Shown here: positions 1 through 59,264 of the stretch, piece after piece
Numbering within the stretch: position 1 is the first letter of the stretch
Layout: each line of letters starts with the position of its first letter
IMG/VR virus record: IMGVR_UViG_3300036832_000931
Span: 1-59,264 of that record
Source: a virus
Lineage: Duplodnaviria > Caudoviricetes
Strand: one strand, 5' to 3'
Length of the DNA: 59,264 nt
Made by a program: the position numbers and the translations under genes
Notes under the pieces: generated by a model
Database searches by the model: none
What the model was told of the DNA's origin: nothing
Seen by the model: only the letters and a program-made list of their open reading frames with translations

Positions 1-1252
1 TGTTATGCGTAATATCAGTTCTGATCGAACTGCCTTTGCCCGTGAAAATGGAGATCGCTAGGTCATACTCGCGAAGCACCGAATAAAACGGATTGCCCGG
101 TTGTTCGGTGCCCGACATGGTACAACTATCAATCTTGAACCCACTGTTAGTAACGCGGAAGATTTGGGTTTGGCCCGTGGTCATATGGGGATTCCACAAC
201 GTTGCCCCGGCCGCACACTGGATGGCCGAATTTGAAGGCGGCGTAACCGCGGTGAACACCAAGCCATTGTAATTTGCCGGAAACACTAGATTCTGGCCAT
301 TCGTTTTCGCCTGATTCAGCGCATTACCAATCGCCGCTGAATCGTCATTCCCCACTATCCAGAATGCGCCCGCGCTGGCATTAAAGCCTATGCCACTACT
401 ACCGCATCCGGCCGTTTTGCTTACCGTAAGCTGTGAACTGGATTGCACCGAAGCCACCGTGCCTTCGCACGCCACGCCGGTATAGCAAGCGTACCCGGAC
501 CAGCACCCCGCGGTGCTGTTCGGTGCGCCCCATTGCATCAGCGAAATGCGCTTCCCGGCCATCCCGTTGGTGAATTGGTTTGCGCTGCTTTGTAGTACCC
601 AACTATTGGTTGAAACAGTGCCATCGGAACCACTAACCGCATCGCCTTTGGCACAGCCCGCGCCCTGACCAGCGTCGCAGCCCTGATAGGTTCCGCTGAG
701 AATATCCAGACCGGCGAGCGAGGGAGGCGTTGCCGTCGCACTCGGCTGCGGGGTCGAGCTGTTGCTCGGTCCAGGCGTCGGGGTGGAGTTGCCCGTGCAC
801 AGCACCTGAAGCGTCTCGCCAGCGGCCAGCTGGGTCCAGCTTGAGTTGCTCGTCGCCCCGCCGCAATCCGCCATAATGGTGGTCTGCGGGGTGAGGTCAA
901 TGGTGTTACCTGTGGTGCCGCAGCCGAAAGTCGCGCTCGACCCCGGCGTCATCGGCAGGCGGTTGTTGTTACCGCCGACCTGTTGTACGCACTGTACCAG
1001 CGTCGATTGCGGAGCGATCAGGGTGACGACTTGGCCCTGCGGCGGTGTGGCCGTGGCAGTTGCCGTTGGGGTTCGCGTCGGTACGGGTGTTCCCGTCGCG
1101 GTGCCGCTCGCAGTTGGGGTGGTACTGGGTGACTTAATCGGCTTGAGTTCGACCGAACAGCCGTCACAATGCTTGAGCTCCATCCAGTAGTCCGCGGCGA
1201 AGGCGCTGCTGGCGACGAGCAATGCTATTGCTATCATCCCCCTCGTTTTCAT
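1..1252 (-). CDS. Secreted protein with Pro/Thr linkers and probable pectate-lyase-like beta-helix domain (3' partial, runs off the window)
   Basis: Hand translation from ATG 1252 after a GGAGGGG RBS stays open to base 1: MKTRGMIAIALLVASSAFA signal peptide, TPTATATATP linkers, and a GNDDSAAIGNALNQA...LVFP motif typical of beta-helix N-termini. Not in the ORF track because no stop falls in the window. Confidence 0.7.
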   Translation of the reverse strand, partial: MKTRGMIAIALLVASSAFAADYWMELKHCDGCSVELKPIKSPSTTPTASGTATGTPVPTRTPTATATATPPQGQVVTLIAPQSTLVQCVQQVGGNNNRLPMTPGSSATFGCGTTGNTIDLTPQTTIMADCGGATSNSSWTQLAAGETLQVLCTGNSTPTPGPSNSSTPQPSATATPPSLAGLDILSGTYQGCDAGQGAGCAKGDAVSGSDGTVSTNSWVLQSSANQFTNGMAGKRISLMQWGAPNSTAGCWSGYACYTGVACEGTVASVQSSSQLTVSKTAGCGSSGIGFNASAGAFWIVGNDDSAAIGNALNQAKTNGQNLVFPANYNGLVFTAVTPPSNSAIQCAAGATLWNPHMTTGQTQIFRVTNSGFKIDSCTMSGTEQPGNPFYSVLREYDLAISIFTGKGSSIRTDITHN

Positions 1253-1319
1253 TGTGTCCCCTCCCTTGTTGTTTCACCGCTACTGCGCGGGAACCCTTAC
1301 TCACATAAATTGTAGATGC

Positions 1320-1526
1320 TCATGCACCGCGGCGCTTCGTGCGGCGAGCTTCCTTATATTGTTTGCCGAGCGTGGACTGGCATTGCTTGCATTTATGCTG
1401 AAAGCCGCGTTGCCTATGCCGATAAAGCTCAAACGCGCTGGTCGGTAGAGTCTTCTTGCATTGATTGCACAGCCGCGTCGTCTCTGTGGAGTAGTCGTCC
1501 CAATTAAACTGGCCGAGATGTATCAT
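1320..1526 (-). CDS. Small zinc-finger protein (CxxC...CxxC)
   Basis: CNQC...F...CKQC pattern like the Zn fingers of HNH/EndoVII-type phage proteins; start overlaps the upstream stop. Confidence 0.55.
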   Translation of the reverse strand: MIHLGQFNWDDYSTETTRLCNQCKKTLPTSAFELYRHRQRGFQHKCKQCQSTLGKQYKEARRTKRRGA

Positions 1527-2647
1527 CTATATATACGCCGCTGCTGGTGCGGCTGACGCTTGTGATTCCACCCATGCGGGGCCTTGACCGCACTTACCGC
1601 AGTGGCACCGTTCTGTACGTTTACCGTGGTATACGCATCCGGCCACCCAATCGGCAGGTCATTCCCCTGCGACAATCCACACGTATAGGCCGTCGCTGTT
1701 AGGACATGGGTACCATTGTTGACCTTTACCGTCGTATCCCACATCCACGGCCCCTGCCCCGGACTACAGGTCAGAAAGCCCATGTCGCTGCTGAGACAAG
1801 CGTAAAAACACACACCAGGATTACCGGAATGTGCCAACTCTACCTTTACCTGACCAGAGACCGTCGTACCTTGTTTGGGACTGCTTATATACAGCGCCGG
1901 CAGCCACGGCTTCTCTGCCATCAGCTGATGTACCCGGTCGATATACGGTAGCGCCCCCTCGTCATACCAGTTACCGCTGTACCAGCTACCCAGACAGCCA
2001 TCACTCATCTCCTGCGCCGTACCGTTGGGATATTGCGGATAACCATGACCCGGAACCTTATCCCCGTAATACTTGATCTCCCCGTTCATACACGCCCGCC
2101 AGTACGAACCCCTGAAGTCGAGCGCGAACGGAGTGCTCTCATACGCCATCGGACACGCATTATAGTTGGTACATTTGATCTGAATTATGCTGTATGACGT
2201 GTAGCAGTAGCCTGCCGGTTGCCACGCATCAAAGCCGTTTCCTCCCGTACAGAGGTCGTGCTCGAACTCGTCGTCCCCCTTGACCGACTGATTCCACCCA
2301 CTCTCATTCCACGCCTGCGCCCTTAACTGCTCTACATCCATCCCCCACTTACACGCCGCCCACTGTATGACCTCGTCGGTGGTCCCCCTGAAGTTCCCAT
2401 CGACGCGAAAAAAGGAAGATGCCGGAGGACCATTAAATTGTAACGGGTTGGCGTAGAACGGCGCTAATTCCCCCGTCGTCGGTATCCGCTGATTGTAAGG
2501 ACTGTTCTGCCCCTTGGTCTCCGGCCGGGGCTGTACCTTGGCCGCACATTCCGCCCCCGACGGTAATGCCCCATTAGGCGGTACAAACTGTGCCCACGCT
2601 CCACTCGCGGTTAACAATAATACCGCGATTATCGCCAGTATCCTCAT
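1523..2647 (-). CDS. Secreted lytic-transglycosylase-like protein with C-terminal Ig-like domain (candidate endolysin)
   Basis: Likely start MRILAIIAVLLLTASGAWA (signal peptide, GGGGAGGG RBS); WAACKWG...RAQAWNESGW SLT-like Glu-Ser motif; ISSPKQGTTVSG...WDTT..NGTHVLTATAY Ig-like tail. Confidence 0.65.
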   Translation of the reverse strand: MRILAIIAVLLLTASGAWAQFVPPNGALPSGAECAAKVQPRPETKGQNSPYNQRIPTTGELAPFYANPLQFNGPPASSFFRVDGNFRGTTDEVIQWAACKWGMDVEQLRAQAWNESGWNQSVKGDDEFEHDLCTGGNGFDAWQPAGYCYTSYSIIQIKCTNYNACPMAYESTPFALDFRGSYWRACMNGEIKYYGDKVPGHGYPQYPNGTAQEMSDGCLGSWYSGNWYDEGALPYIDRVHQLMAEKPWLPALYISSPKQGTTVSGQVKVELAHSGNPGVCFYACLSSDMGFLTCSPGQGPWMWDTTVKVNNGTHVLTATAYTCGLSQGNDLPIGWPDAYTTVNVQNGATAVSAVKAPHGWNHKRQPHQQRRIYR

Positions 2648-2687
2648 TGCTGCCCTCCCCTTTGCCGAGCTTCGTTTCACCGCTTTA

Positions 2688-2864
2688 TTACGCGGGAACC
2701 TTGGTCTTACGCTCCTCGTCATTGATGCGCTGGTCTATACCCGCCATCCGGTACCCCAACTGATTTAAATACTTGTACAGCCGCAGACGCTGCAGCTCCC
2801 CCGCATCCTCCACCCACACCCTCATCAACTCCTCATCCGCCTTATCAATCTGCTGCCAGCTCAT
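2688..2864 (-). CDS. Hypothetical protein
   Basis: MSWQQIDKADEE... after a G-rich RBS; ends KVPA* with the stop inside a repeat-hairpin copy. Confidence 0.5.
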   Translation of the reverse strand: MSWQQIDKADEELMRVWVEDAGELQRLRLYKYLNQLGYRMAGIDQRINDEERKTKVPA

Positions 2865-2957
2865 AACGGCCCCCCTGCTTATTTTGTACTCCTCTACAGG
2901 GGCGGTGAAAATGAACGCTTGACTAATTGTGAGCGGAAGCTTAGAGGGTTGATGCAT

Positions 2958-3446
2958 GGTTCCTGCGTACTACGGCAGTGAAACTTATTCGGGTTCTCGC
3001 GTATCAGCGATGAAACCTTCGTCGACAATGTCACGGTTCCTGCGGTTGAGCAGTGAAACTCAGCGCGCTCCCGGCTCCTGCGTATCAGCAGTGAGACCCT
3101 TCGCTTTTGTTCATCGGTTCTCGCGTACCCAGCGATGAAACTTTTGAAACTGGATGGTTCCTGCGTGTTAGCAGTGAAACGCTTCCTGGGGCGGCGAACG
3201 GTTCTCGCGTATTCAGCGATGAAACTCGCAAGCTTAACTCCCCGGCTCCCGCGTACCGGCGGTGAGACCCTTCGTCGCTTATGGTTCCTGCGTTTGAGCG
3301 GTGAAACTGATGCCGACGCGAAATGTTCTACTCGGTTCCTGCGTGTTAGCAGTGAAACCCTGATCCAGTCAAAATGTCGGTTCTCGCGTACTTAGCGCTG
3401 AAACTGATGCGCGCCTCGATGGCTCCTGCGTTACCAGCAGTGAGAC
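2958..3446 (+). CRISPR. Compact CRISPR-like array: 12 truncated (25-27 nt) repeat hairpins with 7-26 nt spacers
   Basis: Copies start at 2958, 2992, 3035, 3073, 3116, 3156, 3200, 3244, 3283, 3334, 3379 and 3421. All match the 3' part of the 37-nt repeat beside the cas gene. Confidence 0.85.
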
Positions 3447-4028
3447 AGGGCTGGATATGCGTCGGGAATTGTTTGGCGCGTAGGGCTGAGGGAATGTACG
3501 CATATGCATATGCTCTCGAGAGGAAGGGCTAGGGGTGGGGTGGCTTAAGGTATCCCTACAAGCCTATAGGTACCATTCCCTGACTGACTAGGACTAGCAG
3601 ACTGAGACCTGACCGTTAGCTAGGCTAGCACAGGGTCAAGCTAACGTTTGCGGGGCTTTCGTGGCTTGTGTGCTTGGCTTGTGTCATCAGTCAGGTCAGC
3701 TAGGCAATCAATCAGATAGGTCTCAGGGAAGTGTCTACTCGAGTAGGTCCACAAAGCTAACCGGCTCCGTCTCAGGTTGATCCAACCTTGCCCTTGCCAA
3801 AAGCGCGCGCGATTGAGCCCACAGTTTCGTACGGATAAGAATTTCGCCACATATCAATATTAAACAGCAAGTTCGGTTTTCCTAATCTAACCTGACCCAC
3901 AACCTCGCGACATTTTTTGGTGCAAAAAAACGCGAGTGGGTTGACTGCAGGTTAATTATAGGCTTCCCTTATACTTTACTACCATTTACTATAGCTAGCG
4001 GTTCGACAAGCTTTTAGGAGATAAGGGA

Positions 4029-4355
4029 ATGACAAAAGGCGATCGGATAGTTGTTTTGACGGGTTCACAAGCGGGTCAGTCAGGCGAAGTGATCGAAGTA
4101 ATTGTGGATATGGTTAAGGTCCGCTTGTATGGACGAGAGGGGCTCACGATCGATTATGTCACTCCTACCGACAATGTGATGCTGCGCAGCTGCCTAGTTT
4201 GTGGCGATGCTGACCATCATGGGAATGAGCCCTGTTGCCCCGCATGTAGACATCACAACGCGTTGTTAGGTGCATATGCTGATCAGGGTCAGGTCTACCC
4301 GACGCGGGTCTTAAAATGCCGCGATTGCGGTTATGTCCAAGATATTCGGCGATAA
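4029..4355 (+). CDS. KOW-motif protein with Cys-rich C-terminus
   Basis: KGDRIVVLTGSQAGQSGEVIEV fits the KOW consensus; CLVC, CCPAC and CRDC motifs; strong AGGAG/TAAGGG RBS. Confidence 0.6.
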   Translation: MTKGDRIVVLTGSQAGQSGEVIEVIVDMVKVRLYGREGLTIDYVTPTDNVMLRSCLVCGDADHHGNEPCCPACRHHNALLGAYADQGQVYPTRVLKCRDCGYVQDIRR

Positions 4356-4385
4356 GGAGAGTTAAGGGACAATGACTAGAAGGAT

Positions 4386-4442
4386 GAGTGGACCCGGGGC
4401 AAGCCCCGGGTTTAAATGGCGGGTCAGGTCACAAGCCCTGAC
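4386..4442 (+). repeat. Two-hairpin intergenic element, copy 1
   Basis: GAGTGG-ACCCGGGG(CAAG)CCCCGGGT-TTAA...GTCAGG(TCACAAGC)CCTGAC; near-identical to 4729-4784. Confidence 0.8.
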
Positions 4443-4485
4443 AACTACAAGCTGACTGATAATCAATTTGTCGTAAGGAGACATC

Positions 4486-4722
4486 ATGGCAATCATCACA
4501 ACCGATTTTGTAGCGTACACAGCATCTAAAATGTTGGATAAGGCAAAGCGGAACTATCAACGCGCATTGACCAACCATAACAAGCAACAGTCAATCGGCG
4601 AAACTGATATGTCAGTCAAACAGACGAGACGTATGGCATTAGCAGTATCAGCATTGTCTCGAGCATCATTCCGCTTGCATGATTGCGAAAGGGTTATGTT
4701 GCGGTTGCTCAATCAGCGCTGA
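4486..4722 (+). CDS. Hypothetical protein
   Basis: 78 aa ORF with a TAAGGAG RBS. Confidence 0.6.
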   Translation: MAIITTDFVAYTASKMLDKAKRNYQRALTNHNKQQSIGETDMSVKQTRRMALAVSALSRASFRLHDCERVMLRLLNQR

Positions 4723-4728
4723 CCTGCA

Positions 4729-4784
4729 GAGTGGACCCGGGGCTCAACCCGGGTTTAATGCGCAGTCAGGTCACAAGCCCTGAC
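4729..4784 (+). repeat. Two-hairpin intergenic element, copy 2
   Basis: GAGTGG-ACCCGGG(GCTCAA)CCCGGGT-TTAA...GTCAGG(TCACAAGC)CCTGAC. Confidence 0.8.
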
Positions 4785-4825
4785 CAACGCAAAATTCAAT
4801 TTCCCGCTAAGTGAGGGAATCTGGA

Positions 4826-5554
4826 ATGAGACAAAAGGGTTTTATCAAGGGCGCGGGTATTCTCTATGAGAATAGCCAAGTTGTAGTTATTGCAACTGGG
4901 GCTAATGGGTCTCGTAAAAGCCGGAACGTTAAGACGGGTCACATGGCGCAAATCTGGATTCTAGTCAAAGCAGTAGACCCGGTCACTGCTGTTAAGACGG
5001 GGCTAGATAAAGCAGTTTGTTTCAATTGCCCCTATCGTGGCGATGAGGGGCTTGATCGGGCTTGCTACGTCACAACCTATGATCTTGCACGGGCTCCGGG
5101 TTCTATCTGGAAAGCCTACCGACGCAATCGCTACGAACACATCACAACCTCAGGTCAGATTGCCAAACTGTTTGGCGATGCTGCAGTCAGATTTGGGGCT
5201 TACGGTGAGCCCGTCTTAATTCCATTGCCAACCATCAAGGCGATAACTGAAGTGGCTAAAACTTGGACGGGTTATACGCACCAATGGAAGCGGGTCAAAT
5301 ATTTGGCTTATCGGCGTTATCTGATGGCTTCAACCTCAGAGACGGATTATCAGCAAGCCCAATCGTTGGGTTGGAGAACATTCTCAGTATCAGCAACAAC
5401 CCTGCAGGGTCAGATAGTTTGCCCTGCTAGTGCGGAACGGGGGCACAAGCTCAGTTGTGAAGAGTGCGGCTTGTGTGCCGGCACAACCCGGGTTGCTAGA
5501 AGCGTACAGATTGCCCCGCATGGGTCAGGGGCTAAATATGCTGCAGCTGCTTAA
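4826..5554 (+). CDS. Conserved Cys-rich phage protein (Gp88-like, possibly Fe-S binding)
   Basis: NVKTG...VCFNCPY...CYV...RFGAYGEP...WTGYTHQW...LMAS...GWRTF...CPAS...CEECGLC motif series. Confidence 0.6.
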   Translation: MRQKGFIKGAGILYENSQVVVIATGANGSRKSRNVKTGHMAQIWILVKAVDPVTAVKTGLDKAVCFNCPYRGDEGLDRACYVTTYDLARAPGSIWKAYRRNRYEHITTSGQIAKLFGDAAVRFGAYGEPVLIPLPTIKAITEVAKTWTGYTHQWKRVKYLAYRRYLMASTSETDYQQAQSLGWRTFSVSATTLQGQIVCPASAERGHKLSCEECGLCAGTTRVARSVQIAPHGSGAKYAAAA

Positions 5555-5735
5555 GCAGTTGCTCGAGACCCTGCAGGGTCCACTCTGCAGGGTGCTAAAG
5601 CCCCTCGCGATTTTTGGCGGGCCCGGGAAAAAAACATCGCCAGGGCTAAAAATGTCGCGAGGTTAAAAGCAAGATTTAAGCAAGCTGGCGGGACTTTTTT
5701 TTCTAAAGCAAGTTTTCTAATAAGGAGAGAGCAAG

Positions 5736-6167
5736 ATGTCAGTATCTATCAAACAGCAAGTGATCGAGTATCTCGAGCGCAACGGGTACAAGTTCGACCC
5801 GGGATATAAAGGGCACAAGTACCGTAAGCTGATCCATGATCGGTATGAACCGATCTACGTTGGCCACACGGGGGCATTTAGGAAGGGTTCTACCATCGCT
5901 GACAGCATCTCGATCACTGATAAGCTCAGAGCGCTGTTGAGCTTGCCGGCATACGGTGAGGCCGGGGCTTGCGAGACCTGTGGCAGCACCGGGTATCGGG
6001 TCAATGCTCGCGTTGCGCGTGCCGCCGGTATAGCGGGCAAGTTGGCTGGTAAGCAAGGTACTGGGAGCAAGTCAGAATGTACCCGCAAGATATATCGTGC
6101 CGGTTATATCCAGGCTTGCTCCATACCATACCATTTACTATATTGGTGTAGTTCGATTGATGATTGA
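5736..6167 (+). CDS. Hypothetical protein
   Basis: 143 aa ORF with a TAAGGAG RBS and the AGCAAG start-associated motif. Confidence 0.55.
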   Translation: MSVSIKQQVIEYLERNGYKFDPGYKGHKYRKLIHDRYEPIYVGHTGAFRKGSTIADSISITDKLRALLSLPAYGEAGACETCGSTGYRVNARVARAAGIAGKLAGKQGTGSKSECTRKIYRAGYIQACSIPYHLLYWCSSIDD

Positions 6168-6183
6168 TAAGGGAGATCAGCAA

Positions 6184-6462
6184 GTGAACAAGCAAATGAT
6201 CGCGAGGTTGTCTGAGGCTTTCGTTGCCGGGTTGCGGCAAGAACTGACGCCTGCTCAATGGGCGCTCATGGCGGAACGCAACCGCTCGGAACAAAGCAAG
6301 AATATCTGCCACAGTCACGATTTTACCGATGCAAATATGGTGATGTCTGCTGCTTTCGAGCAGGCCGGCATTCCGCTGTGGACCGCGGGCGGACATCTCA
6401 GTGAGCAATCGATGGAATTGTGGAATGCGGCGTGGGCCAAAGCGGCCGCGCAACTACGCTAG
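6184..6462 (+). CDS. Hypothetical phage protein
   Basis: GTG start after TAAGGGAGATCAGCAA; contains CHSHDFTDANMVM..AF. Confidence 0.6.
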   Translation: MNKQMIARLSEAFVAGLRQELTPAQWALMAERNRSEQSKNICHSHDFTDANMVMSAAFEQAGIPLWTAGGHLSEQSMELWNAAWAKAAAQLR

Positions 6463-6492
6463 CAAGTTTTTACGATAAGGGAGATCAGCAAG

Positions 6493-6651
6493 ATGACGAT
6501 CCAGATAACAGAATTCGCCACGCAAGTGGCGCTCAGATCCTATGGCGAGGTGCGCAAAGCCTATCGCCGATATAAAGCAGACTGCGATCGTCTCGATCGT
6601 ACCGATAGGCTTGTACAAGCCCACAGAGTTAGCCGACGCAATTGTCGATGA
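6493..6651 (+). CDS. Small hypothetical protein (52 aa)
   Basis: Hand-translated MTIQITEFATQ..., preceded by TAAGGGAGATCAGCAAG-ATG. Confidence 0.5.
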   Translation: MTIQITEFATQVALRSYGEVRKAYRRYKADCDRLDRTDRLVQAHRVSRRNCR

Positions 6652-6885
6652 TTATAAGCCCGCGACATAAGCAAGTTTGGCGCTTCAAGAGAGTAAAGCA
6701 AATGACAATATTTCAGACCAGCGACGGCTATAAGCTCTGGCAGCATACGAGCGGAGACGGGCAAGTGGTATGGCGTGACAAGCCCTCCGGGGATCCCGAT
6801 TGGGATCTTGAGTTTGGCGATGATAAGGGTCACCCGATTGACGACCTGGGTGAACCGCTCGAGGGCTCCTTTGTGAGTTAAAAGC

Positions 6886-7056
6886 ATGACGCGGTTAACG
6901 ACATTAATCGAGATAGCGCTCGGCATCCTGGTCGTTGTGCTGGGTATTCAGGCACCAATATGGATGAACCTCGTCAGACTAAACGGGCAAGTTGCCCAGA
7001 TGGGGGTTCAAGTGTCGCAAATAAACAGCAAGATTGACCAGTTGAATCGTCAATAA
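6886..7056 (+). CDS. Small membrane-anchored coiled-coil protein (56 aa)
   Basis: Hand-translated MTRLTTLIEIALGILVVVLGIQAPIW...VSQINSKIDQLNRQ. Confidence 0.45.
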   Translation: MTRLTTLIEIALGILVVVLGIQAPIWMNLVRLNGQVAQMGVQVSQINSKIDQLNRQ

Positions 7057-7095
7057 AGCGTGAAGAGCAAGTTTCCCATTAAGGAGGGAGGCAAG

Positions 7096-7257
7096 ATGTT
7101 CTACCTCAATATCAAGTCTATATCGCCACCGTTCTACCAGATGCGGTTGTATCGTACCTCGCGGCAACTGTATCAGGTGCAGTTCGAGAACGGTGCTGCA
7201 ATCACCGTCACTGATACCGGTCGCATCGTTGCGCTGGTATATGGGCAAAGCAAATGA
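7096..7257 (+). CDS. Small hypothetical protein
   Basis: ATG after TAAGGAGGGAGGCAAG; stop overlaps the DUF29 start (ATGA). Confidence 0.5.
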   Translation: MFYLNIKSISPPFYQMRLYRTSRQLYQVQFENGAAITVTDTGRIVALVYGQSK

Positions 7258-7712
7258 AGGACTATCACGCATGGTTGCTGGAACAGGCTGCGGCGCTGCG
7301 CCGCCGTGACATCGAAGCGCTCGACTGCGACGAGCTGGCTGAGGAGGTGGAGGGGATGGCAAGGACCGCGCGCCACCATATAAAAGTGGGACTAAGAACG
7401 ATCCTCGAACATCTAAGCAAGCTGGCGTACAGCAAGCCTACCCATCGCCTGTGGCGCGCAGCTATCAGCCGCTCCCGCGATACTATCAAGCTGCTGCTCG
7501 AAGAGTCACCAGGGCTCAGACAGTACCTCGATGAATATAGAGTCAAAGGCTATCGCCGCGCTCGTCGTCTGGCCGGTGAGTCCTTGGGCTGGGAACGCAA
7601 GCAATGGGAAGCCAACCTCCCAGCCGAGTGCCCGTGGACGCTCGAGCAGATCCTTGATGAGGATTTCTTCGCCGACGGTGACAATGACGGCGACTGGATC
7701 CCGATATTTTAG
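7254..7712 (+). CDS. DUF29 family protein
   Basis: DYHAWLLEQAAALR...LD..ELAEEVE...ILEHL.KL...LLEESPGLR...CPWTLEQILDEDF. Confidence 0.85.
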   Translation: MKDYHAWLLEQAAALRRRDIEALDCDELAEEVEGMARTARHHIKVGLRTILEHLSKLAYSKPTHRLWRAAISRSRDTIKLLLEESPGLRQYLDEYRVKGYRRARRLAGESLGWERKQWEANLPAECPWTLEQILDEDFFADGDNDGDWIPIF

Positions 7713-7731
7713 CCGATAAGGAGAACAGTAA

Positions 7732-7899
7732 TTGAGCGACGTCGCCACCAAAAACGATCTGCGCGAGCTCGAAGCGCGGCTCGAGAGCAGCCTCAAAAGC
7801 ACTATCATCAACACCATGATCGCGCTCACCGCCATTTATGGCGGAATTACCGCCGTCGCGATCACCGTATTGACGCTCGTATTCAAGAAAGTAATTTAA
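7732..7899 (+). CDS. Small DUF1640-like membrane protein (55 aa)
   Basis: TTG start after TAAGGAG; VATKNDLRELEARL followed by a hydrophobic helix. Confidence 0.55.
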   Translation: MSDVATKNDLRELEARLESSLKSTIINTMIALTAIYGGITAVAITVLTLVFKKVI

Positions 7900-7901
7900 G
7901 T

Positions 7902-8129
7902 TTGCAAACCCCAACCGATTTGGATTATTTACTACAACAAGTTACTGGCATGGATAAGGACGTATTTTCTAATAAGGGAGAATGCCCGTTGGACATGGAT
8001 TCTTTCAACGCTGAAACGACGGTCATACTGTCCAAGATCTTCCGCCACTACCTTCGGTGGACCATCGGGTCAATGGTCGCAATCGCCAGCATTGCCTTGG
8101 TTATAGCGAAGATATTATGGAACCACTAA
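7902..8129 (+). CDS. Small membrane protein (true start probably further downstream)
   Basis: C-terminal hydrophobic helix WTIGSMVAIASIALVIAKILW; internal TAAGGGAG RBS. Confidence 0.45.
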   Translation: MQTPTDLDYLLQQVTGMDKDVFSNKGECPLDMDSFNAETTVILSKIFRHYLRWTIGSMVAIASIALVIAKILWNH

Positions 8130-8326
8130 AAATGACCGCGGCTGAACACGTCTGGGTTGAGCAGCAGCTGGCCGAGACCCGCAAGTTTATTGCGGAGCAA
8201 AACAAGCTGAACGCCGAACGGCAAAAGTCTGAGCGGGTATGGTGGTGGGTGCCGTTTATTCTGGTCGCTGGGAATATCGTGCTGAGTGCTCTGATCGGTG
8301 CCCTCGTGGGGCACTTCGTCAAATAG
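8057..8326 (+). CDS. Small coiled-coil plus membrane protein (start uncertain)
   Basis: LAETRKFIAEQNKLNAERQK followed by WWWVPFILVAGNIVLSALIGALVG. Confidence 0.5.
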   Translation: MDHRVNGRNRQHCLGYSEDIMEPLKMTAAEHVWVEQQLAETRKFIAEQNKLNAERQKSERVWWWVPFILVAGNIVLSALIGALVGHFVK

Positions 8327-8394
8327 TTACGTCATGAAGAGAGTCAGCAGGTCTGATTCCTCATCGTCAGTGATTTTCAGGTAGGTCAGCATCG

Positions 8395-8541
8395 ATGCGG
8401 TCGGAGCTCTGGAGAGTGTTGTTAGCGTTTGTGCTCGGTGTAGCCGTGTTCTGCGGTGCGGTGTTCGTCGTCTCGCACTGGATACTGCCAGCACCGGCTC
8501 ATCAGGAGATCTACGTTCATATCTATCACGATAAATCGTGA
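8395..8541 (+). CDS. Small membrane protein (48 aa)
   Basis: Hand-translated MRSELWRVLLAFVLGVAVFCGAVFVVSHWIL... Confidence 0.4.
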   Translation: MRSELWRVLLAFVLGVAVFCGAVFVVSHWILPAPAHQEIYVHIYHDKS

Positions 8542-8559
8542 GGAGAGAAATACTATAAA

Positions 8560-9207
8560 ATGTTATTTGGATTTACTAAAAATGAACTCTGTCTGATCTG
8601 CGATTGCCTGCACGGTACGCTCAGCAATCCGTCACAGGATCGTGATGGTGGTCGCCGCTTTATCCTCGATCAGGTGACGGAATTTATCCGCACCGAGAAG
8701 GCAGATGAGAAGTGGGATGTCGCCAGGACCACCATACTCGAGAAGATCGAGACGCTCGACGGCTGGCACTCGCAGCTAATTCTGGGATGCGTCAAGCGTT
8801 TCTGGGAGCTCACCGGTCAGTCCAAGGACTATGATGCTGAGGAGCTGCTGCGTAAGGCAGGCTTCGATACTCCGACCGCCTACCTGATGAACTCGGCCGT
8901 CATTCCGTCGGGTACCTCGGGCACCTACCGTTACACTTGGTATGCGGAGACGGATGGTACGCTGGCGAGATTTATCAAGGACAAACATCCAGTCTCGCGG
9001 ATTGGCTATGCCGATGCCTGCGACATGGTCCAGGACATGAGCGGCGGTTATCGGCCGCGGCTCTCCCGTTCTGCTGCGCTCATCGAACCCGGGGACTGCG
9101 CGATGGTGATCAGACTGAAGTACCGCCTCGCTGATACCGGTCCCAAGAGAGTGCGGATGAAGAATAAAGAAGACTATGAGATCGGGCTGCTCGAGCGGCT
9201 GGATTAG
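8560..9207 (+). CDS. Two-domain protein with C-terminal DUF1874/YddF (AcrIII-1 ring-nuclease-like) domain
   Basis: C-terminal YLMNSAVI..G.Y...SRIGY...SR....PGDCAMVIRL..R...YEIGLLERLD follows the DUF1874 pattern (LNS, SxIGH, NR, GD.A, LLxRLD), with Tyr in place of the His. Confidence 0.55.
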   Translation: MLFGFTKNELCLICDCLHGTLSNPSQDRDGGRRFILDQVTEFIRTEKADEKWDVARTTILEKIETLDGWHSQLILGCVKRFWELTGQSKDYDAEELLRKAGFDTPTAYLMNSAVIPSGTSGTYRYTWYAETDGTLARFIKDKHPVSRIGYADACDMVQDMSGGYRPRLSRSAALIEPGDCAMVIRLKYRLADTGPKRVRMKNKEDYEIGLLERLD

Positions 9208-9209
9208 TT

Positions 9210-9353
9210 ATGTCGCTTAGTGAGTACCTCGATGCGCGATTACGTCGAGCCGAGATCGAAATCATTATTGCCACCATCATGATTGTCGGGCTGGGCGATG
9301 CTGCGTTGTTCTGGGGGCTCTCGATACTTCTGCAACACAAGTTTCACTGCTAA
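9210..9353 (+). CDS. Small membrane protein (47 aa)
   Basis: Hand-translated MSLSEYLDARLRRAEIEIIIATIMIVGLGDAALFWGLSILL... Confidence 0.4.
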   Translation: MSLSEYLDARLRRAEIEIIIATIMIVGLGDAALFWGLSILLQHKFHC

Positions 9354-9417
9354 TGCGCAGGAACCTTGTCATCTATTATCAAATGTTTAGCGTCTGCACA
9401 AAGGCGGTTAGAAGCTG

Positions 9418-9726
9418 ATGAGTGACAACCATCAAGTGGAATTTGTTACGCGCGAGGAATTGCGCGGTGAACTGAGAGAGCTGCGTGGGGAATTTCACAC
9501 GATGCGCAGCGAGGTGCGTGCCGACCTCAAGGACATGCGTGGCGAGTTGAGCAAAATGCATGATGGGCTGAACACCATGCACGGTGAATTGCGGACGCAG
9601 ACGCACTGGATGATGGGCATTCTCGTGACCATTGCCGTGGGCCTCGCCGGGATCGCGTATGGCACCTTACGACTGAGCGTAGGTCTGAAACCACCAGCAA
9701 CAACAAGCTCTAGTACCTTACGATGA
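9418..9726 (+). CDS. DUF1640-like heptad coiled-coil membrane protein
   Basis: FVTREELRGELRELRGE heptads, then WMMGILVTIAVGLAGIAYG helix. Confidence 0.6.
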   Translation: MSDNHQVEFVTREELRGELRELRGEFHTMRSEVRADLKDMRGELSKMHDGLNTMHGELRTQTHWMMGILVTIAVGLAGIAYGTLRLSVGLKPPATTSSSTLR

Positions 9727-9986
9727 AATACTTACGCGCAAGCTCTGACGGCATGTGGATGTTGTTCTTCCCCGTCCTATCGCTCTTCTTCGTGATCTTC
9801 ATCCTCGTTATTACCGATGATGACGGCGTCTCGCGCAAACAGGAGGTTAAAGCGTGCGACATTGCCGTGCAGCAGCTGATGACCACTCATGATCTCGTCG
9901 AACTCCAGCGCGATGAATGGCTGATACATCACTTGCGTTGTTGGGTCACTCGGCGCGCAGTGCCGATACTGGTTCCTGCGAAATGA
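9723..9986 (+). CDS. Small membrane protein
   Basis: N-terminal hydrophobic helix; ATGA overlap with the upstream gene; stop inside repeat copy 9971-9996. Confidence 0.5.
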   Translation: MKYLRASSDGMWMLFFPVLSLFFVIFILVITDDDGVSRKQEVKACDIAVQQLMTTHDLVELQRDEWLIHHLRCWVTRRAVPILVPAK

Positions 9987-10025
9987 GCAGTGAAACGAAT
10001 AAGCGGTTAATAAGGGAATACTCTA

Positions 10026-11444
10026 ATGAGAAAAAGGAAAAGAGACTGGCCGATGAGGGTGATCAAGATTCGTGCGTATCCGAGAGTGATCCCGGATAGC
10101 GTCTGGGCGATCGCGAAGGACCAGAGAAAGCTGTGGAATGATTTGACCAGTATGTGGAAGGCGACCGCTGATCTGGCGGCCAACCTGCCTGAGCAGAAAA
10201 AAGAAATGTGGAAACAGTTTGAGGACTGGGCGGCAGCGGCCGTTAAACTGTCCGGCCTCGACTGGGTTAATGGACCGGATATTTTAGATAGATTGCGTGC
10301 TACCACGCGCTCGCGCAAACAGGCTCCACGCTTTCATGGTGCGCTGCAAAGGGTGTCGATCGGGCACAGATATACCGGCGGCGGGAAGGCTCTGGAGGAG
10401 GTGATTGATCCAGGCGTTCAGGTCAGACGATTCGCCTTGGTCTCATCGAAGGACTGGATCGCCTCGCAGCGCTCACAGATCGGTCAGCATTCGCCCAAGC
10501 GCAAGCATTGGCGCGGCCGCTTCCAGGTCGGTGAAGAGACGATTGAGTACTCGTTGGCGCTTCATCGCGAGCTGCCTGAGCGCGCGATTTTGAAGCGTGT
10601 GGCATGGCTGGGTGAGCGCAGTGGCCCGACATGGTTTTGGTACTTGGCGCTCACGGTGGAAGAAGAGCCGGTACAAGGTTCCTGCGTGACGACGAGCAGT
10701 GAAACTACAAGCTCTGCCGCTATCGACCTGGGCTGGCGGTTATTTGCCGATGGGACCAAACAGGACCGGCTGCGGGTCGGCATGCTGGCTGATTCCGAGG
10801 CGCGCATGATCGAGCTGCGGTTGCCGCTGCGCCTGCGGCCTAACCGCGTTCAGGAACAGCGCGGGCTGGATACCATCGCACAGTGGCAGGCCGAGGCTTC
10901 CAAGCTCGACAAGAGCTCTGACGAGTACCGCATGCTCACCCGCGAGATGAGACAGTTACGCTTTCGCTTAATCCAAAGGCGCAGATGGTACTACCTCAAT
11001 CTCGCCAACTGGCTCTGTCAGCGATACAAGCGGATTGCGCTCGAGGATATGAGCATCAAGGATCTGCATCGTAAGCCGGATGATCCCGCCTTGCAGAATA
11101 GCGCGCAGTATCGCAATTACGCGGCGATTGGGGAATTCCGTGCCCTGCTCCTGCGCACCGCCACCAAATACGGCTGCGAGGTCATTCCCGTCGATTCGAT
11201 TGACTCGACCAGGACGTGCTGGGAATGCGGAGCCAAGGCCGAGGCGAGTGGGCACCTGACGCTTAAATGCGAGAACGGGCACGAATGGGATCAGGATAAA
11301 AACGCCGCTCGTAATCTGTTCTCGCAACTGGAGGGGACTTTCGGGCAGACACACAGTTTGCGAAAAATAACGACTACTGGTAAGTGGAAACGATTGGAGT
11401 TGCCGGAGTCTATTGGAGCGGTTGCAGTTGAGGTTCCTGCGTGA
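10026..11444 (+). CDS. cas12: Compact type V CRISPR effector (TnpB/Cas12 superfamily, Cas12m/V-U1-like)
   Basis: RuvC-I AAIDLGWR, RuvC-II IALEDM, Zn finger CWEC...CENGH, RuvC-III WDQDKNAARNL. LHRELP..A.LK...W.L.LTV and LRVG motifs resemble Cas12m. Directly abuts a CRISPR array. Confidence 0.85.
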   Translation: MRKRKRDWPMRVIKIRAYPRVIPDSVWAIAKDQRKLWNDLTSMWKATADLAANLPEQKKEMWKQFEDWAAAAVKLSGLDWVNGPDILDRLRATTRSRKQAPRFHGALQRVSIGHRYTGGGKALEEVIDPGVQVRRFALVSSKDWIASQRSQIGQHSPKRKHWRGRFQVGEETIEYSLALHRELPERAILKRVAWLGERSGPTWFWYLALTVEEEPVQGSCVTTSSETTSSAAIDLGWRLFADGTKQDRLRVGMLADSEARMIELRLPLRLRPNRVQEQRGLDTIAQWQAEASKLDKSSDEYRMLTREMRQLRFRLIQRRRWYYLNLANWLCQRYKRIALEDMSIKDLHRKPDDPALQNSAQYRNYAAIGEFRALLLRTATKYGCEVIPVDSIDSTRTCWECGAKAEASGHLTLKCENGHEWDQDKNAARNLFSQLEGTFGQTHSLRKITTTGKWKRLELPESIGAVAVEVPA

Positions 11445-12003
11445 TGAGCAGTGAAACCGATAAGCAGAGCATCGCAGGCAACCGGTTCTCGCGGTTGCAG
11501 TGGAGGTTCCTGCGTGACGAGCAGTGAAACTTGGGTACGGCGACTTCGATGAAGTACAAATCAAAGGTTCCTGCGTTACCAGCAGTGAAACAGGCCATCA
11601 GGAGTTCCTCGATTTTCTCGCAGCCCTGAGTTGCAGTAGAGGTTCCTGCGTAATGAGCAGTGAAACTACTAATCCTGCTCAGTGCGGCCTGCGAATGAGC
11701 ATTGAGGTTCCCGCGTACGGGCGGTGAAACAATGAACAAACAGTTTCGATCAAGATTGTCATCACAGTTGGTGGTTCCTGCGTAATGAGCAGTGAAACAG
11801 CTGGAGATCACGCAGCTTGAGGTTCGTGCGTAAGGGCGCTGAAACTAGAAGCACAAGATGGTTCGCGCGTAAGGGCGCTGAAACTCATACACGGTCGAAT
11901 CGGTTCCCGCGTACTGGCGGTGAAACAGAGAGCCGTTTCAGGGTTCCCGCGTGTGGGCGGTGAAACAGGAGAAATGAGGTTCCTGCGGATACAGCAGTGA
12001 AAC
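11421..12003 (+). CRISPR. CRISPR array, 11 repeats; full repeat GTTGCAGTNGAGGTTCCTGCGTRAYGAGCAGTGAAAC (37 nt), shortening distally
   Basis: Full repeats at 11421-11457, 11494-11530 and 11630-11666; core-only or degenerate copies at 11566, 11706, 11773, 11821, 11860, 11902, 11942 and 11978. First spacers are 35-39 nt. Confidence 0.9.
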
Positions 12004-12853
12004 TCCTAGACAGAAGCCGGTTCCTGTATCTGCCAATCTCCGCAGTCGTCTTGGTTGGAGTCCAGCAGCACGCCACTCTGCTTTTTACCTTCGCGCAGAT
12101 GCTCCCGGATACGGTCGAACATCAGCTCCAGCTCGCGGTCACGGTCGCCGCGCTTAAACGCCTTACTCTCCAGGTCGATCGTTATAACTAGCTCCACGCT
12201 ACTGCACCTCAAGTTTTCTTGCCGTTGTACTCCCAAGTCTGCCGGCCGAGTTTGCCGCGATGCTGATGGCAGAGACCCTGGGTCTTGCATTTGTCGCAGG
12301 CCAGCACCGACAGCATCACTTCCCGCCCCTCCTGTAAATCCATCAGCGCCGCCGCCACGGTGCCCGGAGGCGGCTCATCCCCGTAATGCCCCACCAGCTC
12401 CAGCAGCCCCTTCAGTGCACGGTTGCTGCACCTCACCGCAATAATCCCAGCCAGCCCGCCGCCAAGCCCGTCATAAACGCCGCCATCTCGAGAGCCGTCA
12501 CTCGCCACCCTTGAGCAGAAGCGCCATCACCCTCACCGCATCGCGCGGGTCCAGATCGAGTGCCATCAAACGGTCGGATAGCCAATCGCGTAAAGCTGGT
12601 TCCAGCCACTGCGCGACCCGCTGCACTTCTTCTTCGCTCATCCGATCTTCTAGATGCAGATCTTTCATGGTTCACCACCCCACCTCATTTTGTAGAAGTG
12701 AACTATAGTGGTTGAGTGATCTTTATTGAGCGAGTGAAATTGTCACCGCAGAGCTCAATTATTTGGTGAATTTTGACGTGAGCTGTGGACTAATCATGCG
12801 AACTTAGCGTGGTAGGTTCGTAAGTTCGCATCTTTTATCCCCAGAAGTGAAAC

Positions 12854-13288
12854 ATGAAAACGTACGAAACCGATTACTTCGCGTGGGCCAACCACCAAGT
12901 CGCGCTGCTGCGCAGCACCCAGCCCGAGTGGCTCGACTGGAAGAATCTGGCTGAGGAGGTGGAGGACTTGGGGCGCAGCGTGCGGTTTAGCGTGGAAAGT
13001 CACCTCGAGAACGTGCTGGTGCATCTGCTCAAGGCGCGCTACCAGCCCGCCCGGAGCAGCCGCAGCTGGGAGACCTCGGTGCTCAACGCCCGACTGCGCA
13101 TCGAGCGGCTGTTGCGCGAATCGCCTAGTTTGAAGGCGAGGCTGCCGGAGGCGCTAATGGAAGCCTACCGGCTGGCGCGAGGCGAGGCTGGTAGCCAAAT
13201 GGGCATGGACCGCCGACAGTGGGAGGCGACTCTCCCGCCAACTTGCCCGTGGAGGCTGGCGCAGGTGTTGGGGGATGAGCCGCTCTGA
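12854..13288 (+). CDS. DUF29 family protein (second copy)
   Basis: YETDYFAWANHQVALLR...LDWKNLAEEVEDLGRS...LVHLLK...SW..S....R......SPSLK...CPW.L.QVL. Confidence 0.9.
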   Translation: MKTYETDYFAWANHQVALLRSTQPEWLDWKNLAEEVEDLGRSVRFSVESHLENVLVHLLKARYQPARSSRSWETSVLNARLRIERLLRESPSLKARLPEALMEAYRLARGEAGSQMGMDRRQWEATLPPTCPWRLAQVLGDEPL

Positions 13289-13300
13289 GCAGTGAAACGA

Positions 13301-13609
13301 CTACGCCGACCTCTGCCAAATACGACGAGCCTCCGGACTCATCACGATCCGCGTGGCTTCGCTCCTCGTTATTCCCAGATCCATCAGTAAGTCGATGGAC
13401 ATGGTCGCTATCGCCGAGTGCGCCAGTGCCCGCCGTTCCTCGATGGGCAGCTGGTTACAACGCGCGCATATCCCACCCGCGTCCACTTCCTCAACATTCA
13501 TTCCGAAGCGCTGTTTGAACAAGTCTGCGGCTTCTGCGGTGAACCGCTGTGGCGTGACATCCTTGCTGCTACCACACAGAAGACATTTGATTGATGCGCC
13601 GAGCTCCAC
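13301..13609 (-). CDS. Hypothetical Cys-motif protein
   Basis: CLLC...CARC; GAGGAGG RBS. Confidence 0.5.
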   Translation of the reverse strand: MELGASIKCLLCGSSKDVTPQRFTAEAADLFKQRFGMNVEEVDAGGICARCNQLPIEERRALAHSAIATMSIDLLMDLGITRSEATRIVMSPEARRIWQRSA

Positions 13610-13745
13610 CAGTTTTCCTCCTCTTTTTTCGTCTGCAAATTTCGCTCAGGTATTAGCAATTTAAATAGGTGAAATCTTTCTCTTACATAGCTGCGATTCG
13701 ACGATTCTATAGCGTCTTATAGCGACACGACCTTTATTAGTTAAA

Positions 13746-15302
13746 CTAATGGCTTTCTTCCCCAAAAATACCCCCCTGATCGTCGTGGCTGGCGAGGATG
13801 TAACCAGTCGCTCTACCCTTCCCGTGGCGGTTGACCAGATGCTCTTTCACAGCCTGCCTGAGTCCCGCGAGGATCCAGTCTGCGCCCTTCCCAGTATGGT
13901 TGATGAGCTGAGCCTTGGTCGAGCCTCCCCCGAGCGCCTGTAATGCTTCGATGACTGAAGGCATTGCTACCCGTCCCCTGTGCTCACTGAACAAGCCACC
14001 CAGCGTTATCAGCCGTGTCTTCTCATCGAAGAGAACAAGCTCCTCCTTTAATACGCCAGTATCGCCATAACCGCCTTTACCAGTGACAAAAGCATTTACG
14101 CCGCTCGACTTGCGTCGGACCACCATTCGCATGCGATGCTGCGCCGTCCAGGCCGTATGCCCCGCAAACGCTTCCTCTGGATCACGCGGGTCGAGTGCTT
14201 TGGCCTCACTCTTCGGCGCGTGCCCCGTGACCAGTCCGCTGAAGTTGCGTTGACGTACGCACTCGAGCAGCGGATTCTGCTCGTTCATCGTAATCCGGTT
14301 GGTATCGCCAGAGTTATTGGGTGGCATCCCAAAAAAGTCGAAGAGAGTATCGAGGATAAAGGTCTTGCAGCCCAGCTTGTTCATCCAGTAATCGAACCAC
14401 TCCACCGCCTCCTCGGTGAAGCGGAAATGTGCTTTGCTCGACTCAACGATGTAGATAACTTCTTTGAGTTCCCAAAACCCGATATTCTCGCTCCACGCCT
14501 CGAACTCCTTGGCGGATACCACGACCAGCGTCTTGGACTGGCGGCACTTCCGCCCCAGCACCTCCGCTCCGAGCGCCCAGGCGCGAGCGAAGTTCATCGC
14601 CATCGTGGATTTGCCGCTGCCTATCAGGCCGGTCAGCACCGCTGAGCAGCCGTCTCTGATCAGTCCTTCCACCGAGTAGTCGCGACTGTCCGCCCGCATG
14701 GCCTCGTACGCCGCGTAAGCGTCGATTGGAGCGCGTTGTTCGAAGGCGGCTAGCTTCGGGTCCACCTTCGCCGGCAGCTGAGTCTTTTTGACCGGGACGA
14801 TCAGGCGGGAGATCCCCTCCAGTTCACCTCGTACATGCTCTCCGTCCAGCCCCTCCGGCACTGCGTAGCCGGGAACCTGCGTCACGAGCATCTCAAGGGA
14901 CTGCGTGAGTTGTTTGAAGAGCTCATCGCCCTCGAGCTTCCGCAGAGTCTGGTCCTGGACCATCATGCTCTCAGCGACCTGATAGACCCGCGCATTCCAG
15001 CGCAGCAGATTGGCTTGGAACTCATCCTCCTGCTCATCCGCTCCCGGCTCCCTGAGTACAACCTCCTGACGCGGCGGCGGTGGTGGCAGCGCTGGCGGGT
15101 CTTCCAGCAGCCGTGCGAGCGCAGCCGCTACAGCAGACGGCCGGAAACAACTTGGACAGTTAAACTTCAGCTCATCGCCATTGATGATGACGTAAGCATT
15201 CTTGGCTTCACATAACGGACAGGTGAACTCGAGACGGTCTGGCCGTCCGTTGCGATGCCCATCGGGAAGACGTGTTAGTAATTGATCGACGTTAGCCATC
15301 AA
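13746..15302 (-). CDS. Replicative helicase-like AAA_25/RepA-type ATPase with N-terminal Zn-binding domain
   Basis: CPLC...CPSC N-terminus; Walker A GLIGSGKST; Walker B FILDT; GHAPK; C-terminal wHTH-like segment. Confidence 0.75.
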   Translation of the reverse strand: MMANVDQLLTRLPDGHRNGRPDRLEFTCPLCEAKNAYVIINGDELKFNCPSCFRPSAVAAALARLLEDPPALPPPPPRQEVVLREPGADEQEDEFQANLLRWNARVYQVAESMMVQDQTLRKLEGDELFKQLTQSLEMLVTQVPGYAVPEGLDGEHVRGELEGISRLIVPVKKTQLPAKVDPKLAAFEQRAPIDAYAAYEAMRADSRDYSVEGLIRDGCSAVLTGLIGSGKSTMAMNFARAWALGAEVLGRKCRQSKTLVVVSAKEFEAWSENIGFWELKEVIYIVESSKAHFRFTEEAVEWFDYWMNKLGCKTFILDTLFDFFGMPPNNSGDTNRITMNEQNPLLECVRQRNFSGLVTGHAPKSEAKALDPRDPEEAFAGHTAWTAQHRMRMVVRRKSSGVNAFVTGKGGYGDTGVLKEELVLFDEKTRLITLGGLFSEHRGRVAMPSVIEALQALGGGSTKAQLINHTGKGADWILAGLRQAVKEHLVNRHGKGRATGYILASHDDQGGIFGEESH

Positions 15303-15721
15303 CCCCCCCTCCGGTTCTGTCTATCTACTCAGGTTTTACCTTGGTGCCAAATGATCACCCGTAAAAAACGGGTGCGCGGATTTTACTACACACAAACGAT
15401 CACACAAATCTCCTTCGTCATTTGATCGTCTATCTAAATGCCTAGATTTATTGAATAATAGAGAAGAGGGCCGATAATGACCCTCTTCTGGACATGCTAA
15501 CAATCTGTTACATAAGTCTACTATGTAGTAGTAGACCGTTTGCGGCGGGTAACTTCTGCTATCAACAAGTGGACAGCCGGTTAATCCTGACTTAGCACTA
15601 CTTGACTTGCCATCCATCGACCACGCCCTCTACCGCCACGGGCAAAATTTCGGGCAAACCACCACACCCACTTGTGTCACCTATCCCGATTCGGCAGAAG
15701 GTCTTCACTGCTCACACTCAG

Positions 15722-15913
15722 TCAGCTCAGCCCGCCCGGTTTGACCCGACGCTCATCGATGAACCGCTCGAGCGCGGCGGGATCATAGCGCACGCGCTTG
15801 CCGAGCTTTATATACTCCGGCCCTTTTTTTTCGAGCCTCCATTTTTGAAGACACTGAACGGTCACGCGGAGGATCCCTGCCACTTCGCGCTCAGACATCA
15901 AGTCGGTCGTCAT
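15722..15913 (-). CDS. Excisionase/AlpA-like HTH protein
   Basis: MTTDLMSEREVAGILRVTVQCLQKWR...GPEYIKLGKRVRY; GGGAGGGG RBS; adjacent to the integrase. Confidence 0.85.
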   Translation of the reverse strand: MTTDLMSEREVAGILRVTVQCLQKWRLEKKGPEYIKLGKRVRYDPAALERFIDERRVKPGGLS

Positions 15914-17099
15914 TAACTCGCCCCTCCCCAGCGTCTGGTATAGTTTCATCCACCGGTTCCTGCGTGGAAGCAGTGAAACGTTCTGGCTCATGCTCATCAC
16001 GCGCAGCGCTGTAGATGTATCGAGCGTAGTACTTGAACACGGTCTCAAGCCGATCGCCCATCAGCTCCGCGACCTGACCAGGGGTTAGCCCTTGCTCGAA
16101 ACAGTCCACGGCGAACGAATGCCTCATGACGTTCGGAGCTCGATACTTCAGCCCCGTCGCCTTGAACATCGGCCGCCAGTTGCGGTTGGTCCAGTTCTGC
16201 AGATTGAGACGTGCCCCTCGACGACCACGGAAGATCAGGCCCGTTTCATCGATCGGGATGTCTAACCGGCTGAGCACGGCCATGAGCCGTGCCGCGTTTC
16301 TCGGGGGCAGCTTTACAGTACGATGTGCGCGTTTCGTCTTGGTTCCTCGTATCGTAGCCCACTTCCCAGTGTCAGGAAGATCTTCCCGCAGAAGACCCAG
16401 CACCTCCGACGGTCGAGGCCCCAGGGCAAAGCCCAGTTCCACGATCGACCAGTCTTGGACGGTCTTGGCTACCGCCGACAGCTTCAACTGATCGGCCGGT
16501 GGAATGGGATCGATCTCCTCAGTCGCGCCTGAGGGCGGGTTCTCGATAAACTTCATCGGGTTTTTGCTGATCACCTCATCCGCTTCAAGCATCAAGAAGA
16601 TCTTCCGCAGCCGCTGAATGAACTGAGCTATCAGCCGATCCGGCTTGCCGGGGCGGTCTGACCGCCGCTCTACCCCATCGATCGCAGCCTGGATGTCCTT
16701 ACGCATAATCTCGCGCACGTCCATCTCCCCCAGCGCGGTGCCGTCGAGAAAGCGGCTGAACAAATACTCAACCCCCTTCGTCGTCTTTGCGCTTCTATAC
16801 TTCTGGGTATTCAGCCACTGCCGAGCTACGACGCGAAGAACCATAACGGGAGCAGCCGCCGCTTCCGCCTCTGCCACAGCCTTCAGCGCTTTGGCCGCCA
16901 TCGAATTGGGGAAGAATTCTTCAAGTGTGAACGTACCCTCCTTGATCGCATGGGTGACCCGCCGCTCAAGCGACGCGTACTGGCGACGATTCTCTTTGGT
17001 TGCACGCACGCCCTTGCCGACGCTGGGCCGATAAACCTTGCCCTGCCAGCGGAACTCCAGACACAGCCGGTTACGATTGCCTTTGATAAGTGATGCCAT
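15891..17099 (-). CDS. int: Tyrosine recombinase/integrase with N-terminal arm-binding domain
   Basis: GPRPSEVLGL (catalytic R), TKT, MRHSFA, MGD, YARY (catalytic Y). Confidence 0.9.
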   Translation of the reverse strand: MASLIKGNRNRLCLEFRWQGKVYRPSVGKGVRATKENRRQYASLERRVTHAIKEGTFTLEEFFPNSMAAKALKAVAEAEAAAAPVMVLRVVARQWLNTQKYRSAKTTKGVEYLFSRFLDGTALGEMDVREIMRKDIQAAIDGVERRSDRPGKPDRLIAQFIQRLRKIFLMLEADEVISKNPMKFIENPPSGATEEIDPIPPADQLKLSAVAKTVQDWSIVELGFALGPRPSEVLGLLREDLPDTGKWATIRGTKTKRAHRTVKLPPRNAARLMAVLSRLDIPIDETGLIFRGRRGARLNLQNWTNRNWRPMFKATGLKYRAPNVMRHSFAVDCFEQGLTPGQVAELMGDRLETVFKYYARYIYSAARDEHEPERFTASTQEPVDETIPDAGEGRVNDDRLDV

Positions 17100-17175
17100 C
17101 CTCTTCTTCTCCTTGCGGTTATTTCTCTATTTTCTAGTGGTCTGAGCTGAGGTTTCACTGCTAATACGCAGGAAC

Positions 17176-17424
17176 CTACTTCCACTCGCCGGTCAAATAC
17201 TCGATCGGGCGTCCGGACAGTTCCGACCACTGCTTTAAATATGGACAATTCAGCGGCAACACCCGATGCTTCTGCAGGCGGTAGAGCACCCGCCAGTGGT
17301 GGCCGATGGCCTTGGCGACCTGCAGCATCGACGTAAAGTTGTTGCGTTTTCTGATCTGCGAGATCGCATCGAGCACGCGGTTGGTGGCGATCGTCTCCTC
17401 GCCGGGGATGTACTGATATTCCAC
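17176..17424 (-). CDS. Small DNA-binding-like protein (candidate repressor)
   Basis: HTH-like LQVAKAIGHHWRVLYRL...IEYLTG; divergent from the RecT operon and upstream of int. Confidence 0.45.
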   Translation of the reverse strand: MEYQYIPGEETIATNRVLDAISQIRKRNNFTSMLQVAKAIGHHWRVLYRLQKHRVLPLNCPYLKQWSELSGRPIEYLTGEWK

Positions 17425-17606
17425 TTCGCTTCTCCTTTTTTTGTCCCCGCCGGTAAGACCGTGTCAGACAATGACACGACGGCGGCTGATGTGCAACCAT
17501 ACCACTGCCGCAGCGTCAGTACCAGCTAATTTTGGTAACTAAGAGTCAATGTTGGTTATTAGTAGTGGATCATAGTGACGCCTTATAGGCACATGCGCGG
17601 TTACAT

Positions 17607-18008
17607 TTGACCACTTCGAGTGAGCGTGCTAGTTCTCCAAAACCGACGCAATCGCGTCAGCCTGAACGACAGACTTCGTGCATGGTTCCTGCGTTAAGAG
17701 CAGCGAAACTGGAGGGGAAAGTGTCTGTATACAGTCAACTTACGATCGTAGACGCCAAGCCGCGCATCATCCAGCAGTGCAGAGAGCAGGTCGTCAGGGT
17801 GATGGCGCAGCTGAAGTACTGCCATAACCTGCCGCTCATCATCAGAGACCCGTCGTTCCCCTTCGAGGATGTCCCGTGGCACGTAGAGGGACTTACCCCC
17901 GACCAGTTCGGGCGCATCGTGCCGCTCCTGATCGAAATACAACTCATCATGAAACGCGAAGACAAAGCGGAGGAAACCAATGGCCGACAATGCCCTGACG
18001 CTGCTTGA
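17607..18008 (+). CDS. Hypothetical protein (true start probably GTG ~17721)
   Basis: GGAGGGG RBS immediately after repeat copy 17684-17709; overlaps the RecT start. Confidence 0.45.
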   Translation: MTTSSERASSPKPTQSRQPERQTSCMVPALRAAKLEGKVSVYSQLTIVDAKPRIIQQCREQVVRVMAQLKYCHNLPLIIRDPSFPFEDVPWHVEGLTPDQFGRIVPLLIEIQLIMKREDKAEETNGRQCPDAA

Positions 18009-18897
18009 GCAGCAGAAAAACGAGATCCTGCAGACGCTGCCGGCGTCGATATCGCCTGAGCGGTGGTGGCAGCTCGCCATTCAGATAATCAAAAACCCAA
18101 CGCTGAATCGCTGCACCCCGGTCTCTTTGGTCGAGAGCTTACGTCAGATCGCGGCGTGGGGCCTCGAGCTCGATAACGAGGAAGCCACCATAATTCCCTA
18201 CGGTCAGCAGGCTACGCCTACGGCCATGATGAAGGGCGTGGTACGCCGCGTCATCGAGTCAGGTGCCGCCGTCCACGTCTACGCTGAGATCATCTGCGAG
18301 GGTGAGGCGATCCGTATTTCTTCCGGTACCACCGGCCGGAATATCGAGCACGAGCTAAGTTTCGGTTCACGCGGAAAGATCCTCGGGGCTTACGCAGTTG
18401 CGATCCTGCCCGGTGGTCTGACCGACTTCGAGCTCTTTGGCCAGAACGACATCGAGGCGATCCAGAAAGCTGCACTGCGCGTCAGCGGGGGTAAACCCTC
18501 TCCTGCGTGGCAGAGCTTCCCCGGCGAGATGCTCAAGAAGTCGGTGCTGCGCCGTCTCTGTAAGCGCCTTCGCGGTACTCGCGATACGGACGAGGCGCAT
18601 CGCTTCGACACCATGATGGACGGAATGAAGCGCGTCGAGCCTGAGCCTACCGCACCGCTTACCCCTGATGAAATGCCCAAGCCGGCAGAGCCGGTAGCGG
18701 AGACACCCTCGGCAGCTTTGGTTGATGAGGCTCAGATCGCCGTAATTGACGACAACGCACAGTCGACCGGAATTCCACCCAAGAAGTACGCGAAGCTCAT
18801 GCAGGAATTCGGCATTGCCGAGGAGTGTCAACTGCCGTCGGACAAATTGCCGGCGTTCTTAAGGCGCATGCACGAGCTAGCCGAGGCCAGCAACTAA
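17980..18897 (+). CDS. recT: RecT-family single-strand annealing protein
   Basis: LP..ISPER...NPTL..CTPVSL...GL......A.IIPY...RG.I.GAYAVA...PW...EM.KK.VLRRLCK. Confidence 0.85.
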   Translation: MADNALTLLEQQKNEILQTLPASISPERWWQLAIQIIKNPTLNRCTPVSLVESLRQIAAWGLELDNEEATIIPYGQQATPTAMMKGVVRRVIESGAAVHVYAEIICEGEAIRISSGTTGRNIEHELSFGSRGKILGAYAVAILPGGLTDFELFGQNDIEAIQKAALRVSGGKPSPAWQSFPGEMLKKSVLRRLCKRLRGTRDTDEAHRFDTMMDGMKRVEPEPTAPLTPDEMPKPAEPVAETPSAALVDEAQIAVIDDNAQSTGIPPKKYAKLMQEFGIAEECQLPSDKLPAFLRRMHELAEASN

Positions 18898-18917
18898 ACA
18901 AGGGAGGACGGGGGTAG

Positions 18918-19178
18918 ATGGCATTACGAGCAACCGCGTGGGCGTGGCGGCAGGAGTTGCGGGCTTCGGAGAAGCTGGTCTTACTGGCGCTGACTGATCT
19001 GGCGATTAACGGTGAATACGTGACATGGCTTGGGCAACCCAGGCTATGCGCCAAAACCGGTCAGTCACGCACCACCATGAAGCGCGCACTTGAGGCACTG
19101 GCTGAGAAGGGGCTGATCGAACGCAGACAGAATGTAGTTCATCTGCACGTACCGCCAGCCCTCGAGATACGAGCGTGA
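18918..19178 (+). CDS. Helix-turn-helix protein (HTH_36 type)
   Basis: WAW...SEKLVLLAL.D......L..KTG.SR.T.KRAL..L.EKGLI. Confidence 0.75.
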   Translation: MALRATAWAWRQELRASEKLVLLALTDLAINGEYVTWLGQPRLCAKTGQSRTTMKRALEALAEKGLIERRQNVVHLHVPPALEIRA

Positions 19179-19765
19179 AACTCGAGCTCCCACATGTGAC
19201 CGGCCCGCGCTATGACCAGTTGGGCAATAAAGTGTCTGACGGTTTGCTGCACTGGGCAGGCATTTATTACCCCGGATACACGCCTAGGGATATCCAGATG
19301 TATTACAACCGCGGGCAGTTCATTGACGCCGCCTGTAATCTGCTGGCTAAAGGTCAGGCGCTCCATCCCTACACGGTAACAAAAGCCGCGCAGGAAGGAT
19401 GGACGGGCTTTCTCGATGCCTATCGCGATTTTCTCGATAAGGAGGAGTTCCTGCCGACTCATTGCGCGGTGCGAGTCGTCAATCGGATCGAGCGGTATCA
19501 GGGAACCTACGATCAACGCGGCATGCTGAAGGGCGAGCCGTTTATGCTCGATCTGAAGACCGGCACCGCGCCCTCGTGGACAGGTCTGCAGATAGCCTTC
19601 TACACCCTCGCACTGGAGGACACGTTATATCGGGACATCAAACGGGCGGCGCTGGAGCTGCACGCTGACGGTACCTACAGCCTGATTTATTACAAGGAAT
19701 GGAAGGATTTCGATAAAGCGCGTCTTTTGGCGCGCGCATACTGGACGGCTCAGGAATATCTCTAA
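19175..19765 (+). CDS. PD-(D/E)XK exonuclease
   Basis: YQGTYD...LDLKTG...LQIAFY; neighbour of RecT. Confidence 0.75.
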   Translation: MKLELPHVTGPRYDQLGNKVSDGLLHWAGIYYPGYTPRDIQMYYNRGQFIDAACNLLAKGQALHPYTVTKAAQEGWTGFLDAYRDFLDKEEFLPTHCAVRVVNRIERYQGTYDQRGMLKGEPFMLDLKTGTAPSWTGLQIAFYTLALEDTLYRDIKRAALELHADGTYSLIYYKEWKDFDKARLLARAYWTAQEYL

Positions 19766-19783
19766 GAGAAAAGAGGGGGTGCT

Positions 19784-20617
19784 ATGAGCACTGAAACAAC
19801 AACAGACGAAGCGAAAGCATTAGCGGTCGAGATACAACCAGCGCGCAGCGGGTTTGAGAAAGCACTGCTCACTCTTAATGACCTGAACGGGGCAGAACTG
19901 GCCCAAGCTGGTCGTCTCGGTGAGCGGCGTATCGAGTGGGTCAAGCTGATCGACCAGCAGGCGGCCGAGTGGTTCAAGAAGGTGGGTGAACGTCTGGCTC
20001 CGGGTAAGAAAAAAGCCTACGACGCATGGAAGGCGTGGACCCGTCTTGAGGACGAGATGACCGCGCCGGCTAGGACCATCCGTGAGCGGGCGCGTCCTAT
20101 AATTGGTCAGTATCAGCTGGAGCTGACCCGTCAATCCGAGGCTCAGGCAGCACAGTTACGCGAGGAACAGCGCAAAGCTGATGAGGAGCAGCGGCGGGAT
20201 CATGAGGAGGAAGCGGCACGCATCCGCGCTGAGGCTGAGAGGCTCGATGCTCAAGGCGACACGGCGGCGGCTGAGGAAAAGCTGCTCGAGGCTGAGTACG
20301 TGGAGACCCAGCCGATCGTACCGGTGGCGGTTACTGCGGAACAGGTCGCCCGTCCGAAGGTCGACGCTGGCCGCCTCGTTTACTGGCGTCGTCTAGTCAA
20401 CGCTCATCTTTTCTTGCACTGGGTGACGAAAGAACATCCTCGCCTACCGGTGCGTAACGGCCCCGACGACAGCAATGAGCATGTCATCGAGGGGTATGGG
20501 TGGACGCTGACTCTGAAGTTCGATGCGAGCTGGAAGAGCAAAGACGGGAGCGTCGATATACCGGGCATCGCGGTGACGCGAGGCTATGAAGCTCGCAATG
20601 CTCGGGGCAGAAAATAG
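19784..20617 (+). CDS. Coiled-coil hypothetical phage protein
   Basis: 277 aa with an E/A/R-rich central helix. Confidence 0.65.
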   Translation: MSTETTTDEAKALAVEIQPARSGFEKALLTLNDLNGAELAQAGRLGERRIEWVKLIDQQAAEWFKKVGERLAPGKKKAYDAWKAWTRLEDEMTAPARTIRERARPIIGQYQLELTRQSEAQAAQLREEQRKADEEQRRDHEEEAARIRAEAERLDAQGDTAAAEEKLLEAEYVETQPIVPVAVTAEQVARPKVDAGRLVYWRRLVNAHLFLHWVTKEHPRLPVRNGPDDSNEHVIEGYGWTLTLKFDASWKSKDGSVDIPGIAVTRGYEARNARGRK

Positions 20618-20626
20618 GGGATAGAG

Positions 20627-20866
20627 ATGAAAATCCCATCAGAGGAACTCGATATTATCGCGACCACCGTCGCTGAGATCGAACAGATCCTAAAAGGAAA
20701 AGGGTCCGCTATGCAGGGGGCAATCCTGGGCGATCTGCTCGCGACATGGCTGCACGGTCATAGCGACGTAGATGATGATCCAGTCAAGACAGCAGAAGTG
20801 CGCGATGAGCTACTCGCGGTACATATCAATTATGTCAAGCTGCTGGTGGCAGCGAACGACCTATAG
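20627..20866 (+). CDS. Hypothetical protein
   Basis: 79 aa; QGAILGDLLATWL.GH; TAG overlaps a repeat copy. Confidence 0.6.
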   Translation: MKIPSEELDIIATTVAEIEQILKGKGSAMQGAILGDLLATWLHGHSDVDDDPVKTAEVRDELLAVHINYVKLLVAANDL

Positions 20867-20906
20867 GTTCCTGCGTGTGAGCAGTGAAACCAGAGCATGT
20901 CGGTTC

Positions 20907-21821
20907 ATGAGCATCAAAGTCTTCTACAACGACAACGACCTGTATTGCGTGGAATGGTTAAACAATCTAATCGAGGCAGGGCACCTGCCGGAAGGAACCG
21001 TTGATGGCCGCAGCATCGAAGACCTTGAGCCCGCCGACCTTGACAGATATACGCACGCGCATTTCTTCTGCGGACTTGGAGGCTGGCCCTACGCCCTCGA
21101 GCTTACCGGGTGGCCACCAGACCAGCCTGTTTGGACCGGCAGCCCACCCTGTCAGCCCTTCAGCGCCGCCGGCAAAAGACAAGGAGACGCTGATAGCCGG
21201 GACTTGTGGTCGGCTTGGTTCCGGCTCATCCAAGAGTGTCGCCCTGCAACAATCTTTGGTGAACAGGTTGATGGAGCGATTGGGTGGGGATGGTGGGATC
21301 GAGTATGCGCTGACCTGGAAGGCGAAGATTACGCCTGCGCGGCGGCGCTATTGCCAGCTTGCAGCGTCGGCGCGCCCCATCTCCGCAACCGGCTTTTCTG
21401 GGTCGCAACCCTTGACGGGCTGGCCGACGCCAAACCCCCCGACCGGTGGTCGTTCAATCTTAAACATCGACCAGATGGACCCGACGGGCCGGACGGTGGA
21501 CGGCCGGAAACATACGGCGAGTCTGGAACACGCGGTGAAATTCACGGGCTGGGCAACACCGACCTCGCGCGACCACAAGGACGGAGCCTCGGACCTGAGC
21601 AACGTTCCGATCAACTGTCTGCTTGGGCGGCAAGCACGCCTATCTGGTGCAGTGATGGAAAGTGGCGGCGGGTACCGCTTGAACCACGGTTTCAGCCTTT
21701 GGCTGATGGGCTACCCGGTCGACGAGTGGCTGTCCTGCGTGCCGCGGGGAACGCCATCGTCTCCCAAGTCGCGGCAGAGTTCGTAAGAGCATTTCTCGAG
21801 GTTCCTGCATGTGAGCAGTGA
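20907..21821 (+). CDS. C5 cytosine DNA methyltransferase (alpha-like chain)
   Basis: FCGLGG (motif I), GSPPCQPFS (IV), GEQV (VI), H.R.R (VIII), GNAIV (X). Confidence 0.9.
   Translation: MSIKVFYNDNDLYCVEWLNNLIEAGHLPEGTVDGRSIEDLEPADLDRYTHAHFFCGLGGWPYALELTGWPPDQPVWTGSPPCQPFSAAGKRQGDADSRDLWSAWFRLIQECRPATIFGEQVDGAIGWGWWDRVCADLEGEDYACAAALLPACSVGAPHLRNRLFWVATLDGLADAKPPDRWSFNLKHRPDGPDGPDGGRPETYGESGTRGEIHGLGNTDLARPQGRSLGPEQRSDQLSAWAASTPIWCSDGKWRRVPLEPRFQPLADGLPGRRVAVLRAAGNAIVSQVAAEFVRAFLEVPACEQ
21001..21786 (+). CDS. Overlapping alternative-frame ORF, candidate MTase beta subunit (start uncertain)
   Basis: 261 codons open inside the MTase gene; WPTP/WATP repeats and LNHGFSLWLMGYP resembling motif IX. 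Confidence 0.55.
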   Translation: MMAAASKTLSPPTLTDIRTRISSADLEAGPTPSSLPGGHQTSLFGPAAHPVSPSAPPAKDKETLIAGTCGRLGSGSSKSVALQQSLVNRLMERLGGDGGIEYALTWKAKITPARRRYCQLAASARPISATGFSGSQPLTGWPTPNPPTGGRSILNIDQMDPTGRTVDGRKHTASLEHAVKFTGWATPTSRDHKDGASDLSNVPINCLLGRQARLSGAVMESGGGYRLNHGFSLWLMGYPVDEWLSCVPRGTPSSPKSRQSS

Positions 21822-21926
21822 AACATCAAGCTGAGCACTGCGCCTTAAGGTTTTTTTCTTAAAGCGCATGTACAATCGAACAGGTTCCTGCGTACCAGCA
21901 GTGAAACGTTATGCAGTTGCTCTATC

Positions 21927-22385
21927 GTGAAAAAGCTAGTCCTGACTCCCGCTAGGGGGTTCGTGCGAACATCCAAAAAAGGGGTGTGGCAACCCAAAGA
22001 GTCCACCAGTCAATCCCAAGTGTTCGACTGGGCTAGGTGGGCACGGGGGCGTTATCCCGAACTCGATCTGATGTTCGCCGTCCCGAACGGATTTCCCCTC
22101 CACGGTCCTCAGCGTTTTGCCGTGGTCAATTATATGAAAGCGCAGGGGCTCAAGAACGGCGTGCCCGACATCAGCTTGCCCATCGCCCGCGGCGGATTCT
22201 TCCACAAATGGATCGAGATGAAGGTCAAAGGCGGGCGACTGAGTGAGGCACAGGAGGTCTGGATCCAAGCGCTCCGTAACGCCGGCGGGGACGTCTCAAT
22301 TTGCGAGTCGTTCGAGGAAGCGGTGGCTGATCTGGAAGGCTATCTTCAGTTGCCGAACACGCTCTCGTTCAGTGAAACGAATTAG
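21927..22385 (+). CDS. VRR-NUC domain nuclease
   Basis: FAVPNG...GLKNGVPD...WIEMK...GRLSEAQ..W...L. Confidence 0.85.
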   Translation: MKKLVLTPARGFVRTSKKGVWQPKESTSQSQVFDWARWARGRYPELDLMFAVPNGFPLHGPQRFAVVNYMKAQGLKNGVPDISLPIARGGFFHKWIEMKVKGGRLSEAQEVWIQALRNAGGDVSICESFEEAVADLEGYLQLPNTLSFSETN

Positions 22386-23409
22386 TCATCGCTTCGAGAC
22401 GCTCGCGCGCAGAAGCCTGCAGCGTGAGCATATTAATCTCCATTGGATCGGTGATTGGCAGTTGCTCCGGATTAACTGGAAGCTGCGACTTCGGCATCTT
22501 GGCCTCGGTGGCAGCATCCCAGCGGTTCTGCTCGTTAAGCAGCGCGAGTTCCCACCACTGCGCGAGTTTGTGCGCGATCGGAGGGAACAGGCACGAACTT
22601 TTACCCGCGAGCACATGATCCTCCCACTCGGTCTTGCTCGCGTTAATGCTGTAATAAGCGCACATTGCTGAGAATGAGTGGAATTGCCAGCCATACAAGA
22701 TGACCGGCAATTCGATACTCCTCCGCTGTTGGGCGCGCTGGCGATGGTGGCGAGCGTAGGCTCTGGCGTGTGCGAGGGCACCTTCTAGGCCTTCCTGTTT
22801 GATCCACCGCCTCACGACTCCCGGCGCTAGCCGGTAACGCCGACGCAGTTCACGAACAAACGCCACGAGACTGGGATAGGTGGTCCCATCGACAAGGATC
22901 CGGCTCCGTTCGACATCGCGCCGGAGCTGTTCGACATTATTGCCATTGGCACATAGTCGCGAATCAATCGTAGAGACTGGAAGACCGAGCCGAGGGGACA
23001 ATTCCCGAGCCAGCGCGCTGCGACTTAGTTCTCGTCCTTCGAACATGATGACGCGTGTCGGAGAAACACCGCGGCGGCGCGATGTCCGGTGCGTTTGACA
23101 CCACCGCAGCGCAGCATCGCCATCGCCATCATGATTTCGAATAATCGCTTTGAGCCATTTGACGCTGCGACCGGTAGATTGCGCTAATTCCTGAGCGGCC
23201 ACTTGCAAGGAAGGATATTCTCGACCGTTATACGTAATAGTACGTCGGTGGCGTTTCGGTTGCTGTTCGGACACGGCGTCACCGTCACCGTTTTGTGCCT
23301 TGAGAAGCTGATGGAGCCGCCGGAGACTCAGCCCAGTCTCCGGCTCCAGAAGCTTGGCGACGGCTTGAAGGGAGGTATATTGCTGACCCTTGTATGTTGC
23401 GCCGCGCAT
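22369..23409 (-). CDS. Hypothetical protein with tandem DNA-binding-like repeats
   Basis: Four units: YKGQQYTSL, YNGREYPSL, FEGRELSRS and VDGTTYPSL, each followed by a helical segment. Confidence 0.6.
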   Translation of the reverse strand: MRGATYKGQQYTSLQAVAKLLEPETGLSLRRLHQLLKAQNGDGDAVSEQQPKRHRRTITYNGREYPSLQVAAQELAQSTGRSVKWLKAIIRNHDGDGDAALRWCQTHRTSRRRGVSPTRVIMFEGRELSRSALARELSPRLGLPVSTIDSRLCANGNNVEQLRRDVERSRILVDGTTYPSLVAFVRELRRRYRLAPGVVRRWIKQEGLEGALAHARAYARHHRQRAQQRRSIELPVILYGWQFHSFSAMCAYYSINASKTEWEDHVLAGKSSCLFPPIAHKLAQWWELALLNEQNRWDAATEAKMPKSQLPVNPEQLPITDPMEINMLTLQASARERLEAMTNSFH

Positions 23410-24642
23410 TTAAACAGACAGCTGTTCGAACGCCGATCCCGCGGCCGGAGCTGCGGGGACGACCCGGCGGCGGCGGGCGAGCACATCACGCTCCCGACGC
23501 TCGGCCGCCTTACGCTCAGCCGCTTTGTTCCTGGCCCGAACGGCCGTCTGGTGAACGGCGTTGAGCTCCTCACGAAGCACCGGATTGAAGGTCGCGATCA
23601 CTCGCTGATCCGTCGGAAATTTATCTGCTTTGAAATCGCGCGCCGTCTTCCACCCCTCATAAGCATTGAGCACGTTCGCGAGCACCATCAAGTCGCGCTG
23701 ATCTCCTGTAATCTTGATCTTTTGCTTCTCGTTTTTAGAGAGGAGTTGATTTTCGACCATTTTTATAGCGTAAAACGCGTCCATCAAACCGTCCATGTAA
23801 GCACCTTTTTCAGTTTGCAACTTCTCGAGGAACTCTCTCCCGCGTTCTCCATCGCGGTGCAGAACTGACAGATAACCAGCGATGAAAGCTGAGCCTAAAG
23901 GCATTTCCGACTTCGTGGGCGCGAGTGCATCAAGTGCTTCGAGCGCTGGTTTGAAATAATGAACGCTGGCGAGCAGCGGCAAACTTCGATGGACTTGCTG
24001 ATAGATAGGATCTGGATTCTCTTTCGCGAGCAACACTTCGCGAAATTCACTCATCACGGTACTGCCGCACACCGTTGCAGCGAGCTGCAGCACTTTACTC
24101 AGTCCACTTGCTTGACGCAGCCACCACCAGTTCGGGGTGATTTTCGCTACCCGAACCGTCGTCTGGTTCATATCTCTTCTAGCTTTAACCGCAATCAACG
24201 AATCTAAAGCATTGTAAGCCTTCGTTGCAGCGGCCATGTCGGTAGCAGCATAGACCGTAGTGCGTACGGTCGCCGGAGCCGGGATCCCCTCGAGACTCCA
24301 GACGTGGGTTCGCGTATGACCATTAAGTTTGTGTCCGCGTCGGCTGAATGCATCGTCGTGACTTGCATGCCACAAGCTGCTCAGGGATTCGATCGTATCG
24401 CCCTGCTCCGGTCTGCCGATCAGAATGGCGGCGACTTCCCGATGCTGGTCCAGAGGTTCATCGAGCACGCCTGAACTTATGAGTCTCGCAGCGTGCAAAA
24501 CAGTCTGCCGCTGGGCTGGATGGTCTGGCAACGCTGTGAACGTCCCAAGGGGCAGATCCTTGATCGTCTCCAAGTGAAGGATGTGGGGATTTGCAACAAA
24601 CGGAGCTGTCATGTTTCCTCCAGCGCCTTTTCGAGGCTGCAA
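23410..24642 (-). CDS. Hypothetical protein (weak ParB-like N-terminus)
   Basis: 410 aa; HPAQR...KLNGHTR..W. Confidence 0.55.
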   Translation of the reverse strand: MQPRKGAGGNMTAPFVANPHILHLETIKDLPLGTFTALPDHPAQRQTVLHAARLISSGVLDEPLDQHREVAAILIGRPEQGDTIESLSSLWHASHDDAFSRRGHKLNGHTRTHVWSLEGIPAPATVRTTVYAATDMAAATKAYNALDSLIAVKARRDMNQTTVRVAKITPNWWWLRQASGLSKVLQLAATVCGSTVMSEFREVLLAKENPDPIYQQVHRSLPLLASVHYFKPALEALDALAPTKSEMPLGSAFIAGYLSVLHRDGERGREFLEKLQTEKGAYMDGLMDAFYAIKMVENQLLSKNEKQKIKITGDQRDLMVLANVLNAYEGWKTARDFKADKFPTDQRVIATFNPVLREELNAVHQTAVRARNKAAERKAAERRERDVLARRRRVVPAAPAAGSAFEQLSV

Positions 24643-24767
24643 CTTTGGTTTGACGTGCTGTTCTGCGCGCCGAGCGGACTATACGCCTTTGCGATAAAAT
24701 ATTACAATAGCGAGTGCCAGTGATCGAATAATTGGGTGGGAAAGCGGATGTGACGATGAGATACGGC

Positions 24768-25013
24768 ATGATCACAGGAGCTCAGATTCGTGCGGCTCGT
24801 GCCCTGCTTGGGTGGACGGCTACCGATCTGGCTGAAAAATCCGGCGTCAGCTATGCGTCGATCCAGCGCGCGGAGGCAGTCAACGGCGTCAGCACGATGC
24901 GGGCAAAGAATCTTTACGCTTTACAGCGCGCGCTTGAGGACGGTGGAGTGATCTTCCTTGGCGCTAGCGATAACGGTGGCGATGGATTGCGGCTGAAGTG
25001 TGAACTAAGTTAA
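24768..25013 (+). CDS. XRE-family HTH transcriptional regulator
   Basis: MITGAQIRAARALLGWTATDLAEKSGVS..SI.RAE...LE.GGV.F. Confidence 0.85.
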   Translation: MITGAQIRAARALLGWTATDLAEKSGVSYASIQRAEAVNGVSTMRAKNLYALQRALEDGGVIFLGASDNGGDGLRLKCELS

Positions 25014-25141
25014 GGTTCAGGGGGGCAGCGGTATTTCTCGTTCCACGCGACATACCACGCGAATGCGATCACGGTCACCACTCCACCGACGAAGCCGAAG
25101 ATACAGCCCAACACCAGACCGTCTATAAACGGTGTCATCAT
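25010..25141 (-). CDS. Small membrane protein (43 aa)
   Basis: Hand-translated MMTPFIDGLVLGCIFGFVGGVVTVIAFAWYVAW...; G-rich RBS. Confidence 0.4.
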   Translation of the reverse strand: MMTPFIDGLVLGCIFGFVGGVVTVIAFAWYVAWNEKYRCPPEP

Positions 25142-25165
25142 GGCAGTGCCCCCCCTTGGGCTATT

Positions 25166-25546
25166 TTAGGCGGTCTTCTCTCCCACTACTTCCTCGATCA
25201 CCAATCCAGCCACTACCGGTGAATAGGCAGCTGCAGTCAGTTGTGAGGCGACCGCGATCAAATGCACCCACTGATCGCGTCCTACATCGCCGGCATACTG
25301 CAACAGCGCGGTATGGAACTGTGCGAAGCTCTTCCACACCACTTTCTCGGTGGGTGACAGCACCATCTCCGGTGCTTTCGGTGCAACGATGGAGATGCGC
25401 GGGCGGTTAATTGGTGGACGATCCTGCAACGAAATCAGTTCCCGTTGCAGCCGCTGGAGTTCCTGCTGAAAAGGGGTATCCGGCAGTGCCTGCTGGAGTT
25501 CGAGGATCTGCCGCTGCAATTCTTCGAGTTGGACTTTCATGCTCAT
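25166..25546 (-). CDS. Hypothetical protein
   Basis: 126 aa; coupled to the tail fibre stop (ATGA). Confidence 0.6.
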   Translation of the reverse strand: MSMKVQLEELQRQILELQQALPDTPFQQELQRLQRELISLQDRPPINRPRISIVAPKAPEMVLSPTEKVVWKSFAQFHTALLQYAGDVGRDQWVHLIAVASQLTAAAYSPVVAGLVIEEVVGEKTA

Positions 25547-27999
25547 GATTTCTTCTTCTCCACAGCGGCGAGCCGCTTATCGATTTCTTTAAGTGCATTC
25601 ACCATCAAAGTGAATATCGCGGATTCGGCAATGCCCAGCGTTGGGTCGTCCGACTCGAGTCCGCCTGAACCGTCAGCCAACTTCTCCCCAATCACCACTA
25701 CTGCTTCAGGCAGCACCGATTTTACATCCTGTGCGGAGAAGCCAACCTCACGGGCCCGTAATTTACCGTCAGGATTGGAGCGCTGAAACATGATCGGCTT
25801 CAGTTGCTTGATCACCTCAAGGCCGCGCGCTTCCGGCTCCACGTTTTTCTTGAAGCGGATATCGCAGATGTTCTGATAAGCCCCAAGCCCGCCGACCGGT
25901 CCTGTTGGATTGTACGAGAGCAGGTCGCTGGGGCGCATGTGCCACAGCGCACCGTTATTGACAATGAAAGACGATGCGGTTTGACCGGCAACACCGTAGG
26001 CCCAATAAGTATTGGCTGGTATGCCCGCCGCTACGAGAGAATAGCTTCTCCCGACGATTGACCCATCTGCATTTACGGAAGCTACCAGTGCGGGGCTAAA
26101 GCCACTCCCCACCGTCAATCCCGAATTAACGTAAAATTGAAAGTTTCCACCATTACCCGAGAAAACCATCGCGCTCGTGGCATTGGCAATCCAACTAACG
26201 CCGTTATAATAAGCCCCGGTGGCCAGATTTACGTTGTTGGCGACGACTGAGGTAAGCGTAGCCGCTGCAGTCGAAGCACCACTGCTGGCTCCTATATAAA
26301 TTTGGCTAGCGCCGACCGCCGTACCTGCAATCACCCCGTAACTGCCGCTGACCGTACCGGTAACGGCCAAGCCATTCAGGTTCAAGGCCATTGCGAGACT
26401 GGGGCTATATGTACTACCAGCACTCAAAGCTTGATTCAGGAAAATCGAGAAGGCTGCGGCGTTGGCCGGGAAGTTGAATATCGCTGCATTGGCATTTGTC
26501 GCCATCCACGCTGCGCCGGTGGAGTAGGCCCCGGTTGATAGGTTGAACGCACCGCTGATCCCAGGGACATAATTGATAGCTGCCGTGGGCTGAAAGCCAC
26601 TGGTCTGGAACAGTACGCAGGGCGTAGTCGTCTGGCCGCAGATGAGCACGTTGCCGCCCACCTGGGGATTCCCGCCCGTCCGCGCGTAGCCGATGCCTAG
26701 TCCCGTTACGTTCTGATAGCCGTAGACGAATCCAGCAACACCGTTATTACCCCCCGCCGTAACGATTGAGCTGCCATCGGGGAGCGTGACGGTGCCAGTG
26801 AAGGTCGGGGATGCCAAGGGCGCGTAGTTGTTCTGCCCCGAGGCAGGATTTGTCAACGGAGCGGCATTGGCCAGTACAAACTGAGTAGTGCTTAGCTGTG
26901 TAGTATTCGTTCCAACCGTGGCAGTAGGCGCAGTCGGGGTACCGGTAAAGGTCGGGCTGGCTGTAGGAGCTGCTCCGAGTGAGGTCAATGCAGACGGGGC
27001 AGTAGTCGCAGCGGTCCCACCATTCGCAACGCTAAGAGGAATAGCTGCGGTAGCCAATCCACTAAAAGCTGTCCCGTTGGTTTTGGTAACAACGAGTGAG
27101 CCAATGTTGCTAATCGTTCCATCGCCCGAGATCGTCTGTGGGGTAAAGCTGGTGCCGCTCTGGGCGATCCAAATCTGCCCCAAGGTAGGGGCGGTGCCGC
27201 TGCCCGACCCACCGTTGGCCACCGATAGAGGAATGGACGCCGTAGCGAGTGCGGTAAACGCAACCCCAGCAGTCTTGGTAATGGTCAGAGTTCCCGAACT
27301 ATTGAGCGTTCCATCACCCGCTATCGTCTGGGGAACAAAGGTGGTGCCGTTTGCCGCGATATGAATCTGTCCCGACGCAGGCGCGGTGCCATTGCCCGAC
27401 CCGCCGTTAGCCACGGAGAGAGGAACGGTTGCTGTAGCGAGTGCGGTAAACGCAGTCCCCTGAGTCCTTGTAACGGTCAGCGCCCCCGCACTGGTGATCG
27501 TCCCGTCACCGCCCAGCGTTACCGGTGCGATTGAGGTGCCTGACTGCGCGATCTCTATTTGACCGGCGGTGGGAGCGGTGGTGTTTCCGGTACCACCGTT
27601 TGCGATCGTAACCGGACTCGTCAGTGAGATCGTGCCAGTGGTGGTTATGACGCCACCGGCTAGACCAGCCCCCGCGGTAATACTGGTGACTGTGCCGCTG
27701 CCACCGCCACCAGCCGATGAAACGGCAGCCCACGTACTGCCATTCCAGACCATCAACTGACCAGTCGTGGTGTTGTACCAGAGATCACCCGTCGCCGGAG
27801 TAGCTGGGGCCGCGGTCCCGGCAGCGGAGGACGCATTCAGGCGGATCTGTCCTGCAGCGGCGATACTGGTTGGGACACCGCACCACAAACGCGGCGGCTG
27901 GGTCGCCATCTCTACCGCCAGTTCGCCTTGGGCGAGACCTGACGGAGCCTGATTGGCTGTCGCCGTGCGATAAATCTGGATGGCGGTGAGATGAGCCAT
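25543..27999 (-). CDS. Tail fibre with C-terminal peptidase S74-like intramolecular chaperone
   Basis: G/T/A-rich; internal ~64-aa repeats (PLSVANGG.G...GDGT); SPTFTGTPTAPT fibre motif; CDIRFKKNV...GFSAQDV..VLPEAV. Confidence 0.85.
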   Translation of the reverse strand: MAHLTAIQIYRTATANQAPSGLAQGELAVEMATQPPRLWCGVPTSIAAAGQIRLNASSAAGTAAPATPATGDLWYNTTTGQLMVWNGSTWAAVSSAGGGGSGTVTSITAGAGLAGGVITTTGTISLTSPVTIANGGTGNTTAPTAGQIEIAQSGTSIAPVTLGGDGTITSAGALTVTRTQGTAFTALATATVPLSVANGGSGNGTAPASGQIHIAANGTTFVPQTIAGDGTLNSSGTLTITKTAGVAFTALATASIPLSVANGGSGSGTAPTLGQIWIAQSGTSFTPQTISGDGTISNIGSLVVTKTNGTAFSGLATAAIPLSVANGGTAATTAPSALTSLGAAPTASPTFTGTPTAPTATVGTNTTQLSTTQFVLANAAPLTNPASGQNNYAPLASPTFTGTVTLPDGSSIVTAGGNNGVAGFVYGYQNVTGLGIGYARTGGNPQVGGNVLICGQTTTPCVLFQTSGFQPTAAINYVPGISGAFNLSTGAYSTGAAWMATNANAAIFNFPANAAAFSIFLNQALSAGSTYSPSLAMALNLNGLAVTGTVSGSYGVIAGTAVGASQIYIGASSGASTAAATLTSVVANNVNLATGAYYNGVSWIANATSAMVFSGNGGNFQFYVNSGLTVGSGFSPALVASVNADGSIVGRSYSLVAAGIPANTYWAYGVAGQTASSFIVNNGALWHMRPSDLLSYNPTGPVGGLGAYQNICDIRFKKNVEPEARGLEVIKQLKPIMFQRSNPDGKLRAREVGFSAQDVKSVLPEAVVVIGEKLADGSGGLESDDPTLGIAESAIFTLMVNALKEIDKRLAAVEKKKS

Positions 28000-28003
28000 T
28001 AAC

Positions 28004-28174
28004 TTATTCCTTCATTACCACGCCATTAGCTGGCAATGCGTCAGCAGGTAGTTGTGGCTTCGCCTGCTCCATAATGGCGTTAATCAGGGGCATCGCACGT
28101 TTGATCGATTGATCCCCCAGCATGTCCAAAATCTGGTTCCATTGTTCAACGGTTAGTTTGATCGTTATTTCCAT
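28004..28174 (-). CDS. Small tail-associated protein
   Basis: MEITIKLTVEQWNQILDML...LINAI..QA; typical fibre-adjacent small protein. Confidence 0.55.
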   Translation of the reverse strand: MEITIKLTVEQWNQILDMLGDQSIKRAMPLINAIMEQAKPQLPADALPANGVVMKE

Positions 28175-28533
28175 TAGAATGTTCCCCCGTCGATCGGGCT
28201 TAGTAATTGCCAACTCGCAGTTGCACCATTTCTAACGTAGGGTTGCGATGCTCCGGTTGGGGCCTCCCCTAGACCCCCCGCTGGTCCAGGCGGCCCTTGT
28301 GCTGGCACTCCGGTATCGGTGGTACCAACAAACCAATTGCCGTTGGGGCCGATATATGGGCTCTCGGAAACTCCGGCGGTCAGATGCGCAGCGACATCCA
28401 GAATGCGGTAGTACTGATCCTGATTCAGCTCGCCCAGTACGGAGGTGAGCTTGGTCAGCATGTACATAAAGGTGTCCCAAGTATTTTGCTCGTCAGCCGG
28501 CAGAGGCGCTCGGGGAATTGCTGCTGCTGCCAT
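28174..28533 (-). CDS. Tail-associated protein with short collagen-like segment
   Basis: PYIGPNGNWFVG..DTGVPAQGPPGPAG...YVR..ASW...IDGGTF. Confidence 0.65.
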   Translation of the reverse strand: MAAAAIPRAPLPADEQNTWDTFMYMLTKLTSVLGELNQDQYYRILDVAAHLTAGVSESPYIGPNGNWFVGTTDTGVPAQGPPGPAGGLGEAPTGASQPYVRNGATASWQLLSPIDGGTF

Positions 28534-28541
28534 GTTTCACC

Positions 28542-29882
28542 TCAGCGTATCGGGACAACTATAGTCGGCTGCTTTGCTGTCGTCGCTGCTGCTACGGCTC
28601 CGAGGGCTATCTGGAACGCTTCTGTGGTGGTCGGATTACTTAAGATTGCAGTGCGCGTCGAGGTTGTCCCGGCCGCCACCTGCGTAAAAACCGTAGCATT
28701 GCATTTCTGGAATTGCATCGCACGGAGAGTAGGAACCCCGTTGTTATTACGGAACACGAGGGAGTCGGTCGTCGGAAGGCCCGTTGCGAAGTAGTTATTG
28801 GTCGCACGCCACATCGCGACGATGAGCGCGTTCGCCGTTGTGGTCGTGACCGTAGGCGTTACGCTGTTTGTCGCGCTCGCGTTATCGACGTTGGCAAAGG
28901 CGTTTTGCAGAATGCCGCCGCCGGTATCGTGATAGACCGCGAGGAGACTGCAACTGAACGTGGGTGAGCCGGATGCCACGCTCCAGTTGTAACTGGCTGG
29001 CTCAGATCCGCTCGCCACTTTCCAATAGATCGACAGCGTGTATTGGAAGCTCGCATCGTTGTGATCGCCAAAGAGCCGAGTCCAACCAGATGGCGCAGTT
29101 ATGGTCGCGTTGGCAGTCTCGGGCGTAACCATCGCAATCATCATATCGCCCGCGATGATATTGGTCGGTACCGGCACCGGAAGCGAGGTGATGCCAGCCC
29201 CACCGTTATCCTCCCACCGCGCGGCGCGAATACCTAAAGGCTGTGTCGTCTTGGTGCCGGAATTGTAAAGCGACAGTCTCATCACCGCCCAATTGCGTGC
29301 AGCCGTATCGGTAATCGTAGGGGTCGGCGTAGCCGTGTTCTTTTTAACCGGGATTAGCTGACAGTAGCCATTGCCTGAGCCGCCGCCCGCGCCATTATCG
29401 GCGAAATAACCCAAGGCCGGAACGGTTGGTGCGTTCAGTGAAGGGCCGGAAAAGATACTCAACACCAGTTCATACTGGTCATTAGTAGTATCGTTCGGCG
29501 TAAAGGCCGGCATCGTAACGGTCGTACTCGAGTTCTGTATGGCCGTGACAAAAGTGCCAAAACTTGCCGTACCGCCACCCGTATCGTAGTACGTCATCAT
29601 CATCGCGCCACCGGTACCGCTGGGTGTCGTATAGGTATAACTCGCTGGCTCTGATGCCGCCCGCCGCCAGAACACGCCCAGGGCGTAATTACTTGAGGTA
29701 GCCTGCCCGATCTTGGTCCAGCCCGAGGCTGGTCCAGTAATCGTTCCCGCCGAGTTATTGCAGATCATCAGGATGAGCAGATCGCCGTTCTGCGTGCTCG
29801 TTGGCACGTTGATCGGACCGACATTTGAGCCGCCTGAATTGGCGCTGTCAGCCGTCGTTCCGGTACGTAAGGCAATTGCCAT
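28542..29882 (-). CDS. Virion tail/receptor-binding-type protein with two tandem beta domains
   Basis: Duplicated GDLL/GDMM...PSGWT...W+.A..SEPASY motif. Confidence 0.65.
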   Translation of the reverse strand: MAIALRTGTTADSANSGGSNVGPINVPTSTQNGDLLILMICNNSAGTITGPASGWTKIGQATSSNYALGVFWRRAASEPASYTYTTPSGTGGAMMMTYYDTGGGTASFGTFVTAIQNSSTTVTMPAFTPNDTTNDQYELVLSIFSGPSLNAPTVPALGYFADNGAGGGSGNGYCQLIPVKKNTATPTPTITDTAARNWAVMRLSLYNSGTKTTQPLGIRAARWEDNGGAGITSLPVPVPTNIIAGDMMIAMVTPETANATITAPSGWTRLFGDHNDASFQYTLSIYWKVASGSEPASYNWSVASGSPTFSCSLLAVYHDTGGGILQNAFANVDNASATNSVTPTVTTTTANALIVAMWRATNNYFATGLPTTDSLVFRNNNGVPTLRAMQFQKCNATVFTQVAAGTTSTRTAILSNPTTTEAFQIALGAVAAATTAKQPTIVVPIR

Positions 29883-29891
29883 TTCTGATCC

Positions 29892-31052
29892 CTACCGCGT
29901 GCCGACAAACGTGATCTTCACGCCTGCGAGCGTGCTGTCCGCAGCGGTTGGTGCGACTAGTTGGAGTACGTCACCCGCGTTGAACGTGGTCGCCGCGAAG
30001 CTTTGGAACGTACCCGTCGCACTGGCCGCGAAGCGCACCGTGCCGATACTCGAGCCGTTCTTATTTGCCGTGCATGAGACGGTACCGGTCGAGGCGGCGT
30101 CGGCTAGCGCGTAGCTGCCGGTCATATTCGCCGGGAAACTCACTGTACGCGGGAAGATGTACTCACCGATGATCTGCGAGTTGGAATAAGTACCCGCCAG
30201 ATATATGCCGAGATCGTATGGCCCAGTCGCTGGTGGGTTAGCCAAGACAAAAGCGGTGGTGGCTAATTGGGTAGTATTGGTGCCGGGGGCGGCAGTTGGA
30301 GCGGTCGGAACGCCGGTAAACGCAGGGCTGCTGAAGATGCTGACGCCGTTCAGTTGATAGGTACCGGTGGTGATGTTGATGCCGGTGGCCGGAGGGAGAG
30401 CCCCAGGGGTAGTACCGATCTGCAGGGCCGGGAGCCGATAGATACCGGTCTTGTCCCAGATTGCGTCCAAGGTGGGGGTAGTCTGAACCTGGAGGTAGCA
30501 ACCAAAATTGTAGCTATCGACGAGGATGTAAGCGTTTGTAGTATCGAGAGTAATTGCGCTGATATCGACGATGCCCCCGTTGGACCAGTACCCCCCATCA
30601 GGAAAAGTCGCCCAAGTGGTGAAGGTGGGCCGATCGAGGGGCGCGTAGTTGTTCTGTCCAAATGGAGGGTTAATCAGTGGAGCTCCCCCACCGCCGCTGC
30701 CGCCACCACCGCCATCAGACAACGTCAGGGTCGCCGCGATCTCGGCCATATAGAGGTACTGATCACGGTTGGGCCAGCCAAAGGTCTGATATATGGCGGT
30801 GAGAAAACTCCAGAACTCGTCCCATCGGGCTTGCAGGCCAGCTGGCAGGTTGACGGGTGGTGGAGTCGGGTTGACGGTGATGATGTCCTGCGTCGGTGCC
30901 ACCGGAACGGACGGCCGCATCTGGTTAAGCGCCGCCGCTACTCTGCCCAAGTCCGGTAACGCGAGACCCTCTCGCCCGATCTCGGCATCGACGTTGCTGA
31001 TCTGGCGAAGAACTTCTTGGATCTTCTGAGCGATGTCGTTCTTGCGGTTCAT
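29892..31052 (-). CDS. Tail fibre-related protein
   Basis: SPAFTGVPTAPTAAPGTNTTQLATTAFV fibre motif and NNYAPL shared with 25543-27999. Confidence 0.7.
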   Translation of the reverse strand: MNRKNDIAQKIQEVLRQISNVDAEIGREGLALPDLGRVAAALNQMRPSVPVAPTQDIITVNPTPPPVNLPAGLQARWDEFWSFLTAIYQTFGWPNRDQYLYMAEIAATLTLSDGGGGGSGGGGAPLINPPFGQNNYAPLDRPTFTTWATFPDGGYWSNGGIVDISAITLDTTNAYILVDSYNFGCYLQVQTTPTLDAIWDKTGIYRLPALQIGTTPGALPPATGINITTGTYQLNGVSIFSSPAFTGVPTAPTAAPGTNTTQLATTAFVLANPPATGPYDLGIYLAGTYSNSQIIGEYIFPRTVSFPANMTGSYALADAASTGTVSCTANKNGSSIGTVRFAASATGTFQSFAATTFNAGDVLQLVAPTAADSTLAGVKITFVGTR

Positions 31053-31396
31053 GCTGGCGTTATGATCTGACTAAATGTTGCGGTTGAAGCCATCGGGACC
31101 AACCCAATCATCGGCGGATAAGTGCGGCCGTTATCCGAGACGTAGACCTGAAGCACCATGCCCTGAACCAAAGAAACGGTGGTCATATTGCCCGAAGTGT
31201 CGGTGGTCGCCGTGATGATGATGGGCTGGACGACCATGCTGGACAGTGATTGTGGCACCATGCTGTTGAACGTGATGGTACCGTGCTGGACGGGGTTGCC
31301 ATCGACGCGCAGGACCGTCCCCGACACCGTGCAGACCGCAACGGACGTAGCTCGTGGTTCAACTCCTGGCAAACTCATGAGGTGATAACTCCCCAC
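31049..31396 (-). CDS. Hypothetical beta-rich structural protein
   Basis: CTVSGTV...G.PV...I.F; within the tail operon. Confidence 0.55.
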   Translation of the reverse strand: MGSYHLMSLPGVEPRATSVAVCTVSGTVLRVDGNPVQHGTITFNSMVPQSLSSMVVQPIIITATTDTSGNMTTVSLVQGMVLQVYVSDNGRTYPPMIGLVPMASTATFSQIITPA

Positions 31397-31797
31397 TTCT
31401 GAAGCACTGGATGGTAGATGAACGCTGCTTGATGATTAGCCGGAATAGTCGCGCTCACGAGGATGTTGCCGGAGGTAGCGGTGTTGAAACCATCTCGAGA
31501 AAAGGCGTAAAACTGGCTCGCCATATTAGCCGGCGCATTGATCGTCGTAATCGTGGTCGTGCCGGTGATCTGCTGCACCAGCGCACTCGGCGTAATGGTC
31601 GCCGCACTGGCGATATCAGCCCCATAGTTGAATTGCAGGGTGTCGAGCGGTGGCAGCAGCTGGATACGCATATAGTTGGTGACGTACTGCATCCAGCGAT
31701 CCACGACATAGTTGATCAGGAAGGCGCGCAGATCCTGAAAAGTACGGACATTGATCGGTCCCGGTGGTGGGGGATCGAATGGGGCGATATTCGGCAC
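31375..31797 (-). CDS. Hypothetical structural protein
   Basis: DIASAATI...ITGTTTITTI motif; within the tail operon. Confidence 0.6.
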   Translation of the reverse strand: MPNIAPFDPPPPGPINVRTFQDLRAFLINYVVDRWMQYVTNYMRIQLLPPLDTLQFNYGADIASAATITPSALVQQITGTTTITTINAPANMASQFYAFSRDGFNTATSGNILVSATIPANHQAAFIYHPVLQKWGVITS

Positions 31798-33294
31798 TTA
31801 ACGCCATCCCCCCGGACGTAACTCCACCAGCAGCGCCGAGACCTCCCCGCCGTGCTGGGTATTGGGCGTTATCGGCTGCCCCGGACCCTCGGTATTGATC
31901 TGAAACGAGTGCCACTTATCGTATTGGCGGAAGTAAAACCAGCCATCAGCGGCACGAAAGGTGGTCGGGCCGGGAATGTCGTCACCACCCAGATTCCGCG
32001 CATGATACGCCAACACTGAAGCGTATTTCGGCTCTACATAGTATTGCGGCTTGACCCGCATGCACTGTGACAAGCCTTTGGGACTGCCGATGTAGCTGGT
32101 TCGCAGCATCATGGTGCCGGGAGCTCCGGTCCACGACTTGAGAATGTTGTCAGCGCCAAAAAACAAACCATTCCAGACACCGCCGGTATAGCTGTTGCCG
32201 GACTGAGAGCCCGATTGAAAATTCGGGGTAGGCACCATCGTCACATTGAGGAATCCTGCCCCCCATTTACCGTTACGGGTATTCCAGCACACGTAGCGAT
32301 CGGGCACATGCTGAACTGGCGGATTCTTGCTGACGAAATACCAGTAACAAAGGCCGTGGTAAGGATCGTACCGGCTCAAAATCGCGCCGAACCACGTCGG
32401 ATCAGCCACATCGAAAAACCACTCTTTGAGGTTGTTCGGTATCCTTTGCGGCGTATAGCCCGAAGTCACATAAAAATCGTCGATCCCGAAGAATGCCACC
32501 GCATCCGGCATCTCGATGACGGCTTCCTGCGTCCAAGTACCAGTCAAGTCTGACAGTAGCTGCCATGACCACACCGCCTGTCCACCAACGTAGCTACCCA
32601 ACCACATCGCCGAAGGTTTAAAAGCGATGACGTTACGGTAGAGGCGGCTGCAGGCGACGACCTCACCGGGAAAATCGTACAGCACTCCTTGTCCCGCTTG
32701 GGTCTGAATATTCGGTGTCCAGTTATTAAAAGTCGCCAACGCTGAGCAGTACCAGTTGGCACCATTGAACATTAAGACTTGGCCGTTAACTGCGGTGACG
32801 AGACTGGCATTGGTCGGTGCGCCACCACCGATCGCAGCGAAATGGCCGTTACCATCAAAAGTCGAGAAGAGCGGTTGTGGCTGCCCCCTATTTACGGCGA
32901 TGACCGTGTCACCGAACTGGGAGAATCGCCAGCGGTAGCCGACTCCTGGGGGAATTGCCCCGGTATTCTCTGCGATGTTCCATGTATTGGTGGGATCCGG
33001 ATTACTGCCTGCGGTGTTGTTCAGTGCCCACAGATGATCTTTGTCACCAGCGAACACCTGAATAGTGCCGTTGCTGTAGTAAACCACCGTCGCACCGAGC
33101 GGCATGCTTGCCAGCGGTGGCGGACAGTACAACTCAGCCAGATTCTGCGCCTGATAGCCTTTTGCGGTCGGCATCGCCTGATCCATATCGATCAGTACGA
33201 CCTGCCCGCCGGAGCTGGCATTGAGCGCGAGATCGGGCGCGAAGTCCGCGAGGGGAAACTCCTGCACCGATACGCCGACCTTATAAGCGCTCAT
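31798..33294 (-). CDS. Tail nozzle/packaged-DNA stabilisation protein (P22 gp10-like)
   Basis: 498 aa, beta-propeller-like (WRFSQFGD.VIAVN); follows the adaptor gene. Confidence 0.65.
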   Translation of the reverse strand: MSAYKVGVSVQEFPLADFAPDLALNASSGGQVVLIDMDQAMPTAKGYQAQNLAELYCPPPLASMPLGATVVYYSNGTIQVFAGDKDHLWALNNTAGSNPDPTNTWNIAENTGAIPPGVGYRWRFSQFGDTVIAVNRGQPQPLFSTFDGNGHFAAIGGGAPTNASLVTAVNGQVLMFNGANWYCSALATFNNWTPNIQTQAGQGVLYDFPGEVVACSRLYRNVIAFKPSAMWLGSYVGGQAVWSWQLLSDLTGTWTQEAVIEMPDAVAFFGIDDFYVTSGYTPQRIPNNLKEWFFDVADPTWFGAILSRYDPYHGLCYWYFVSKNPPVQHVPDRYVCWNTRNGKWGAGFLNVTMVPTPNFQSGSQSGNSYTGGVWNGLFFGADNILKSWTGAPGTMMLRTSYIGSPKGLSQCMRVKPQYYVEPKYASVLAYHARNLGGDDIPGPTTFRAADGWFYFRQYDKWHSFQINTEGPGQPITPNTQHGGEVSALLVELRPGGWR

Positions 33295-33369
33295 GTCATT
33301 TGCTCTCTTATCGTTTCCCCGCTAACGTGCAGCGATGGTTCCCGCGTAGAGGCGGTGAAACATTTTTGC

Positions 33370-34287
33370 TCACCAATCCCAGCCGGGGATCCGATATCCC
33401 TGTTGTGCCGCGGCTTGCGCTTTGAGGTGGCTCAATTCCTCACTGGCCGCGCTCATGGCGAGTTGGGCAGCGTCTGAATCATAGAGAATTTCGCGGCTGA
33501 TCGAGGCTTGCGCGTACTTTCGAATTAAGCGCTCGGCAGTGGTCGTCCAGTAGTTGGTGTCAGTCGCATTGAAGAGGATGTTAGGGCCGGTGTTGTAGTT
33601 CAACGTGATCGGATAAAAGCCTGCCGGATAGACCCACAGATAAATCTGCGATTGCCAGTACGACCAGAAGCGGGGATACGCCGCGATCGGAGAGGGCTGC
33701 ACCACGTCGTACGAACTCAGCTCGATAAAAGGAATCTTCTCGAGAATCAATCTGAGGTTGGCGGTGGTGATCTGAACCATGTACGGAGCCACCCAATCGA
33801 CGGGCGGAATGTACTGGTTCATGTTGGGAACCGTGCTCAGCTGGGTGTGATAGCCACGCTGAAACGGCCCGATATTGGCCCACAGCACTCCACCATCCGA
33901 GGTAATGCCGTAGTCAGTCGGCAGGGGCTGCTGGTAGTACGAGGACCCCGGCAGATCGTAAAAGATATGGTTGTTCCAAGTGGGAGGAGTCGCTCCGCTC
34001 TGCTGTATCCCCTCCGACATGGCGACGAAGGCGTAGGTGATGCCGCTCACCATCTGCTGAATGGTCGAGCCCAGCGGAAACATCGTACCCGCCTGCCAGA
34101 CGGGAACTTTGCGATTGTCGATCTCAGAAAAAAAGAACGCCTTGCGCTGGAAATAACGCATGGCGTCCTGCAGATAGTCGATGATCAGACCGGCGAGGTC
34201 GGGACGATTCAAGTCATCGAGCAACCTCGCCTGCTGTGCGCCAAACGTCCGGGTATCCGCCTGTTGCGGTTGATACGATTCAGCCAT
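33370..34287 (-). CDS. Head-tail adaptor protein
   Basis: DDLNRPDL...I...A....QR..F.F.E N-terminus; P....YP...Y...TNYW...AE.LI C-terminus. Confidence 0.7.
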   Translation of the reverse strand: MAESYQPQQADTRTFGAQQARLLDDLNRPDLAGLIIDYLQDAMRYFQRKAFFFSEIDNRKVPVWQAGTMFPLGSTIQQMVSGITYAFVAMSEGIQQSGATPPTWNNHIFYDLPGSSYYQQPLPTDYGITSDGGVLWANIGPFQRGYHTQLSTVPNMNQYIPPVDWVAPYMVQITTANLRLILEKIPFIELSSYDVVQPSPIAAYPRFWSYWQSQIYLWVYPAGFYPITLNYNTGPNILFNATDTNYWTTTAERLIRKYAQASISREILYDSDAAQLAMSAASEELSHLKAQAAAQQGYRIPGWDW

Positions 34288-34308
34288 GACATAGAACAGT
34301 CAGCCGCG

Positions 34309-34527
34309 TTAGTCTTTACCCATCCCTGCGGGGTTAGGCTCACCGGGAACTGGTCCGCCCATCACGCCTGAGCCGGACTTGCTGTTAGGCGTTTCGGTCA
34401 TGTCACAAGTCGAGAGATGGTCTTTCATCATCTCATCATAACTGGTGAAGAGCTTTCCATCCGGCTCCTCACCGGAGTTGGTTTCATTGAACGGATTGGG
34501 ATAACCGTAACCCATGCTTTTTGCCAT
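34309..34527 (-). CDS. Hypothetical protein
   Basis: 72 aa in the head operon, with RBS. Confidence 0.5.
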   Translation of the reverse strand: MAKSMGYGYPNPFNETNSGEEPDGKLFTSYDEMMKDHLSTCDMTETPNSKSGSGVMGGPVPGEPNPAGMGKD

Positions 34528-34779
34528 TTACTTATTTCCTCTTACGTCGCGTTTGCCTTCGCTTATTCCCCACAGCGCGTCTCTAAAGTCTTCACAGGCG
34601 TTTGTGATGTGATGACCCTTATCCCACGCTTTCTGGTAAGCGTCAGTCACCGTGTCGTCACTCAGCTTCCCGGCGATGAGGTCTTTCACCCTCGTATCCG
34701 CATTTTGCGGATAACTGGTCTTGGGCGGCACCCAGATATTGTCGATATCTGGATACTCATCCATCGTTTTGCGACTCAT
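34528..34779 (-). CDS. Hypothetical protein
   Basis: 83 aa; TAATG overlap with the upstream gene. Confidence 0.5.
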   Translation of the reverse strand: MSRKTMDEYPDIDNIWVPPKTSYPQNADTRVKDLIAGKLSDDTVTDAYQKAWDKGHHITNACEDFRDALWGISEGKRDVRGNK

Positions 34780-35408
34780 TATACGCCTCCGTCATAAGCC
34801 GGTGCCCACTGTACCACAAAGCTTACAGGCGTGGCCGGTGTGAGCGCGGCAGCGACGATGATTTGCAGCATGGTTCCGGGCTGCCACTGCACTACGCGGC
34901 AGCCGGTCGCACCGATCGCGCGCGGCGTCGAGCAATACATCGTCCCGAGATTCTGCGCCTGAGGAGCAGTCATGGCGGCGTTAGTGATAATGGCACCCGC
35001 CAGCGTGCCGTACGCCGTCGGGCTGGCCAACGAATCCTGAAGCGTCCCGGTTACACCGGAAGTGACGATTTGGTAACTGAGCAGGAACGAATTGAACGGC
35101 ACGTAACAAAGGTTAATGTTGTTGCCAATCGCCAATGCCACGCCAGCTTGGAAAGCACCCATGACGGGAATTGTATAGACGCTCGGTCCTCTACCGCCCT
35201 TGGGATCACGGATGATGGCCGAGGAGTTGAAGCCCGCGGGCAGTGCCAGCAGACTCGGACCCATCGGTCCTTTTACTTCACCGTTGCCGTTGCTCTTGTG
35301 TTGTTTCGCCGCCTCTTCATGTGAACCAGCGTGTTCAGACACAGGCGCTTCTTTCTCTTTGTCTTTCTCTGAAGAAACTCCAAAGCCCTGGTGTTCGCTC
35401 TTTGACAT
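34779..35408 (-). CDS. Candidate capsid decoration/cement protein
   Basis: Start MSKSEHQ after a GGAG RBS; directly downstream of the capsid gene; beta-rich. Confidence 0.55.
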   Translation of the reverse strand: MSKSEHQGFGVSSEKDKEKEAPVSEHAGSHEEAAKQHKSNGNGEVKGPMGPSLLALPAGFNSSAIIRDPKGGRGPSVYTIPVMGAFQAGVALAIGNNINLCYVPFNSFLLSYQIVTSGVTGTLQDSLASPTAYGTLAGAIITNAAMTAPQAQNLGTMYCSTPRAIGATGCRVVQWQPGTMLQIIVAAALTPATPVSFVVQWAPAYDGGV

Positions 35409-35425
35409 TTGTTCTTCCACTCCTG

Positions 35426-36532
35426 CTACTGCGCCATCGCTTCTTGCGAACCCGGCTGATCGATATCGGCACCCCAGGTGTCGATTACGGTGACGCCGAA
35501 GTCGAGGTTGTTGAACACAACTTTCTTCATGCCCCAGATGGCACTCACACCGATCCCGATCTGTCTCCCGAAGTCTCTTAGTTCCTCTAACCAAAGAAAC
35601 TTTTGCTCAGCCTGCTGACCGCGGCCGAACGCCATCACCGCTGCCTGAGCACCGCAGAAGAGTGCGCGCTTGGTATTGGTCACCGCCGCTCCAGCCACAC
35701 TCACGGCATTGGGCAGACGGCTGTTCTCATGCATCAAGGTGCGATGGTACTGACCGAGGCTCTCCCAGAAGATCGGGTTATCCCCGAGGTCGCCACCAGT
35801 CATCGCTGCTTTTTGAATATCGAGCCACTGACCTACAGATGTATTGATTCGTAGATCGGTGCCTTGTGACGTATGGACGAACAGTACATAGAAACTGCGT
35901 CCAGCGACTTTGAGCGGGCGAATACCACTGGTGAGCGACTTAGCTAACAATTCTGCCTGATCGACCAGGGTAATGTTAAAAGTGTTGGTGTTGGTCAGGT
36001 TGGCCGCGTCGGTGATCGGAGTGGCCGGAGGTGCCGGCTGGGCGAAGATCTGCCGCGTAGCCGTGGTTGGGGCTTGCAACCCTGTGAATCTGGTATCGGT
36101 TTGCGGCGTGTATGAGGCCAATTGGTTCGCCGCGCTATGATCGGTACGTGCGGCATACCAGTCGGCGAGGCGGTTACGTCCCGTCCTTCTACGATCGAAC
36201 AGAATGCGTTGATCCGAGATCGGACCAACCAAAAGGATCGCGTGCGCCAACTCGTGGATATAGAGGCTATCACCATATGTGAGCGGCGATTCCTCATTAC
36301 CGGTCAAGGTATTGAGGTCCATCACACCGGCACCGCTAAGCAGCTGGCTAACCCCGTAGCGGACATTATCTCCGGCGTGTTTCTGGAGATCGTCCAGGAT
36401 CATCACCAGTGAGCTGTCGTCAGGTGACGCAAAGCGGAGAAAAAGCGTGTCGATCATGTACTGAGCCAACATCAGTTTGGCCCAGCGTGAATTACTTAAT
36501 GGATCTGTAGTTTGATAAACCCATTCTGCCAC
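35426..36532 (-). CDS. Major capsid protein (N4-gp56/DUF4043 type)
   Basis: GTG start after GGAGG; DL.K.AGD.V...L.GNEE.L...L.DW...IRP......YV...H..Q..DLR...W...Q......NPIF...G...GAQA...FG...W.EE..DFG...DFGV. Confidence 0.9.
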   Translation of the reverse strand: MAEWVYQTTDPLSNSRWAKLMLAQYMIDTLFLRFASPDDSSLVMILDDLQKHAGDNVRYGVSQLLSGAGVMDLNTLTGNEESPLTYGDSLYIHELAHAILLVGPISDQRILFDRRRTGRNRLADWYAARTDHSAANQLASYTPQTDTRFTGLQAPTTATRQIFAQPAPPATPITDAANLTNTNTFNITLVDQAELLAKSLTSGIRPLKVAGRSFYVLFVHTSQGTDLRINTSVGQWLDIQKAAMTGGDLGDNPIFWESLGQYHRTLMHENSRLPNAVSVAGAAVTNTKRALFCGAQAAVMAFGRGQQAEQKFLWLEELRDFGRQIGIGVSAIWGMKKVVFNNLDFGVTVIDTWGADIDQPGSQEAMAQ

Positions 36533-36813
36533 AGGTGGTCCTCCGGAAATCGTTAAATTCCACCGTTTCACCGCTGTTACGCGGGAACCGTCGTGCTATG
36601 TGCCTCGATGAATTTAACGCCCAGAAGAGGAACCCCGAGGCTCCGAACTGGCGTCGTCCGGTCGGGTTACTCGCGACTTTAACGCGACCTGTGCGAGTGG
36701 CTACCTTTGCGAAGAGTAGCAGGTCTAAATTTTTCTATAGACGCAACTAACTACTAAGTCAATATATCTTGACTGTCAGTCATCCCACGTTTCACCGCCG
36801 TAAACGCGGGAAC

Positions 36814-37074
36814 CTAACGCATGGTCTTGCCGCGCCCTGACATATGCCTGCCTGTGTCATGCTGATACTTCTTATCCGAAGCGTAGCCGCGCTTTGTTTC
36901 AGTACGCGAGTGCGTTTTGACCTTAGCTGGGAGTCCTTCAGTCTTGGTGGCTGCATAGTCATGCAGTTGCTTGTGCGACATCTTCGTCACACCAGCATTT
37001 TCGGGCGATACCGCTTCAGGGTCGTGCTCCGCAATCGCCATTAGTTTTTGTTGTTTTTTCGATACGGCAGGCAT
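36814..37074 (-). CDS. DUF3008-like small basic protein
   Basis: MPAVSKKQQKLMAIA...MSHKQLHDYAATK..GLP. Confidence 0.65.
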   Translation of the reverse strand: MPAVSKKQQKLMAIAEHDPEAVSPENAGVTKMSHKQLHDYAATKTEGLPAKVKTHSRTETKRGYASDKKYQHDTGRHMSGRGKTMR

Positions 37075-37113
37075 GTCATTAACCTCATGTTTCACCGCCA
37101 ATAACGCGGGAAC

Positions 37114-38187
37114 CTAACCTCTCAGATAGCTTACTTCATCGCCGTCCAAACCATCTGCACGAGCCATCGCGTATTTTAGATCGGCGGCAGTTTGCGGATT
37201 TGAGAGCGCGGCCATAAATTCCCGTTCACTCATCGCCTCGATATCCGCCGGACCATAATTGCGATACGAACTGGCACCACCAGCGTTACCACCTGCAGGA
37301 ATAGCACCCAAGCCCTGGAGTCTCTGACCGTTTTGTACCTGCTGTAGCCGTTGCGACTGCGGTGTAGCCGGTTGTGTTATGCGAGATCCTGTTTCAGCGC
37401 CATTTACGCGCGAACCTTGTTGTTGGTTAAAGCCCCACTCGCGGGCGAGCTGCGCCACTGCCGGCGCAAACTTGCCCCCGTACTGCTGGCTCAACCGCGC
37501 GATCATCACCGATTCCGCCTCCACCATCTTTTCAGCCAGACCCACAGGCGCATTCGGAGCGATCGACCGCCAGAAGCCGATACGCTTGTCGGCGGCGTAC
37601 TTGGCTGCCGGGAAATACTGCTGATCGTTGGCCGCATAGACGTTGGCTTCATTCTTTACCCAGTCTGCGAACTGCTGCTGGTCCTGATTGGACTGATAGG
37701 TCTGACCGAAGTTCTGGAGCTGCGACTGTAACTGCTCAATCAGCCCGCGATCCTGCAGACGCGCCTGCCTCACATCATAGAGTTCAGCCCCGACCGGATC
37801 GATGTTCGGATCGGGACGTTCTGCCGCACGGCGTTGCTCCGCAGTTAGACGCGCTGCCTGATCATTGGCTTCCTGGATGAGACGCTGCCGTTCATCCATG
37901 CGGGTTCTGAACTCACGATGTTGCGAGAGTTCATCGCTGAACTGCTTGTTCTGATCGAGGAGCTGTTTGAAGCGCCAATAAGGAACTTCCTCGGTTTGTT
38001 CCTGAGCGTGTGCGTCCGGCTGCTGAGGTTGCGGCGGTGCTTCTTCAGGAGCAGGTTCTGGTGCGGGAGCCTGCTCCGGCGCGGGTTGTTCCCCGGTTTC
38101 TAACGCTTCGACTTCCGCATCATTGGCTAATTCTCCAGGCTTAAAGCCTGCTCGCGGTTGTGCTGCCATTGATGGCATCTCCTTCAA
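37114..38187 (-). CDS. Capsid scaffolding protein
   Basis: Acidic/Pro N-terminus, VPY.RF, coiled coil, C-terminal MS.REF; upstream of the capsid gene. Confidence 0.7.
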   Translation of the reverse strand: MKEMPSMAAQPRAGFKPGELANDAEVEALETGEQPAPEQAPAPEPAPEEAPPQPQQPDAHAQEQTEEVPYWRFKQLLDQNKQFSDELSQHREFRTRMDERQRLIQEANDQAARLTAEQRRAAERPDPNIDPVGAELYDVRQARLQDRGLIEQLQSQLQNFGQTYQSNQDQQQFADWVKNEANVYAANDQQYFPAAKYAADKRIGFWRSIAPNAPVGLAEKMVEAESVMIARLSQQYGGKFAPAVAQLAREWGFNQQQGSRVNGAETGSRITQPATPQSQRLQQVQNGQRLQGLGAIPAGGNAGGASSYRNYGPADIEAMSEREFMAALSNPQTAADLKYAMARADGLDGDEVSYLRG

Positions 38188-38255
38188 GTTTCACCGCTGT
38201 TACGCGGGAACCATGTCGTCTTCTTACAGTTTCACTGCTTTATACGCAGGAACCT

Positions 38256-39512
38256 TTATTCCCACCTGATACCGAGCTCTTCACCACTTTCGATCGCTTC
38301 GGTTAACTGCTCAAGCGCACCGAGGTTAATATCCAGGTCGCGACCCTTGATATTTTCAGCGACCTCAACCGCTTCTTCCATCGCCTGACTCAGAGTCGTG
38401 CCCATACCGATTGCAGCACCACATTCAGTCAGCTTCGAGGGCGATACCGCATAGTCAGTGCCGTCGTATTGACAGTGTCCATAGAGGACTGTTCGATCCC
38501 AGCGTTCTGACGTAATGCGTAACGGGTTCTCCTTCCCATACTCGCTTTTGAAGATGATCTGCACCCCGATCGGGGCGAGCCATTCCGGCTCAACCACCCT
38601 GCCGTGAGCACCCTCCCACATAGTCTCGCCCAGATTATGGACCATGAACCGCATCAGGGCTGATGGCGGGTTGGGGTATCGTGCGGTGAAGTCAATGAAG
38701 TATGACCCCTGATCCGTTTCCCGCGTCTCCGTCGACATGGGACCGCGATAGTCAAACTGCTCGAGAATGGGGGCGAGCTTATCGACACAGTCCTGCAGAC
38801 GTTGCGGTAATTTGCCGACCCTACCTCCGTAGCAGACGTCTTTGACTTCGTAGCCCCAGAGATTCTCCGTTGGCAGTACCCCAGCGACGTTGACCAGGAG
38901 GTCCGCTCCAACTTCGACGCAGGGATCACCCTGAATGGGTTGCTCGATCACGAATTCCGCGTGGTCCCCATACGGTTCCATCTTGAGTGCCAGTTCATTC
39001 AAGCGGCGCGTAGTATCGACTGGATCCTCATGTTTGAAGGTTTCGGCCTCACCGCGGAAGGTCGAGAGTTTGATGTGGAGCTGGTCATCTTTCATCTCGC
39101 TCAGGATGTTGCGGAGATTCTCGACGCCAGTTACCGGCATAGCCTCGGCACAGCCCAGTTCGTACTTCTTGCAGACGCTTTTCAGATACCAGCGATCACG
39201 TTCGAGGCGAGCGGCAGCACCGGAGCCAAAGACTGGCTTGCCCTGACGGCGCAGCCACTCCTGCAGACCGGCATTACCGACATCGGGGAAGACCACCAGA
39301 TCGGCATCGTCTAATACGTCCCAGAAGTCATAGACGCGCTCGATCCCGTCCAGACCGGTACCGGGGATGTAGTCGCGCACCGAGGGAAAGGCTTTTTCCC
39401 ACGGGGAGTAGTAGTAGATGGTCCCAAATTGCCCAACTACCGATTCACACATATGCACATAGGAAGCACTGGGATCGAAAAATAAGACCGTTTTTGTTGA
39501 AAGGTCTGTCAT
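38256..39512 (-). CDS. ATP-grasp enzyme (PurD/GAR synthetase-like fold)
   Basis: DLVVFPD...PVFGSG.AA.LE.DR...K...FVIEQ.I.G...EV...YRGP.S......YFIDFTAR...P. Confidence 0.7.
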   Translation of the reverse strand: MTDLSTKTVLFFDPSASYVHMCESVVGQFGTIYYYSPWEKAFPSVRDYIPGTGLDGIERVYDFWDVLDDADLVVFPDVGNAGLQEWLRRQGKPVFGSGAAARLERDRWYLKSVCKKYELGCAEAMPVTGVENLRNILSEMKDDQLHIKLSTFRGEAETFKHEDPVDTTRRLNELALKMEPYGDHAEFVIEQPIQGDPCVEVGADLLVNVAGVLPTENLWGYEVKDVCYGGRVGKLPQRLQDCVDKLAPILEQFDYRGPMSTETRETDQGSYFIDFTARYPNPPSALMRFMVHNLGETMWEGAHGRVVEPEWLAPIGVQIIFKSEYGKENPLRITSERWDRTVLYGHCQYDGTDYAVSPSKLTECGAAIGMGTTLSQAMEEAVEVAENIKGRDLDINLGALEQLTEAIESGEELGIRWE

Positions 39513-39587
39513 CCCCGTTTTCGCCCAACGAGAACTGATTTACTTTTCATGACATCCACGAGTTTCACTGCCGTATACGCAGGAACC

Positions 39588-40058
39588 TCACTTACTGCGC
39601 GCACCTGCTTGCATGCTCGGTGCTTGCCCGCCACCACCCGCATTTGCTTGAGCCCCAGGTAAACTCGGTGCGGGGTTCATCGGCGCTGGTTGCCGTTGGA
39701 GCGGCTGTCCCATCTGTCCCACATTTGGCATCGGGCCGCGCATCTGGGGAGTGCCAATTGCCCCCCATTGCGGGTTTTGCTGCGGCATCGGCGGCGGCTG
39801 CATCACCGGACCCATCGCGGGAGTGCCGACTTTACCAAACTGTGGGTTTTGTTGTTGCATCGGTGGACTCGGCTGAGGAGTACCGATCGCACCGAATTGC
39901 GGACCCTGCGGGCTAACGGGTCCAGGCACGGGTGCGGTGATGGGCTGTGGCGGCTGCATAGGCGGTCCCATTGCGGGAGTGCCGATTTTACCGAACTGCT
40001 GACCCTGCGGCGGTGAGCCACCCATCTGACCGGTCTGTTGCTGTGGTCCTGCCGACAT
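39588..40058 (-). CDS. Pro/Gln/Gly-rich repeat protein
   Basis: Four Q(F/W)GxxGTP repeats. Confidence 0.6.
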   Translation of the reverse strand: MSAGPQQQTGQMGGSPPQGQQFGKIGTPAMGPPMQPPQPITAPVPGPVSPQGPQFGAIGTPQPSPPMQQQNPQFGKVGTPAMGPVMQPPPMPQQNPQWGAIGTPQMRGPMPNVGQMGQPLQRQPAPMNPAPSLPGAQANAGGGGQAPSMQAGARSK

Positions 40059-40570
40059 TAGCTTAGTTCCTCTTTCAATTGCCTCACCGCTGATACGCGG
40101 GAGTCTTCCTCGAAGCGGACGTGATGATGAAGGCTCCAGAAACCGGTCGTTTCCAGTGCCTGCTGATGACCGTCACCGGGGCGCAGGATCGGCCCGAAGA
40201 CCTCAGCCAATATGTAACGCGCCTGTTCGAAGTGCTCCGGTGACCATGAGCAGGTAGCCAACCACCCTTCTTCCGGCACCTCAAGCTTATATTTGCCTTG
40301 CTTCGCAGGACCGTCATCGACGGGAGTGTGACCGAGCAGTTCGAGCACAGCGGCTGAGCCGTGCCACACCGGTCTTTTCTTGTTCCACGTCTCAAGCATG
40401 AAGATGAGATGCCACGGTCCCATCTTCCAACGATATTCATCGACTATCGCCATGTTGCGATCGTACGCGGGGAAGCGCTGTGCAATCGCACGCTGCTTGG
40501 CGCACTTCTTCTTGAAGGACTCGATGTCCCACTTAGCTATAAAGTCGAGGCCAGTAACCATAATGCTCAA
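40058..40570 (-). CDS. Hypothetical protein
   Basis: 170 aa; TAATG coupling to the next gene. Confidence 0.6.
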   Translation of the reverse strand: MSIMVTGLDFIAKWDIESFKKKCAKQRAIAQRFPAYDRNMAIVDEYRWKMGPWHLIFMLETWNKKRPVWHGSAAVLELLGHTPVDDGPAKQGKYKLEVPEEGWLATCSWSPEHFEQARYILAEVFGPILRPGDGHQQALETTGFWSLHHHVRFEEDSRVSAVRQLKEELS

Positions 40571-40582
40571 ATCGGAAGTGTT

Positions 40583-40792
40583 TCACCGCTCTAAACGCGG
40601 GAACCCCAGAAACGGCGGACCAAATACACCGAGGAACTGTAACAAAATGACCACCAGAACCAGCGCCATAATCACGCGAATGACTACTCTAACTGGTGGT
40701 GGCAGTGGTATCTGTCCCAACAACCAGTCGAGGAGATAGAACACCAACCCGAGAATTACGAGATAAAAGATTAACGATATGAGGCTTATCAT
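40583..40792 (-). CDS. Two-helix membrane protein (Thivi_2564-like, candidate holin)
   Basis: LISLIFYLVILGLVFYLLDWLL..IPLPPP.RVVI.VI..LV.V.ILL. Confidence 0.65.
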   Translation of the reverse strand: MISLISLIFYLVILGLVFYLLDWLLGQIPLPPPVRVVIRVIMALVLVVILLQFLGVFGPPFLGFPRLER

Positions 40793-41280
40793 CGCGGTTG
40801 CTCGTCGACTACTTGCGCCAACCCCATCGCTTCAGAGAGCGACGATGCGCCTGCTGCTGCATGACCATTAGTCACTGGTGGAGCGAACATTTCCGGCTGC
40901 GTCGGCGCTGCCAATGCCGGAGCCGGTGCGAGTGAACGATCCATACGATCCTCAGCTTCGATCTGGTTGGCCAAGGGCTGATGCAGACGACAGTACCAGC
41001 TACCGGTGCGGTTGAACTGGCTGGGCTTGGTCTTGTAGATGCCCTGTCGCCCGCAATGGACACAGGGATTGGTCACAACTGCTGATGCTGCTGGAGTCTG
41101 ATGCGTTTCACCGCCGATACGCGGGAACCCGGCTGTATTTAGACCAGCTGCCACCAGCAGCGTTCTGACCTCGTCCAGTTTACGGGCGCAGACCATAAGC
41201 GCCGCAGCCTTCATCGCTTCGCTGAAACCCTGCTCATAGATCTGTTTCGCCGAGCGCTGGATTTCCATATCCAGCGACAT
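40789..41280 (-). CDS. Hypothetical protein with CxxC...CxxH motif
   Basis: Probable start MSLDMEIQ; CVHC...WYCRLH. Confidence 0.5.
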   Translation of the reverse strand: MSLDMEIQRSAKQIYEQGFSEAMKAAALMVCARKLDEVRTLLVAAGLNTAGFPRIGGETHQTPAASAVVTNPCVHCGRQGIYKTKPSQFNRTGSWYCRLHQPLANQIEAEDRMDRSLAPAPALAAPTQPEMFAPPVTNGHAAAGASSLSEAMGLAQVVDEQPR

Positions 41281-41353
41281 TTGCCGGCGTCGGCGACGGC
41301 GCTTCGGCTTATCCACGCGGTCTAAACGTTTCACTGCTGTATACGCAGGAACC

Positions 41354-42064
41354 TCACCGGGGTCTAAACGGGTCGTGGTACGTGCGCGCCTGCTGCTGAA
41401 ATTGTTTTCTTCCATGATCCGCCAGTTCACTTCGTAAGATGTAGTCGTCCTCTTCGCACATGCCGCCGTGTTCCCAAGTGGAGAGCGGGTCGCGCGTCCA
41501 CATTGGGTTGCGGCAGTTGTGGCACCTCGTTGCAATCCACGGAGCAGTCAGTGGCGTACCGGGTCGTTCACTGGCTATTCGCCACCGCCGCCGATCAATC
41601 GGAGCTGGGTGCATCGGGGGGCCGTCGATAATCGAGACGAGCGGCGTTTCACTGCTCTTATACGCAGGAACCTCTGCAGTCGTGCCACTGCTTCCATCGC
41701 TAAGTTTCACTGCTGTTTGCGCAGGAACCTCTTGTCCCATCGTCCTGATGCCATGCCCTCGTGCCCACTTCTGCCATGTACGCCTGCCACAGCCGCATGC
41801 ACACAAATTCGGTGGTTCTGATGGTGGCGGCGCTGAGCGTTTCAGTTTCACTGCTTCATCCGCGTCATCCGCAGGAACCGCTTCTTCCGGGGGCTTAACT
41901 TTGCTCCATAGTGCGCTCAGCTTTTCGATGTTCGCCTGCTGCTGTGCCGCACGTTCGGCCTCCTGCTTTTCCAGATACGGCGCACGATGACCGGAACGAA
42001 AGCCGCCAGCGTCTTGCACCATTTCGCCGCAGCCGCAGGCACATTCGAACTTCGCGTAAGCCAC
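41354..42064 (-). CDS. Protein with two CACGCG Zn-binding motifs, carrying three in-frame repeat copies
   Basis: ECACGCG...F.SGH and LCACGCG...WARGH; AVPA...AVKL, EVPAQTAVKL and EVPAYKSSET are repeat-encoded. Confidence 0.6.
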   Translation of the reverse strand: MAYAKFECACGCGEMVQDAGGFRSGHRAPYLEKQEAERAAQQQANIEKLSALWSKVKPPEEAVPADDADEAVKLKRSAPPPSEPPNLCACGCGRRTWQKWARGHGIRTMGQEVPAQTAVKLSDGSSGTTAEVPAYKSSETPLVSIIDGPPMHPAPIDRRRWRIASERPGTPLTAPWIATRCHNCRNPMWTRDPLSTWEHGGMCEEDDYILRSELADHGRKQFQQQARTYHDPFRPR

Positions 42065-44296
42065 TTAGACCTCGCCTCCTTGATCTTGCGCGCCCGGAGG
42101 CGGTTGCGGTGCGGGACCACCAAAGCCACCAAACGCACCCATACCCTTGGCTAAAGCATTAGTGATGTTCAGTTTATGTTGATGACCTTTGTGCATCAGG
42201 TCAGCGACATCTTTGCCGCGCTGATGAGCATTCTTGAGCCGCTCCTGTTCCATCTGATGCTGCTCATACTGACCCTTCTGCCCTTGTGATACCGCTTCGA
42301 GGGCGAACTTTGGTCCGGTCAGATTCGAGCGCATATCAATCTCACGAGCCTGCGACATCGCTTTCTTCGCTTGCGCGCTACGCAGCTGCACGTTGGCCTG
42401 CACCAGTTCCGGTGGATCCTGTTTGCCCCGTCCCTTCTGCGGCTGCCCCTTCTGCTGTTGCTGCATCTGCGCCGCCTGCTTCTGAATATCGGTGACCAGT
42501 TGGCTCGGGAAGGGGCTGTATTTCAGCAGCTGGAGGATCATCTGACCCATGCCGAACTTCATCAGGGCCTGCAGGATGCCGCTCTCCATCAGATCACGCC
42601 ACACTGCGGCTTTAAGGTTCGGGTTATGTTTCACGCTGTCGTCGAGCACCAGACTGTAGTGCCAGCGATCAGGGAGCGATTCCTTGAGTAACGGTGCTGA
42701 CTGACTGTTAAAGTCGCCACCGACTTGGATAATCTGACCCTGCGACCAATATTCGCGGATGAACTCGAGCGTCATCGTGGCTTTCTCTTTGTGATGACGC
42801 CGGAGATTGTCAAAGAACCAGCCGAGGACCACGAGACCAGCCTGCGTACGACCCTGGGCGGTCTGGGAGGGAGTCTGACCGGTAGCCTGACCGATCAGTT
42901 CCGCGTTGACGCCGCTCACCAATGTCATCGCTTTCTGAGCCTCGCTATAAAACATCGGGAGCTCAGGCGGCAGTTGGGTCGGAGTACGCGGCACTATGTC
43001 GTTCTTGATGTCGCTCTCGTCAGTGACCGGAATCCAGGCATCGGGTTGAGACCATGCATCCTGTGCGCGGCGGGGATCGTCAAATGCGCGAGGCTTGAAG
43101 AGTACGCCGCCCTTGGCATTGCTGATGTGGAAGGCGAGCGCACTGCTGATGGCTTTGTTCTGGGTCTTTTGCGGGTCGATCATGTTGCGGACGAGGCCGT
43201 ACCAGCGCTTCTTTTCCTCGTCCCACTGTCCGGTCATGCACAACAGCGAAAACCCACCGGGGAGATCGACCGGTTCCTCCAGTTCGATGCCGCGGCAGTA
43301 CATGCCCTGCCGAAAGACCGGCTGCATCTGCTTGACGGCGGGAGGTGGAGGCGTACCAAGCATCTTGGCGCGTTTCTTCAGACGGCCCCACTGCACCTCG
43401 TCGAACTGATTTTCCTCACCCGTCGTTTCATCGATGAGGCGGAACACAGGTTGCATGTCACGCCATTGGTACTGAACGACAGTCACGTCCTTTTTGGGAC
43501 CACCGCCCCCCACTTGCGGGTTAGCCTGCTGATTCGCTCGACTGTAGTAAGGCGTAACCAGCTCATATTTATCGGTGGCCCCAAAAGGCGTATCAGGGGT
43601 GGAGAGATCAACTGAAGCCAGTTTCTCTTCACCCCAAATCTGTTTGAACTTTTTACGGGAGATAGGTTTCTTGCGGGCGCACCACTCACGCCCCTCGAGA
43701 TTCTCCTTTTTCTGATTGTTGGGATCCCATCTCATTTCGTCCCACGGCAACCGCTCGTAGATGACCCGTCCGTTAATGTCGTCGGAATAATCCATGCGGA
43801 TTTCCGACCAGCCCATGCCGGTAACTACCGCATCACGCGCTACGCGGCTCAGTTCCTCACTGGCATTGCAGAGATCATCCGCAGTTGAGACAGCCTCGCT
43901 AGCGAGATCACCAGCAGCATCGAGTTGCGGTGGAGAATCCATCGCGCGGCTGACGAAGCGGACATCAGAGCGGTTGAGCCGCTCCAATCCGCTGACCGCA
44001 TCCACCGCCGGTTTGATCATATTGAAGACGATGGCGGGACGCTTGGTCCGTTCCATCGCCATGCGGTCAATGTCGTCCCACTGGTGGCCGGCGTAGAAAC
44101 GATTGTCTTCTTTGGCGGAACCAATGAAGGCTTGATAGGTGGATTCGGAACTGGCGAGATCGCGCAACACCTTCTGCGCGCGTTCCTCAGCGTCATCACT
44201 GTCATTGAGCCGGGTGATCTGTTCGCCAGGAGCCTGCGACCCCTGATCGGCACCGAGAAAGACGCGGGCATAAATGTCAGTTGACTCAGCCATCAC
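42065..44296 (-). CDS. Portal protein (P22-like)
   Basis: ED.RFYAG.QW...RP...FN.I...VD.VSG.E...G.GW...YGLVR.M.DPQ...NK...GV..E..G; Q-rich barrel. Confidence 0.9.
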   Translation of the reverse strand: MMAESTDIYARVFLGADQGSQAPGEQITRLNDSDDAEERAQKVLRDLASSESTYQAFIGSAKEDNRFYAGHQWDDIDRMAMERTKRPAIVFNMIKPAVDAVSGLERLNRSDVRFVSRAMDSPPQLDAAGDLASEAVSTADDLCNASEELSRVARDAVVTGMGWSEIRMDYSDDINGRVIYERLPWDEMRWDPNNQKKENLEGREWCARKKPISRKKFKQIWGEEKLASVDLSTPDTPFGATDKYELVTPYYSRANQQANPQVGGGGPKKDVTVVQYQWRDMQPVFRLIDETTGEENQFDEVQWGRLKKRAKMLGTPPPPAVKQMQPVFRQGMYCRGIELEEPVDLPGGFSLLCMTGQWDEEKKRWYGLVRNMIDPQKTQNKAISSALAFHISNAKGGVLFKPRAFDDPRRAQDAWSQPDAWIPVTDESDIKNDIVPRTPTQLPPELPMFYSEAQKAMTLVSGVNAELIGQATGQTPSQTAQGRTQAGLVVLGWFFDNLRRHHKEKATMTLEFIREYWSQGQIIQVGGDFNSQSAPLLKESLPDRWHYSLVLDDSVKHNPNLKAAVWRDLMESGILQALMKFGMGQMILQLLKYSPFPSQLVTDIQKQAAQMQQQQKGQPQKGRGKQDPPELVQANVQLRSAQAKKAMSQAREIDMRSNLTGPKFALEAVSQGQKGQYEQHQMEQERLKNAHQRGKDVADLMHKGHQHKLNITNALAKGMGAFGGFGGPAPQPPPGAQDQGGEV

Positions 44297-47200
44297 GCCA
44301 CCGCGGTTTCGCCCATGCTTTGCAGTTGTTTCATGCGTTTAGTGAGATTCGCCTGAGTGGTTTTGTTCTTCACTTGCGGCAGTTCTTGTCTGAGGCGCGT
44401 CTGCAATACCTGCATCAGCATCGGCCTTTCTTCAGGTGAGGCCAGTTCCGTTGCCATCATCGCATCGGTCAGCGGCATCCCCGCCAGTACATCGGTGGCT
44501 TTAGGGTCGTTGTGGAATTGAAGGGTCTTCCTGACTTCATCGACCGAGTGACGGCCGCTGGCCAGATCACGCGACACATCGACGGGAGAAGTTGGCTTGC
44601 TGACATTCATCGCGAGCTTCTGCGCCGAGTCGGCAGAGGAGCGGCTGGGAGCGACGTTCTCGGAGCGCATACGATCGGCAGCGCTGACGCCGGGGCCGGG
44701 ACTTGGACTCGGCGTCGGAAATAGGGGGGTCGGCGTTCCCCAAATCTCAGGGTGCCGGTTACCTTTCACCGCCTCTTCGCGGGAACCTGATGTCGCTGAC
44801 GCAGCGTTCACCGAGTATTTCTCAACGGCTCTGCTCAAGCTCGCTCCGCGCTCGTACTCGTCGAGGATTTCCTGATCGACTTGCGTCTTTGCCAAACCCT
44901 CGGCAATGATGCTGCGGCCAATCGCCCTAGTCAGTGCGTTCGGACGGGAGAGATAAGGCGTGGGATTGCGTAGAATGTGTTCAACATCCTGCGCGAGAAT
45001 CGGATCCTTCGCCATCGCTTCACGAAGACCCCTATACATCATTTCACCTGGAACCAGCCCCGTGAACGCACCAAAACCGGTGAGCGCGAAACCGGAAAAC
45101 CGGCTCATCATTGGCATCGCGATATCCACCAGTGCCCAGATCCCCGCTCGATTCTTCCAACGTGTAAAGAACTGCCGCTCTTTATAGCCCCTCTGGAAGT
45201 TCTGGACGGCGGCACCTGATTCGAGAGCTTCCTGCCGCGTCATGGGTTCCGGGCTACCACCACCACCGCCACTAGGGTCCAGCCGCCGTTGAAGATTATC
45301 GCGAGTATCCGGTAACCCTTGTACACCCCCGGGAGGGGCTAACCTCGGCTCTTCTCTCGCCGCCGCAGCTTGTTCACGCGCAGTGGTCTGCTGCGGGTAT
45401 GCTGCCTCCGCTTGCTGTCTGGCTAAATCAGGGTTCTGGATTTCCGGTGGTTGCTGTTTGAGTTGGTTTTCAACGGTATCAGGGATAGGTGGCTGCTGCT
45501 GCAGCGCATGGGTTTGTTCCGCACCCGCGATAAACTCAGATGCCTTTCTGGCAGCCAGTTCCGCATTGCTTCCAACACGCTCTCTGATCAGTACATCAGG
45601 GGGTGCCTCTTCTGCCGAGCGAATCCGGAATTTAAGTTGCCTCTCCAGAGCCGGACCTAATAGATGCGCGTCTCTGCGGGCTAGCTTGACGGTGATGTCG
45701 GCCAATCGGCGATTCCGGTCACCAACGTCTTGCATGACATCGTTCAGAAAGCTCTGCTTCAGTCTGGGATTCGCCTCGATCGCGGCGGCCGCAGCCTTGA
45801 TATTCTTATCGTTACGAATCCAAGAGTCTTTGTTGCGGAGGTCGCTAGTCTCGGGGAATAACTCGTCGAGTATTTTCTGGTCGACATTATTGATCCATTG
45901 CGGACCATTTTCCTTCACATTAGCAGCGATCTGATCGCGCAGTTCCATGCGCGTACCGAAACCATCGTCAGCAGCGAGCTTGGAATGCTGGATCAGTTCG
46001 AGCGCTGCCTGCGGGTGTTGAGTCAGCAGTACGTTTGAGGCATCGACCGGCCGTTCAAACTGGTTCAGCCGTCGCTCGAGCGCAGGGGTGAAGTTGTTGC
46101 GGTGGTTGAAGTACTCCTCGTTGAGCTCCTGCAACCTTTGAAGATTGGCTTCTCCTGCTCGCTCGGGGGGAAGACTATCAACGTGAGCCTTGATGTTATC
46201 GTCAATGCCGTCGTTAATTGCCTCAATCGCTACCTGATTGGTGGGATCTCTCTCCCTGAGGATGAGTCCTTTAGCCTCGCGCTGTACCTTGAGCAGATCA
46301 CGGATACTAGCTGGCGGATGTGCTGCGTGAGCCTGCTCGATCTCCCATCGCGCGGGACTTAAAGCATAACGCCGCTCCAGAATCTTTGCGTGGGCCTGCT
46401 CCGGTGTCTTGGGTTCAAACCTATGCCCCACCATCGAATCGTACTGAGCCTGTTCAGCGGGGTCATATGCCCTAGTGCGGTCAACGGCAGCTTCCTTTTC
46501 GGCTTGTGCAAGGAAATTTCTGACTTCCTGCGGGGATTTACCCTGAGCAGCTAGGACGTCTGCATCAGTCGGCGCAACTAGACTTCTTACCCTGTCGAAA
46601 AAGCCTCTGACCTTAGGATTTACCGGTCGATTCTTCCACTCAGGAGCGATGACGTTACCCTGCTCGTCCCGCTGCTCATTCTGCTCCTCATCCATCTTCC
46701 TGATGAGTGGATCATAATTGGTCGGTCGTTCGTCTTTGATCGTGTCAGGGATGGCTTGATCGCGCTCGCTACGCCAGTTCTCGCGATAAGCCGTTACCGG
46801 CGCTTTCGTGGCACGTCGGAAAATTCGGTCGCGCAGGCTCCGGAGAGGCCCAGACGGCATGGTGTTATCAAAGACCGGTTTGCCCTTCCTGTCCTGATTA
46901 GCCTCATCAACCTCCTGCTGAATAGCGTCTTTGGCTGCCTCCTTGCGATATTTTGTGGCGTGCTTATCCCTGGCCGCCTGCTCATCGGTTTTGATCTGTT
47001 CTTCTTCTGCAGCCGCTGCCTGCCTTTGGGCATGTTCAGCTTCTGCCTTACCGAACGTTACCTTTGCCGCATCTTCTCTCTGCTTATCAAGCGCCGTTTG
47101 CCGTTCGTCCGTTGCTTTCTCGACGAACTTAGTACGTGCCGCCTCGGCTTTGTCCTGTGCTCTTTGTCCGGCTCCTACCGCTTTGTCCTGTTGTGATTCA

Positions 47201-47991
47201 GTTTCTCGTCGCGCCGCCTCATCGGCACTTTGAGTCGCTTTGGTGAAGCGGTCACGGGCTTTCGCTGAAGCTGCCTCCATCTCAGGCCTCAAGGTGCCTT
47301 CGCCACCAAACATACTTTCAGCTTTCGGGACGCCATAGGCTTCGATTCCCATTGGCACACCCAAACCCGCCACCAAGCCTGCCCCTTCAGCAACCATTGG
47401 ATGATTCGGGAATAGCGCGTGAGCCCCTTCCTGAGCTAGTTGCGAACCCTTTACAGAGGCGACCACTGAGCCCGCACCAAGAGCTTTCTGCGCGATCTTG
47501 GGTCCGGCCTTTTCGACTGCCTGCAGTGTGCCTTCATGTCGTAAACCAAGGTTTTCCAACCATCGGCGGGCAGTGGGACCAGTCATAGCTTCCAACACTG
47601 ACTTGGCAGCTGGTTTTACCACTGCCTCTCCTGCTTCTCCTAACTCCCCTACCTCTCCACCGGGAATCAGTAACGAGGCTAAGGCCGTGTAATAGGGATG
47701 CCGATCCATCCAGTCGGTGACTTTCTTGCCCTGCCGATTCACATAATCGTAGGCTGTGCCCACGGGCGAATTGCGGACAGCATTGAACTGAAACGGGTCC
47801 ACGTTCATTAAGTACGCGAGCGGTGCCGGTATAAACTGGTCCTGCGTCTGATGCTTAAACTCGGCTTCTTCCGGAGCAGTGAACCCTGATCGCGGCGGTT
47901 TTGCTGCTGGTTTCACCGCTGTTTCGCGGGAACCTGAATCACTCGCCGGCGGAGCATAAGGGACGGCGTCATCGGGTACTGGAATTGGCAT
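44293..47991 (-). CDS. Large internal virion/DNA ejection protein
   Basis: 1232 aa, helical and A/E/R/Q-rich; last gene of the ejection-like cluster. Confidence 0.6.
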   Translation of the reverse strand: MPIPVPDDAVPYAPPASDSGSRETAVKPAAKPPRSGFTAPEEAEFKHQTQDQFIPAPLAYLMNVDPFQFNAVRNSPVGTAYDYVNRQGKKVTDWMDRHPYYTALASLLIPGGEVGELGEAGEAVVKPAAKSVLEAMTGPTARRWLENLGLRHEGTLQAVEKAGPKIAQKALGAGSVVASVKGSQLAQEGAHALFPNHPMVAEGAGLVAGLGVPMGIEAYGVPKAESMFGGEGTLRPEMEAASAKARDRFTKATQSADEAARRETESQQDKAVGAGQRAQDKAEAARTKFVEKATDERQTALDKQREDAAKVTFGKAEAEHAQRQAAAAEEEQIKTDEQAARDKHATKYRKEAAKDAIQQEVDEANQDRKGKPVFDNTMPSGPLRSLRDRIFRRATKAPVTAYRENWRSERDQAIPDTIKDERPTNYDPLIRKMDEEQNEQRDEQGNVIAPEWKNRPVNPKVRGFFDRVRSLVAPTDADVLAAQGKSPQEVRNFLAQAEKEAAVDRTRAYDPAEQAQYDSMVGHRFEPKTPEQAHAKILERRYALSPARWEIEQAHAAHPPASIRDLLKVQREAKGLILRERDPTNQVAIEAINDGIDDNIKAHVDSLPPERAGEANLQRLQELNEEYFNHRNNFTPALERRLNQFERPVDASNVLLTQHPQAALELIQHSKLAADDGFGTRMELRDQIAANVKENGPQWINNVDQKILDELFPETSDLRNKDSWIRNDKNIKAAAAAIEANPRLKQSFLNDVMQDVGDRNRRLADITVKLARRDAHLLGPALERQLKFRIRSAEEAPPDVLIRERVGSNAELAARKASEFIAGAEQTHALQQQPPIPDTVENQLKQQPPEIQNPDLARQQAEAAYPQQTTAREQAAAAREEPRLAPPGGVQGLPDTRDNLQRRLDPSGGGGGSPEPMTRQEALESGAAVQNFQRGYKERQFFTRWKNRAGIWALVDIAMPMMSRFSGFALTGFGAFTGLVPGEMMYRGLREAMAKDPILAQDVEHILRNPTPYLSRPNALTRAIGRSIIAEGLAKTQVDQEILDEYERGASLSRAVEKYSVNAASATSGSREEAVKGNRHPEIWGTPTPLFPTPSPSPGPGVSAADRMRSENVAPSRSSADSAQKLAMNVSKPTSPVDVSRDLASGRHSVDEVRKTLQFHNDPKATDVLAGMPLTDAMMATELASPEERPMLMQVLQTRLRQELPQVKNKTTQANLTKRMKQLQSMGETAVA

Positions 47992-50816
47992 CAGCCTGCT
48001 GCCTCCGAACCGGTGCGCTCTGAATCAAGATGCATGACTCCGCCCTTGACCCATCCGCTGCCTTTGGTGGGGCTGTGTACATATGTCCACCCGCCAGCAT
48101 TATCCGGTGGCTCCGGTGTACCGGGAGGATGCGGTGGCCCTGCTGCTGCCGCTTTGGGTGGTGGTATGTGGATGTTTAGGCCCGGATTGTCATACCCTTG
48201 GCCGTTGTTAAGAGCATCAGCCATCTTGTTGGCCTCATTCAACGGCATGTTGTACTGCTGTCGGTGACCGGGAGGTCCGACAAGTACAGTTCGCCTTGGC
48301 CCGCCGGGAAGATACCTCTCCGCGAATCCAGGCGTGGTCGGCGATAGCACAGTTACGTTCGGTGCTACTTGAACGGGGAGAACTCCACTTGAGGGTTTGC
48401 TTTGCTGGATCTGCTGTCCCGCTTTTCTATCGATAGACTCCTGAATCTGTGCCGGTGTGGCTATCGTGTATGGATAAGGCGGATTGAAGTTCTCACCGGG
48501 CTTTATCCAAATCCCATGTGAATCACTCGAATCGTCCTTATTGGTGACGATAAGGTGCGTCCAGCCTTTGTACCCGGCTGCCTCTGCTTGTGCGTTACGT
48601 TCCTTGGTCTCAGCTTCCAGTGCTGCTTTCCGTGTGGGTACAAGTCCTGTGTTCGCTTGGTTGAGGGCTGCGGCAGACGTATTCCTCGCTGCTATTGTCG
48701 GCTGGACTCCAGCCTCTGCCCCGGCGAGCGTGCCCTGCTGTTTGTGCATCCAGTTGGTTACGAGGTCATTCCGGCTGTTGCGGAAATACTCCATCTGATC
48801 CTTAACCGGCATATCTGACAGAGCTGCGGCATAGAGGCCACTCGCCAACTCTCGCTGTTCCGGTGTTGCATCGGGATTTTGCGATATCGGAGCCCAGACA
48901 TCAGTGGCCATCCGCCTGCCAGCGGTAATCTCCTGCGCCTGCTGCTGATGTAATCCCGCCTCCGCGTAGGACGCTTGGGTCTGAGCTCGCTTCAGCGGCA
49001 GGTCGGCGAGTGACTCATATGCCTTGAGTTCCTCATCGGTCAGCTTTGCCTGCTGTGCTTCCGCCTCACTAAAGCCCTTCAATCCGGTCAGCCCACCGAT
49101 GCCAAGTCTACCCATCGGGCTGGTGTGCTTGGGTGCCGAGATCCCGCCAAAGTAGGCACTCAGCGCACCCTGCATGAGCGGGTTGTTGAGGAAGTTACTG
49201 ATCTTGTCGAGTGTCGGGAAACCGCTCGAGTGCGACCCGAAGCTCTGAGAAATTAAGTCTTCGAGATGCTGCTCATACGGATCCTGACTGCCGCCAGCAC
49301 CCGCACCGTCAATGGGAGCCGCGCTGGGATCCTGAACGTTATGCATCTGCATGACGTGTTGAAGGAGATTCGTGTTGCTCGTTGTATCGGGAGCACCTGC
49401 TGCTGGTGCTGCACCAGACGCTGGAGCGGCTCCTGCTGCCGGTGGAGCAGATGGATCTGCCGCAACCGGTGCTGCCGGGTCTGTTGCCGCAGGCGCAGCG
49501 GAAGTAGCTGTCGTAGCGTTTACACCGCTATTAACGCGGGAACCTGTTGCTGAAGGATCTGCTGGCGCTACTGCCGCTGCGGGTGCTGCTGCAGTAGCCG
49601 GTGCGCCACCTGCGGGTGGTGCGGTACCACCGCCGCCATCGGTAGGCGGACGTAGTTTCTCACCTCGCGCGATCGCGTTCCGCAGCCGGTCGTTGTAGGG
49701 AACCCAGGGTTTCAGTCCCTGTTCCTTGTACATCGCGTGTGCGACTCGTGTCTGATCTTCAGGACTCGCATCCATTGCATTTTTTGCGAGCTGCCCCGGA
49801 TTAGTCCGCGACTGGATGTTCATCCCCTTCGAGTAGTGATTCCAGTTGCTGTCGGTGATCTGGAACAGTCCACCCGCGGTGCGGCCTTTAGCCCCATAGA
49901 GATAATTCGGCACATAGGGACGGAAGTCGCTCTCGTAATAAGCGGCCAAGCCGAGGTCGTTGTATGCCTTATCGGACATACCCGGAAGCCGCGGGATCGC
50001 ACCGATTGGACCGAGACCGCCGCTGCCTGATGGTGGTGTAGATGCCGCAGGAGCTGGAGTAGCACCGCTATCAGGAGCAGGAGCTGCCGCTGCAGCTGCA
50101 GCATCTGCAGGTACCTTTCGTCTCACTGCTGGTGACGCAGGAGCCTTGCCTGCCACAACCTTCATATCATCGGGGGTGAGAGTCGATGGCAGTCCGGGCA
50201 TCAATTCCGCCGGTATTGCCGATGGTGTACCACCGTCCACGCGACCCGAGATCGCAGACAGCTTTGCCGCTGCTGGATCAGTTGCACCACCACCAGCTGC
50301 CGCGGCCATCGCGGACAATCCAGGCATGTCATAATTTGCACCGGGATCATCGGTTGGCATACGATTCGCCAGCGCCGCCAACTGCGGCATGTTGTAGCCA
50401 GCGCCGGGAGTCAGATCTGCCCCTGCCGTTGAGCCGCTGACATCGTTTGCCGTTGCCGCCATCGCCGGTATGTCGTAATTAGCGCCGGTGTTTACACCGC
50501 CATTACGCGGGAACCCTTTTGTTGCAGGTTTGGACGATTTCATGCGATTAGCGATCACCGCCAATTTGCGCATGTCCAAATTCGCGCCCGGAGTAGGGGG
50601 AGTTGGAGGAGCCACCGCATCGCCCGCGGTGTCTGCGTTCGCTGCACTCAGATCGACTTTCGCACCTGCTGGATTAAACGCGCTAGTTGCTCCACCACCA
50701 CCTAAAGCCCTAGCCGGTGGAGTCAATGGCGACGGCGTCAGTCGAGAGAGCGGGGAGCCTTGGTTATAGCCCTGAATCGCATTGAAGATCGCAGCGAGCT
50801 CGTCGGTGATTGCCAT
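47991..50816 (-). CDS. Internal virion protein with lysozyme-like transglycosylase domain
   Basis: YESDF...AGGLFQITDSNW...A..ASPEDQ.RVA..MY..QGLKPW inside A/P-rich low-complexity sequence. Confidence 0.7.
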   Translation of the reverse strand: MAITDELAAIFNAIQGYNQGSPLSRLTPSPLTPPARALGGGGATSAFNPAGAKVDLSAANADTAGDAVAPPTPPTPGANLDMRKLAVIANRMKSSKPATKGFPRNGGVNTGANYDIPAMAATANDVSGSTAGADLTPGAGYNMPQLAALANRMPTDDPGANYDMPGLSAMAAAAGGGATDPAAAKLSAISGRVDGGTPSAIPAELMPGLPSTLTPDDMKVVAGKAPASPAVRRKVPADAAAAAAAPAPDSGATPAPAASTPPSGSGGLGPIGAIPRLPGMSDKAYNDLGLAAYYESDFRPYVPNYLYGAKGRTAGGLFQITDSNWNHYSKGMNIQSRTNPGQLAKNAMDASPEDQTRVAHAMYKEQGLKPWVPYNDRLRNAIARGEKLRPPTDGGGGTAPPAGGAPATAAAPAAAVAPADPSATGSRVNSGVNATTATSAAPAATDPAAPVAADPSAPPAAGAAPASGAAPAAGAPDTTSNTNLLQHVMQMHNVQDPSAAPIDGAGAGGSQDPYEQHLEDLISQSFGSHSSGFPTLDKISNFLNNPLMQGALSAYFGGISAPKHTSPMGRLGIGGLTGLKGFSEAEAQQAKLTDEELKAYESLADLPLKRAQTQASYAEAGLHQQQAQEITAGRRMATDVWAPISQNPDATPEQRELASGLYAAALSDMPVKDQMEYFRNSRNDLVTNWMHKQQGTLAGAEAGVQPTIAARNTSAAALNQANTGLVPTRKAALEAETKERNAQAEAAGYKGWTHLIVTNKDDSSDSHGIWIKPGENFNPPYPYTIATPAQIQESIDRKAGQQIQQSKPSSGVLPVQVAPNVTVLSPTTPGFAERYLPGGPRRTVLVGPPGHRQQYNMPLNEANKMADALNNGQGYDNPGLNIHIPPPKAAAAGPPHPPGTPEPPDNAGGWTYVHSPTKGSGWVKGGVMHLDSERTGSEAAG

Positions 50817-50823
50817 TATTTGC

Positions 50824-51717
50824 CTATGCGAACTGACGGGTGTTGCTGCCCATCATCAGCGCGAGCAGTTGCGCCAGTGCCGGATTCTGACCGCCGCCTC
50901 CTCCCGCACTGATGCCAGCCGCGGTCGGCATATTACCTCCACCTTGATTAGCCATCACTCCGGCAGCACCGGGTAGTTGCTGTGCCGGAGGAGTCTGCAG
51001 AGGAGCTACCGGCTTGGGAGTCATCTGCTGAGGTGGTGCAGCCGGTGGTGGTGTCGGCTGCGTGTTCTGCTGCTGACCCTGTCCGCCACCCATCACAGCT
51101 TTTGCCGCTTGTTGTGCCGCTGGTGACTGCATCACCTGACCAGTAGGTGACTGGAGAAAACTATTGAGTTTCCCCATGATCCCTCCACTGCCGGGAGCGG
51201 CTCCCTGCTCTGTTGATGCTCCAGTAACCTGATTCTGCAGTGAGCTCAGGAGCGGGTTGCTGCCCAAGGCCGAATTGATGTCACCCATTCCCGGCGCGCC
51301 ACCGGTTCCAGGTGTTGCCAAGTTTGGAGTCGGCCCGGGAGTACCGGCACCTACTTTCCCACTGAACATGTTGCCGATCCCACTGGCCATGCTGCCCAAT
51401 CCGCTACTAGCCATTCCCGGTAGATTACTCAGACCACTCAGCCCGAGGCTGCCTGTCAGGCCACCGCCGCTGGTCATACCTGCGGTACCACCGGCACCGA
51501 GGGCTGATAGACCCTCTGCACCGCCACCGGCCAGCCCACCGACCATGCTGCCCATGTTGGCTCCGGACTGACCGCCCGCCCCTTGTCCCGCCATCTGCCC
51601 AACCCCGGACATCATCAGGGGAACCCCGATTTCAGGTGCGCCGAAAGCGGTGGCCGCAGCGCCACCGACCGTCTTCAGACCCCCGAAGATGTAATTATTT
51701 GAGCCGCCACCACTCAT
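50824..51717 (-). CDS. Gly-rich internal virion/ejection protein
   Basis: G/A/M/S-rich; MSGGGS start. Confidence 0.6.
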   Translation of the reverse strand: MSGGGSNNYIFGGLKTVGGAAATAFGAPEIGVPLMMSGVGQMAGQGAGGQSGANMGSMVGGLAGGGAEGLSALGAGGTAGMTSGGGLTGSLGLSGLSNLPGMASSGLGSMASGIGNMFSGKVGAGTPGPTPNLATPGTGGAPGMGDINSALGSNPLLSSLQNQVTGASTEQGAAPGSGGIMGKLNSFLQSPTGQVMQSPAAQQAAKAVMGGGQGQQQNTQPTPPPAAPPQQMTPKPVAPLQTPPAQQLPGAAGVMANQGGGNMPTAAGISAGGGGGQNPALAQLLALMMGSNTRQFA

Positions 51718-51759
51718 ATTAATTTACTGCTTTCAGTTTCACTGCAATTACGCAGGAAC

Positions 51760-52530
51760 CTAGTTTTGCCGCGCGGCTATCCGGTCTTGCCGCGCCTGTT
51801 GTCTCGCTGCTACTTTCTCTTGTCGCGCTTCTTTTCGCGCTGCTACCTTCTCTTGCCTTTGCTCTTGCCTTGCCTGTCTCAGTTCTTGGCGTAGCTCCTT
51901 CGGGGTCTGCTGAGTTGTCGGGCCACCCTGAACGGGAGCAGGCGGGGGTGCAGGAGCCGGTGGTGGAGGTGCAGCGGCAGTTCCGGCAGCTCCTGGCGAA
52001 AACATCCCACCGAAGCTGCTGGGACTAGGGGTACCAGCATTCATACCCCCGCCCATTACGGGATTGGCAGGATTAGGATTCGTCGTCAGACCGCTGGTGA
52101 AGCCTCCCAGCGGATTTGACCCACCATAAAGACCGGCTAATTGAGATGCCGCAGCCGGTGACGTTGCACCGGCAAACGCCGCAGGATTCTGCGCTGCCAT
52201 GTTTTGCAGAAAGGGACTACCCGAGATCATCGGGGAGAACAGCGAATAGGCACTCCCGCTAGGATCGATCTGCTGGAGCATCGAGGCTGCGGCCTGCCCG
52301 CCACCTCCGCCGGCTCCACCACCAGTCGTGGTGACACCGGTATTGGCACCACCGGTCGGAAAGCTTTCGCCCGGTGTGTTGAACCAACTGGACGGGACGG
52401 TGCTGCCGGGAAAGACATAGCCCATCAGGGAGGAGAGATAAGCCTTGGCCGGCTCACGCTCCCACTGCGGCAGCTTTTGGTTGCTCTGCGTGGTGGTCTG
52501 TTGTGACCCGCTACCGCCGCCTCCGCTCAT
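51760..52530 (-). CDS. Gly-rich internal virion/ejection protein
   Basis: MSGGGGSGSQQTTTQ...LP.W..P...YL; basic C-terminal ARQE repeats. Confidence 0.6.
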   Translation of the reverse strand: MSGGGGSGSQQTTTQSNQKLPQWEREPAKAYLSSLMGYVFPGSTVPSSWFNTPGESFPTGGANTGVTTTGGGAGGGGGQAAASMLQQIDPSGSAYSLFSPMISGSPFLQNMAAQNPAAFAGATSPAAASQLAGLYGGSNPLGGFTSGLTTNPNPANPVMGGGMNAGTPSPSSFGGMFSPGAAGTAAAPPPPAPAPPPAPVQGGPTTQQTPKELRQELRQARQEQRQEKVAARKEARQEKVAARQQARQDRIAARQN

Positions 52531-52588
52531 AGTTCGCTCTCCTTATGATCACGATATATTCAGTTTCACCGCCAGTACGCGGGAACCT

Positions 52589-53701
52589 TTATTTACCTGC
52601 CGCGGACGAGGGTGAGGTACCAACCTGCACGCTCGTACCACCACCGCCTGACGCGGTACTCAAGCCTTGTCCCAGATCACTGAGAGCTTGTAGTGGCCAG
52701 TTCGCCTGCCCAGTCAGATTCTGATACGCCGTGTTGAGGACGTTCTGCGCCTGCTGTTGGCCTGTAGCACCAGATTGCATGAGTTGTTGCGGAACCTGAT
52801 ACATCGCGTTGGTCAGTTGCGGAGCCATCTGACCGGCATTCTGCGCCGCCTGTAGCTGCTGACCGTAGATGTTGCCAGCCTCCTGCATGCCCTGGCCGTA
52901 CAGGCTTGTAGCATTCCCCATCCCTTGCCCTAACAAGCTGGCGGCAGTACCGAGACCTTGCCCGTACATGTTCGCCGCGGTGTTCATGCCCTGCCCCAAC
53001 ATGCCGGTAGTTGCGCTCAGATTTTGCGCATAAGCAGGCTCATAAATGCCCGCCGCGAGATTACCTAGGCCCTGACTGAGTGCGTTCTCGGCATTGCCGT
53101 AAGCCTGCGCCTGACCTGCGCTGCCGAGCGTACCGGTCTGCGCAGCGTTCTGGAGGATACCGGGAGCAACCGTTTGCTGGAATTGCTGGGTGAGCGGCTG
53201 TGCCGCAGCATTGAAGTATTGTTGCAGGTACTGATTGTCCGATGGGTTCATCAACCCACCGCCCATGATGTTGGAAGCCATACCCGCACCTGCCTGCTGG
53301 TACTGGTTGGCTAGGGCGTTTTCATTACCGAGCTGTCCGACCGCATTACCGGTAATCGCGTTCTGATTACCAAGTTGGCCGATCGCGTTATTCATCAGCG
53401 CGTTCTGCCCACCCAGATTACCAACGGCATTACCGGCGATGGTGTTTTGCCCGCCGATCGCGTTGCCGGCGTTGGCACCGATCATCTGCTGCTGATTGGC
53501 GGCATTGCCGAGGAAGTTCTGCGCCCAGGGGGTTATCTGGGAGACGAGGTCCATGCCCTGCTGCTGCTGCTGTGTCAGCGGAGCTATTTGTTGGTAGGGA
53601 GTCATCTCCATACCGACTTGGGGAGGAGCAACGCCGCCACTGCCTATCGATCCACCGGCCTGATTAGCTGACACGGTTACCCCGCAAGTTGGTAGTTTCA
53701 C
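52589..53701 (-). CDS. Gln/Gly/Asn-rich DNA ejection (pilot-like) protein; true start likely slightly downstream
   Basis: PYQQIAPLT..QQ.G...NQYL...; G/N/Q/A repeats typical of podovirus ejection proteins. Confidence 0.6.
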   Translation of the reverse strand: MKLPTCGVTVSANQAGGSIGSGGVAPPQVGMEMTPYQQIAPLTQQQQQGMDLVSQITPWAQNFLGNAANQQQMIGANAGNAIGGQNTIAGNAVGNLGGQNALMNNAIGQLGNQNAITGNAVGQLGNENALANQYQQAGAGMASNIMGGGLMNPSDNQYLQQYFNAAAQPLTQQFQQTVAPGILQNAAQTGTLGSAGQAQAYGNAENALSQGLGNLAAGIYEPAYAQNLSATTGMLGQGMNTAANMYGQGLGTAASLLGQGMGNATSLYGQGMQEAGNIYGQQLQAAQNAGQMAPQLTNAMYQVPQQLMQSGATGQQQAQNVLNTAYQNLTGQANWPLQALSDLGQGLSTASGGGGTSVQVGTSPSSAAGK

Positions 53702-53723
53702 CGCTCATACGCGGGAACCTTGT

Positions 53724-54182
53724 TTATACTTTCGCTGTTATCGTCACCCAGGTCGCCGACCAGCCAAATTTACGAGCGAAGGCTTTTGCGCGACGCGGGC
53801 GCGTAACCCACGTAATCTCACTAGTTCCGTAGACTGTTTTAGCGATATTAGCAATATGGTTCCATACACTAGCTACCACCGCCGGCATATGGTCGTCTGG
53901 TAGCCACTCTCGCATCGGGATGTTCCAGGCACACCAGACAAACAACTCTGGCTCATAGTTAAAGATGCGTTGCTGCTTGGAATAGACTAGGAAACCCAAC
54001 ATACGCTCGTCGCGACGAGCCATGACACAGTTAACCTGTGCCCCTTTCATCGCTGCATAAAGGTCTTCCGGGAGCCAGTTGGGTTGCATGTCGCGCTTTA
54101 CATCGAGCATCCCACGCAACAAAAAGGGCCAGAAGTGGTGGAGCTCCTCTGGCTTTAACTCGATTAATTCAGTTCGCGACAC
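53724..54182 (-). CDS. Hypothetical protein (possible GNAT-like fold)
   Basis: W.PEDLY......GFLV......LFVW.AW; upstream of the ejection genes. Confidence 0.55.
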   Translation of the reverse strand: MSRTELIELKPEELHHFWPFLLRGMLDVKRDMQPNWLPEDLYAAMKGAQVNCVMARRDERMLGFLVYSKQQRIFNYEPELFVWCAWNIPMREWLPDDHMPAVVASVWNHIANIAKTVYGTSEITWVTRPRRAKAFARKFGWSATWVTITAKV

Positions 54183-54807
54183 CGCTGTTCGATAGCTTGC
54201 TCAAGACGTACGACTGCGGGTCGGTGTTTTTACTCGGCGTCTTCAGATAATCGTTGATCTGCTGCATCAACTTCATTTGTTCAGGGGTGTATCCACCTTT
54301 GTTCCCCTTCGTCCAATCTGAGGTCTTGAACATGCCGCCACCGCGGATGTACTCCTGAGCCTGCACCTGCCGCAGAAAACGATCGTAACTCCTCATATTA
54401 CTGTGCGGCGATAAGTCGTAGGGCTGAGGCTGATCTGCCGCCATCGATTCCGCCAAACCTTTTACATAAACCTGCCGTGCGCTGGCGTGCTGTTCCGGCG
54501 TCATCGACTTGATGAACTGCTCCGTGAAGCCCTGATACGTGGGATCGGTGGCTTGCAGCCAATGGAGCGACTCGAGACCGAGCGTTTCCGGCCAGCTCGA
54601 AGGATCGGTCAGGGGTTTGTTGCCCCGCAATTGAACGTGCCAGTTATCAGGTGTCGGATTGCCCTCCTCGCCAGGAGGGTATGTTTCGCTCCAGTCCTTG
54701 CCCGTCCCTTTGCTCATCTTCACGTCCCAGTTTGCGAGCCGGGGCCACTGCTGCTTAGCCTGGGCTATAGCTGCATCAAACGCACCCTGATCGTTTTCAT
54801 CGTTCAT
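54169..54807 (-). CDS. Hypothetical protein
   Basis: ORF starting just after repeat copy 54810-54834. Confidence 0.55.
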   Translation of the reverse strand: MNDENDQGAFDAAIAQAKQQWPRLANWDVKMSKGTGKDWSETYPPGEEGNPTPDNWHVQLRGNKPLTDPSSWPETLGLESLHWLQATDPTYQGFTEQFIKSMTPEQHASARQVYVKGLAESMAADQPQPYDLSPHSNMRSYDRFLRQVQAQEYIRGGGMFKTSDWTKGNKGGYTPEQMKLMQQINDYLKTPSKNTDPQSYVLSKLSNSGVAN

Positions 54808-54834
54808 AAGTTTCACTGCCGATACGCAGGAACC

Positions 54835-55494
54835 TCAATCATCATCGTCGTCTACGTCGTATCCGCCGTCACCGATATTTCGCGGTTTGCTCCAGATCAT
54901 CTCTGACGGTCTGATCACCTTGCCCACCGCCTCACCATCATCAAGCGGCAGCAGACCGAAATGCGCCAGCCCCTCAGCTTCGTCGGCACAGTCAGCGTCA
55001 TGCTGCTTATCCATATAATCGAGGCGCTCGAGCACTTCGCGCATATGCTGGTTCATGATGTTGAGCCGCTCGCTGAGCTGCGACACAGTACGCATCGCTT
55101 CAACCACCTCATCGGTGTGAGCGACTAGATGGGCGAATTTACTTTCGTCACGCACGAGAGCACCCCGCATATCCGTAATCTGACTAAGCACCAGTGCCAT
55201 AAAGTCCGGCCACTGCGCAGCCATCGCGGCGTAGCTGTTCTTGCCGTTCGCGAGCTGACGGATGCGGGCTACTACCGCACGGGTCCAGAGCATCGCCTGC
55301 GGATCGAGGTCGCCGGTCTGTGCCCACAACTCCTTGGTATCGAGATTGGCCGGTATCAGATCGACCGGGGGATGGTAATTATCGCAGCCCTCGATGGCAC
55401 GGGCACCATAGGTAGGTACCCCTTGTTGATCCCTGCGGAGGATTCCCCAGGGGTGTGATTTGCCGCATACGCATGGCCTCATTTCATCTTTCAT
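54835..55494 (-). CDS. Hypothetical protein
   Basis: 219 aa; GAGGTGG RBS; TGA abuts a repeat copy. Confidence 0.6.
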   Translation of the reverse strand: MKDEMRPCVCGKSHPWGILRRDQQGVPTYGARAIEGCDNYHPPVDLIPANLDTKELWAQTGDLDPQAMLWTRAVVARIRQLANGKNSYAAMAAQWPDFMALVLSQITDMRGALVRDESKFAHLVAHTDEVVEAMRTVSQLSERLNIMNQHMREVLERLDYMDKQHDADCADEAEGLAHFGLLPLDDGEAVGKVIRPSEMIWSKPRNIGDGGYDVDDDDD

Positions 55495-55697
55495 AAAACC
55501 ACCTCTACTTCATCTTATAGTCACATGCTCGATCTCCCGATAATTCTCACCCAAGATAAACCGCATACAGTCACAGCCCCTTTCCCGGCATACCCCTTCC
55601 TCGTCCTGATGCAGCATCCGAGTGTGACCGCAGAGGCAGAACTGCTGATGCCATACGCTGGCACAATGCGGTCTGCGTGAGATTCGTTTCACTGCCA

Positions 55698-55967
55698 TTA
55701 CGCAGGAACCCCAAATAACTCCCCCTGGCGAGCGGGTTCGCATTGATGCTTGCGAATAATGCGAACAATGTGCGGGCGCATGGCATCCGGATACACGGCG
55801 AAACAGTGCGTACCCTTACCGTTGGTCTTCTCGCGAAGCTCCTTGGGTGGCAGTTCGCCGTGGATGGAGAACCACAGATCCCGTGTCTCTTCACCGACCG
55901 CCCAGGAGAGATTGGGAGTGATGTCCACCCTCTCTTCACGCATGACATCAATCACTGTGATGCTCAT
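55698..55967 (-). CDS. Hypothetical phage protein
   Basis: ITVIDVMRE...WAVG...GELPPK.LREKT.G.GTHCFAVYP; ends GVPA* inside a repeat copy. Confidence 0.6.
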   Translation of the reverse strand: MSITVIDVMREERVDITPNLSWAVGEETRDLWFSIHGELPPKELREKTNGKGTHCFAVYPDAMRPHIVRIIRKHQCEPARQGELFGVPA

Positions 55968-56116
55968 GGTCTTCCCCGTTCCGTTTCACTGCTCTAAACG
56001 CAGGAACCTTACGGTTCGTACGTAACGGCGGTGAAACAAGAGAAGTTTCACTGCTAGTACGCAGGAACCGCCGCCTCATCGTTTCACCGCCCGTACGCGG
56101 GAACCCGTACTGCCGC

Positions 56117-56536
56117 TTACACCACGACGATGCTGTCCGATGGTGGGGCGGCGGTGGAGCCGAGTGCGTTGGTGGCGGTAACCACGCAGGTCGCAGTTTT
56201 GCCCACATCATCGCTTACAATCGTATAGTCCGCGGCATTGGTACCGACATCGGTCCCGTCCAATTGCCACTGGTAAGCGTAGAAGGTGGGTACGCCCACC
56301 CATTCGCCCATTGTGCAGTGCAGCACACTGCCGCTCTGCGACACGTGCGGCACTGTCGTGTTAACGGGAGCACCGGCGGGGTAATTACGCTCCATCAGGT
56401 ATTGGCTGGTTTCTTCGGCATAGCTGAACACTCGCCAGCCGTAGTGCCCGAGGTCATTGACCTCATCGAGCGTAGTTGACCACCGGTATTCATATCGATC
56501 CGGCAGTGCCGTACCTTTTGTTTCTGCTCTTGCCAT
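56117..56536 (-). CDS. Ig-like domain protein
   Basis: PVNTTVP......L.CT.GEW.G.PT.YAYQW..DG...YT....DVGK...C.VTATN..GS. Confidence 0.7.
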   Translation of the reverse strand: MARAETKGTALPDRYEYRWSTTLDEVNDLGHYGWRVFSYAEETSQYLMERNYPAGAPVNTTVPHVSQSGSVLHCTMGEWVGVPTFYAYQWQLDGTDVGTNAADYTIVSDDVGKTATCVVTATNALGSTAAPPSDSIVVV

Positions 56537-56627
56537 GATTTACCTTTTTCGCTGAACCTCAGTGTTTCACTGCCACTACGCAGGAACCTTGCTTTGGATT
56601 ATAGTTTCACTGCCCAAACGCAGGAAC

Positions 56628-58274
56628 CTACCCAGCCATCCAACTACCACCAGAATCAGCACCTCTATTACCAAATGGACTACCACCATACTCCGCATCC
56701 CCGCGGTAGCGCCTCGGCCACACAATATTAAGGGCCGGATCGAACAGGCGGCTCAAAGCGTCCAGCATGTCTCGCTGTTTGGGATTGTACGGCCATAACA
56801 AAAACTCATCATTAATAAAGTGCTGCACCAAGTCGACTTCGCTGCCGTCTTTCAGCTTTTTCTTGATGCCGTCTTTAGGAAAGAGAATGCGCCGGTCACG
56901 GAAGGGAGGGATCAGCCAACCGATGCGGCCGTCTTTAGACATGCCGCCGGACAATTGTACGATCGTAAACATCTGGTTGAGTTCGCGCATACGGAAGTGG
57001 AAGTGCTCGATGTCGCACTGCATCCCGTATTTCTCGTAACCAACCTTCAGCGGATCCCAGCGGGTCACCGCCTGGAACACCGCCTCCCAGCGCTCCTCAA
57101 GATCCAGCTTGTCGCAGATCACGTCACAAATCCGAACGCGCTTGTCTGCTCCAAGCGCTACCACCCACAGGGCGAAGCGGCTGTTGCTGTCGGGATTATT
57201 GCCGGCCGGATCGACCAAGACGTATTTGTTCATGCCGGTGAGCGAGTCGTCCTTGGCGTCCCAGTAATCCAGCCACTCGTGGCTGAAGCCAACCTCGTGA
57301 GGATCCTTCGCCTGACTCGGGTCGAGCAGAATCTGCAGGGCGAAGACCTTGGGGGACAGGGCGGATTTGAAAAAGGAGAACTTCTCATCGCTCAGATAAG
57401 CGGGCTGATGATTCTCATCAAACGGTCCACGCAGCCTGAGCTTGCCCACTCTGCGCTTGATCAACTCGCTGGTCGTATCGCCAAACTCCTGAAAGGTCGC
57501 GATGTATCTGAAGATGGGCGGGTCGGAGGCGGTCAGCAGCAGCGAGTTATCAAACTGCTCGGTAGTGGTGGCGATCATCAGGGTCGAGGTCTGATCCCGC
57601 GCCACGACATCATCATATATAAGGCGGCGGTAGCGCTTGCCGACCGGCTGTCCATCGACCAGACCCCACGCCTCGATGGTGGCCTCTTTGGGATTACCCT
57701 TGCGCTTGACGGTGATGCCGTCATTCTCGCCCCAGCTTACCGAGGCGGTGCGGCACTCATGTTTGGGATCCTGCCACAAGACATCATCGAAGAGATCCTT
57801 GAGGAGCTGGTTGGTTTCGAATTCCCGCTTGATCAGGGTCAGGAAGTCCTTGGCCATCGGGCGGGTATGGCTGAAGAAACCGAACGTCACCTCGGGATCA
57901 TTGAGGATATCCTGAATGGTCAGCCCGAAGGTGATGATCTCGGATTTGTACGACTCGCGAGGCCACAGGTCGAGGTGATTATTGGGATTCTCTTGGACCT
58001 CAGTGCAGCGTTTAAAAGTCCAGCGAGTCTTTCGCTCGTCCGCCAGGAAATGCTTGCGGTTGAGAAGATAGACCAGCAGAAAGAAGAGATCGTGTTGTCC
58101 CAACCAGCGCAGATGATCACGGCGCATCGGGGCGGAACAGTTGCGGGTTTCCGTCCACCACCACTGGGCATTAGCCGGCGAGGTGGAGCGGTGCAGCGGT
58201 GGATGTTCGGCGCAGGCGTTGGTCTTGCGCAGTGCGCCGATTAAATCCTCAAAGCCGTTACCCCGTTTAGGCAT
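56628..58274 (-). CDS. terL: Terminase large subunit
   Basis: PRESYKS (Walker A variant), G.R...LIYDD (Walker B), VDPA nuclease motif, K..RI..L.P, DMLDALS. Confidence 0.9.
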   Translation of the reverse strand: MPKRGNGFEDLIGALRKTNACAEHPPLHRSTSPANAQWWWTETRNCSAPMRRDHLRWLGQHDLFFLLVYLLNRKHFLADERKTRWTFKRCTEVQENPNNHLDLWPRESYKSEIITFGLTIQDILNDPEVTFGFFSHTRPMAKDFLTLIKREFETNQLLKDLFDDVLWQDPKHECRTASVSWGENDGITVKRKGNPKEATIEAWGLVDGQPVGKRYRRLIYDDVVARDQTSTLMIATTTEQFDNSLLLTASDPPIFRYIATFQEFGDTTSELIKRRVGKLRLRGPFDENHQPAYLSDEKFSFFKSALSPKVFALQILLDPSQAKDPHEVGFSHEWLDYWDAKDDSLTGMNKYVLVDPAGNNPDSNSRFALWVVALGADKRVRICDVICDKLDLEERWEAVFQAVTRWDPLKVGYEKYGMQCDIEHFHFRMRELNQMFTIVQLSGGMSKDGRIGWLIPPFRDRRILFPKDGIKKKLKDGSEVDLVQHFINDEFLLWPYNPKQRDMLDALSRLFDPALNIVWPRRYRGDAEYGGSPFGNRGADSGGSWMAG

Positions 58275-58364
58275 TTACCTGATTCTCTTCAAGCGTTTCA
58301 CTGCCGGTTACGCAGGAACCTAACCTTCACTCATCGCTTCGTTTCACTGCCGATACGCAGGAAC

Positions 58365-58901
58365 CTAGTCTATTTTCTCAGCGAGTTTTTCGTCCTCCGC
58401 TGCCAGCTCCTTCAATAATTCACTCATCGCCTCGGGATGGTTACGCAAAGCGCGTTCGATCCGCTCAATCGCCCAGCGCGGGATCCCGCTGGCGTCATGG
58501 CCCATCTCGCGGCGTACCTTGACGATGGAGTCGAGGATACCGCGCAGCGTATCGAGCGCCGACAGGACTAACTTCTCGTCAACGGTAAAGCTCTGTACGT
58601 GCTGCTGGAGGTGAGGATCCCAGACCTTGAGTGCTGATTTACTGTGCTTGGCCCGCCACACGCACATCCGTCCCTCTTGCCAGAGATCGACGAAGCGCTC
58701 GTGAATGTCCGCCCAGTCGAGCTGTTTGCCGTTACGTACCGCGGCGCGGAGCTGGTCACCTTTTATCTTGATGGCGCGGACAGGAGCTTTGGGCGGCGGC
58801 TGCTGACGGAACTTCTCCGCCGTATATTCGTTCGGGACCAGATGCTTTTCAGGTGGCTGCGGCAGCTTGTAGCCGTCTTTTTGTGTTAGTTCGTCAGCCA
58901 T
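58365..58901 (-). CDS. Candidate terminase small subunit
   Basis: Position directly upstream of terL; helical, 178 aa. Confidence 0.45.
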   Translation of the reverse strand: MADELTQKDGYKLPQPPEKHLVPNEYTAEKFRQQPPPKAPVRAIKIKGDQLRAAVRNGKQLDWADIHERFVDLWQEGRMCVWRAKHSKSALKVWDPHLQQHVQSFTVDEKLVLSALDTLRGILDSIVKVRREMGHDASGIPRWAIERIERALRNHPEAMSELLKELAAEDEKLAEKID

Positions 58902-59264
58902 ACGATGCCCGACCTTGTTTCATCGCCAGTTTACGCGAGAACCTCGAGATTACGTCCGTGTTTCATCGCTAATACGCGAGAACCTTTGTTTCGAAACAAA
59001 CTCGGCGTTTCACTGCCTGTACGCAGGAACCTTTAACTTAAGCGCGCCCGTCGGGTTTGTTTCGAAACGTGGGGGTGGATACGTCGTCGCCGGATCTCCC
59101 GACGCACCATTCCCCGGCGGGCGCAAGCTTTATCATCTCATATTGATCCACCATCAGTGAGCATTATAGCCTCCCCAATGTTTCACTGCCGATACGCAGG
59201 AACCTAGCCGTTCGTCAGAAGTTTCACCGCCCTGACGCGGGAACCCTAGCTATGTAGGATGTTG

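Follow-up and report, generated by a model that had tools for sequence, protein, structure and literature searches.

A phage Cas12m-like gene and its CRISPR array with canonical proximal and compressed distal units

The effector gene and its adjoining array

The window analysed here is a whole stretch of 59,264 nt from a soil phage genome, which is predicted to encode a small CRISPR protein of the DNA-binding Cas12m kind. Downstream of this 472-aa Cas12m-like gene, eleven repeat units occupy positions 11421-12003. The locus is laid out as follows.

9971..9996, plus strand: solitary hairpin unit, with 29 nt between its end and the cas12m-like start codon
10026..11444, plus strand: Cas12m-like (TnpB-derived) effector gene, 472 aa (ORF list, Pfam, PDB, Foldseek)
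10677..10705, plus strand: hairpin copy within the effector gene, in frame and with a loop of 10 nt (repeat search, homologue alignment)
11421..11457, plus strand: repeat 1, 37 nt
11458..11493, plus strand: spacer 1, 36 nt
11494..11530, plus strand: repeat 2, 37 nt
11531..11565, plus strand: gap 2, 35 nt, its last 11 nt matching the 5′ repeat part at 5/11 positions (by eye)
11566..11591, plus strand: unit 3, a 26-nt hairpin core with no recognisable 5′ part
11592..11629, plus strand: spacer 3, 38 nt
11630..11666, plus strand: repeat 4, 37 nt
11667..11705, plus strand: gap 4, 39 nt, with the degenerate 5′ repeat part GCATTGA at its end
11706..11798, plus strand: units 5 (11706-11730, stem CCGC/GCGG) and 6 (11773-11798), with a gap of 42 nt between them that has the degenerate 5′ part CAGTTGGT at its end
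11799..12003, plus strand: compressed distal part, that is, a 22-nt gap from 11799 ending in GCAGCTTGA ahead of unit 7, then units 7-11 (11821-11845, 11860-11884, 11902-11926, 11942-11966, 11978-12003) separated by gaps of 14, 17, 15 and 11 nt

The effector matched Pfam family PF07282 (E 7.9e-11), and phmmer against PDB gave Cas12m 23vw_A at E 2.1e-20, covering only query residues 309-433. For the structure model (pLDDT 82.8), the top Foldseek match was Cas12m2 8hhm_A (E 3.1e-17, TMq 0.60); ranks 1-4 were all Cas12m2 or Cas12m (E 3.1e-17 to 5.1e-13, TMq 0.55-0.61), with Cas12f and TnpB ranking lower. Alignment of homologues places the RuvC residues at D234, E340 and D424, and the zinc finger comprises C398, C401, C415 and H419. 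Judged by alignment and model, the RuvC-plus-zinc-finger core is closest to Cas12m. Since identity is low at 13-18%, with 16-18% to solved Cas12m in the structural alignment, and the phage protein is about 120 residues shorter, the effector is best regarded as a distant Cas12m member or a sister group. Its predicted D-E-D triad would suit DNA binding and DNA cutting alike; some Cas12m proteins bind DNA without cleavage despite this triad (PMC11013384).

The stop codon of the gene sits in the loop of repeat 1, and repeat 1 codes for the conserved C-terminus VAVEVPA with the stop codon. This C-terminus is kept in 16 aligned homologues. A motif scan of 154 relative loci listed 34, and in 30 of these the homologous gene has a GGTTC...GTGAAAC hairpin at its 3′-end. 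Termination of the effector gene within repeat 1 is a family-wide feature. The in-frame copy at 10677..10705 encodes GSCVTTSSET, a linker that varies among homologues and directly precedes RuvC-I.

The 26-nt cores start at 11432, 11505, 11566, 11641, 11706 and 11773 (units 1-6) and at 11821, 11860, 11902, 11942 and 11978 (units 7-11). Periods along the array are 73, 61, 75, 64, 68, 47, 39, 42, 40 and 37 nt, and core-to-core gaps are 47, 35, 49, 39, 42, 22, 14, 17, 15 and 11 nt. After subtraction of the intact 11-nt 5′ part (units 2 and 4), the gaps become 36, 35, 38, 39, 42, 22, 14, 17, 15 and 11 nt. Canonical 37-nt repeats are found in units 1, 2 and 4, and repeats 2 and 4 are 95% and 88% identical to the first copy over a 40-nt frame (repeat search). 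An earlier sequence-only reading had given the same three canonical units and all ten gaps, and our parse reproduced every number.

Cas-proximal units are canonical, with a 37-nt repeat (at 11421, 11494 and 11630) and unique spacers of about 36-39 nt, adjoining the effector gene. Distal units consist of a 25-26-nt 3′ handle plus 11-22 nt. Neither constant repeat length nor near-constant spacer length extends beyond the proximal part. The sequence-only reading described a gradient from canonical to minimal units with distal loss of the 5′ 11 nt. Distal compression stands, but shrinkage is not monotonic: unit 3 has no 5′ part though flanked by canonical units 2 and 4. Moreover, the 5′ 11 nt are absent from units 3 and 8-11, whereas units 5, 6 and 7 are preceded by the degenerate 5′ parts listed above, with 1-nt indels, so that true spacers there are shorter than the gaps.

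A fixed pattern with at most 3 mismatches gave 25 matches in the window against 0.05 expected, with a maximum of 1 in 100 shuffles; the array appears in none of the 29 rows of Tandem Repeats Finder output. A 1634-nt Logan contig from the source run spans 10710-12343 with 0 differences, and the layout is thus independent of one assembler, although both assemblies derive from the same reads. No sigma-70 promoter was found in a scan of 9300-12500, and the single terminator-like site is on the minus strand, a count below the shuffle mean.

Pairing in the hairpin and its copies across the genome

All eleven array units retain a bulged hairpin of 25-26 nt, in which a G.A mismatch and a closing G-C pair flank 7 base pairs. 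Every unit type folds into this same hairpin (-6.6 to -9.8 kcal/mol). The z of -1.16 for the whole-array fold is uninformative because repeats pair with one another, and Rfam held no family matching the array. Stems are CTGC/GCAG in units 1-4, 6 and 11, CCGC/GCGG in units 5, 9 and 10, GTGC/GCGC with one G-U in unit 7, and GCGC/GCGC in unit 8.

Degeneration at the distal end of CRISPR arrays is common. Neutral decay would have the old end of an orphan array eroding by deletion, its adaptation genes being absent, with conservation of hairpins only apparent in copies that are recent or homogenised by recombination. The record, an estimated 63% of the phage, holds neither Cas1 nor Cas2, as this explanation would have it, and the degenerate 5′ parts with indels before units 5-7 also fit. 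However, all 13 stem substitutions in units 5 and 7-10 leave pairing intact while loops and gaps differ freely, and the flanks GGTTC and TGAAAC carry zero substitutions across the 11 units. In addition, the handle was kept and the spacer shortened independently in two relatives with unrelated repeats (L013 and L143, below). We therefore regard neutral decay as unlikely.

Covariation extends beyond the array. Of 63 copies collected genome-wide with no pairing rule, 61 have both variable positions paired; 10,000 permutations averaged 38.4 such copies, and the highest value among them was 48. In alignment A2, 99.1% of cells are paired compared with 94.3% in shuffles (0/500 reach it), and 31 cells are altered on both sides compared with 9.6 (0/500); slid controls gave 35-49% paired. 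A third base pair covaries in four GGCTC/TGAGAC copies. As copies may share descent, these tallies count cells rather than events, and the data call for no fewer than 3-4 independent paired changes. Pairing in RNA rather than in DNA is favoured by three G-U intermediates on the sense strand. The handle is maintained through compensatory substitutions, as the sequence-only reading had held, and its view that this is not simple decay is supported by the permutations and A2 shuffles, which indicate structural selection on the hairpin.

The 59-kb record contains about 70 hairpin copies, mostly sense-oriented at gene junctions. A looser scan gave 72 hits, of which 3769, 12828 and 15739 were dropped as chance (shuffles yield 1-6). 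Outside the locus above, the copies are placed as follows.

2958..3446, plus strand: second array, made up of 12 hairpin-only units spaced 7-26 nt apart
36565..59245, minus strand: about 37 dispersed hairpin units on the sense strand of the packaging, head and ejection gene block
15955..21907: six dispersed units, at 15955 (plus), 17152 (minus), 17684 (plus), 20866 (plus), 21800 (plus) and 21883 (plus)
1271 (minus), 2674 (minus), 9341 (minus) and 33337 (plus): other dispersed units

Units in 36565..59245 lie mostly between a stop codon and the next ribosome-binding site, and some are in-frame within genes. Counting only open frames of at least 50 codons, 12 of all 70 copies directly adjoin a stop codon, and 38 have a frame that begins within 60 nt downstream. 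Dispersed copies are in sense orientation in 43 of 47 cases, a count that takes in the inverted copy 56013. Their only conserved flank is A at position -1 (32/46); nothing is conserved downstream of the hairpin.

The median is 16 nt for tandem gaps of at most 30 nt (n=23), and the period has a median of 42 nt. The minimal module is regular in format, a handle and about 16 nt. The form of the distal array units is also that of the second array and of the gene junctions, as the earlier reading had proposed. In the second array, the covarying GGCTC...TGAGAC variant recurs at every fourth unit. Hairpin types in blocks of four, together with spacers that resemble one another, point to duplication rather than acquisition, and this array looks like a diverged block duplication, for which guide function is unnecessary.

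These distributions suit a reading in which compressed units, the second array and junction copies are Cas12m binding or cleavage sites on RNA with no guide function. Such sites would act on phage messages as punctuation, as stabilisers or in control of translation, or would buffer free effector, and short gaps would be linkers with a length dictated by the protein footprint. Sense orientation, the proximity to stop codons and downstream ORF starts, the lack of conservation after the hairpin, the mutual similarity of second-array spacers and the narrow period all speak for it, as does the failure of spacers to find targets in the phage itself, isolate phages, plasmids and the 154 loci. Yet guides are in use in this family, as four to five long spacers here and canonical arrays in relatives show, and about 16 nt is a working guide length in the superfamily (PMC10705468, PMC10442227). 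Docking without guiding overlaps with the explanation that we prefer below more than it excludes it; as a full account it is a serious but doubtful candidate.

Another explanation is a REP- or MITE-like mobile palindrome that acts at the DNA level; a transposase would have spread it, and its accumulation beside the gene would be chance. Some copies do lie in-frame within genes, in all three frames, and the effector family derives from IS200/IS605 TnpB according to Pfam. But Y1_Tnp had no match at E ≤1 in the record, and neither transposon ends nor TnpA were found there. The strong sense-strand bias and the G-U intermediates also disagree with a DNA element, as does the link in relatives between the hairpin and the effector gene's 3′-end. 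Such an origin is highly improbable.

Relatives, spacer turnover and searches for targets

The polarity seen here, canonical by the gene and compressed farther off, recurs in independent arrays of the distant relatives L013 and L143. From the cas-proximal end, periods in L013 are 73, 72, 75, 77, 71, 74, 69, 62 and 72 nt, then 40-79, mostly 48-61; in L143 they are 72-80, then 45, 51, 67, 74, 47, 33 and 52. Although the repeat sequences of these two are unrelated, the handle was kept and the spacer shortened in both. In L113, short units are interspersed with no polarity. Most arrays of relatives are regular at 71-76 nt, among them 10 of 11 motif-matched arrays (L058, L059, L014, L084, L005, L043, L007, L016, L029 and L038), with a few short units at most. 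Rows for L143, L018 and L033 were left out of that scan, as their motifs gave few or no matches owing to strand or pattern.

The sequence-only reading held that spacers are probably added at the proximal end, by host Cas1-Cas2. In the close relatives L058 and L059, seven 37-nt repeats apiece alternate with spacers of 35-39 nt, apart from one of 51 nt; the two cas-proximal spacers differ between them, and 2 of 6 spacers are in common. This agrees with proximal turnover; the record itself provides no Cas1 or Cas2 to confirm the agent. Cas1 had no match in G001, the sole relative covered by that search (L058, L059, L084 and L093 fell outside it). An array variant, of the kind that reading had suggested looking for, is present in the source run: a variant contig contains a repeat, a different 38-nt spacer and a repeat. 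A joint of 11591 to 11902 was discounted as a variant; it has a 25-nt side and lies within repeats.

Spacers were compared with several collections, and neither a protospacer nor the PAM that the earlier reading hoped to obtain was found in isolate phages, plasmids, the 154 relative loci, the phage itself or 401 sampled Acidobacteriota genomes. Matches to the phage itself were of 11-16 nt, at about the chance rate. The best E value was 2 in isolate phages and plasmids, and the best match in the 154 loci was 15 nt long (E 0.038). In four genomes with distant homologues, no match was better than E 0.43. Acidobacteriota were sampled as the guessed host phylum, from the best bacterial homologue only. 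The 401 genomes gave two weak hits (E 0.003-0.005 per genome), both in ordinary sequence rather than repeats, and no host array with a similar 37-nt repeat, for which the earlier reading had also suggested looking. The exact hairpin pattern occurs in 0 stretches of IMG/VR, from which near relatives of the record may be excluded.

These searches bear on whether handle copies are RNA anti-CRISPR decoys that mimic a host type V-M-like repeat and soak up the host effector. Binding and inhibition of cognate effectors has been proposed for solitary repeat units of viruses (10.1101/2023.03.03.530964), and the high copy number here would suit that role. However, the phage itself encodes a cognate effector, with repeat 1 built into the gene. 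Neither a host array nor a homologue with this hairpin was found in the 401 sampled Acidobacteriota genomes, the closest bacterial homologue of the effector is 32% identical, and decoys would not need placement between stop and start codons. We consider decoys very unlikely.

Proposed origin of the short units and comparison with known systems

On balance, we favour the explanation that this is the CRISPR array of a phage Cas12m-like effector, canonical in its proximal part and pared in its distal part to a selected handle and a short guide, and that the resulting module has been multiplied; we hold this as probable, with considerable room for doubt. New units would join at the cas-proximal end by an integrase provided in trans. 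Older units would then lose two stretches by deletion, the first 11 nt of the repeat and the end of the spacer farther from the PAM, both presumably dispensable to the effector, and selection would retain the handle and a guide of roughly 16 nt. The trimming of canonical repeats that the sequence-only reading envisaged agrees with the 5′ remnants of units 5-7; units 8-11 bear no trace of canonical descent. Overall, its observation is confirmed and its interpretation is upheld in part.

In the solved Cas12m2 structure, the 5′ 7 nt of a 36-nt scaffold are disordered, a G.A pair closes the stem and the guide-target duplex is 17 bp (PMC10442227). The surviving handle plus about 16 nt matches what Cas12m2 uses, an ordered scaffold and a 17-bp duplex (PMC10442227). 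Guides are short in related proteins also: TnpB has guides of about 16 nt, and some TldR have guides of 9-11 nt (PMC10705468). The 11- and 14-nt gaps fall short of the Cas12m2 duplex, which counts against a short-guide reading. Given selection on the handle with a guide of about 16 nt, compressed units most likely still yield short-guide crRNAs. Alternatively, they may at least be Cas12m docking or cleavage sites that serve control of a binding, non-cutting type. In type V-M, cleavage within the repeat depends on Cas12m, and crRNAs are 50-60 nt (PMC11013384). In the explanation that we favour, the minimal module would have been multiplied into the second array and about 45 gene-junction sites, where the effector probably binds or cuts the polycistronic messages of the phage.

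The system most resembles type V-M (MmCas12m2, GoCas12m and MsCas12m). These give the best structural and sequence matches of the phage effector and have a single small effector adjoining an array of ~36-37-nt repeats, with no adaptation genes nearby. The phage hairpin, at the 3′-end of the repeat and with a putative G.A pair beside the closing G-C pair, fits the published description of their handle (PMC10442227), and the phage effector has the D-E-D triad found in some Cas12m that only bind DNA (PMC11013384). In contrast, the present protein has 472 aa rather than about 600, is phage-borne and has its stop codon within repeat 1; its array consists partly of handle plus 11-22 nt, and about 45 handle copies lie outside arrays. 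MvCas12m of myxophage MV-1 (bioRxiv 10.64898/2026.09.14.751636) is likewise an effector of the Cas12m type that a phage encodes next to an array; its RuvC residues are conserved, cas1, cas2 and cas4 are absent, and protospacers were not found. It differs in having 610 aa, one consensus repeat and eight spacers, and the available part of its description makes no mention of compressed units or dispersed repeats (10.64898/2026.09.14.751636). Literature searches returned neither an account of compressed Cas12m arrays nor one of handles dispersed over a phage genome.

Shmakov et al. described stand-alone repeats and two-repeat mini-arrays, also in viruses, with proposed regulatory or effector-binding roles (10.1101/2023.03.03.530964). 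Those units number one or few per locus, have 20-60-bp spacers and usually lie beside cas genes (10.1101/2023.03.03.530964); unlike them, this phage has about 70 handle-only copies in 59 kb, at gene junctions and with gaps of about 16 nt. TnpB omega-RNA and TldR share a scaffold overlapping the 3′-end of the protein gene and short guides, and some are prophage-borne and act by DNA binding (PMC10705468). Their scaffold is about 150 nt (PMC10705468), whereas that of the phage is a 26-nt hairpin, and the phage has a true multi-spacer array and an intact RuvC. The locus does not have the makings of an IS200/IS605 TnpB element, with no Y1_Tnp match and a conserved RNA unit of 26 nt plus the A at -1. 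In engineered operons, Csy4 or Cas12a sites between cistrons let the Cas RNase separate and insulate them. The phage copies resemble this design in placing a CRISPR-repeat hairpin between a stop codon and the next ribosome-binding site; the design is synthetic, and a natural, phage-wide equivalent is what we infer here.

A more far-reaching proposal, which we advance only tentatively and would not expect to hold in full, is that compressed units are working mini-crRNA genes (26-nt handle plus about 16-nt guide) in a genome-wide RNA programme around one DNA-binding Cas12m-like protein. If so, the two short-guide arrays would steer CRISPRi-like silencing of host or rival genes, and about 45 handle-tagged phage messages would be cut apart and bound at their 5′-ends. 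Cutting or binding at handles could time or tune packaging, head and ejection genes, and the gradient would show how integrase-built CRISPR units are pared to a minimal regulatory module.

Should compressed units work, then at about 42 nt each no smaller natural guide-RNA gene would be known for a Cas12-type protein, and they would mark a route from an adaptive array to a fixed regulatory array. Together with working junction handles, they would represent a natural use by a virus of a CRISPR protein on its own messages. To our knowledge, this idea has to date been confined to engineering. Compact gene-control tools may also profit from so small an effector (472 aa), its 26-nt handle and its guides of about 16 nt.

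Since polarity recurs in the unrelated arrays of L013 and L143, the process is open to comparative testing. Simpler arrangements occur in the family as well. L061, L064, L069, L072 and L073 each have a single handle with conserved guide-like sequence, and phage L045, which carries a distant homologue, has four solitary hairpin copies beyond its array.

Layout of the array and its effector gene

The array at 11421-12003 (+) consists of eleven units, of which units 1, 2 and 4 have 37-nt repeats. Its gaps measure, in order, 36, 35, 38, 39, 42, 22, 14, 17, 15 and 11 nt, with end-to-end periods of 73, 61, 75, 64, 68, 47, 39, 42, 40 and 37 nt. Direct reading of the sequence and a parse both reproduced exactly the array description of the sequence-only reading. 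The handle, a bulged hairpin at the 3′-end of each repeat, was kept in all eleven units as a 25–26-nt core (GGTTC-N4-loop-N4′-TGAAAC), and all unit types are predicted to adopt one fold, a 7-base-pair hairpin in which a single U is bulged (−6.6 to −9.8 kcal/mol). The proposed gradient from canonical units (37-nt repeat and 36–39-nt spacer) to minimal ones (handle and short gap) holds overall but is not strictly monotonic, with unit 3, which has no 5′ part, lying between two canonical units. Distal loss of the 5′ part was likewise incomplete, and units 5, 6 and 7 retain recognisable 5′ remnants with single-base indels. Positions 10710-12343 are matched with 0 differences by a Logan contig from the source run. 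In addition, at 11967-12003 (+), the 11-nt gap ahead of unit 11 has a Shine-Dalgarno sequence and an ATG that opens an 8-codon frame through the hairpin to TGA, which may be a matter of chance.

The array lies behind the effector gene of a tailed temperate phage, and the window is one entire IMG/VR virus record, linear, of 59,264 bases and 63% complete by the CheckV estimate. Neither Cas1, Cas2 nor a Y1 transposase is encoded anywhere in the record. Its main genes are as follows.

56628-58274 (−), large terminase (PHROGs)
42065-44293 (−), portal (PHROGs)
25543-27999 (−), tail fibre (PHROGs)
15891-17099 (−), integrase (PHROGs)
10026-11444 (+), effector open reading frame, 472 aa (ORF call)

The effector contains a Cas12f1-like TNB zinc-ribbon domain (Pfam PF07282, E 7.9e-11), RuvC residues D234, E340 and D424, and zinc ligands C398, C401, C415 and H419. 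By sequence, the closest solved structure is Cas12m 23vw_A (E 2.1e-20), with the match confined to the C-terminal third. When an AlphaFold2 model built from 16 homologues (pLDDT 82.8, pTM 0.63) was used for structure search, Cas12m2 and Cas12m ranked top (8hhm_A, E 3.1e-17, TMq 0.60), followed by Cas12f and TnpB. Compared with the solved Cas12m proteins, the effector is shorter and only distantly related.

Sequence-level tests place the locus with type V-M-like systems, and the array is canonical in its proximal half alone. A solitary-repeat decoy is very unlikely, because the phage itself encodes the cognate effector, and an IS605 element was rejected for want of a Y1 transposase in the record. 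The nearest published phage case is MvCas12m, whose array, in the available part of the account, is ordinary. Neither compressed Cas12m arrays nor handles scattered across a phage genome turned up in the literature searched.

Handles are also tied to the effector gene itself: one ends 29 nt 5′ of the start, one is in-frame in a variable linker, and the stop codon lies in repeat 1. This in-frame handle (10677-10705, +), with a loop of 10 nt, sits where the linker differs from homologue to homologue. The 3′ half of a handle is likewise present at this position in a low-depth contig from the source run, which diverges thereafter.

Pairing of the hairpin and its copies across the genome

A strict scan of the window returned 61 copies of the handle and a looser one 72, 3 of which were discarded as chance; counting an inverted copy at 56013, the total is about 70. 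Twelve are in a second array (array 2, 2958-3446, +), eleven in the array under study, and the remainder are dispersed.

To avoid circularity, the whole genome was searched with fixed letters GGTTC, GC, GC and TGAAAC (at most 1 mismatch), leaving two variable stem positions free. With no pairing rule imposed, both positions were paired in 61 of 63 copies, as one of four Watson-Crick types, CT/AG (34), CC/GG (18), TC/GA (5) and GC/GC (2), or as G-U intermediates (2). Permutation of the 3′ halves (10,000 trials) gave a mean of 38.4 paired copies and a maximum of 48. Pair counting over the 63 sequences showed 99.1% of cells paired versus 94.3% in shuffles, and 31 cells altered on both sides versus 9.6, with 0 of 500 shuffles reaching the observed value in either case; sliding the partner left 35–49% paired. 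These figures count cells rather than events, since copies share descent, and explaining the stem variants takes no fewer than three or four paired changes that arose independently. Moreover, a third stem pair covaries (GGCTC with TGAGAC) in four more copies (3073, 3244, 3421 and 50120). In units 5 and 7–10, all 13 stem substitutions preserve pairing, whereas loops and gaps vary freely. Thus, compensatory changes in the array and across the genome amount to an excess of structure-preserving substitutions, which bears out the claim that the hairpin stays paired.

Dispersed copies mostly follow the sense of surrounding genes (43/47). Twelve of the 70 copies directly adjoin the stop codon that ends an open reading frame (≥50 codons), where the hairpin's first G often completes a TAG, and 38 of 70 have such a frame starting ≤60 nt 3′. 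In the 5′ flank of dispersed copies, conservation is limited to an A at −1 (32/46), and no conserved sequence was found 3′ of them. Copies in tandem show the short format again: 23 of their gaps are no longer than 30 nt (median 16 nt), and the median period is 42 nt. By scan, no copies occur in the tail-gene block (21910-33330) or the early region (3450-9340), an antisense copy at 33337 lying just beyond the tail-gene block. Tail-block genes are often overlapping or directly adjacent, and those of the hairpin-rich block are set apart by cassettes. Sequence 3′ of a degenerate hairpin at 49519 (~49480-49500, −) matches the effector gene (10824-10839, +) exactly over ~16 nt, which is borderline versus chance, with ~0.05 such matches expected over all copies by our own estimate.

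Gaps in array 2 are 7–26 nt. Because every fourth unit (4, 8 and 12) is the GGCTC...TGAGAC variant and the opening 5–8 letters recur among several gaps (CTTCG in three, TGATGC in two), its sequence points to a four-unit block present in three diverged copies.

Arrays of the effector's relatives

At E ≤0.001, the effector matches 42 other proteins, the closest 46–51% identical. An alignment of 16 shows a conserved C-terminus, VAVEVPA, which the first 21 bases of the repeat encode; hence, the handle is tied to the gene throughout the family. In 30 of the 34 loci listed by a motif scan of 154, the homologous gene has the GGTTC...GTGAAAC hairpin at its 3′-end, solitary or opening an array. The other four rows are two matches apparently due to chance (one for L031 and L033, which are a single sequence, and one for L148) and inverted copies in L053 and L056. 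In these last two, the closest metagenomic relatives, part of the effector gene's 3′-end is repeated in inverted orientation, hairpin intact (L053 2385-2409, −; L056 1852-1876, −), ~330 nt upstream of the gene, whose terminal hairpin is degenerate with no array behind; a minus-strand copy in the window (9341-9365) is syntenic with them.

Most arrays of relatives are regular at 71–76 nt (10 of 11 motif-matched arrays, with a few short units at most). L058 and L059 each carry seven repeats of 37 nt, with 2 of 6 spacers in common and both cas-proximal spacers different. In the source sample, one contig carries a repeat, an unrelated 38-nt spacer and a repeat, and a contig end shows an 11-nt gap followed by a further hairpin absent from the window. 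Three arrays are irregular. In L013, a 113-kb viral contig with 39 units of unrelated repeat sequence, periods from the gene run 73, 72, 75, 77, 71, 74, 69, 62 and 72, then 40–79, mostly 48–61. In L143, periods are 72–80, the final ones 45, 51, 67, 74, 47, 33 and 52, and repeats are 5′-truncated. Short units of L113 are interspersed without polarity. Therefore, arrays of this protein family undergo compression repeatedly, with the polarity seen again in two of these three cases.

Handle dispersal is not unique to this phage either. L045, a viral contig of 110 kb whose homologue is 26% identical, has a repeat unrelated to that of the window, and four solitary copies reduced to the hairpin lie beyond its array on a single strand (3693, 6631, 9172 and 16456, +); in G001, the record of another relative (L014), none were found in 53.8 kb. 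Five further loci (L061, L064, L069, L072 and L073; homologues ~30–33% identical) have a single handle 3′ of the gene and no array. After the handle come a guide-like stretch, conserved from contig to contig, and a conserved opposite-strand region; the arrangement looks like a fixed-guide, TldR-like regulator.

Proposed working of the array

According to the available portions of published work, the Cas12m2 crRNA comprises a 36-nt repeat-derived scaffold, with its first seven nucleotides disordered and its stem closed by a G.A pair, and a 20-nt guide, and the guide–target duplex forms over 17 bp only (PMC10442227). Cas12m proteins cut pre-crRNA within the repeat, use crRNAs of 50–60 nt without tracrRNA, and bind DNA without cutting it even with a D-E-D triad (PMC11013384). 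The parts missing from compressed units (the 5′ 11 nt and spacer beyond ~16 nt) correspond to those that a Cas12m-type effector leaves unused, and the array may thus be read as canonical units pared to minimal ones. An integrase, presumably supplied in trans, would build units at the young, cas-proximal end, and deletions under selection for a handle and short guide would pare them to a minimal form that could still load the effector. Compression of the array is recurrent and probably selected, and is consistent with the effector's known structural needs.

Short gaps may be either guides for DNA binding or mere spacing of docking sites. Such guide lengths can suit binding-type regulators, judging by those given in the available part of PMC10705468 for TnpB (~16 nt) and TldR (9–11 nt); the 11- and 14-nt gaps fall short even of a 17-bp duplex. 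No spacer targets or PAM were found in the phage itself, isolate phages and plasmids, the 154 loci or 401 sampled Acidobacteriota genomes. The apparent block duplication in array 2, the lack of polarity in L113 and the effector's distance from solved Cas12m also count against reading the array as canonical units pared down. Most plausibly, junction copies, the dispersed handles between genes, would turn the phage's own messages into substrates of the effector.

Between array 2 and a plus-strand gene at 4826, where hairpins are absent, lie two ribozymes, and the pair would be a second RNA-cutting device of this phage.

4383-4440 (+), Twister-P5 self-cleaving ribozyme (Rfam RF02684, 46.7 bits, gathering score 37.6)
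4725-4782 (+), Twister-P5 self-cleaving ribozyme (Rfam RF02684, 56.8 bits, gathering score 37.6)

Follow-up and report, generated by a model that had tools for sequence, protein, structure and literature searches.

The stretch analysed here (the window) is the whole of IMG/VR record IMGVR_UViG_3300036832_000931, a Caudoviricetes contig of 59,264 nt whose completeness is only ~63%. Many copies of a short hairpin are scattered over it, a large part of them placed exactly at the stop codon of a gene, which raises the question of what these hairpins are and why they are in register with stops. An earlier note had suggested that cutting 5′ of the hairpins would split the messages of this soil phage into cistrons, or that a protein bound to them could block translational coupling.

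Sequence and structure of the hairpin family

The pattern GGTTCCYGCG-loop-GCRGTGAAAC, with a loop of 4-8 nt, has 50 exact matches in the contig and none in 100 shuffles. When up to 4 mismatches were allowed, the hairpin scan gave 76 matches (51 exact, 3 with one mismatch, 16 with two, 1 with three and 5 with four), versus 0-2 in each of five shuffles. The copy set described below (n = 71) comprises all copies with at most 2 mismatches and a covarying copy at 40081. About 49 copies, with a unit length of 25-26 nt, are dispersed outside two arrays, and 45 of these 49 have the same orientation as the genes.

The same fold is predicted for 64 of the 71 copies (mean -7.9 kcal/mol) and consists of an unpaired A-G-G at the 5′ end, a stem of 7 bp in which one U bulges out, and GAAAC after it. 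Watson-Crick pairs account for 556 of the 568 stem cells. Double changes occur at three stem pairs: T:A is replaced by C:G in 5 copies, the second pair changes from C:G to T:A in 5 copies and to G:C in 3, and the third is C:G in 30 copies versus T:A in 38. All stem variants are present in the arrays too, so the double changes may be copies and not the result of selection after dispersal. G.U and A.C mismatches (3 versus 2) fail to discriminate between the strands, and it is orientation, and only orientation, that carries the case for a role at the RNA level. The base preceding the hairpin (-1) is A in 13 of 13 abutting, 9 of 11 intragenic and 27 of 58 non-abutting copies, the A content of the contig being 21%; this edge belongs to the hairpin unit.

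Relation of the hairpin to a Cas12m-type effector

A Cas12m-type effector gene of 472 aa is located at 10026..11444 (+). It matched Pfam Cas12f1-like_TNB (7.9e-11), the scores of the NCBIfam TnpB models on it were under their cut-offs, and the profile of its family (A1) matched the PDB Cas12m chain 23vw_A with an E-value of 2.9e-51 at profile positions 28-473. Right behind this gene, the hairpin scan placed array B with 11 handles (11432..12003, +). The protein ends in VAVEVPA, its stop TGA (11442-11444) falls in the loop of the first repeat of array B, and AVAVEVPA, the consensus C-terminus of 15 effector homologues, is encoded by the repeat. Proximal units of array B are the full 37-nt repeat, GTTGCAGTNGA followed by the handle, and distal units are handle-only with short gaps. 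The same scan found array A (2958..3446, +), which has 12 handle-only units at start-to-start distances of 34-51 nt.

The dispersed unit corresponds to the last 26 nt of the 37-nt repeat of array B, and the 5′ 11 nt are absent. Judged by this repeat identity and the Cas12m profile match, the hairpin is the structured 3′ core (handle) of the 37-nt CRISPR repeat of the contig's Cas12m-type gene, which agrees with the earlier reading of it as the handle of an effector. Distant phage homologues of the effector have regular arrays of the same architecture, a hairpin and then GAAAC.

Register of handles and stop codons

The distance d was taken as the first base of the stop minus the first G of the hairpin, and genes were defined by ORFs and codon-model calls; the 19 stops concerned belong to ORFs of 69-548 codons. 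The positions reported earlier for 13 stops overlapping the hairpin or lying up to 4 nt before it (7 TAG, 3 TGA and 3 TAA) and for 6 stops inside it were all reproduced.

At seven stops d is -2, and the TAG shares the first G of the hairpin. Five of these sites are single handles: 17152..17176 (-) at TAG 17176-17178 of ORF 17176-17424, 20866..20890 (+) at TAG 20864-20866 of ORF 20627-20866, 36789..36814 (-) at TAG 36814-36816 of ORF 36814-37074, 37089..37114 (-) at TAG 37114-37116 of ORF 37114-38169, and 51736..51760 (-) at TAG 51760-51762 of ORF 51760-52530. The other two are handle pairs whose first member shares the G, at 56564..56628 (-) with TAG 56628-56630 of the large terminase gene (56628-58274) and at 58295..58365 (-) with TAG 58365-58367 of ORF 58365-58901. 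Three handles abut a TGA (d = -3): 39562..39587 (-) at TGA 39588-39590 of ORF 39588-40058, 41328..41353 (-) at TGA 41354-41356 of ORF 41354-42064, with GTTTAGACC on both flanks, and 54810..54834 (-) at TGA 54835-54837 of ORF 54835-55494. TAA plus one A (d = -4) precedes the pair at 38188..38254 (-; 38229-38254 and 38188-38212), 1 nt past TAA 38256-38258 of ORF 38256-39512, and the handle at 52563..52587 (-), 1 nt past TAA 52589-52591 of ORF 52589-53674. The handle at 53695..53719 (-) lies 4 nt past TAA 53724-53726 of ORF 53724-54182 (d = -7).

The handles that enclose a stop give C-termini with VPA at or near the end in 5 of 6 cases, as had been noticed before. Besides the effector gene (EVPA), these are 2674..2700 (-) around TAA 2688-2690 of ORF 2688-2957 (KVPA), 9971..9996 (+) around TGA 9984-9986 of ORF 9723-9986 (VPAK), 29 nt before the effector ATG, 21800..21824 (+; 1 mismatch) around TGA 21819-21821 of the methyltransferase gene (VPACEQ), 40580..40605 (-) around TGA 40583-40585 of the small hydrophobic ORF 40583-40792 (FPRLER), and 55686..55710 (-) around TAA 55698-55700 of ORF 55698-55967 (GVPA). 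Two handles after genes, neither of them in the earlier list, are out of register. One, 56081-56105, belongs to a four-handle cluster at 55983..56105 (-; one copy inverted, 56013-56037, +) that starts 11 nt past TAA 56117-56119, and the other, 1271..1295 (-), sits 24 nt past where ORF 1320-1526 stops, with ATG 1252 following after 18 nt. Further handles occupy leaders, namely 36565..36589 (-), 32 nt before the GTG of the major head protein gene (35426-36532), and five copies ahead of the packaging and head operon (58917..59245, -).

The lengths of the present-day gaps do not by themselves account for this register. With random placement over the whole contig, the mean number of the dispersed copies with d from -4 to -2 was 0.10 (maximum 2 in 5000) against 12 observed, and with placement in non-coding DNA only it was 0.43 (maximum 5 in 5000). 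At 12 of the 15 junctions where a stop precedes a hairpin, the two are at most 1 nt apart. When the hairpin block was slid within its own present-day gap, with 0-15 nt reserved for the next ribosome-binding site (RBS), 2.3-6.2 such junctions were expected (P = 4e-9 to 1.2e-4).

Between the last hairpin and the start codon that follows there are 20 nt in the median (range 2-52 nt), start codons and hence downstream distances being less certain than stops. Examples are 52 nt to ATG 17099, 16 nt to ATG 20907 of the DNA methyltransferase gene, 14 nt, GAGG included, from handle 37089-37114 to ATG 37074, 18 nt to ATG 38169 and to ATG 51717, 32 nt to ATG 52530, and only 2 nt from handle 54810-54834 to the in-frame ATG 54807. 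The earlier note saw the next RBS close by as a rule; a clear Shine-Dalgarno sequence was seen by eye between hairpin and start at only about half of the junctions.

These stop-flush handles hint, as far as sequence goes, at an action of a CRISPR protein on messages of the phage itself. The reading we prefer, with a probability of roughly 0.4, is that the handles are Cas12m guide-RNA cores built sense-strand into operons as gene punctuation and that the effector would bind them on messages.

Handle-free junctions and the spread of the units

At the corresponding junctions of two syntenic, hairpin-free relatives, the gaps are 12, 2, 0 and -1 nt (L001) and 1, -1, 10 and -4 nt (G008), and within the window the median gap at same-strand junctions that lack a hairpin is 0. 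In four of the abutting genes (stops at 38256, 37114, 53724 and 41354), the C-termini are within 1-3 residues of those of the L001 homologues. G008, the one nearly complete relative (84% complete), has neither effector nor handles, and no handle was found in the 9 closest relatives by head protein, which would fit a link between the two. Two soil runs contain contigs that are 85-95% alike. These have a single handle in place of the pair at 58308-58354, and additional handles at 51717-51724 and, between overlapping genes, at 54171-54183, where T|AG-GTTCC would once more be formed on the stop.

The register may have two causes. Units of handle plus leader would have entered junctions that are 0-12 nt long or overlapping in the handle-free relatives, so that the only placement harmless to both genes is flush with the stop. 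In addition, the 5′ edge of the handle can supply or complete the stop, since the canonical repeat reads TGA|GGTTCC there and TA|GG and AA|GG variants exist. The earlier argument that random insertion would not give the register leaves out selection and, in that form, is not supported in view of these junctions and this edge. RNA cutting does not follow from the register; insertion of hairpin and leader, followed by selection, would account for much of it.

Neutral or selfish spread goes one step further and would make the register a pure by-product of zero-gap junctions and the unit's built-in stop. Units derived from the arrays would multiply by duplication, slippage or illegitimate recombination with no function in trans, and would survive only where harmless, which means gene borders, leaders and the tolerant portions of large proteins. 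The junction gaps in relatives, the copy numbers that vary between the closely similar contigs, the tandem pairs and short-gap arrays, and the decayed copies with 3-4 mismatches (6 of the 76 matches) are in line with this. In 6 of 19 other copies a stop triplet is found at the same offsets with no gene ending there, which suggests that units were copied along with their stop. Three insertions have a direct repeat on their flanks, of 9 nt at 41328, of 7 nt at 37089 and of 13 nt in the X2-run variant; the chance of such a repeat of at least 7 nt is 3.9% per copy. On the other side, sense copies make up 45 of 49, a bias that a DNA-level parasite would not need; the loss of antisense copies could have other reasons, though. 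The 51 exact copies among 76 imply slow decay or very recent spread, and the contig contains no Y1 transposase and no Cas1. We consider spread without function doubtful, though not far-fetched.

The handles might also serve as DNA-level cassettes for modular gene exchange between related phages, by analogy with the promoter-stem-loop (PeSL) cassettes of T4-type phages, which recur between genes and bring about the gain and loss of genes (PMC2839356). The handle-flanked ORFs 54169-54807 and 40583-40792 have no match in L001 or G008, and handle numbers differ among relatives. However, a PeSL combines promoter and terminator, neither of which is seen here, 25 nt is short for homologous exchange, and the strand bias and kept pairing would be left unexplained; we find this very improbable.

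Possible action of the effector on phage messages

If the handles are punctuation, a ribosome terminating at the stop would have to sit on A-G-G and open up the 5′ arm; such termination and the binding of the effector would be mutually exclusive. The Cas12m guide is ~17 nt, trimmed at guide nt 17-18 (PMC10442227; 10.64898/2026.03.26.714355), and where the leader is short these ~17 nt would cover the next RBS. Leaders between handle and next start are typically 14-32 nt and up to 52 nt. The handles would in this way enable the effector to uncouple neighbouring cistrons or to throttle them, on the assumption that it binds the short unit without the repeat's 5′ 11 nt; the mature crRNA of one characterised Cas12m retains ~33 nt of repeat (10.64898/2026.03.26.714355). 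Several observations count against this punctuation. At three junctions the leader is 47-52 nt long, which leaves the RBS outside a 17-nt guide, 11 copies are intragenic, 17 genes between 22.4 and 36.5 kb have no sense copy at all, and in three other phage contigs with distant Cas12m-like genes the handles are confined to arrays.

Cutting may occur as well, although the register can be explained without it. A characterised Cas12m cuts after nt 2-3, near the 5′ end of its 36-nt repeat (10.64898/2026.03.26.714355). If our extrapolation is right, the equivalent cut in the phage would lie 8-9 nt before the first G, and the upstream message would lose its abutting stop, which argues against clean splitting.

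The handles could, alternatively, be RNA elements that need no effector, either REP-like barriers to 3′ exonucleases or structures that stall ribosomes by stops. Their place directly after stops would suit this, and REPs within ~15 nt of a stop reportedly lower translation via ribosome stalling, as Liang, Rudd and Deutscher are said to have found (Mol Cell, 2015). The 7-bp stem is weak, though, the invariant unpaired 5′ GG and 3′ GAAAC, both of which match Cas12m recognition, would have no role, and the sequence is that of a CRISPR repeat. Neither a T-run 3′ of the handle nor a terminator-like flag was found for any sense-strand handle. This explanation is unlikely.

Finally, handles on abundant messages could act as decoys, in the manner of RNA anti-CRISPRs (Racrs), that titrate a Cas12m belonging to the host or to a competing phage and load it with harmless self-derived guides. 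The 37-nt repeat is present in two bacterial MAG contigs as orphan two-repeat mini-arrays, and a putative anti-type III domain lies 0.8 kb from the effector gene. However, no effector homologue was found in either MAG, the phage's own effector would be titrated too, and promoter-like sites near handles are not enriched (3 versus 4.3 expected in 50800-59264). Racrs, CRISPR-repeat mimics that bind Cas proteins, are likewise intergenic in phages, but they are described as solitary, with their own promoter and no cas linkage (PMC10651486), whereas the handles are embedded in operons. Such decoys seem improbable.

Comparison with known systems

No description of stop-registered, dispersed Cas12m handles was found in the literature searched. 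Type V-M, represented by MmCas12m2, GoCas12m, MsCas12m and PmCas12m (PMC10442227, PMC11013384, 10.64898/2026.03.26.714355), shares with the phage system the effector homology and a ~36-37-nt repeat whose 3′ helix is closed by G:A and whose final C is read base-specifically; a single short crRNA and no tracrRNA are reported for the family. In the Cas12m2 crRNA (PMC10442227), the repeat is disordered over its first 7 nt; the ordered core is made up of one flipped-out base, a G:A pair and a 6-bp helix, together with a C(-1) that is read base-specifically. The dispersed unit matches that core part by part, with G1, a G2 that faces A, a helix of 7 bp and a C at its end. Unlike type V-M, the phage effector has 472 aa versus about 577-614 aa in the solved chains, the array spacers are irregular and shrinking, and ~49 handle-only copies lie in phage operons, most of the first-after-gene copies starting on the stop.

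Racrs and viral mini-arrays are also repeat-type hairpins in phage intergenic DNA whose RNA putatively binds Cas proteins (PMC10651486; Shmakov et al., 10.1101/2023.03.03.530964). Racrs, however, are described there as solitary promoter-driven small RNAs with no cas gene and target the host's system (PMC10651486), whereas the phage has dozens of copies, in sense within operons, with a cognate effector and in stop register. As with TnpB and the omega RNA at IS200/IS605 right ends, the scaffold and the nuclease gene overlap at the 3′ end of the latter, in the phage through the first repeat, which encodes VAVEVPA, and two array-less effector homologues have a single degenerate handle at the gene 3′ end, together with an inverted handle ~330 nt upstream. 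Unlike in TnpB elements, Y1 transposase is missing from the contig, TnpB models stay below cut-off, and the scaffold is a 26-37-nt repeat versus ~150 nt for omega RNA (as quoted in PMC11013384).

The handles also sit, like REP/BIME elements, just after genes within operons. Bacterial REP/BIME are short extragenic palindromes in that position, whereas the phage handles have a single orientation, a weak stem and the sequence of a CRISPR repeat, and are found in a phage genome with no RAYT-type transposase. A CRISPR hairpin between cistrons is likewise the design of the engineered Csy4/Cas6 insulators, reportedly from Qi et al. in 2012, in which an RNA-binding nuclease of the Cas6 type is said to separate the cistrons by cutting 3′ of the hairpin; the phage arrangement, in contrast, is natural and Cas12m-type. 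Two twister ribozymes are located between early genes of the same phage, one of them 2 nt past a stop, so processing at cistron borders would occur in this phage anyway.

Handle copies inside and outside the arrays

The motif GGTTCCYGCG-loop-GCRGTGAAAC, which describes the handle (the structured 3′ core of the phage's own CRISPR repeat), gave 50 exact matches in the window and none in 100 shuffled sequences. When a looser scan was applied, 76 matches were found and 71 were kept (two mismatches at most, plus a covarying copy at 40081). Two tandem arrays, at 2958-3446 and 11505-12003, hold 22 of these copies and the remaining 49 are dispersed; unit 11432-11457, with which the second array opens, was counted in the class with a stop codon inside the hairpin. 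A common fold, consisting of a 7-bp stem with a single bulged U (mean −7.9 kcal/mol), is found in 64 of the 71 copies. Watson-Crick pairing is kept in 556 of 568 stem cells, and three of the pairs show double changes. Of the 49 dispersed copies, 45 have the same orientation as the nearest gene (binomial p = 8e-10). Wobble pairs were uninformative for assigning the strand (3 G.U versus 2 A.C). Type V-M arrays have repeats of about 36 nt and regular spacers; in the array next to the effector gene, units start 73, 61, 75, 65 and 67 nt apart and then 48-36 nt apart, and the 37-nt repeat is present in the proximal units only.

The distribution along the contig is uneven. Seventeen consecutive leftward genes at 22369-36532, from the tail fibre to the head protein, have no sense-strand handle, the sole copy there being antisense (33337-33361), and the next 22 kb on the same strand hold 36 of the 71 kept copies. 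The effector gene itself contains an in-frame handle with a 9-nt loop (10677-10705, +), and an inverted handle lies about 660 nt upstream of it (9341-9365, −).

A search with the repeat pattern gave no locus in viral_contigs, 50 loci in genome_contigs and 48 in metagenome_contigs, nearly all of them single matches at about the level of chance by a rough estimate. The exceptions were two mini-arrays (L013 and L036), two loci with effector homologues (L089 and L074) and unrelated coding repeats (L029/L066). The mini-arrays are orphan pairs of the window's repeat between genes of two bacterial MAG contigs, one from an uncultured proteobacterium and one from a Binataceae member; L013 (1355-1466) has the full 37-nt repeat, and in L036 (160-271) the 5′ part has diverged. 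No effector homologue was found in the genome of either MAG.

The hairpin as the scaffold of a Cas12m-type effector

The ORF at 10026-11444 (+) contains a Cas12f1-like TNB domain (Pfam, 7.9e-11), and 42 relatives besides the window's own protein are present in the protein collection, most of about 500 aa and none with an informative name. A profile of 15 family members matched, in the PDB, the Cas12m entry 23vw_A (E = 2.9e-51, profile positions 28-473), UnCas12m4a (3.1e-31) and Cas12m2 (4.5e-12), and the homology to type V-M (Cas12m) effectors, with a RuvC-like fold and a zinc-ribbon TNB, is thus found in the window's effector. Type V-M effectors process their own pre-crRNA and bind DNA in a PAM-dependent manner, without cutting it. 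The stop codon of the window's effector gene lies inside the first repeat, whose first 21 nt encode the family-conserved C-terminus AVAVEVPA. Cas12p ('hacker') was set aside as a comparison, being a separate family that, in the text available on it, uses a tracrRNA.

In the solved Cas12m2 complex (PMC10442227), the 36-nt repeat is disordered over its first 7 nt, and its ordered core comprises a flipped-out base, a G:A pair, a helix of 6 bp and the C(−1), which is read base-specifically. The G:A-closed helix and the terminal C are present in the window's handle, as compared by eye and by analogy only with that description. The dispersed 25-26-nt unit has exactly the parts of this ordered core, and the dispersed hairpin is hence the handle belonging to the phage-encoded Cas12m-type effector; companions of the earlier note had proposed this identity, which is supported here.

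Distant homologues of the effector in three other phage contigs lie beside regular arrays, whose repeats end in a hairpin and a GAAC-type tail, and the handle is confined to the array in all three. Two homologues, in L089 and L074, are 46-53% identical and array-less; in the regions concerned (L089 380-720 and 2100-2620, L074 1780-2260), the gene ends 3′ in a degenerate handle and a second, inverted one lies about 330 nt upstream, a layout that resembles transposon ends.

Hairpins are in register with stop codons

For each copy, the nearest in-frame stop on the sense strand and the length of the frame closed by it were tabulated. All 19 stops that the earlier note had named as at or inside a hairpin were recovered. 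At the hairpin edge, seven TAG codons share the first G, three TGA codons abut it, two TAA codons end one A before it and one TAA ends 4 nt before it. Six further stops lie inside the hairpin and, as had been noted of their C-termini, the VPA frame (GTT-CCY-GCG) is used, in five of the six. Two hairpins that follow a gene do not keep the register and lie 11 nt past 56117 and 24 nt past 1320.

Random placement does not produce this pattern, since 12 hairpins were observed at the register offsets versus 0.10 expected over the contig and 0.43 over non-coding DNA. We also used a stricter null, in which the hairpin block was slid inside its own gap with 0-15 nt reserved for the next ribosome-binding site. 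Even so, no more than 1 nt separates the hairpin from the stop at 12 of 15 junctions versus 2.3-6.2 expected (P = 4e-9 to 1.2e-4), indicating that the present-day gap lengths are insufficient by themselves. The register is real. The distance from stop to hairpin has a median of 0 nt and that from hairpin to next start a median of 20 nt (range 2-52), and hence the coupling to the stop is the tighter one; of 23 junctions or leaders, 14 have the next start 13-22 nt 3′ of the handle. TAG is only mildly enriched at the abutting stops (7/13 versus 11/48, Fisher one-sided p = 0.037).

Repeat edge and tight junctions in relatives

The origin of the register is largely accounted for by three findings, namely the edge of the repeat, the lack of room in relatives and the turnover of copies, which together give an origin simpler than cutting, and cutting is not implied by the register. 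In its full form the repeat is ..GTTGA|GGTTCC, and the mini-arrays of the two MAG contigs read ..TCGA|GG. All 13 abutting copies have an A at position −1, as do 9 of 11 intragenic and 27 of 58 other copies, with A making up 21% of the contig. TGA|GG, TA|GG and (TA)AA|GG are accordingly forms of a single edge, by which a stop is either supplied or completed. Among copies with no gene in front, 6 of 19 still have a stop triplet at the register offsets.

Two relatives, L001 (portal 55% identical) and G008 (head protein 77% identical, 84% complete), are syntenic with the window across the head module, and both handles and effector are absent from both. At the places of the window's handle junctions, their gaps are 12, 2 and 0 nt in L001 and 1, −1 and 10 nt in G008, and the genes overlap by 1 nt in L001 and by 4 nt in G008 at one more junction (40789 to 40058). 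The C-termini of four genes that abut a handle lie within 1-3 residues of those of the L001 homologues, and therefore the handle follows the native end of the gene and no protein is truncated. Within the window, same-strand junctions free of a hairpin have a median gap of 0 nt, and those bearing one measure at least 21 nt. Given this lack of room, an insertion that spares both genes must be flush with the stop, and it needs a new leader as well, either brought along or acquired; this accounts for the hairpin being tight to the stop and looser to the start. The statement of the earlier note that random insertion would not give this register leaves selection aside, and insertions of hairpin and leader that were then selected account for much of the register.

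Two ORFs that adjoin handles, 54169-54807 and 40583-40792, gave no tblastn match in L001 or G008; one of them encodes a very hydrophobic protein of 69 aa, the final six of which are handle-encoded. The G008 locus L139 contains three copies (1172-1190, 8821-8839 and 16079-16097) of a near-perfect palindrome, TTCACCGCGCGGTGAA, that bears a faint likeness to the handle of the window when this is read on the reverse strand.

Turnover of handle copies

Contigs 85-95% alike from two soil runs differ from the window in handle content, each variant being a single contig at a depth of about 5. These relatives have a single handle, not two, at 58308-58354, an extra handle with 25 nt at 51717-51724 and, in the X2 variant, one more handle placed between genes 54169-54816 and 53724-54182, which overlap. 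In the last case, 13 overlapping bases (54171-54183) are present on both sides of the extra handle, and the joint would read T|AG-GTTCC on the stop. Direct repeats also flank handles in the window, of 9 nt at 41328-41353 (GTTTAGACC) and of 7 nt at 37089-37114 (GAGGTTA). Together with the 13 nt in X2, these look like target-site duplications that un-overlap two genes.

Guide-directed homing into empty sites was rejected as the main reading, because the 13 nt after the extra X2 handle are missing from the empty site of the window and such a guide would not match it. Regulatory self-guides were likewise rejected, 12-mers from the 36 nt after a handle recurring elsewhere in the contig for 19 of 71 handles versus roughly 13 by chance, with no long match.

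Selfish or neutral spread of the handle copies is quite possible. It accounts for the register as well as a functional reading does, and for the turnover, tandem growth and decayed copies, but the strand bias is left unexplained by it.

Possible action of the effector on phage messages

The likeliest function of the handles, in our view, is that the effector binds messages of its own phage, and we give this a probability of about 0.4. It is favoured by the sense orientation, the kept pairing, the invariant single-stranded ends that match those of Cas12m, and the nearly complete, handle-free relative that has no effector. With a stop codon in the A site, the ribosome would cover the 5′ arm of the handle, and termination and effector binding would be mutually exclusive. 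A Cas12m pairs 17 nt of guide (PMC10442227), and a characterised one trims at guide nt 17-18 (10.64898/2026.03.26.714355). Given a guide of about 17 nt and a next start 13-22 nt after the handle, the guide segment would hold the next Shine-Dalgarno region; the gaps between tandem handles, mostly 13-20 nt, are similar to it in size.

The earlier note had suggested that cutting 5′ of the handle splits transcripts into cistrons. Cleavage is possible. PmCas12m is described in 10.64898/2026.03.26.714355 as cutting after nt 2-3 of the repeat, and by our extrapolation a cut equally far upstream of the structured core would lie 8-9 nt ahead of the first G here. The upstream message would thereby lose the abutting stop, so that clean splitting into cistrons is not predicted by the known geometry. 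The register itself may be functional, with the stop built into the unpaired A-G-G read by the effector, ribosome and effector competing, and the 17-nt guide slot holding the next ribosome-binding site. The CRISPR effector would then be a reader of operon punctuation, and stop-start coupling would be replaced at each cistron by a ribosome-gated, protein-controlled coupling; we regard this fuller version as rather unlikely.

The handles could instead be decoys against a host Cas12m, in agreement with Racr biology as described in PMC10651486. We think this unlikely, since the effector is encoded by the phage itself and no excess of promoter-like sites is seen: 50800-59264 has 3 versus 4.3 expected, one of the 3 overlapping the handle at 59180-59204. 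As described, solitary repeat units are small RNAs with a promoter of their own, match the CRISPR subtype of the host and are not associated with cas genes, whereas the cognate effector is in the same contig here.

REP-like elements acting without the effector are a very doubtful explanation, as the conserved single-stranded ends would be unexplained and the stems are weak. REP/BIME elements go with a Y1 (RAYT) transposase, and the window's contig (63% complete) has no PF01797 match, a control search being positive in 6 of 14 genomes. They also occur in both orientations within clusters, whereas here 45 of 49 dispersed copies are co-oriented with the genes and a single clustered copy, at 56013, is inverted. 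Recombination cassettes like the PeSL of T4-type phages, which according to PMC2839356 carry a strong early promoter and a terminator stem-loop, are highly improbable, since these signals are lacking here. There is no excess of promoter-like or terminator-like sites, the sense-strand terminator-like sites include no handle, and no T-run follows the GAAAC of the handles.

CRISPR repeat-like elements outside arrays are known, and arrays, mini-arrays and solitary repeats are described in the accessible portions of the literature on Cas12m, Racr and repeat-like elements. A full-text search including these papers, several of them available in part, found no description of dozens of sense-strand handles at a phage's own stop codons. 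If the effector acts on the handles, a DNA-binding CRISPR protein would have gained a second job on the mRNA of its own phage; this would be a natural counterpart of the engineered design with a Cas hairpin between cistrons, and a compact, programmable means to uncouple operon genes. Even if the handles are tolerated parasites, CRISPR repeats would be proliferating outside arrays without Cas1, and their 5′ edge, which spells a stop codon, would let them wedge between overlapping genes. The register offers a clean, testable way to tell these two readings apart.

The phage and its other elements

The window is the entire contig, which is listed as linear in IMG/VR, is about 63% complete (CheckV) and derives from a soil metagenome. 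It represents a tailed phage with a P22-like portal (42065-44296), a large terminase (56628-58274) and a major head protein (35426-36532). Megablast of 42000-58000 found no DNA-level kin among phage records, and the portal is at most 30% identical to those of named phages. The only runs listed for 50800-59264 are two soil runs, both of DNA type, and no RNA run is among them. With the contig ends joined, the left-end ORF (2-1252, −) would gain 13 codons and end at a TGA inside the handle at 59221-59245 (−), reading ..ARVPASGR*; no terminal repeat was seen that would support the joining.

Two full-length Twister-P5 self-cleaving ribozymes are located at 4383-4440 (+) and 4725-4782 (+), scoring 46.7 and 56.8 bits (gathering score 37.6). 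They flank a small ORF (4486-4722), and the second begins 2 nt 3′ of its TGA. Lying between early genes, they indicate that cutting at cistron borders is already in the repertoire of the phage by a separate route.
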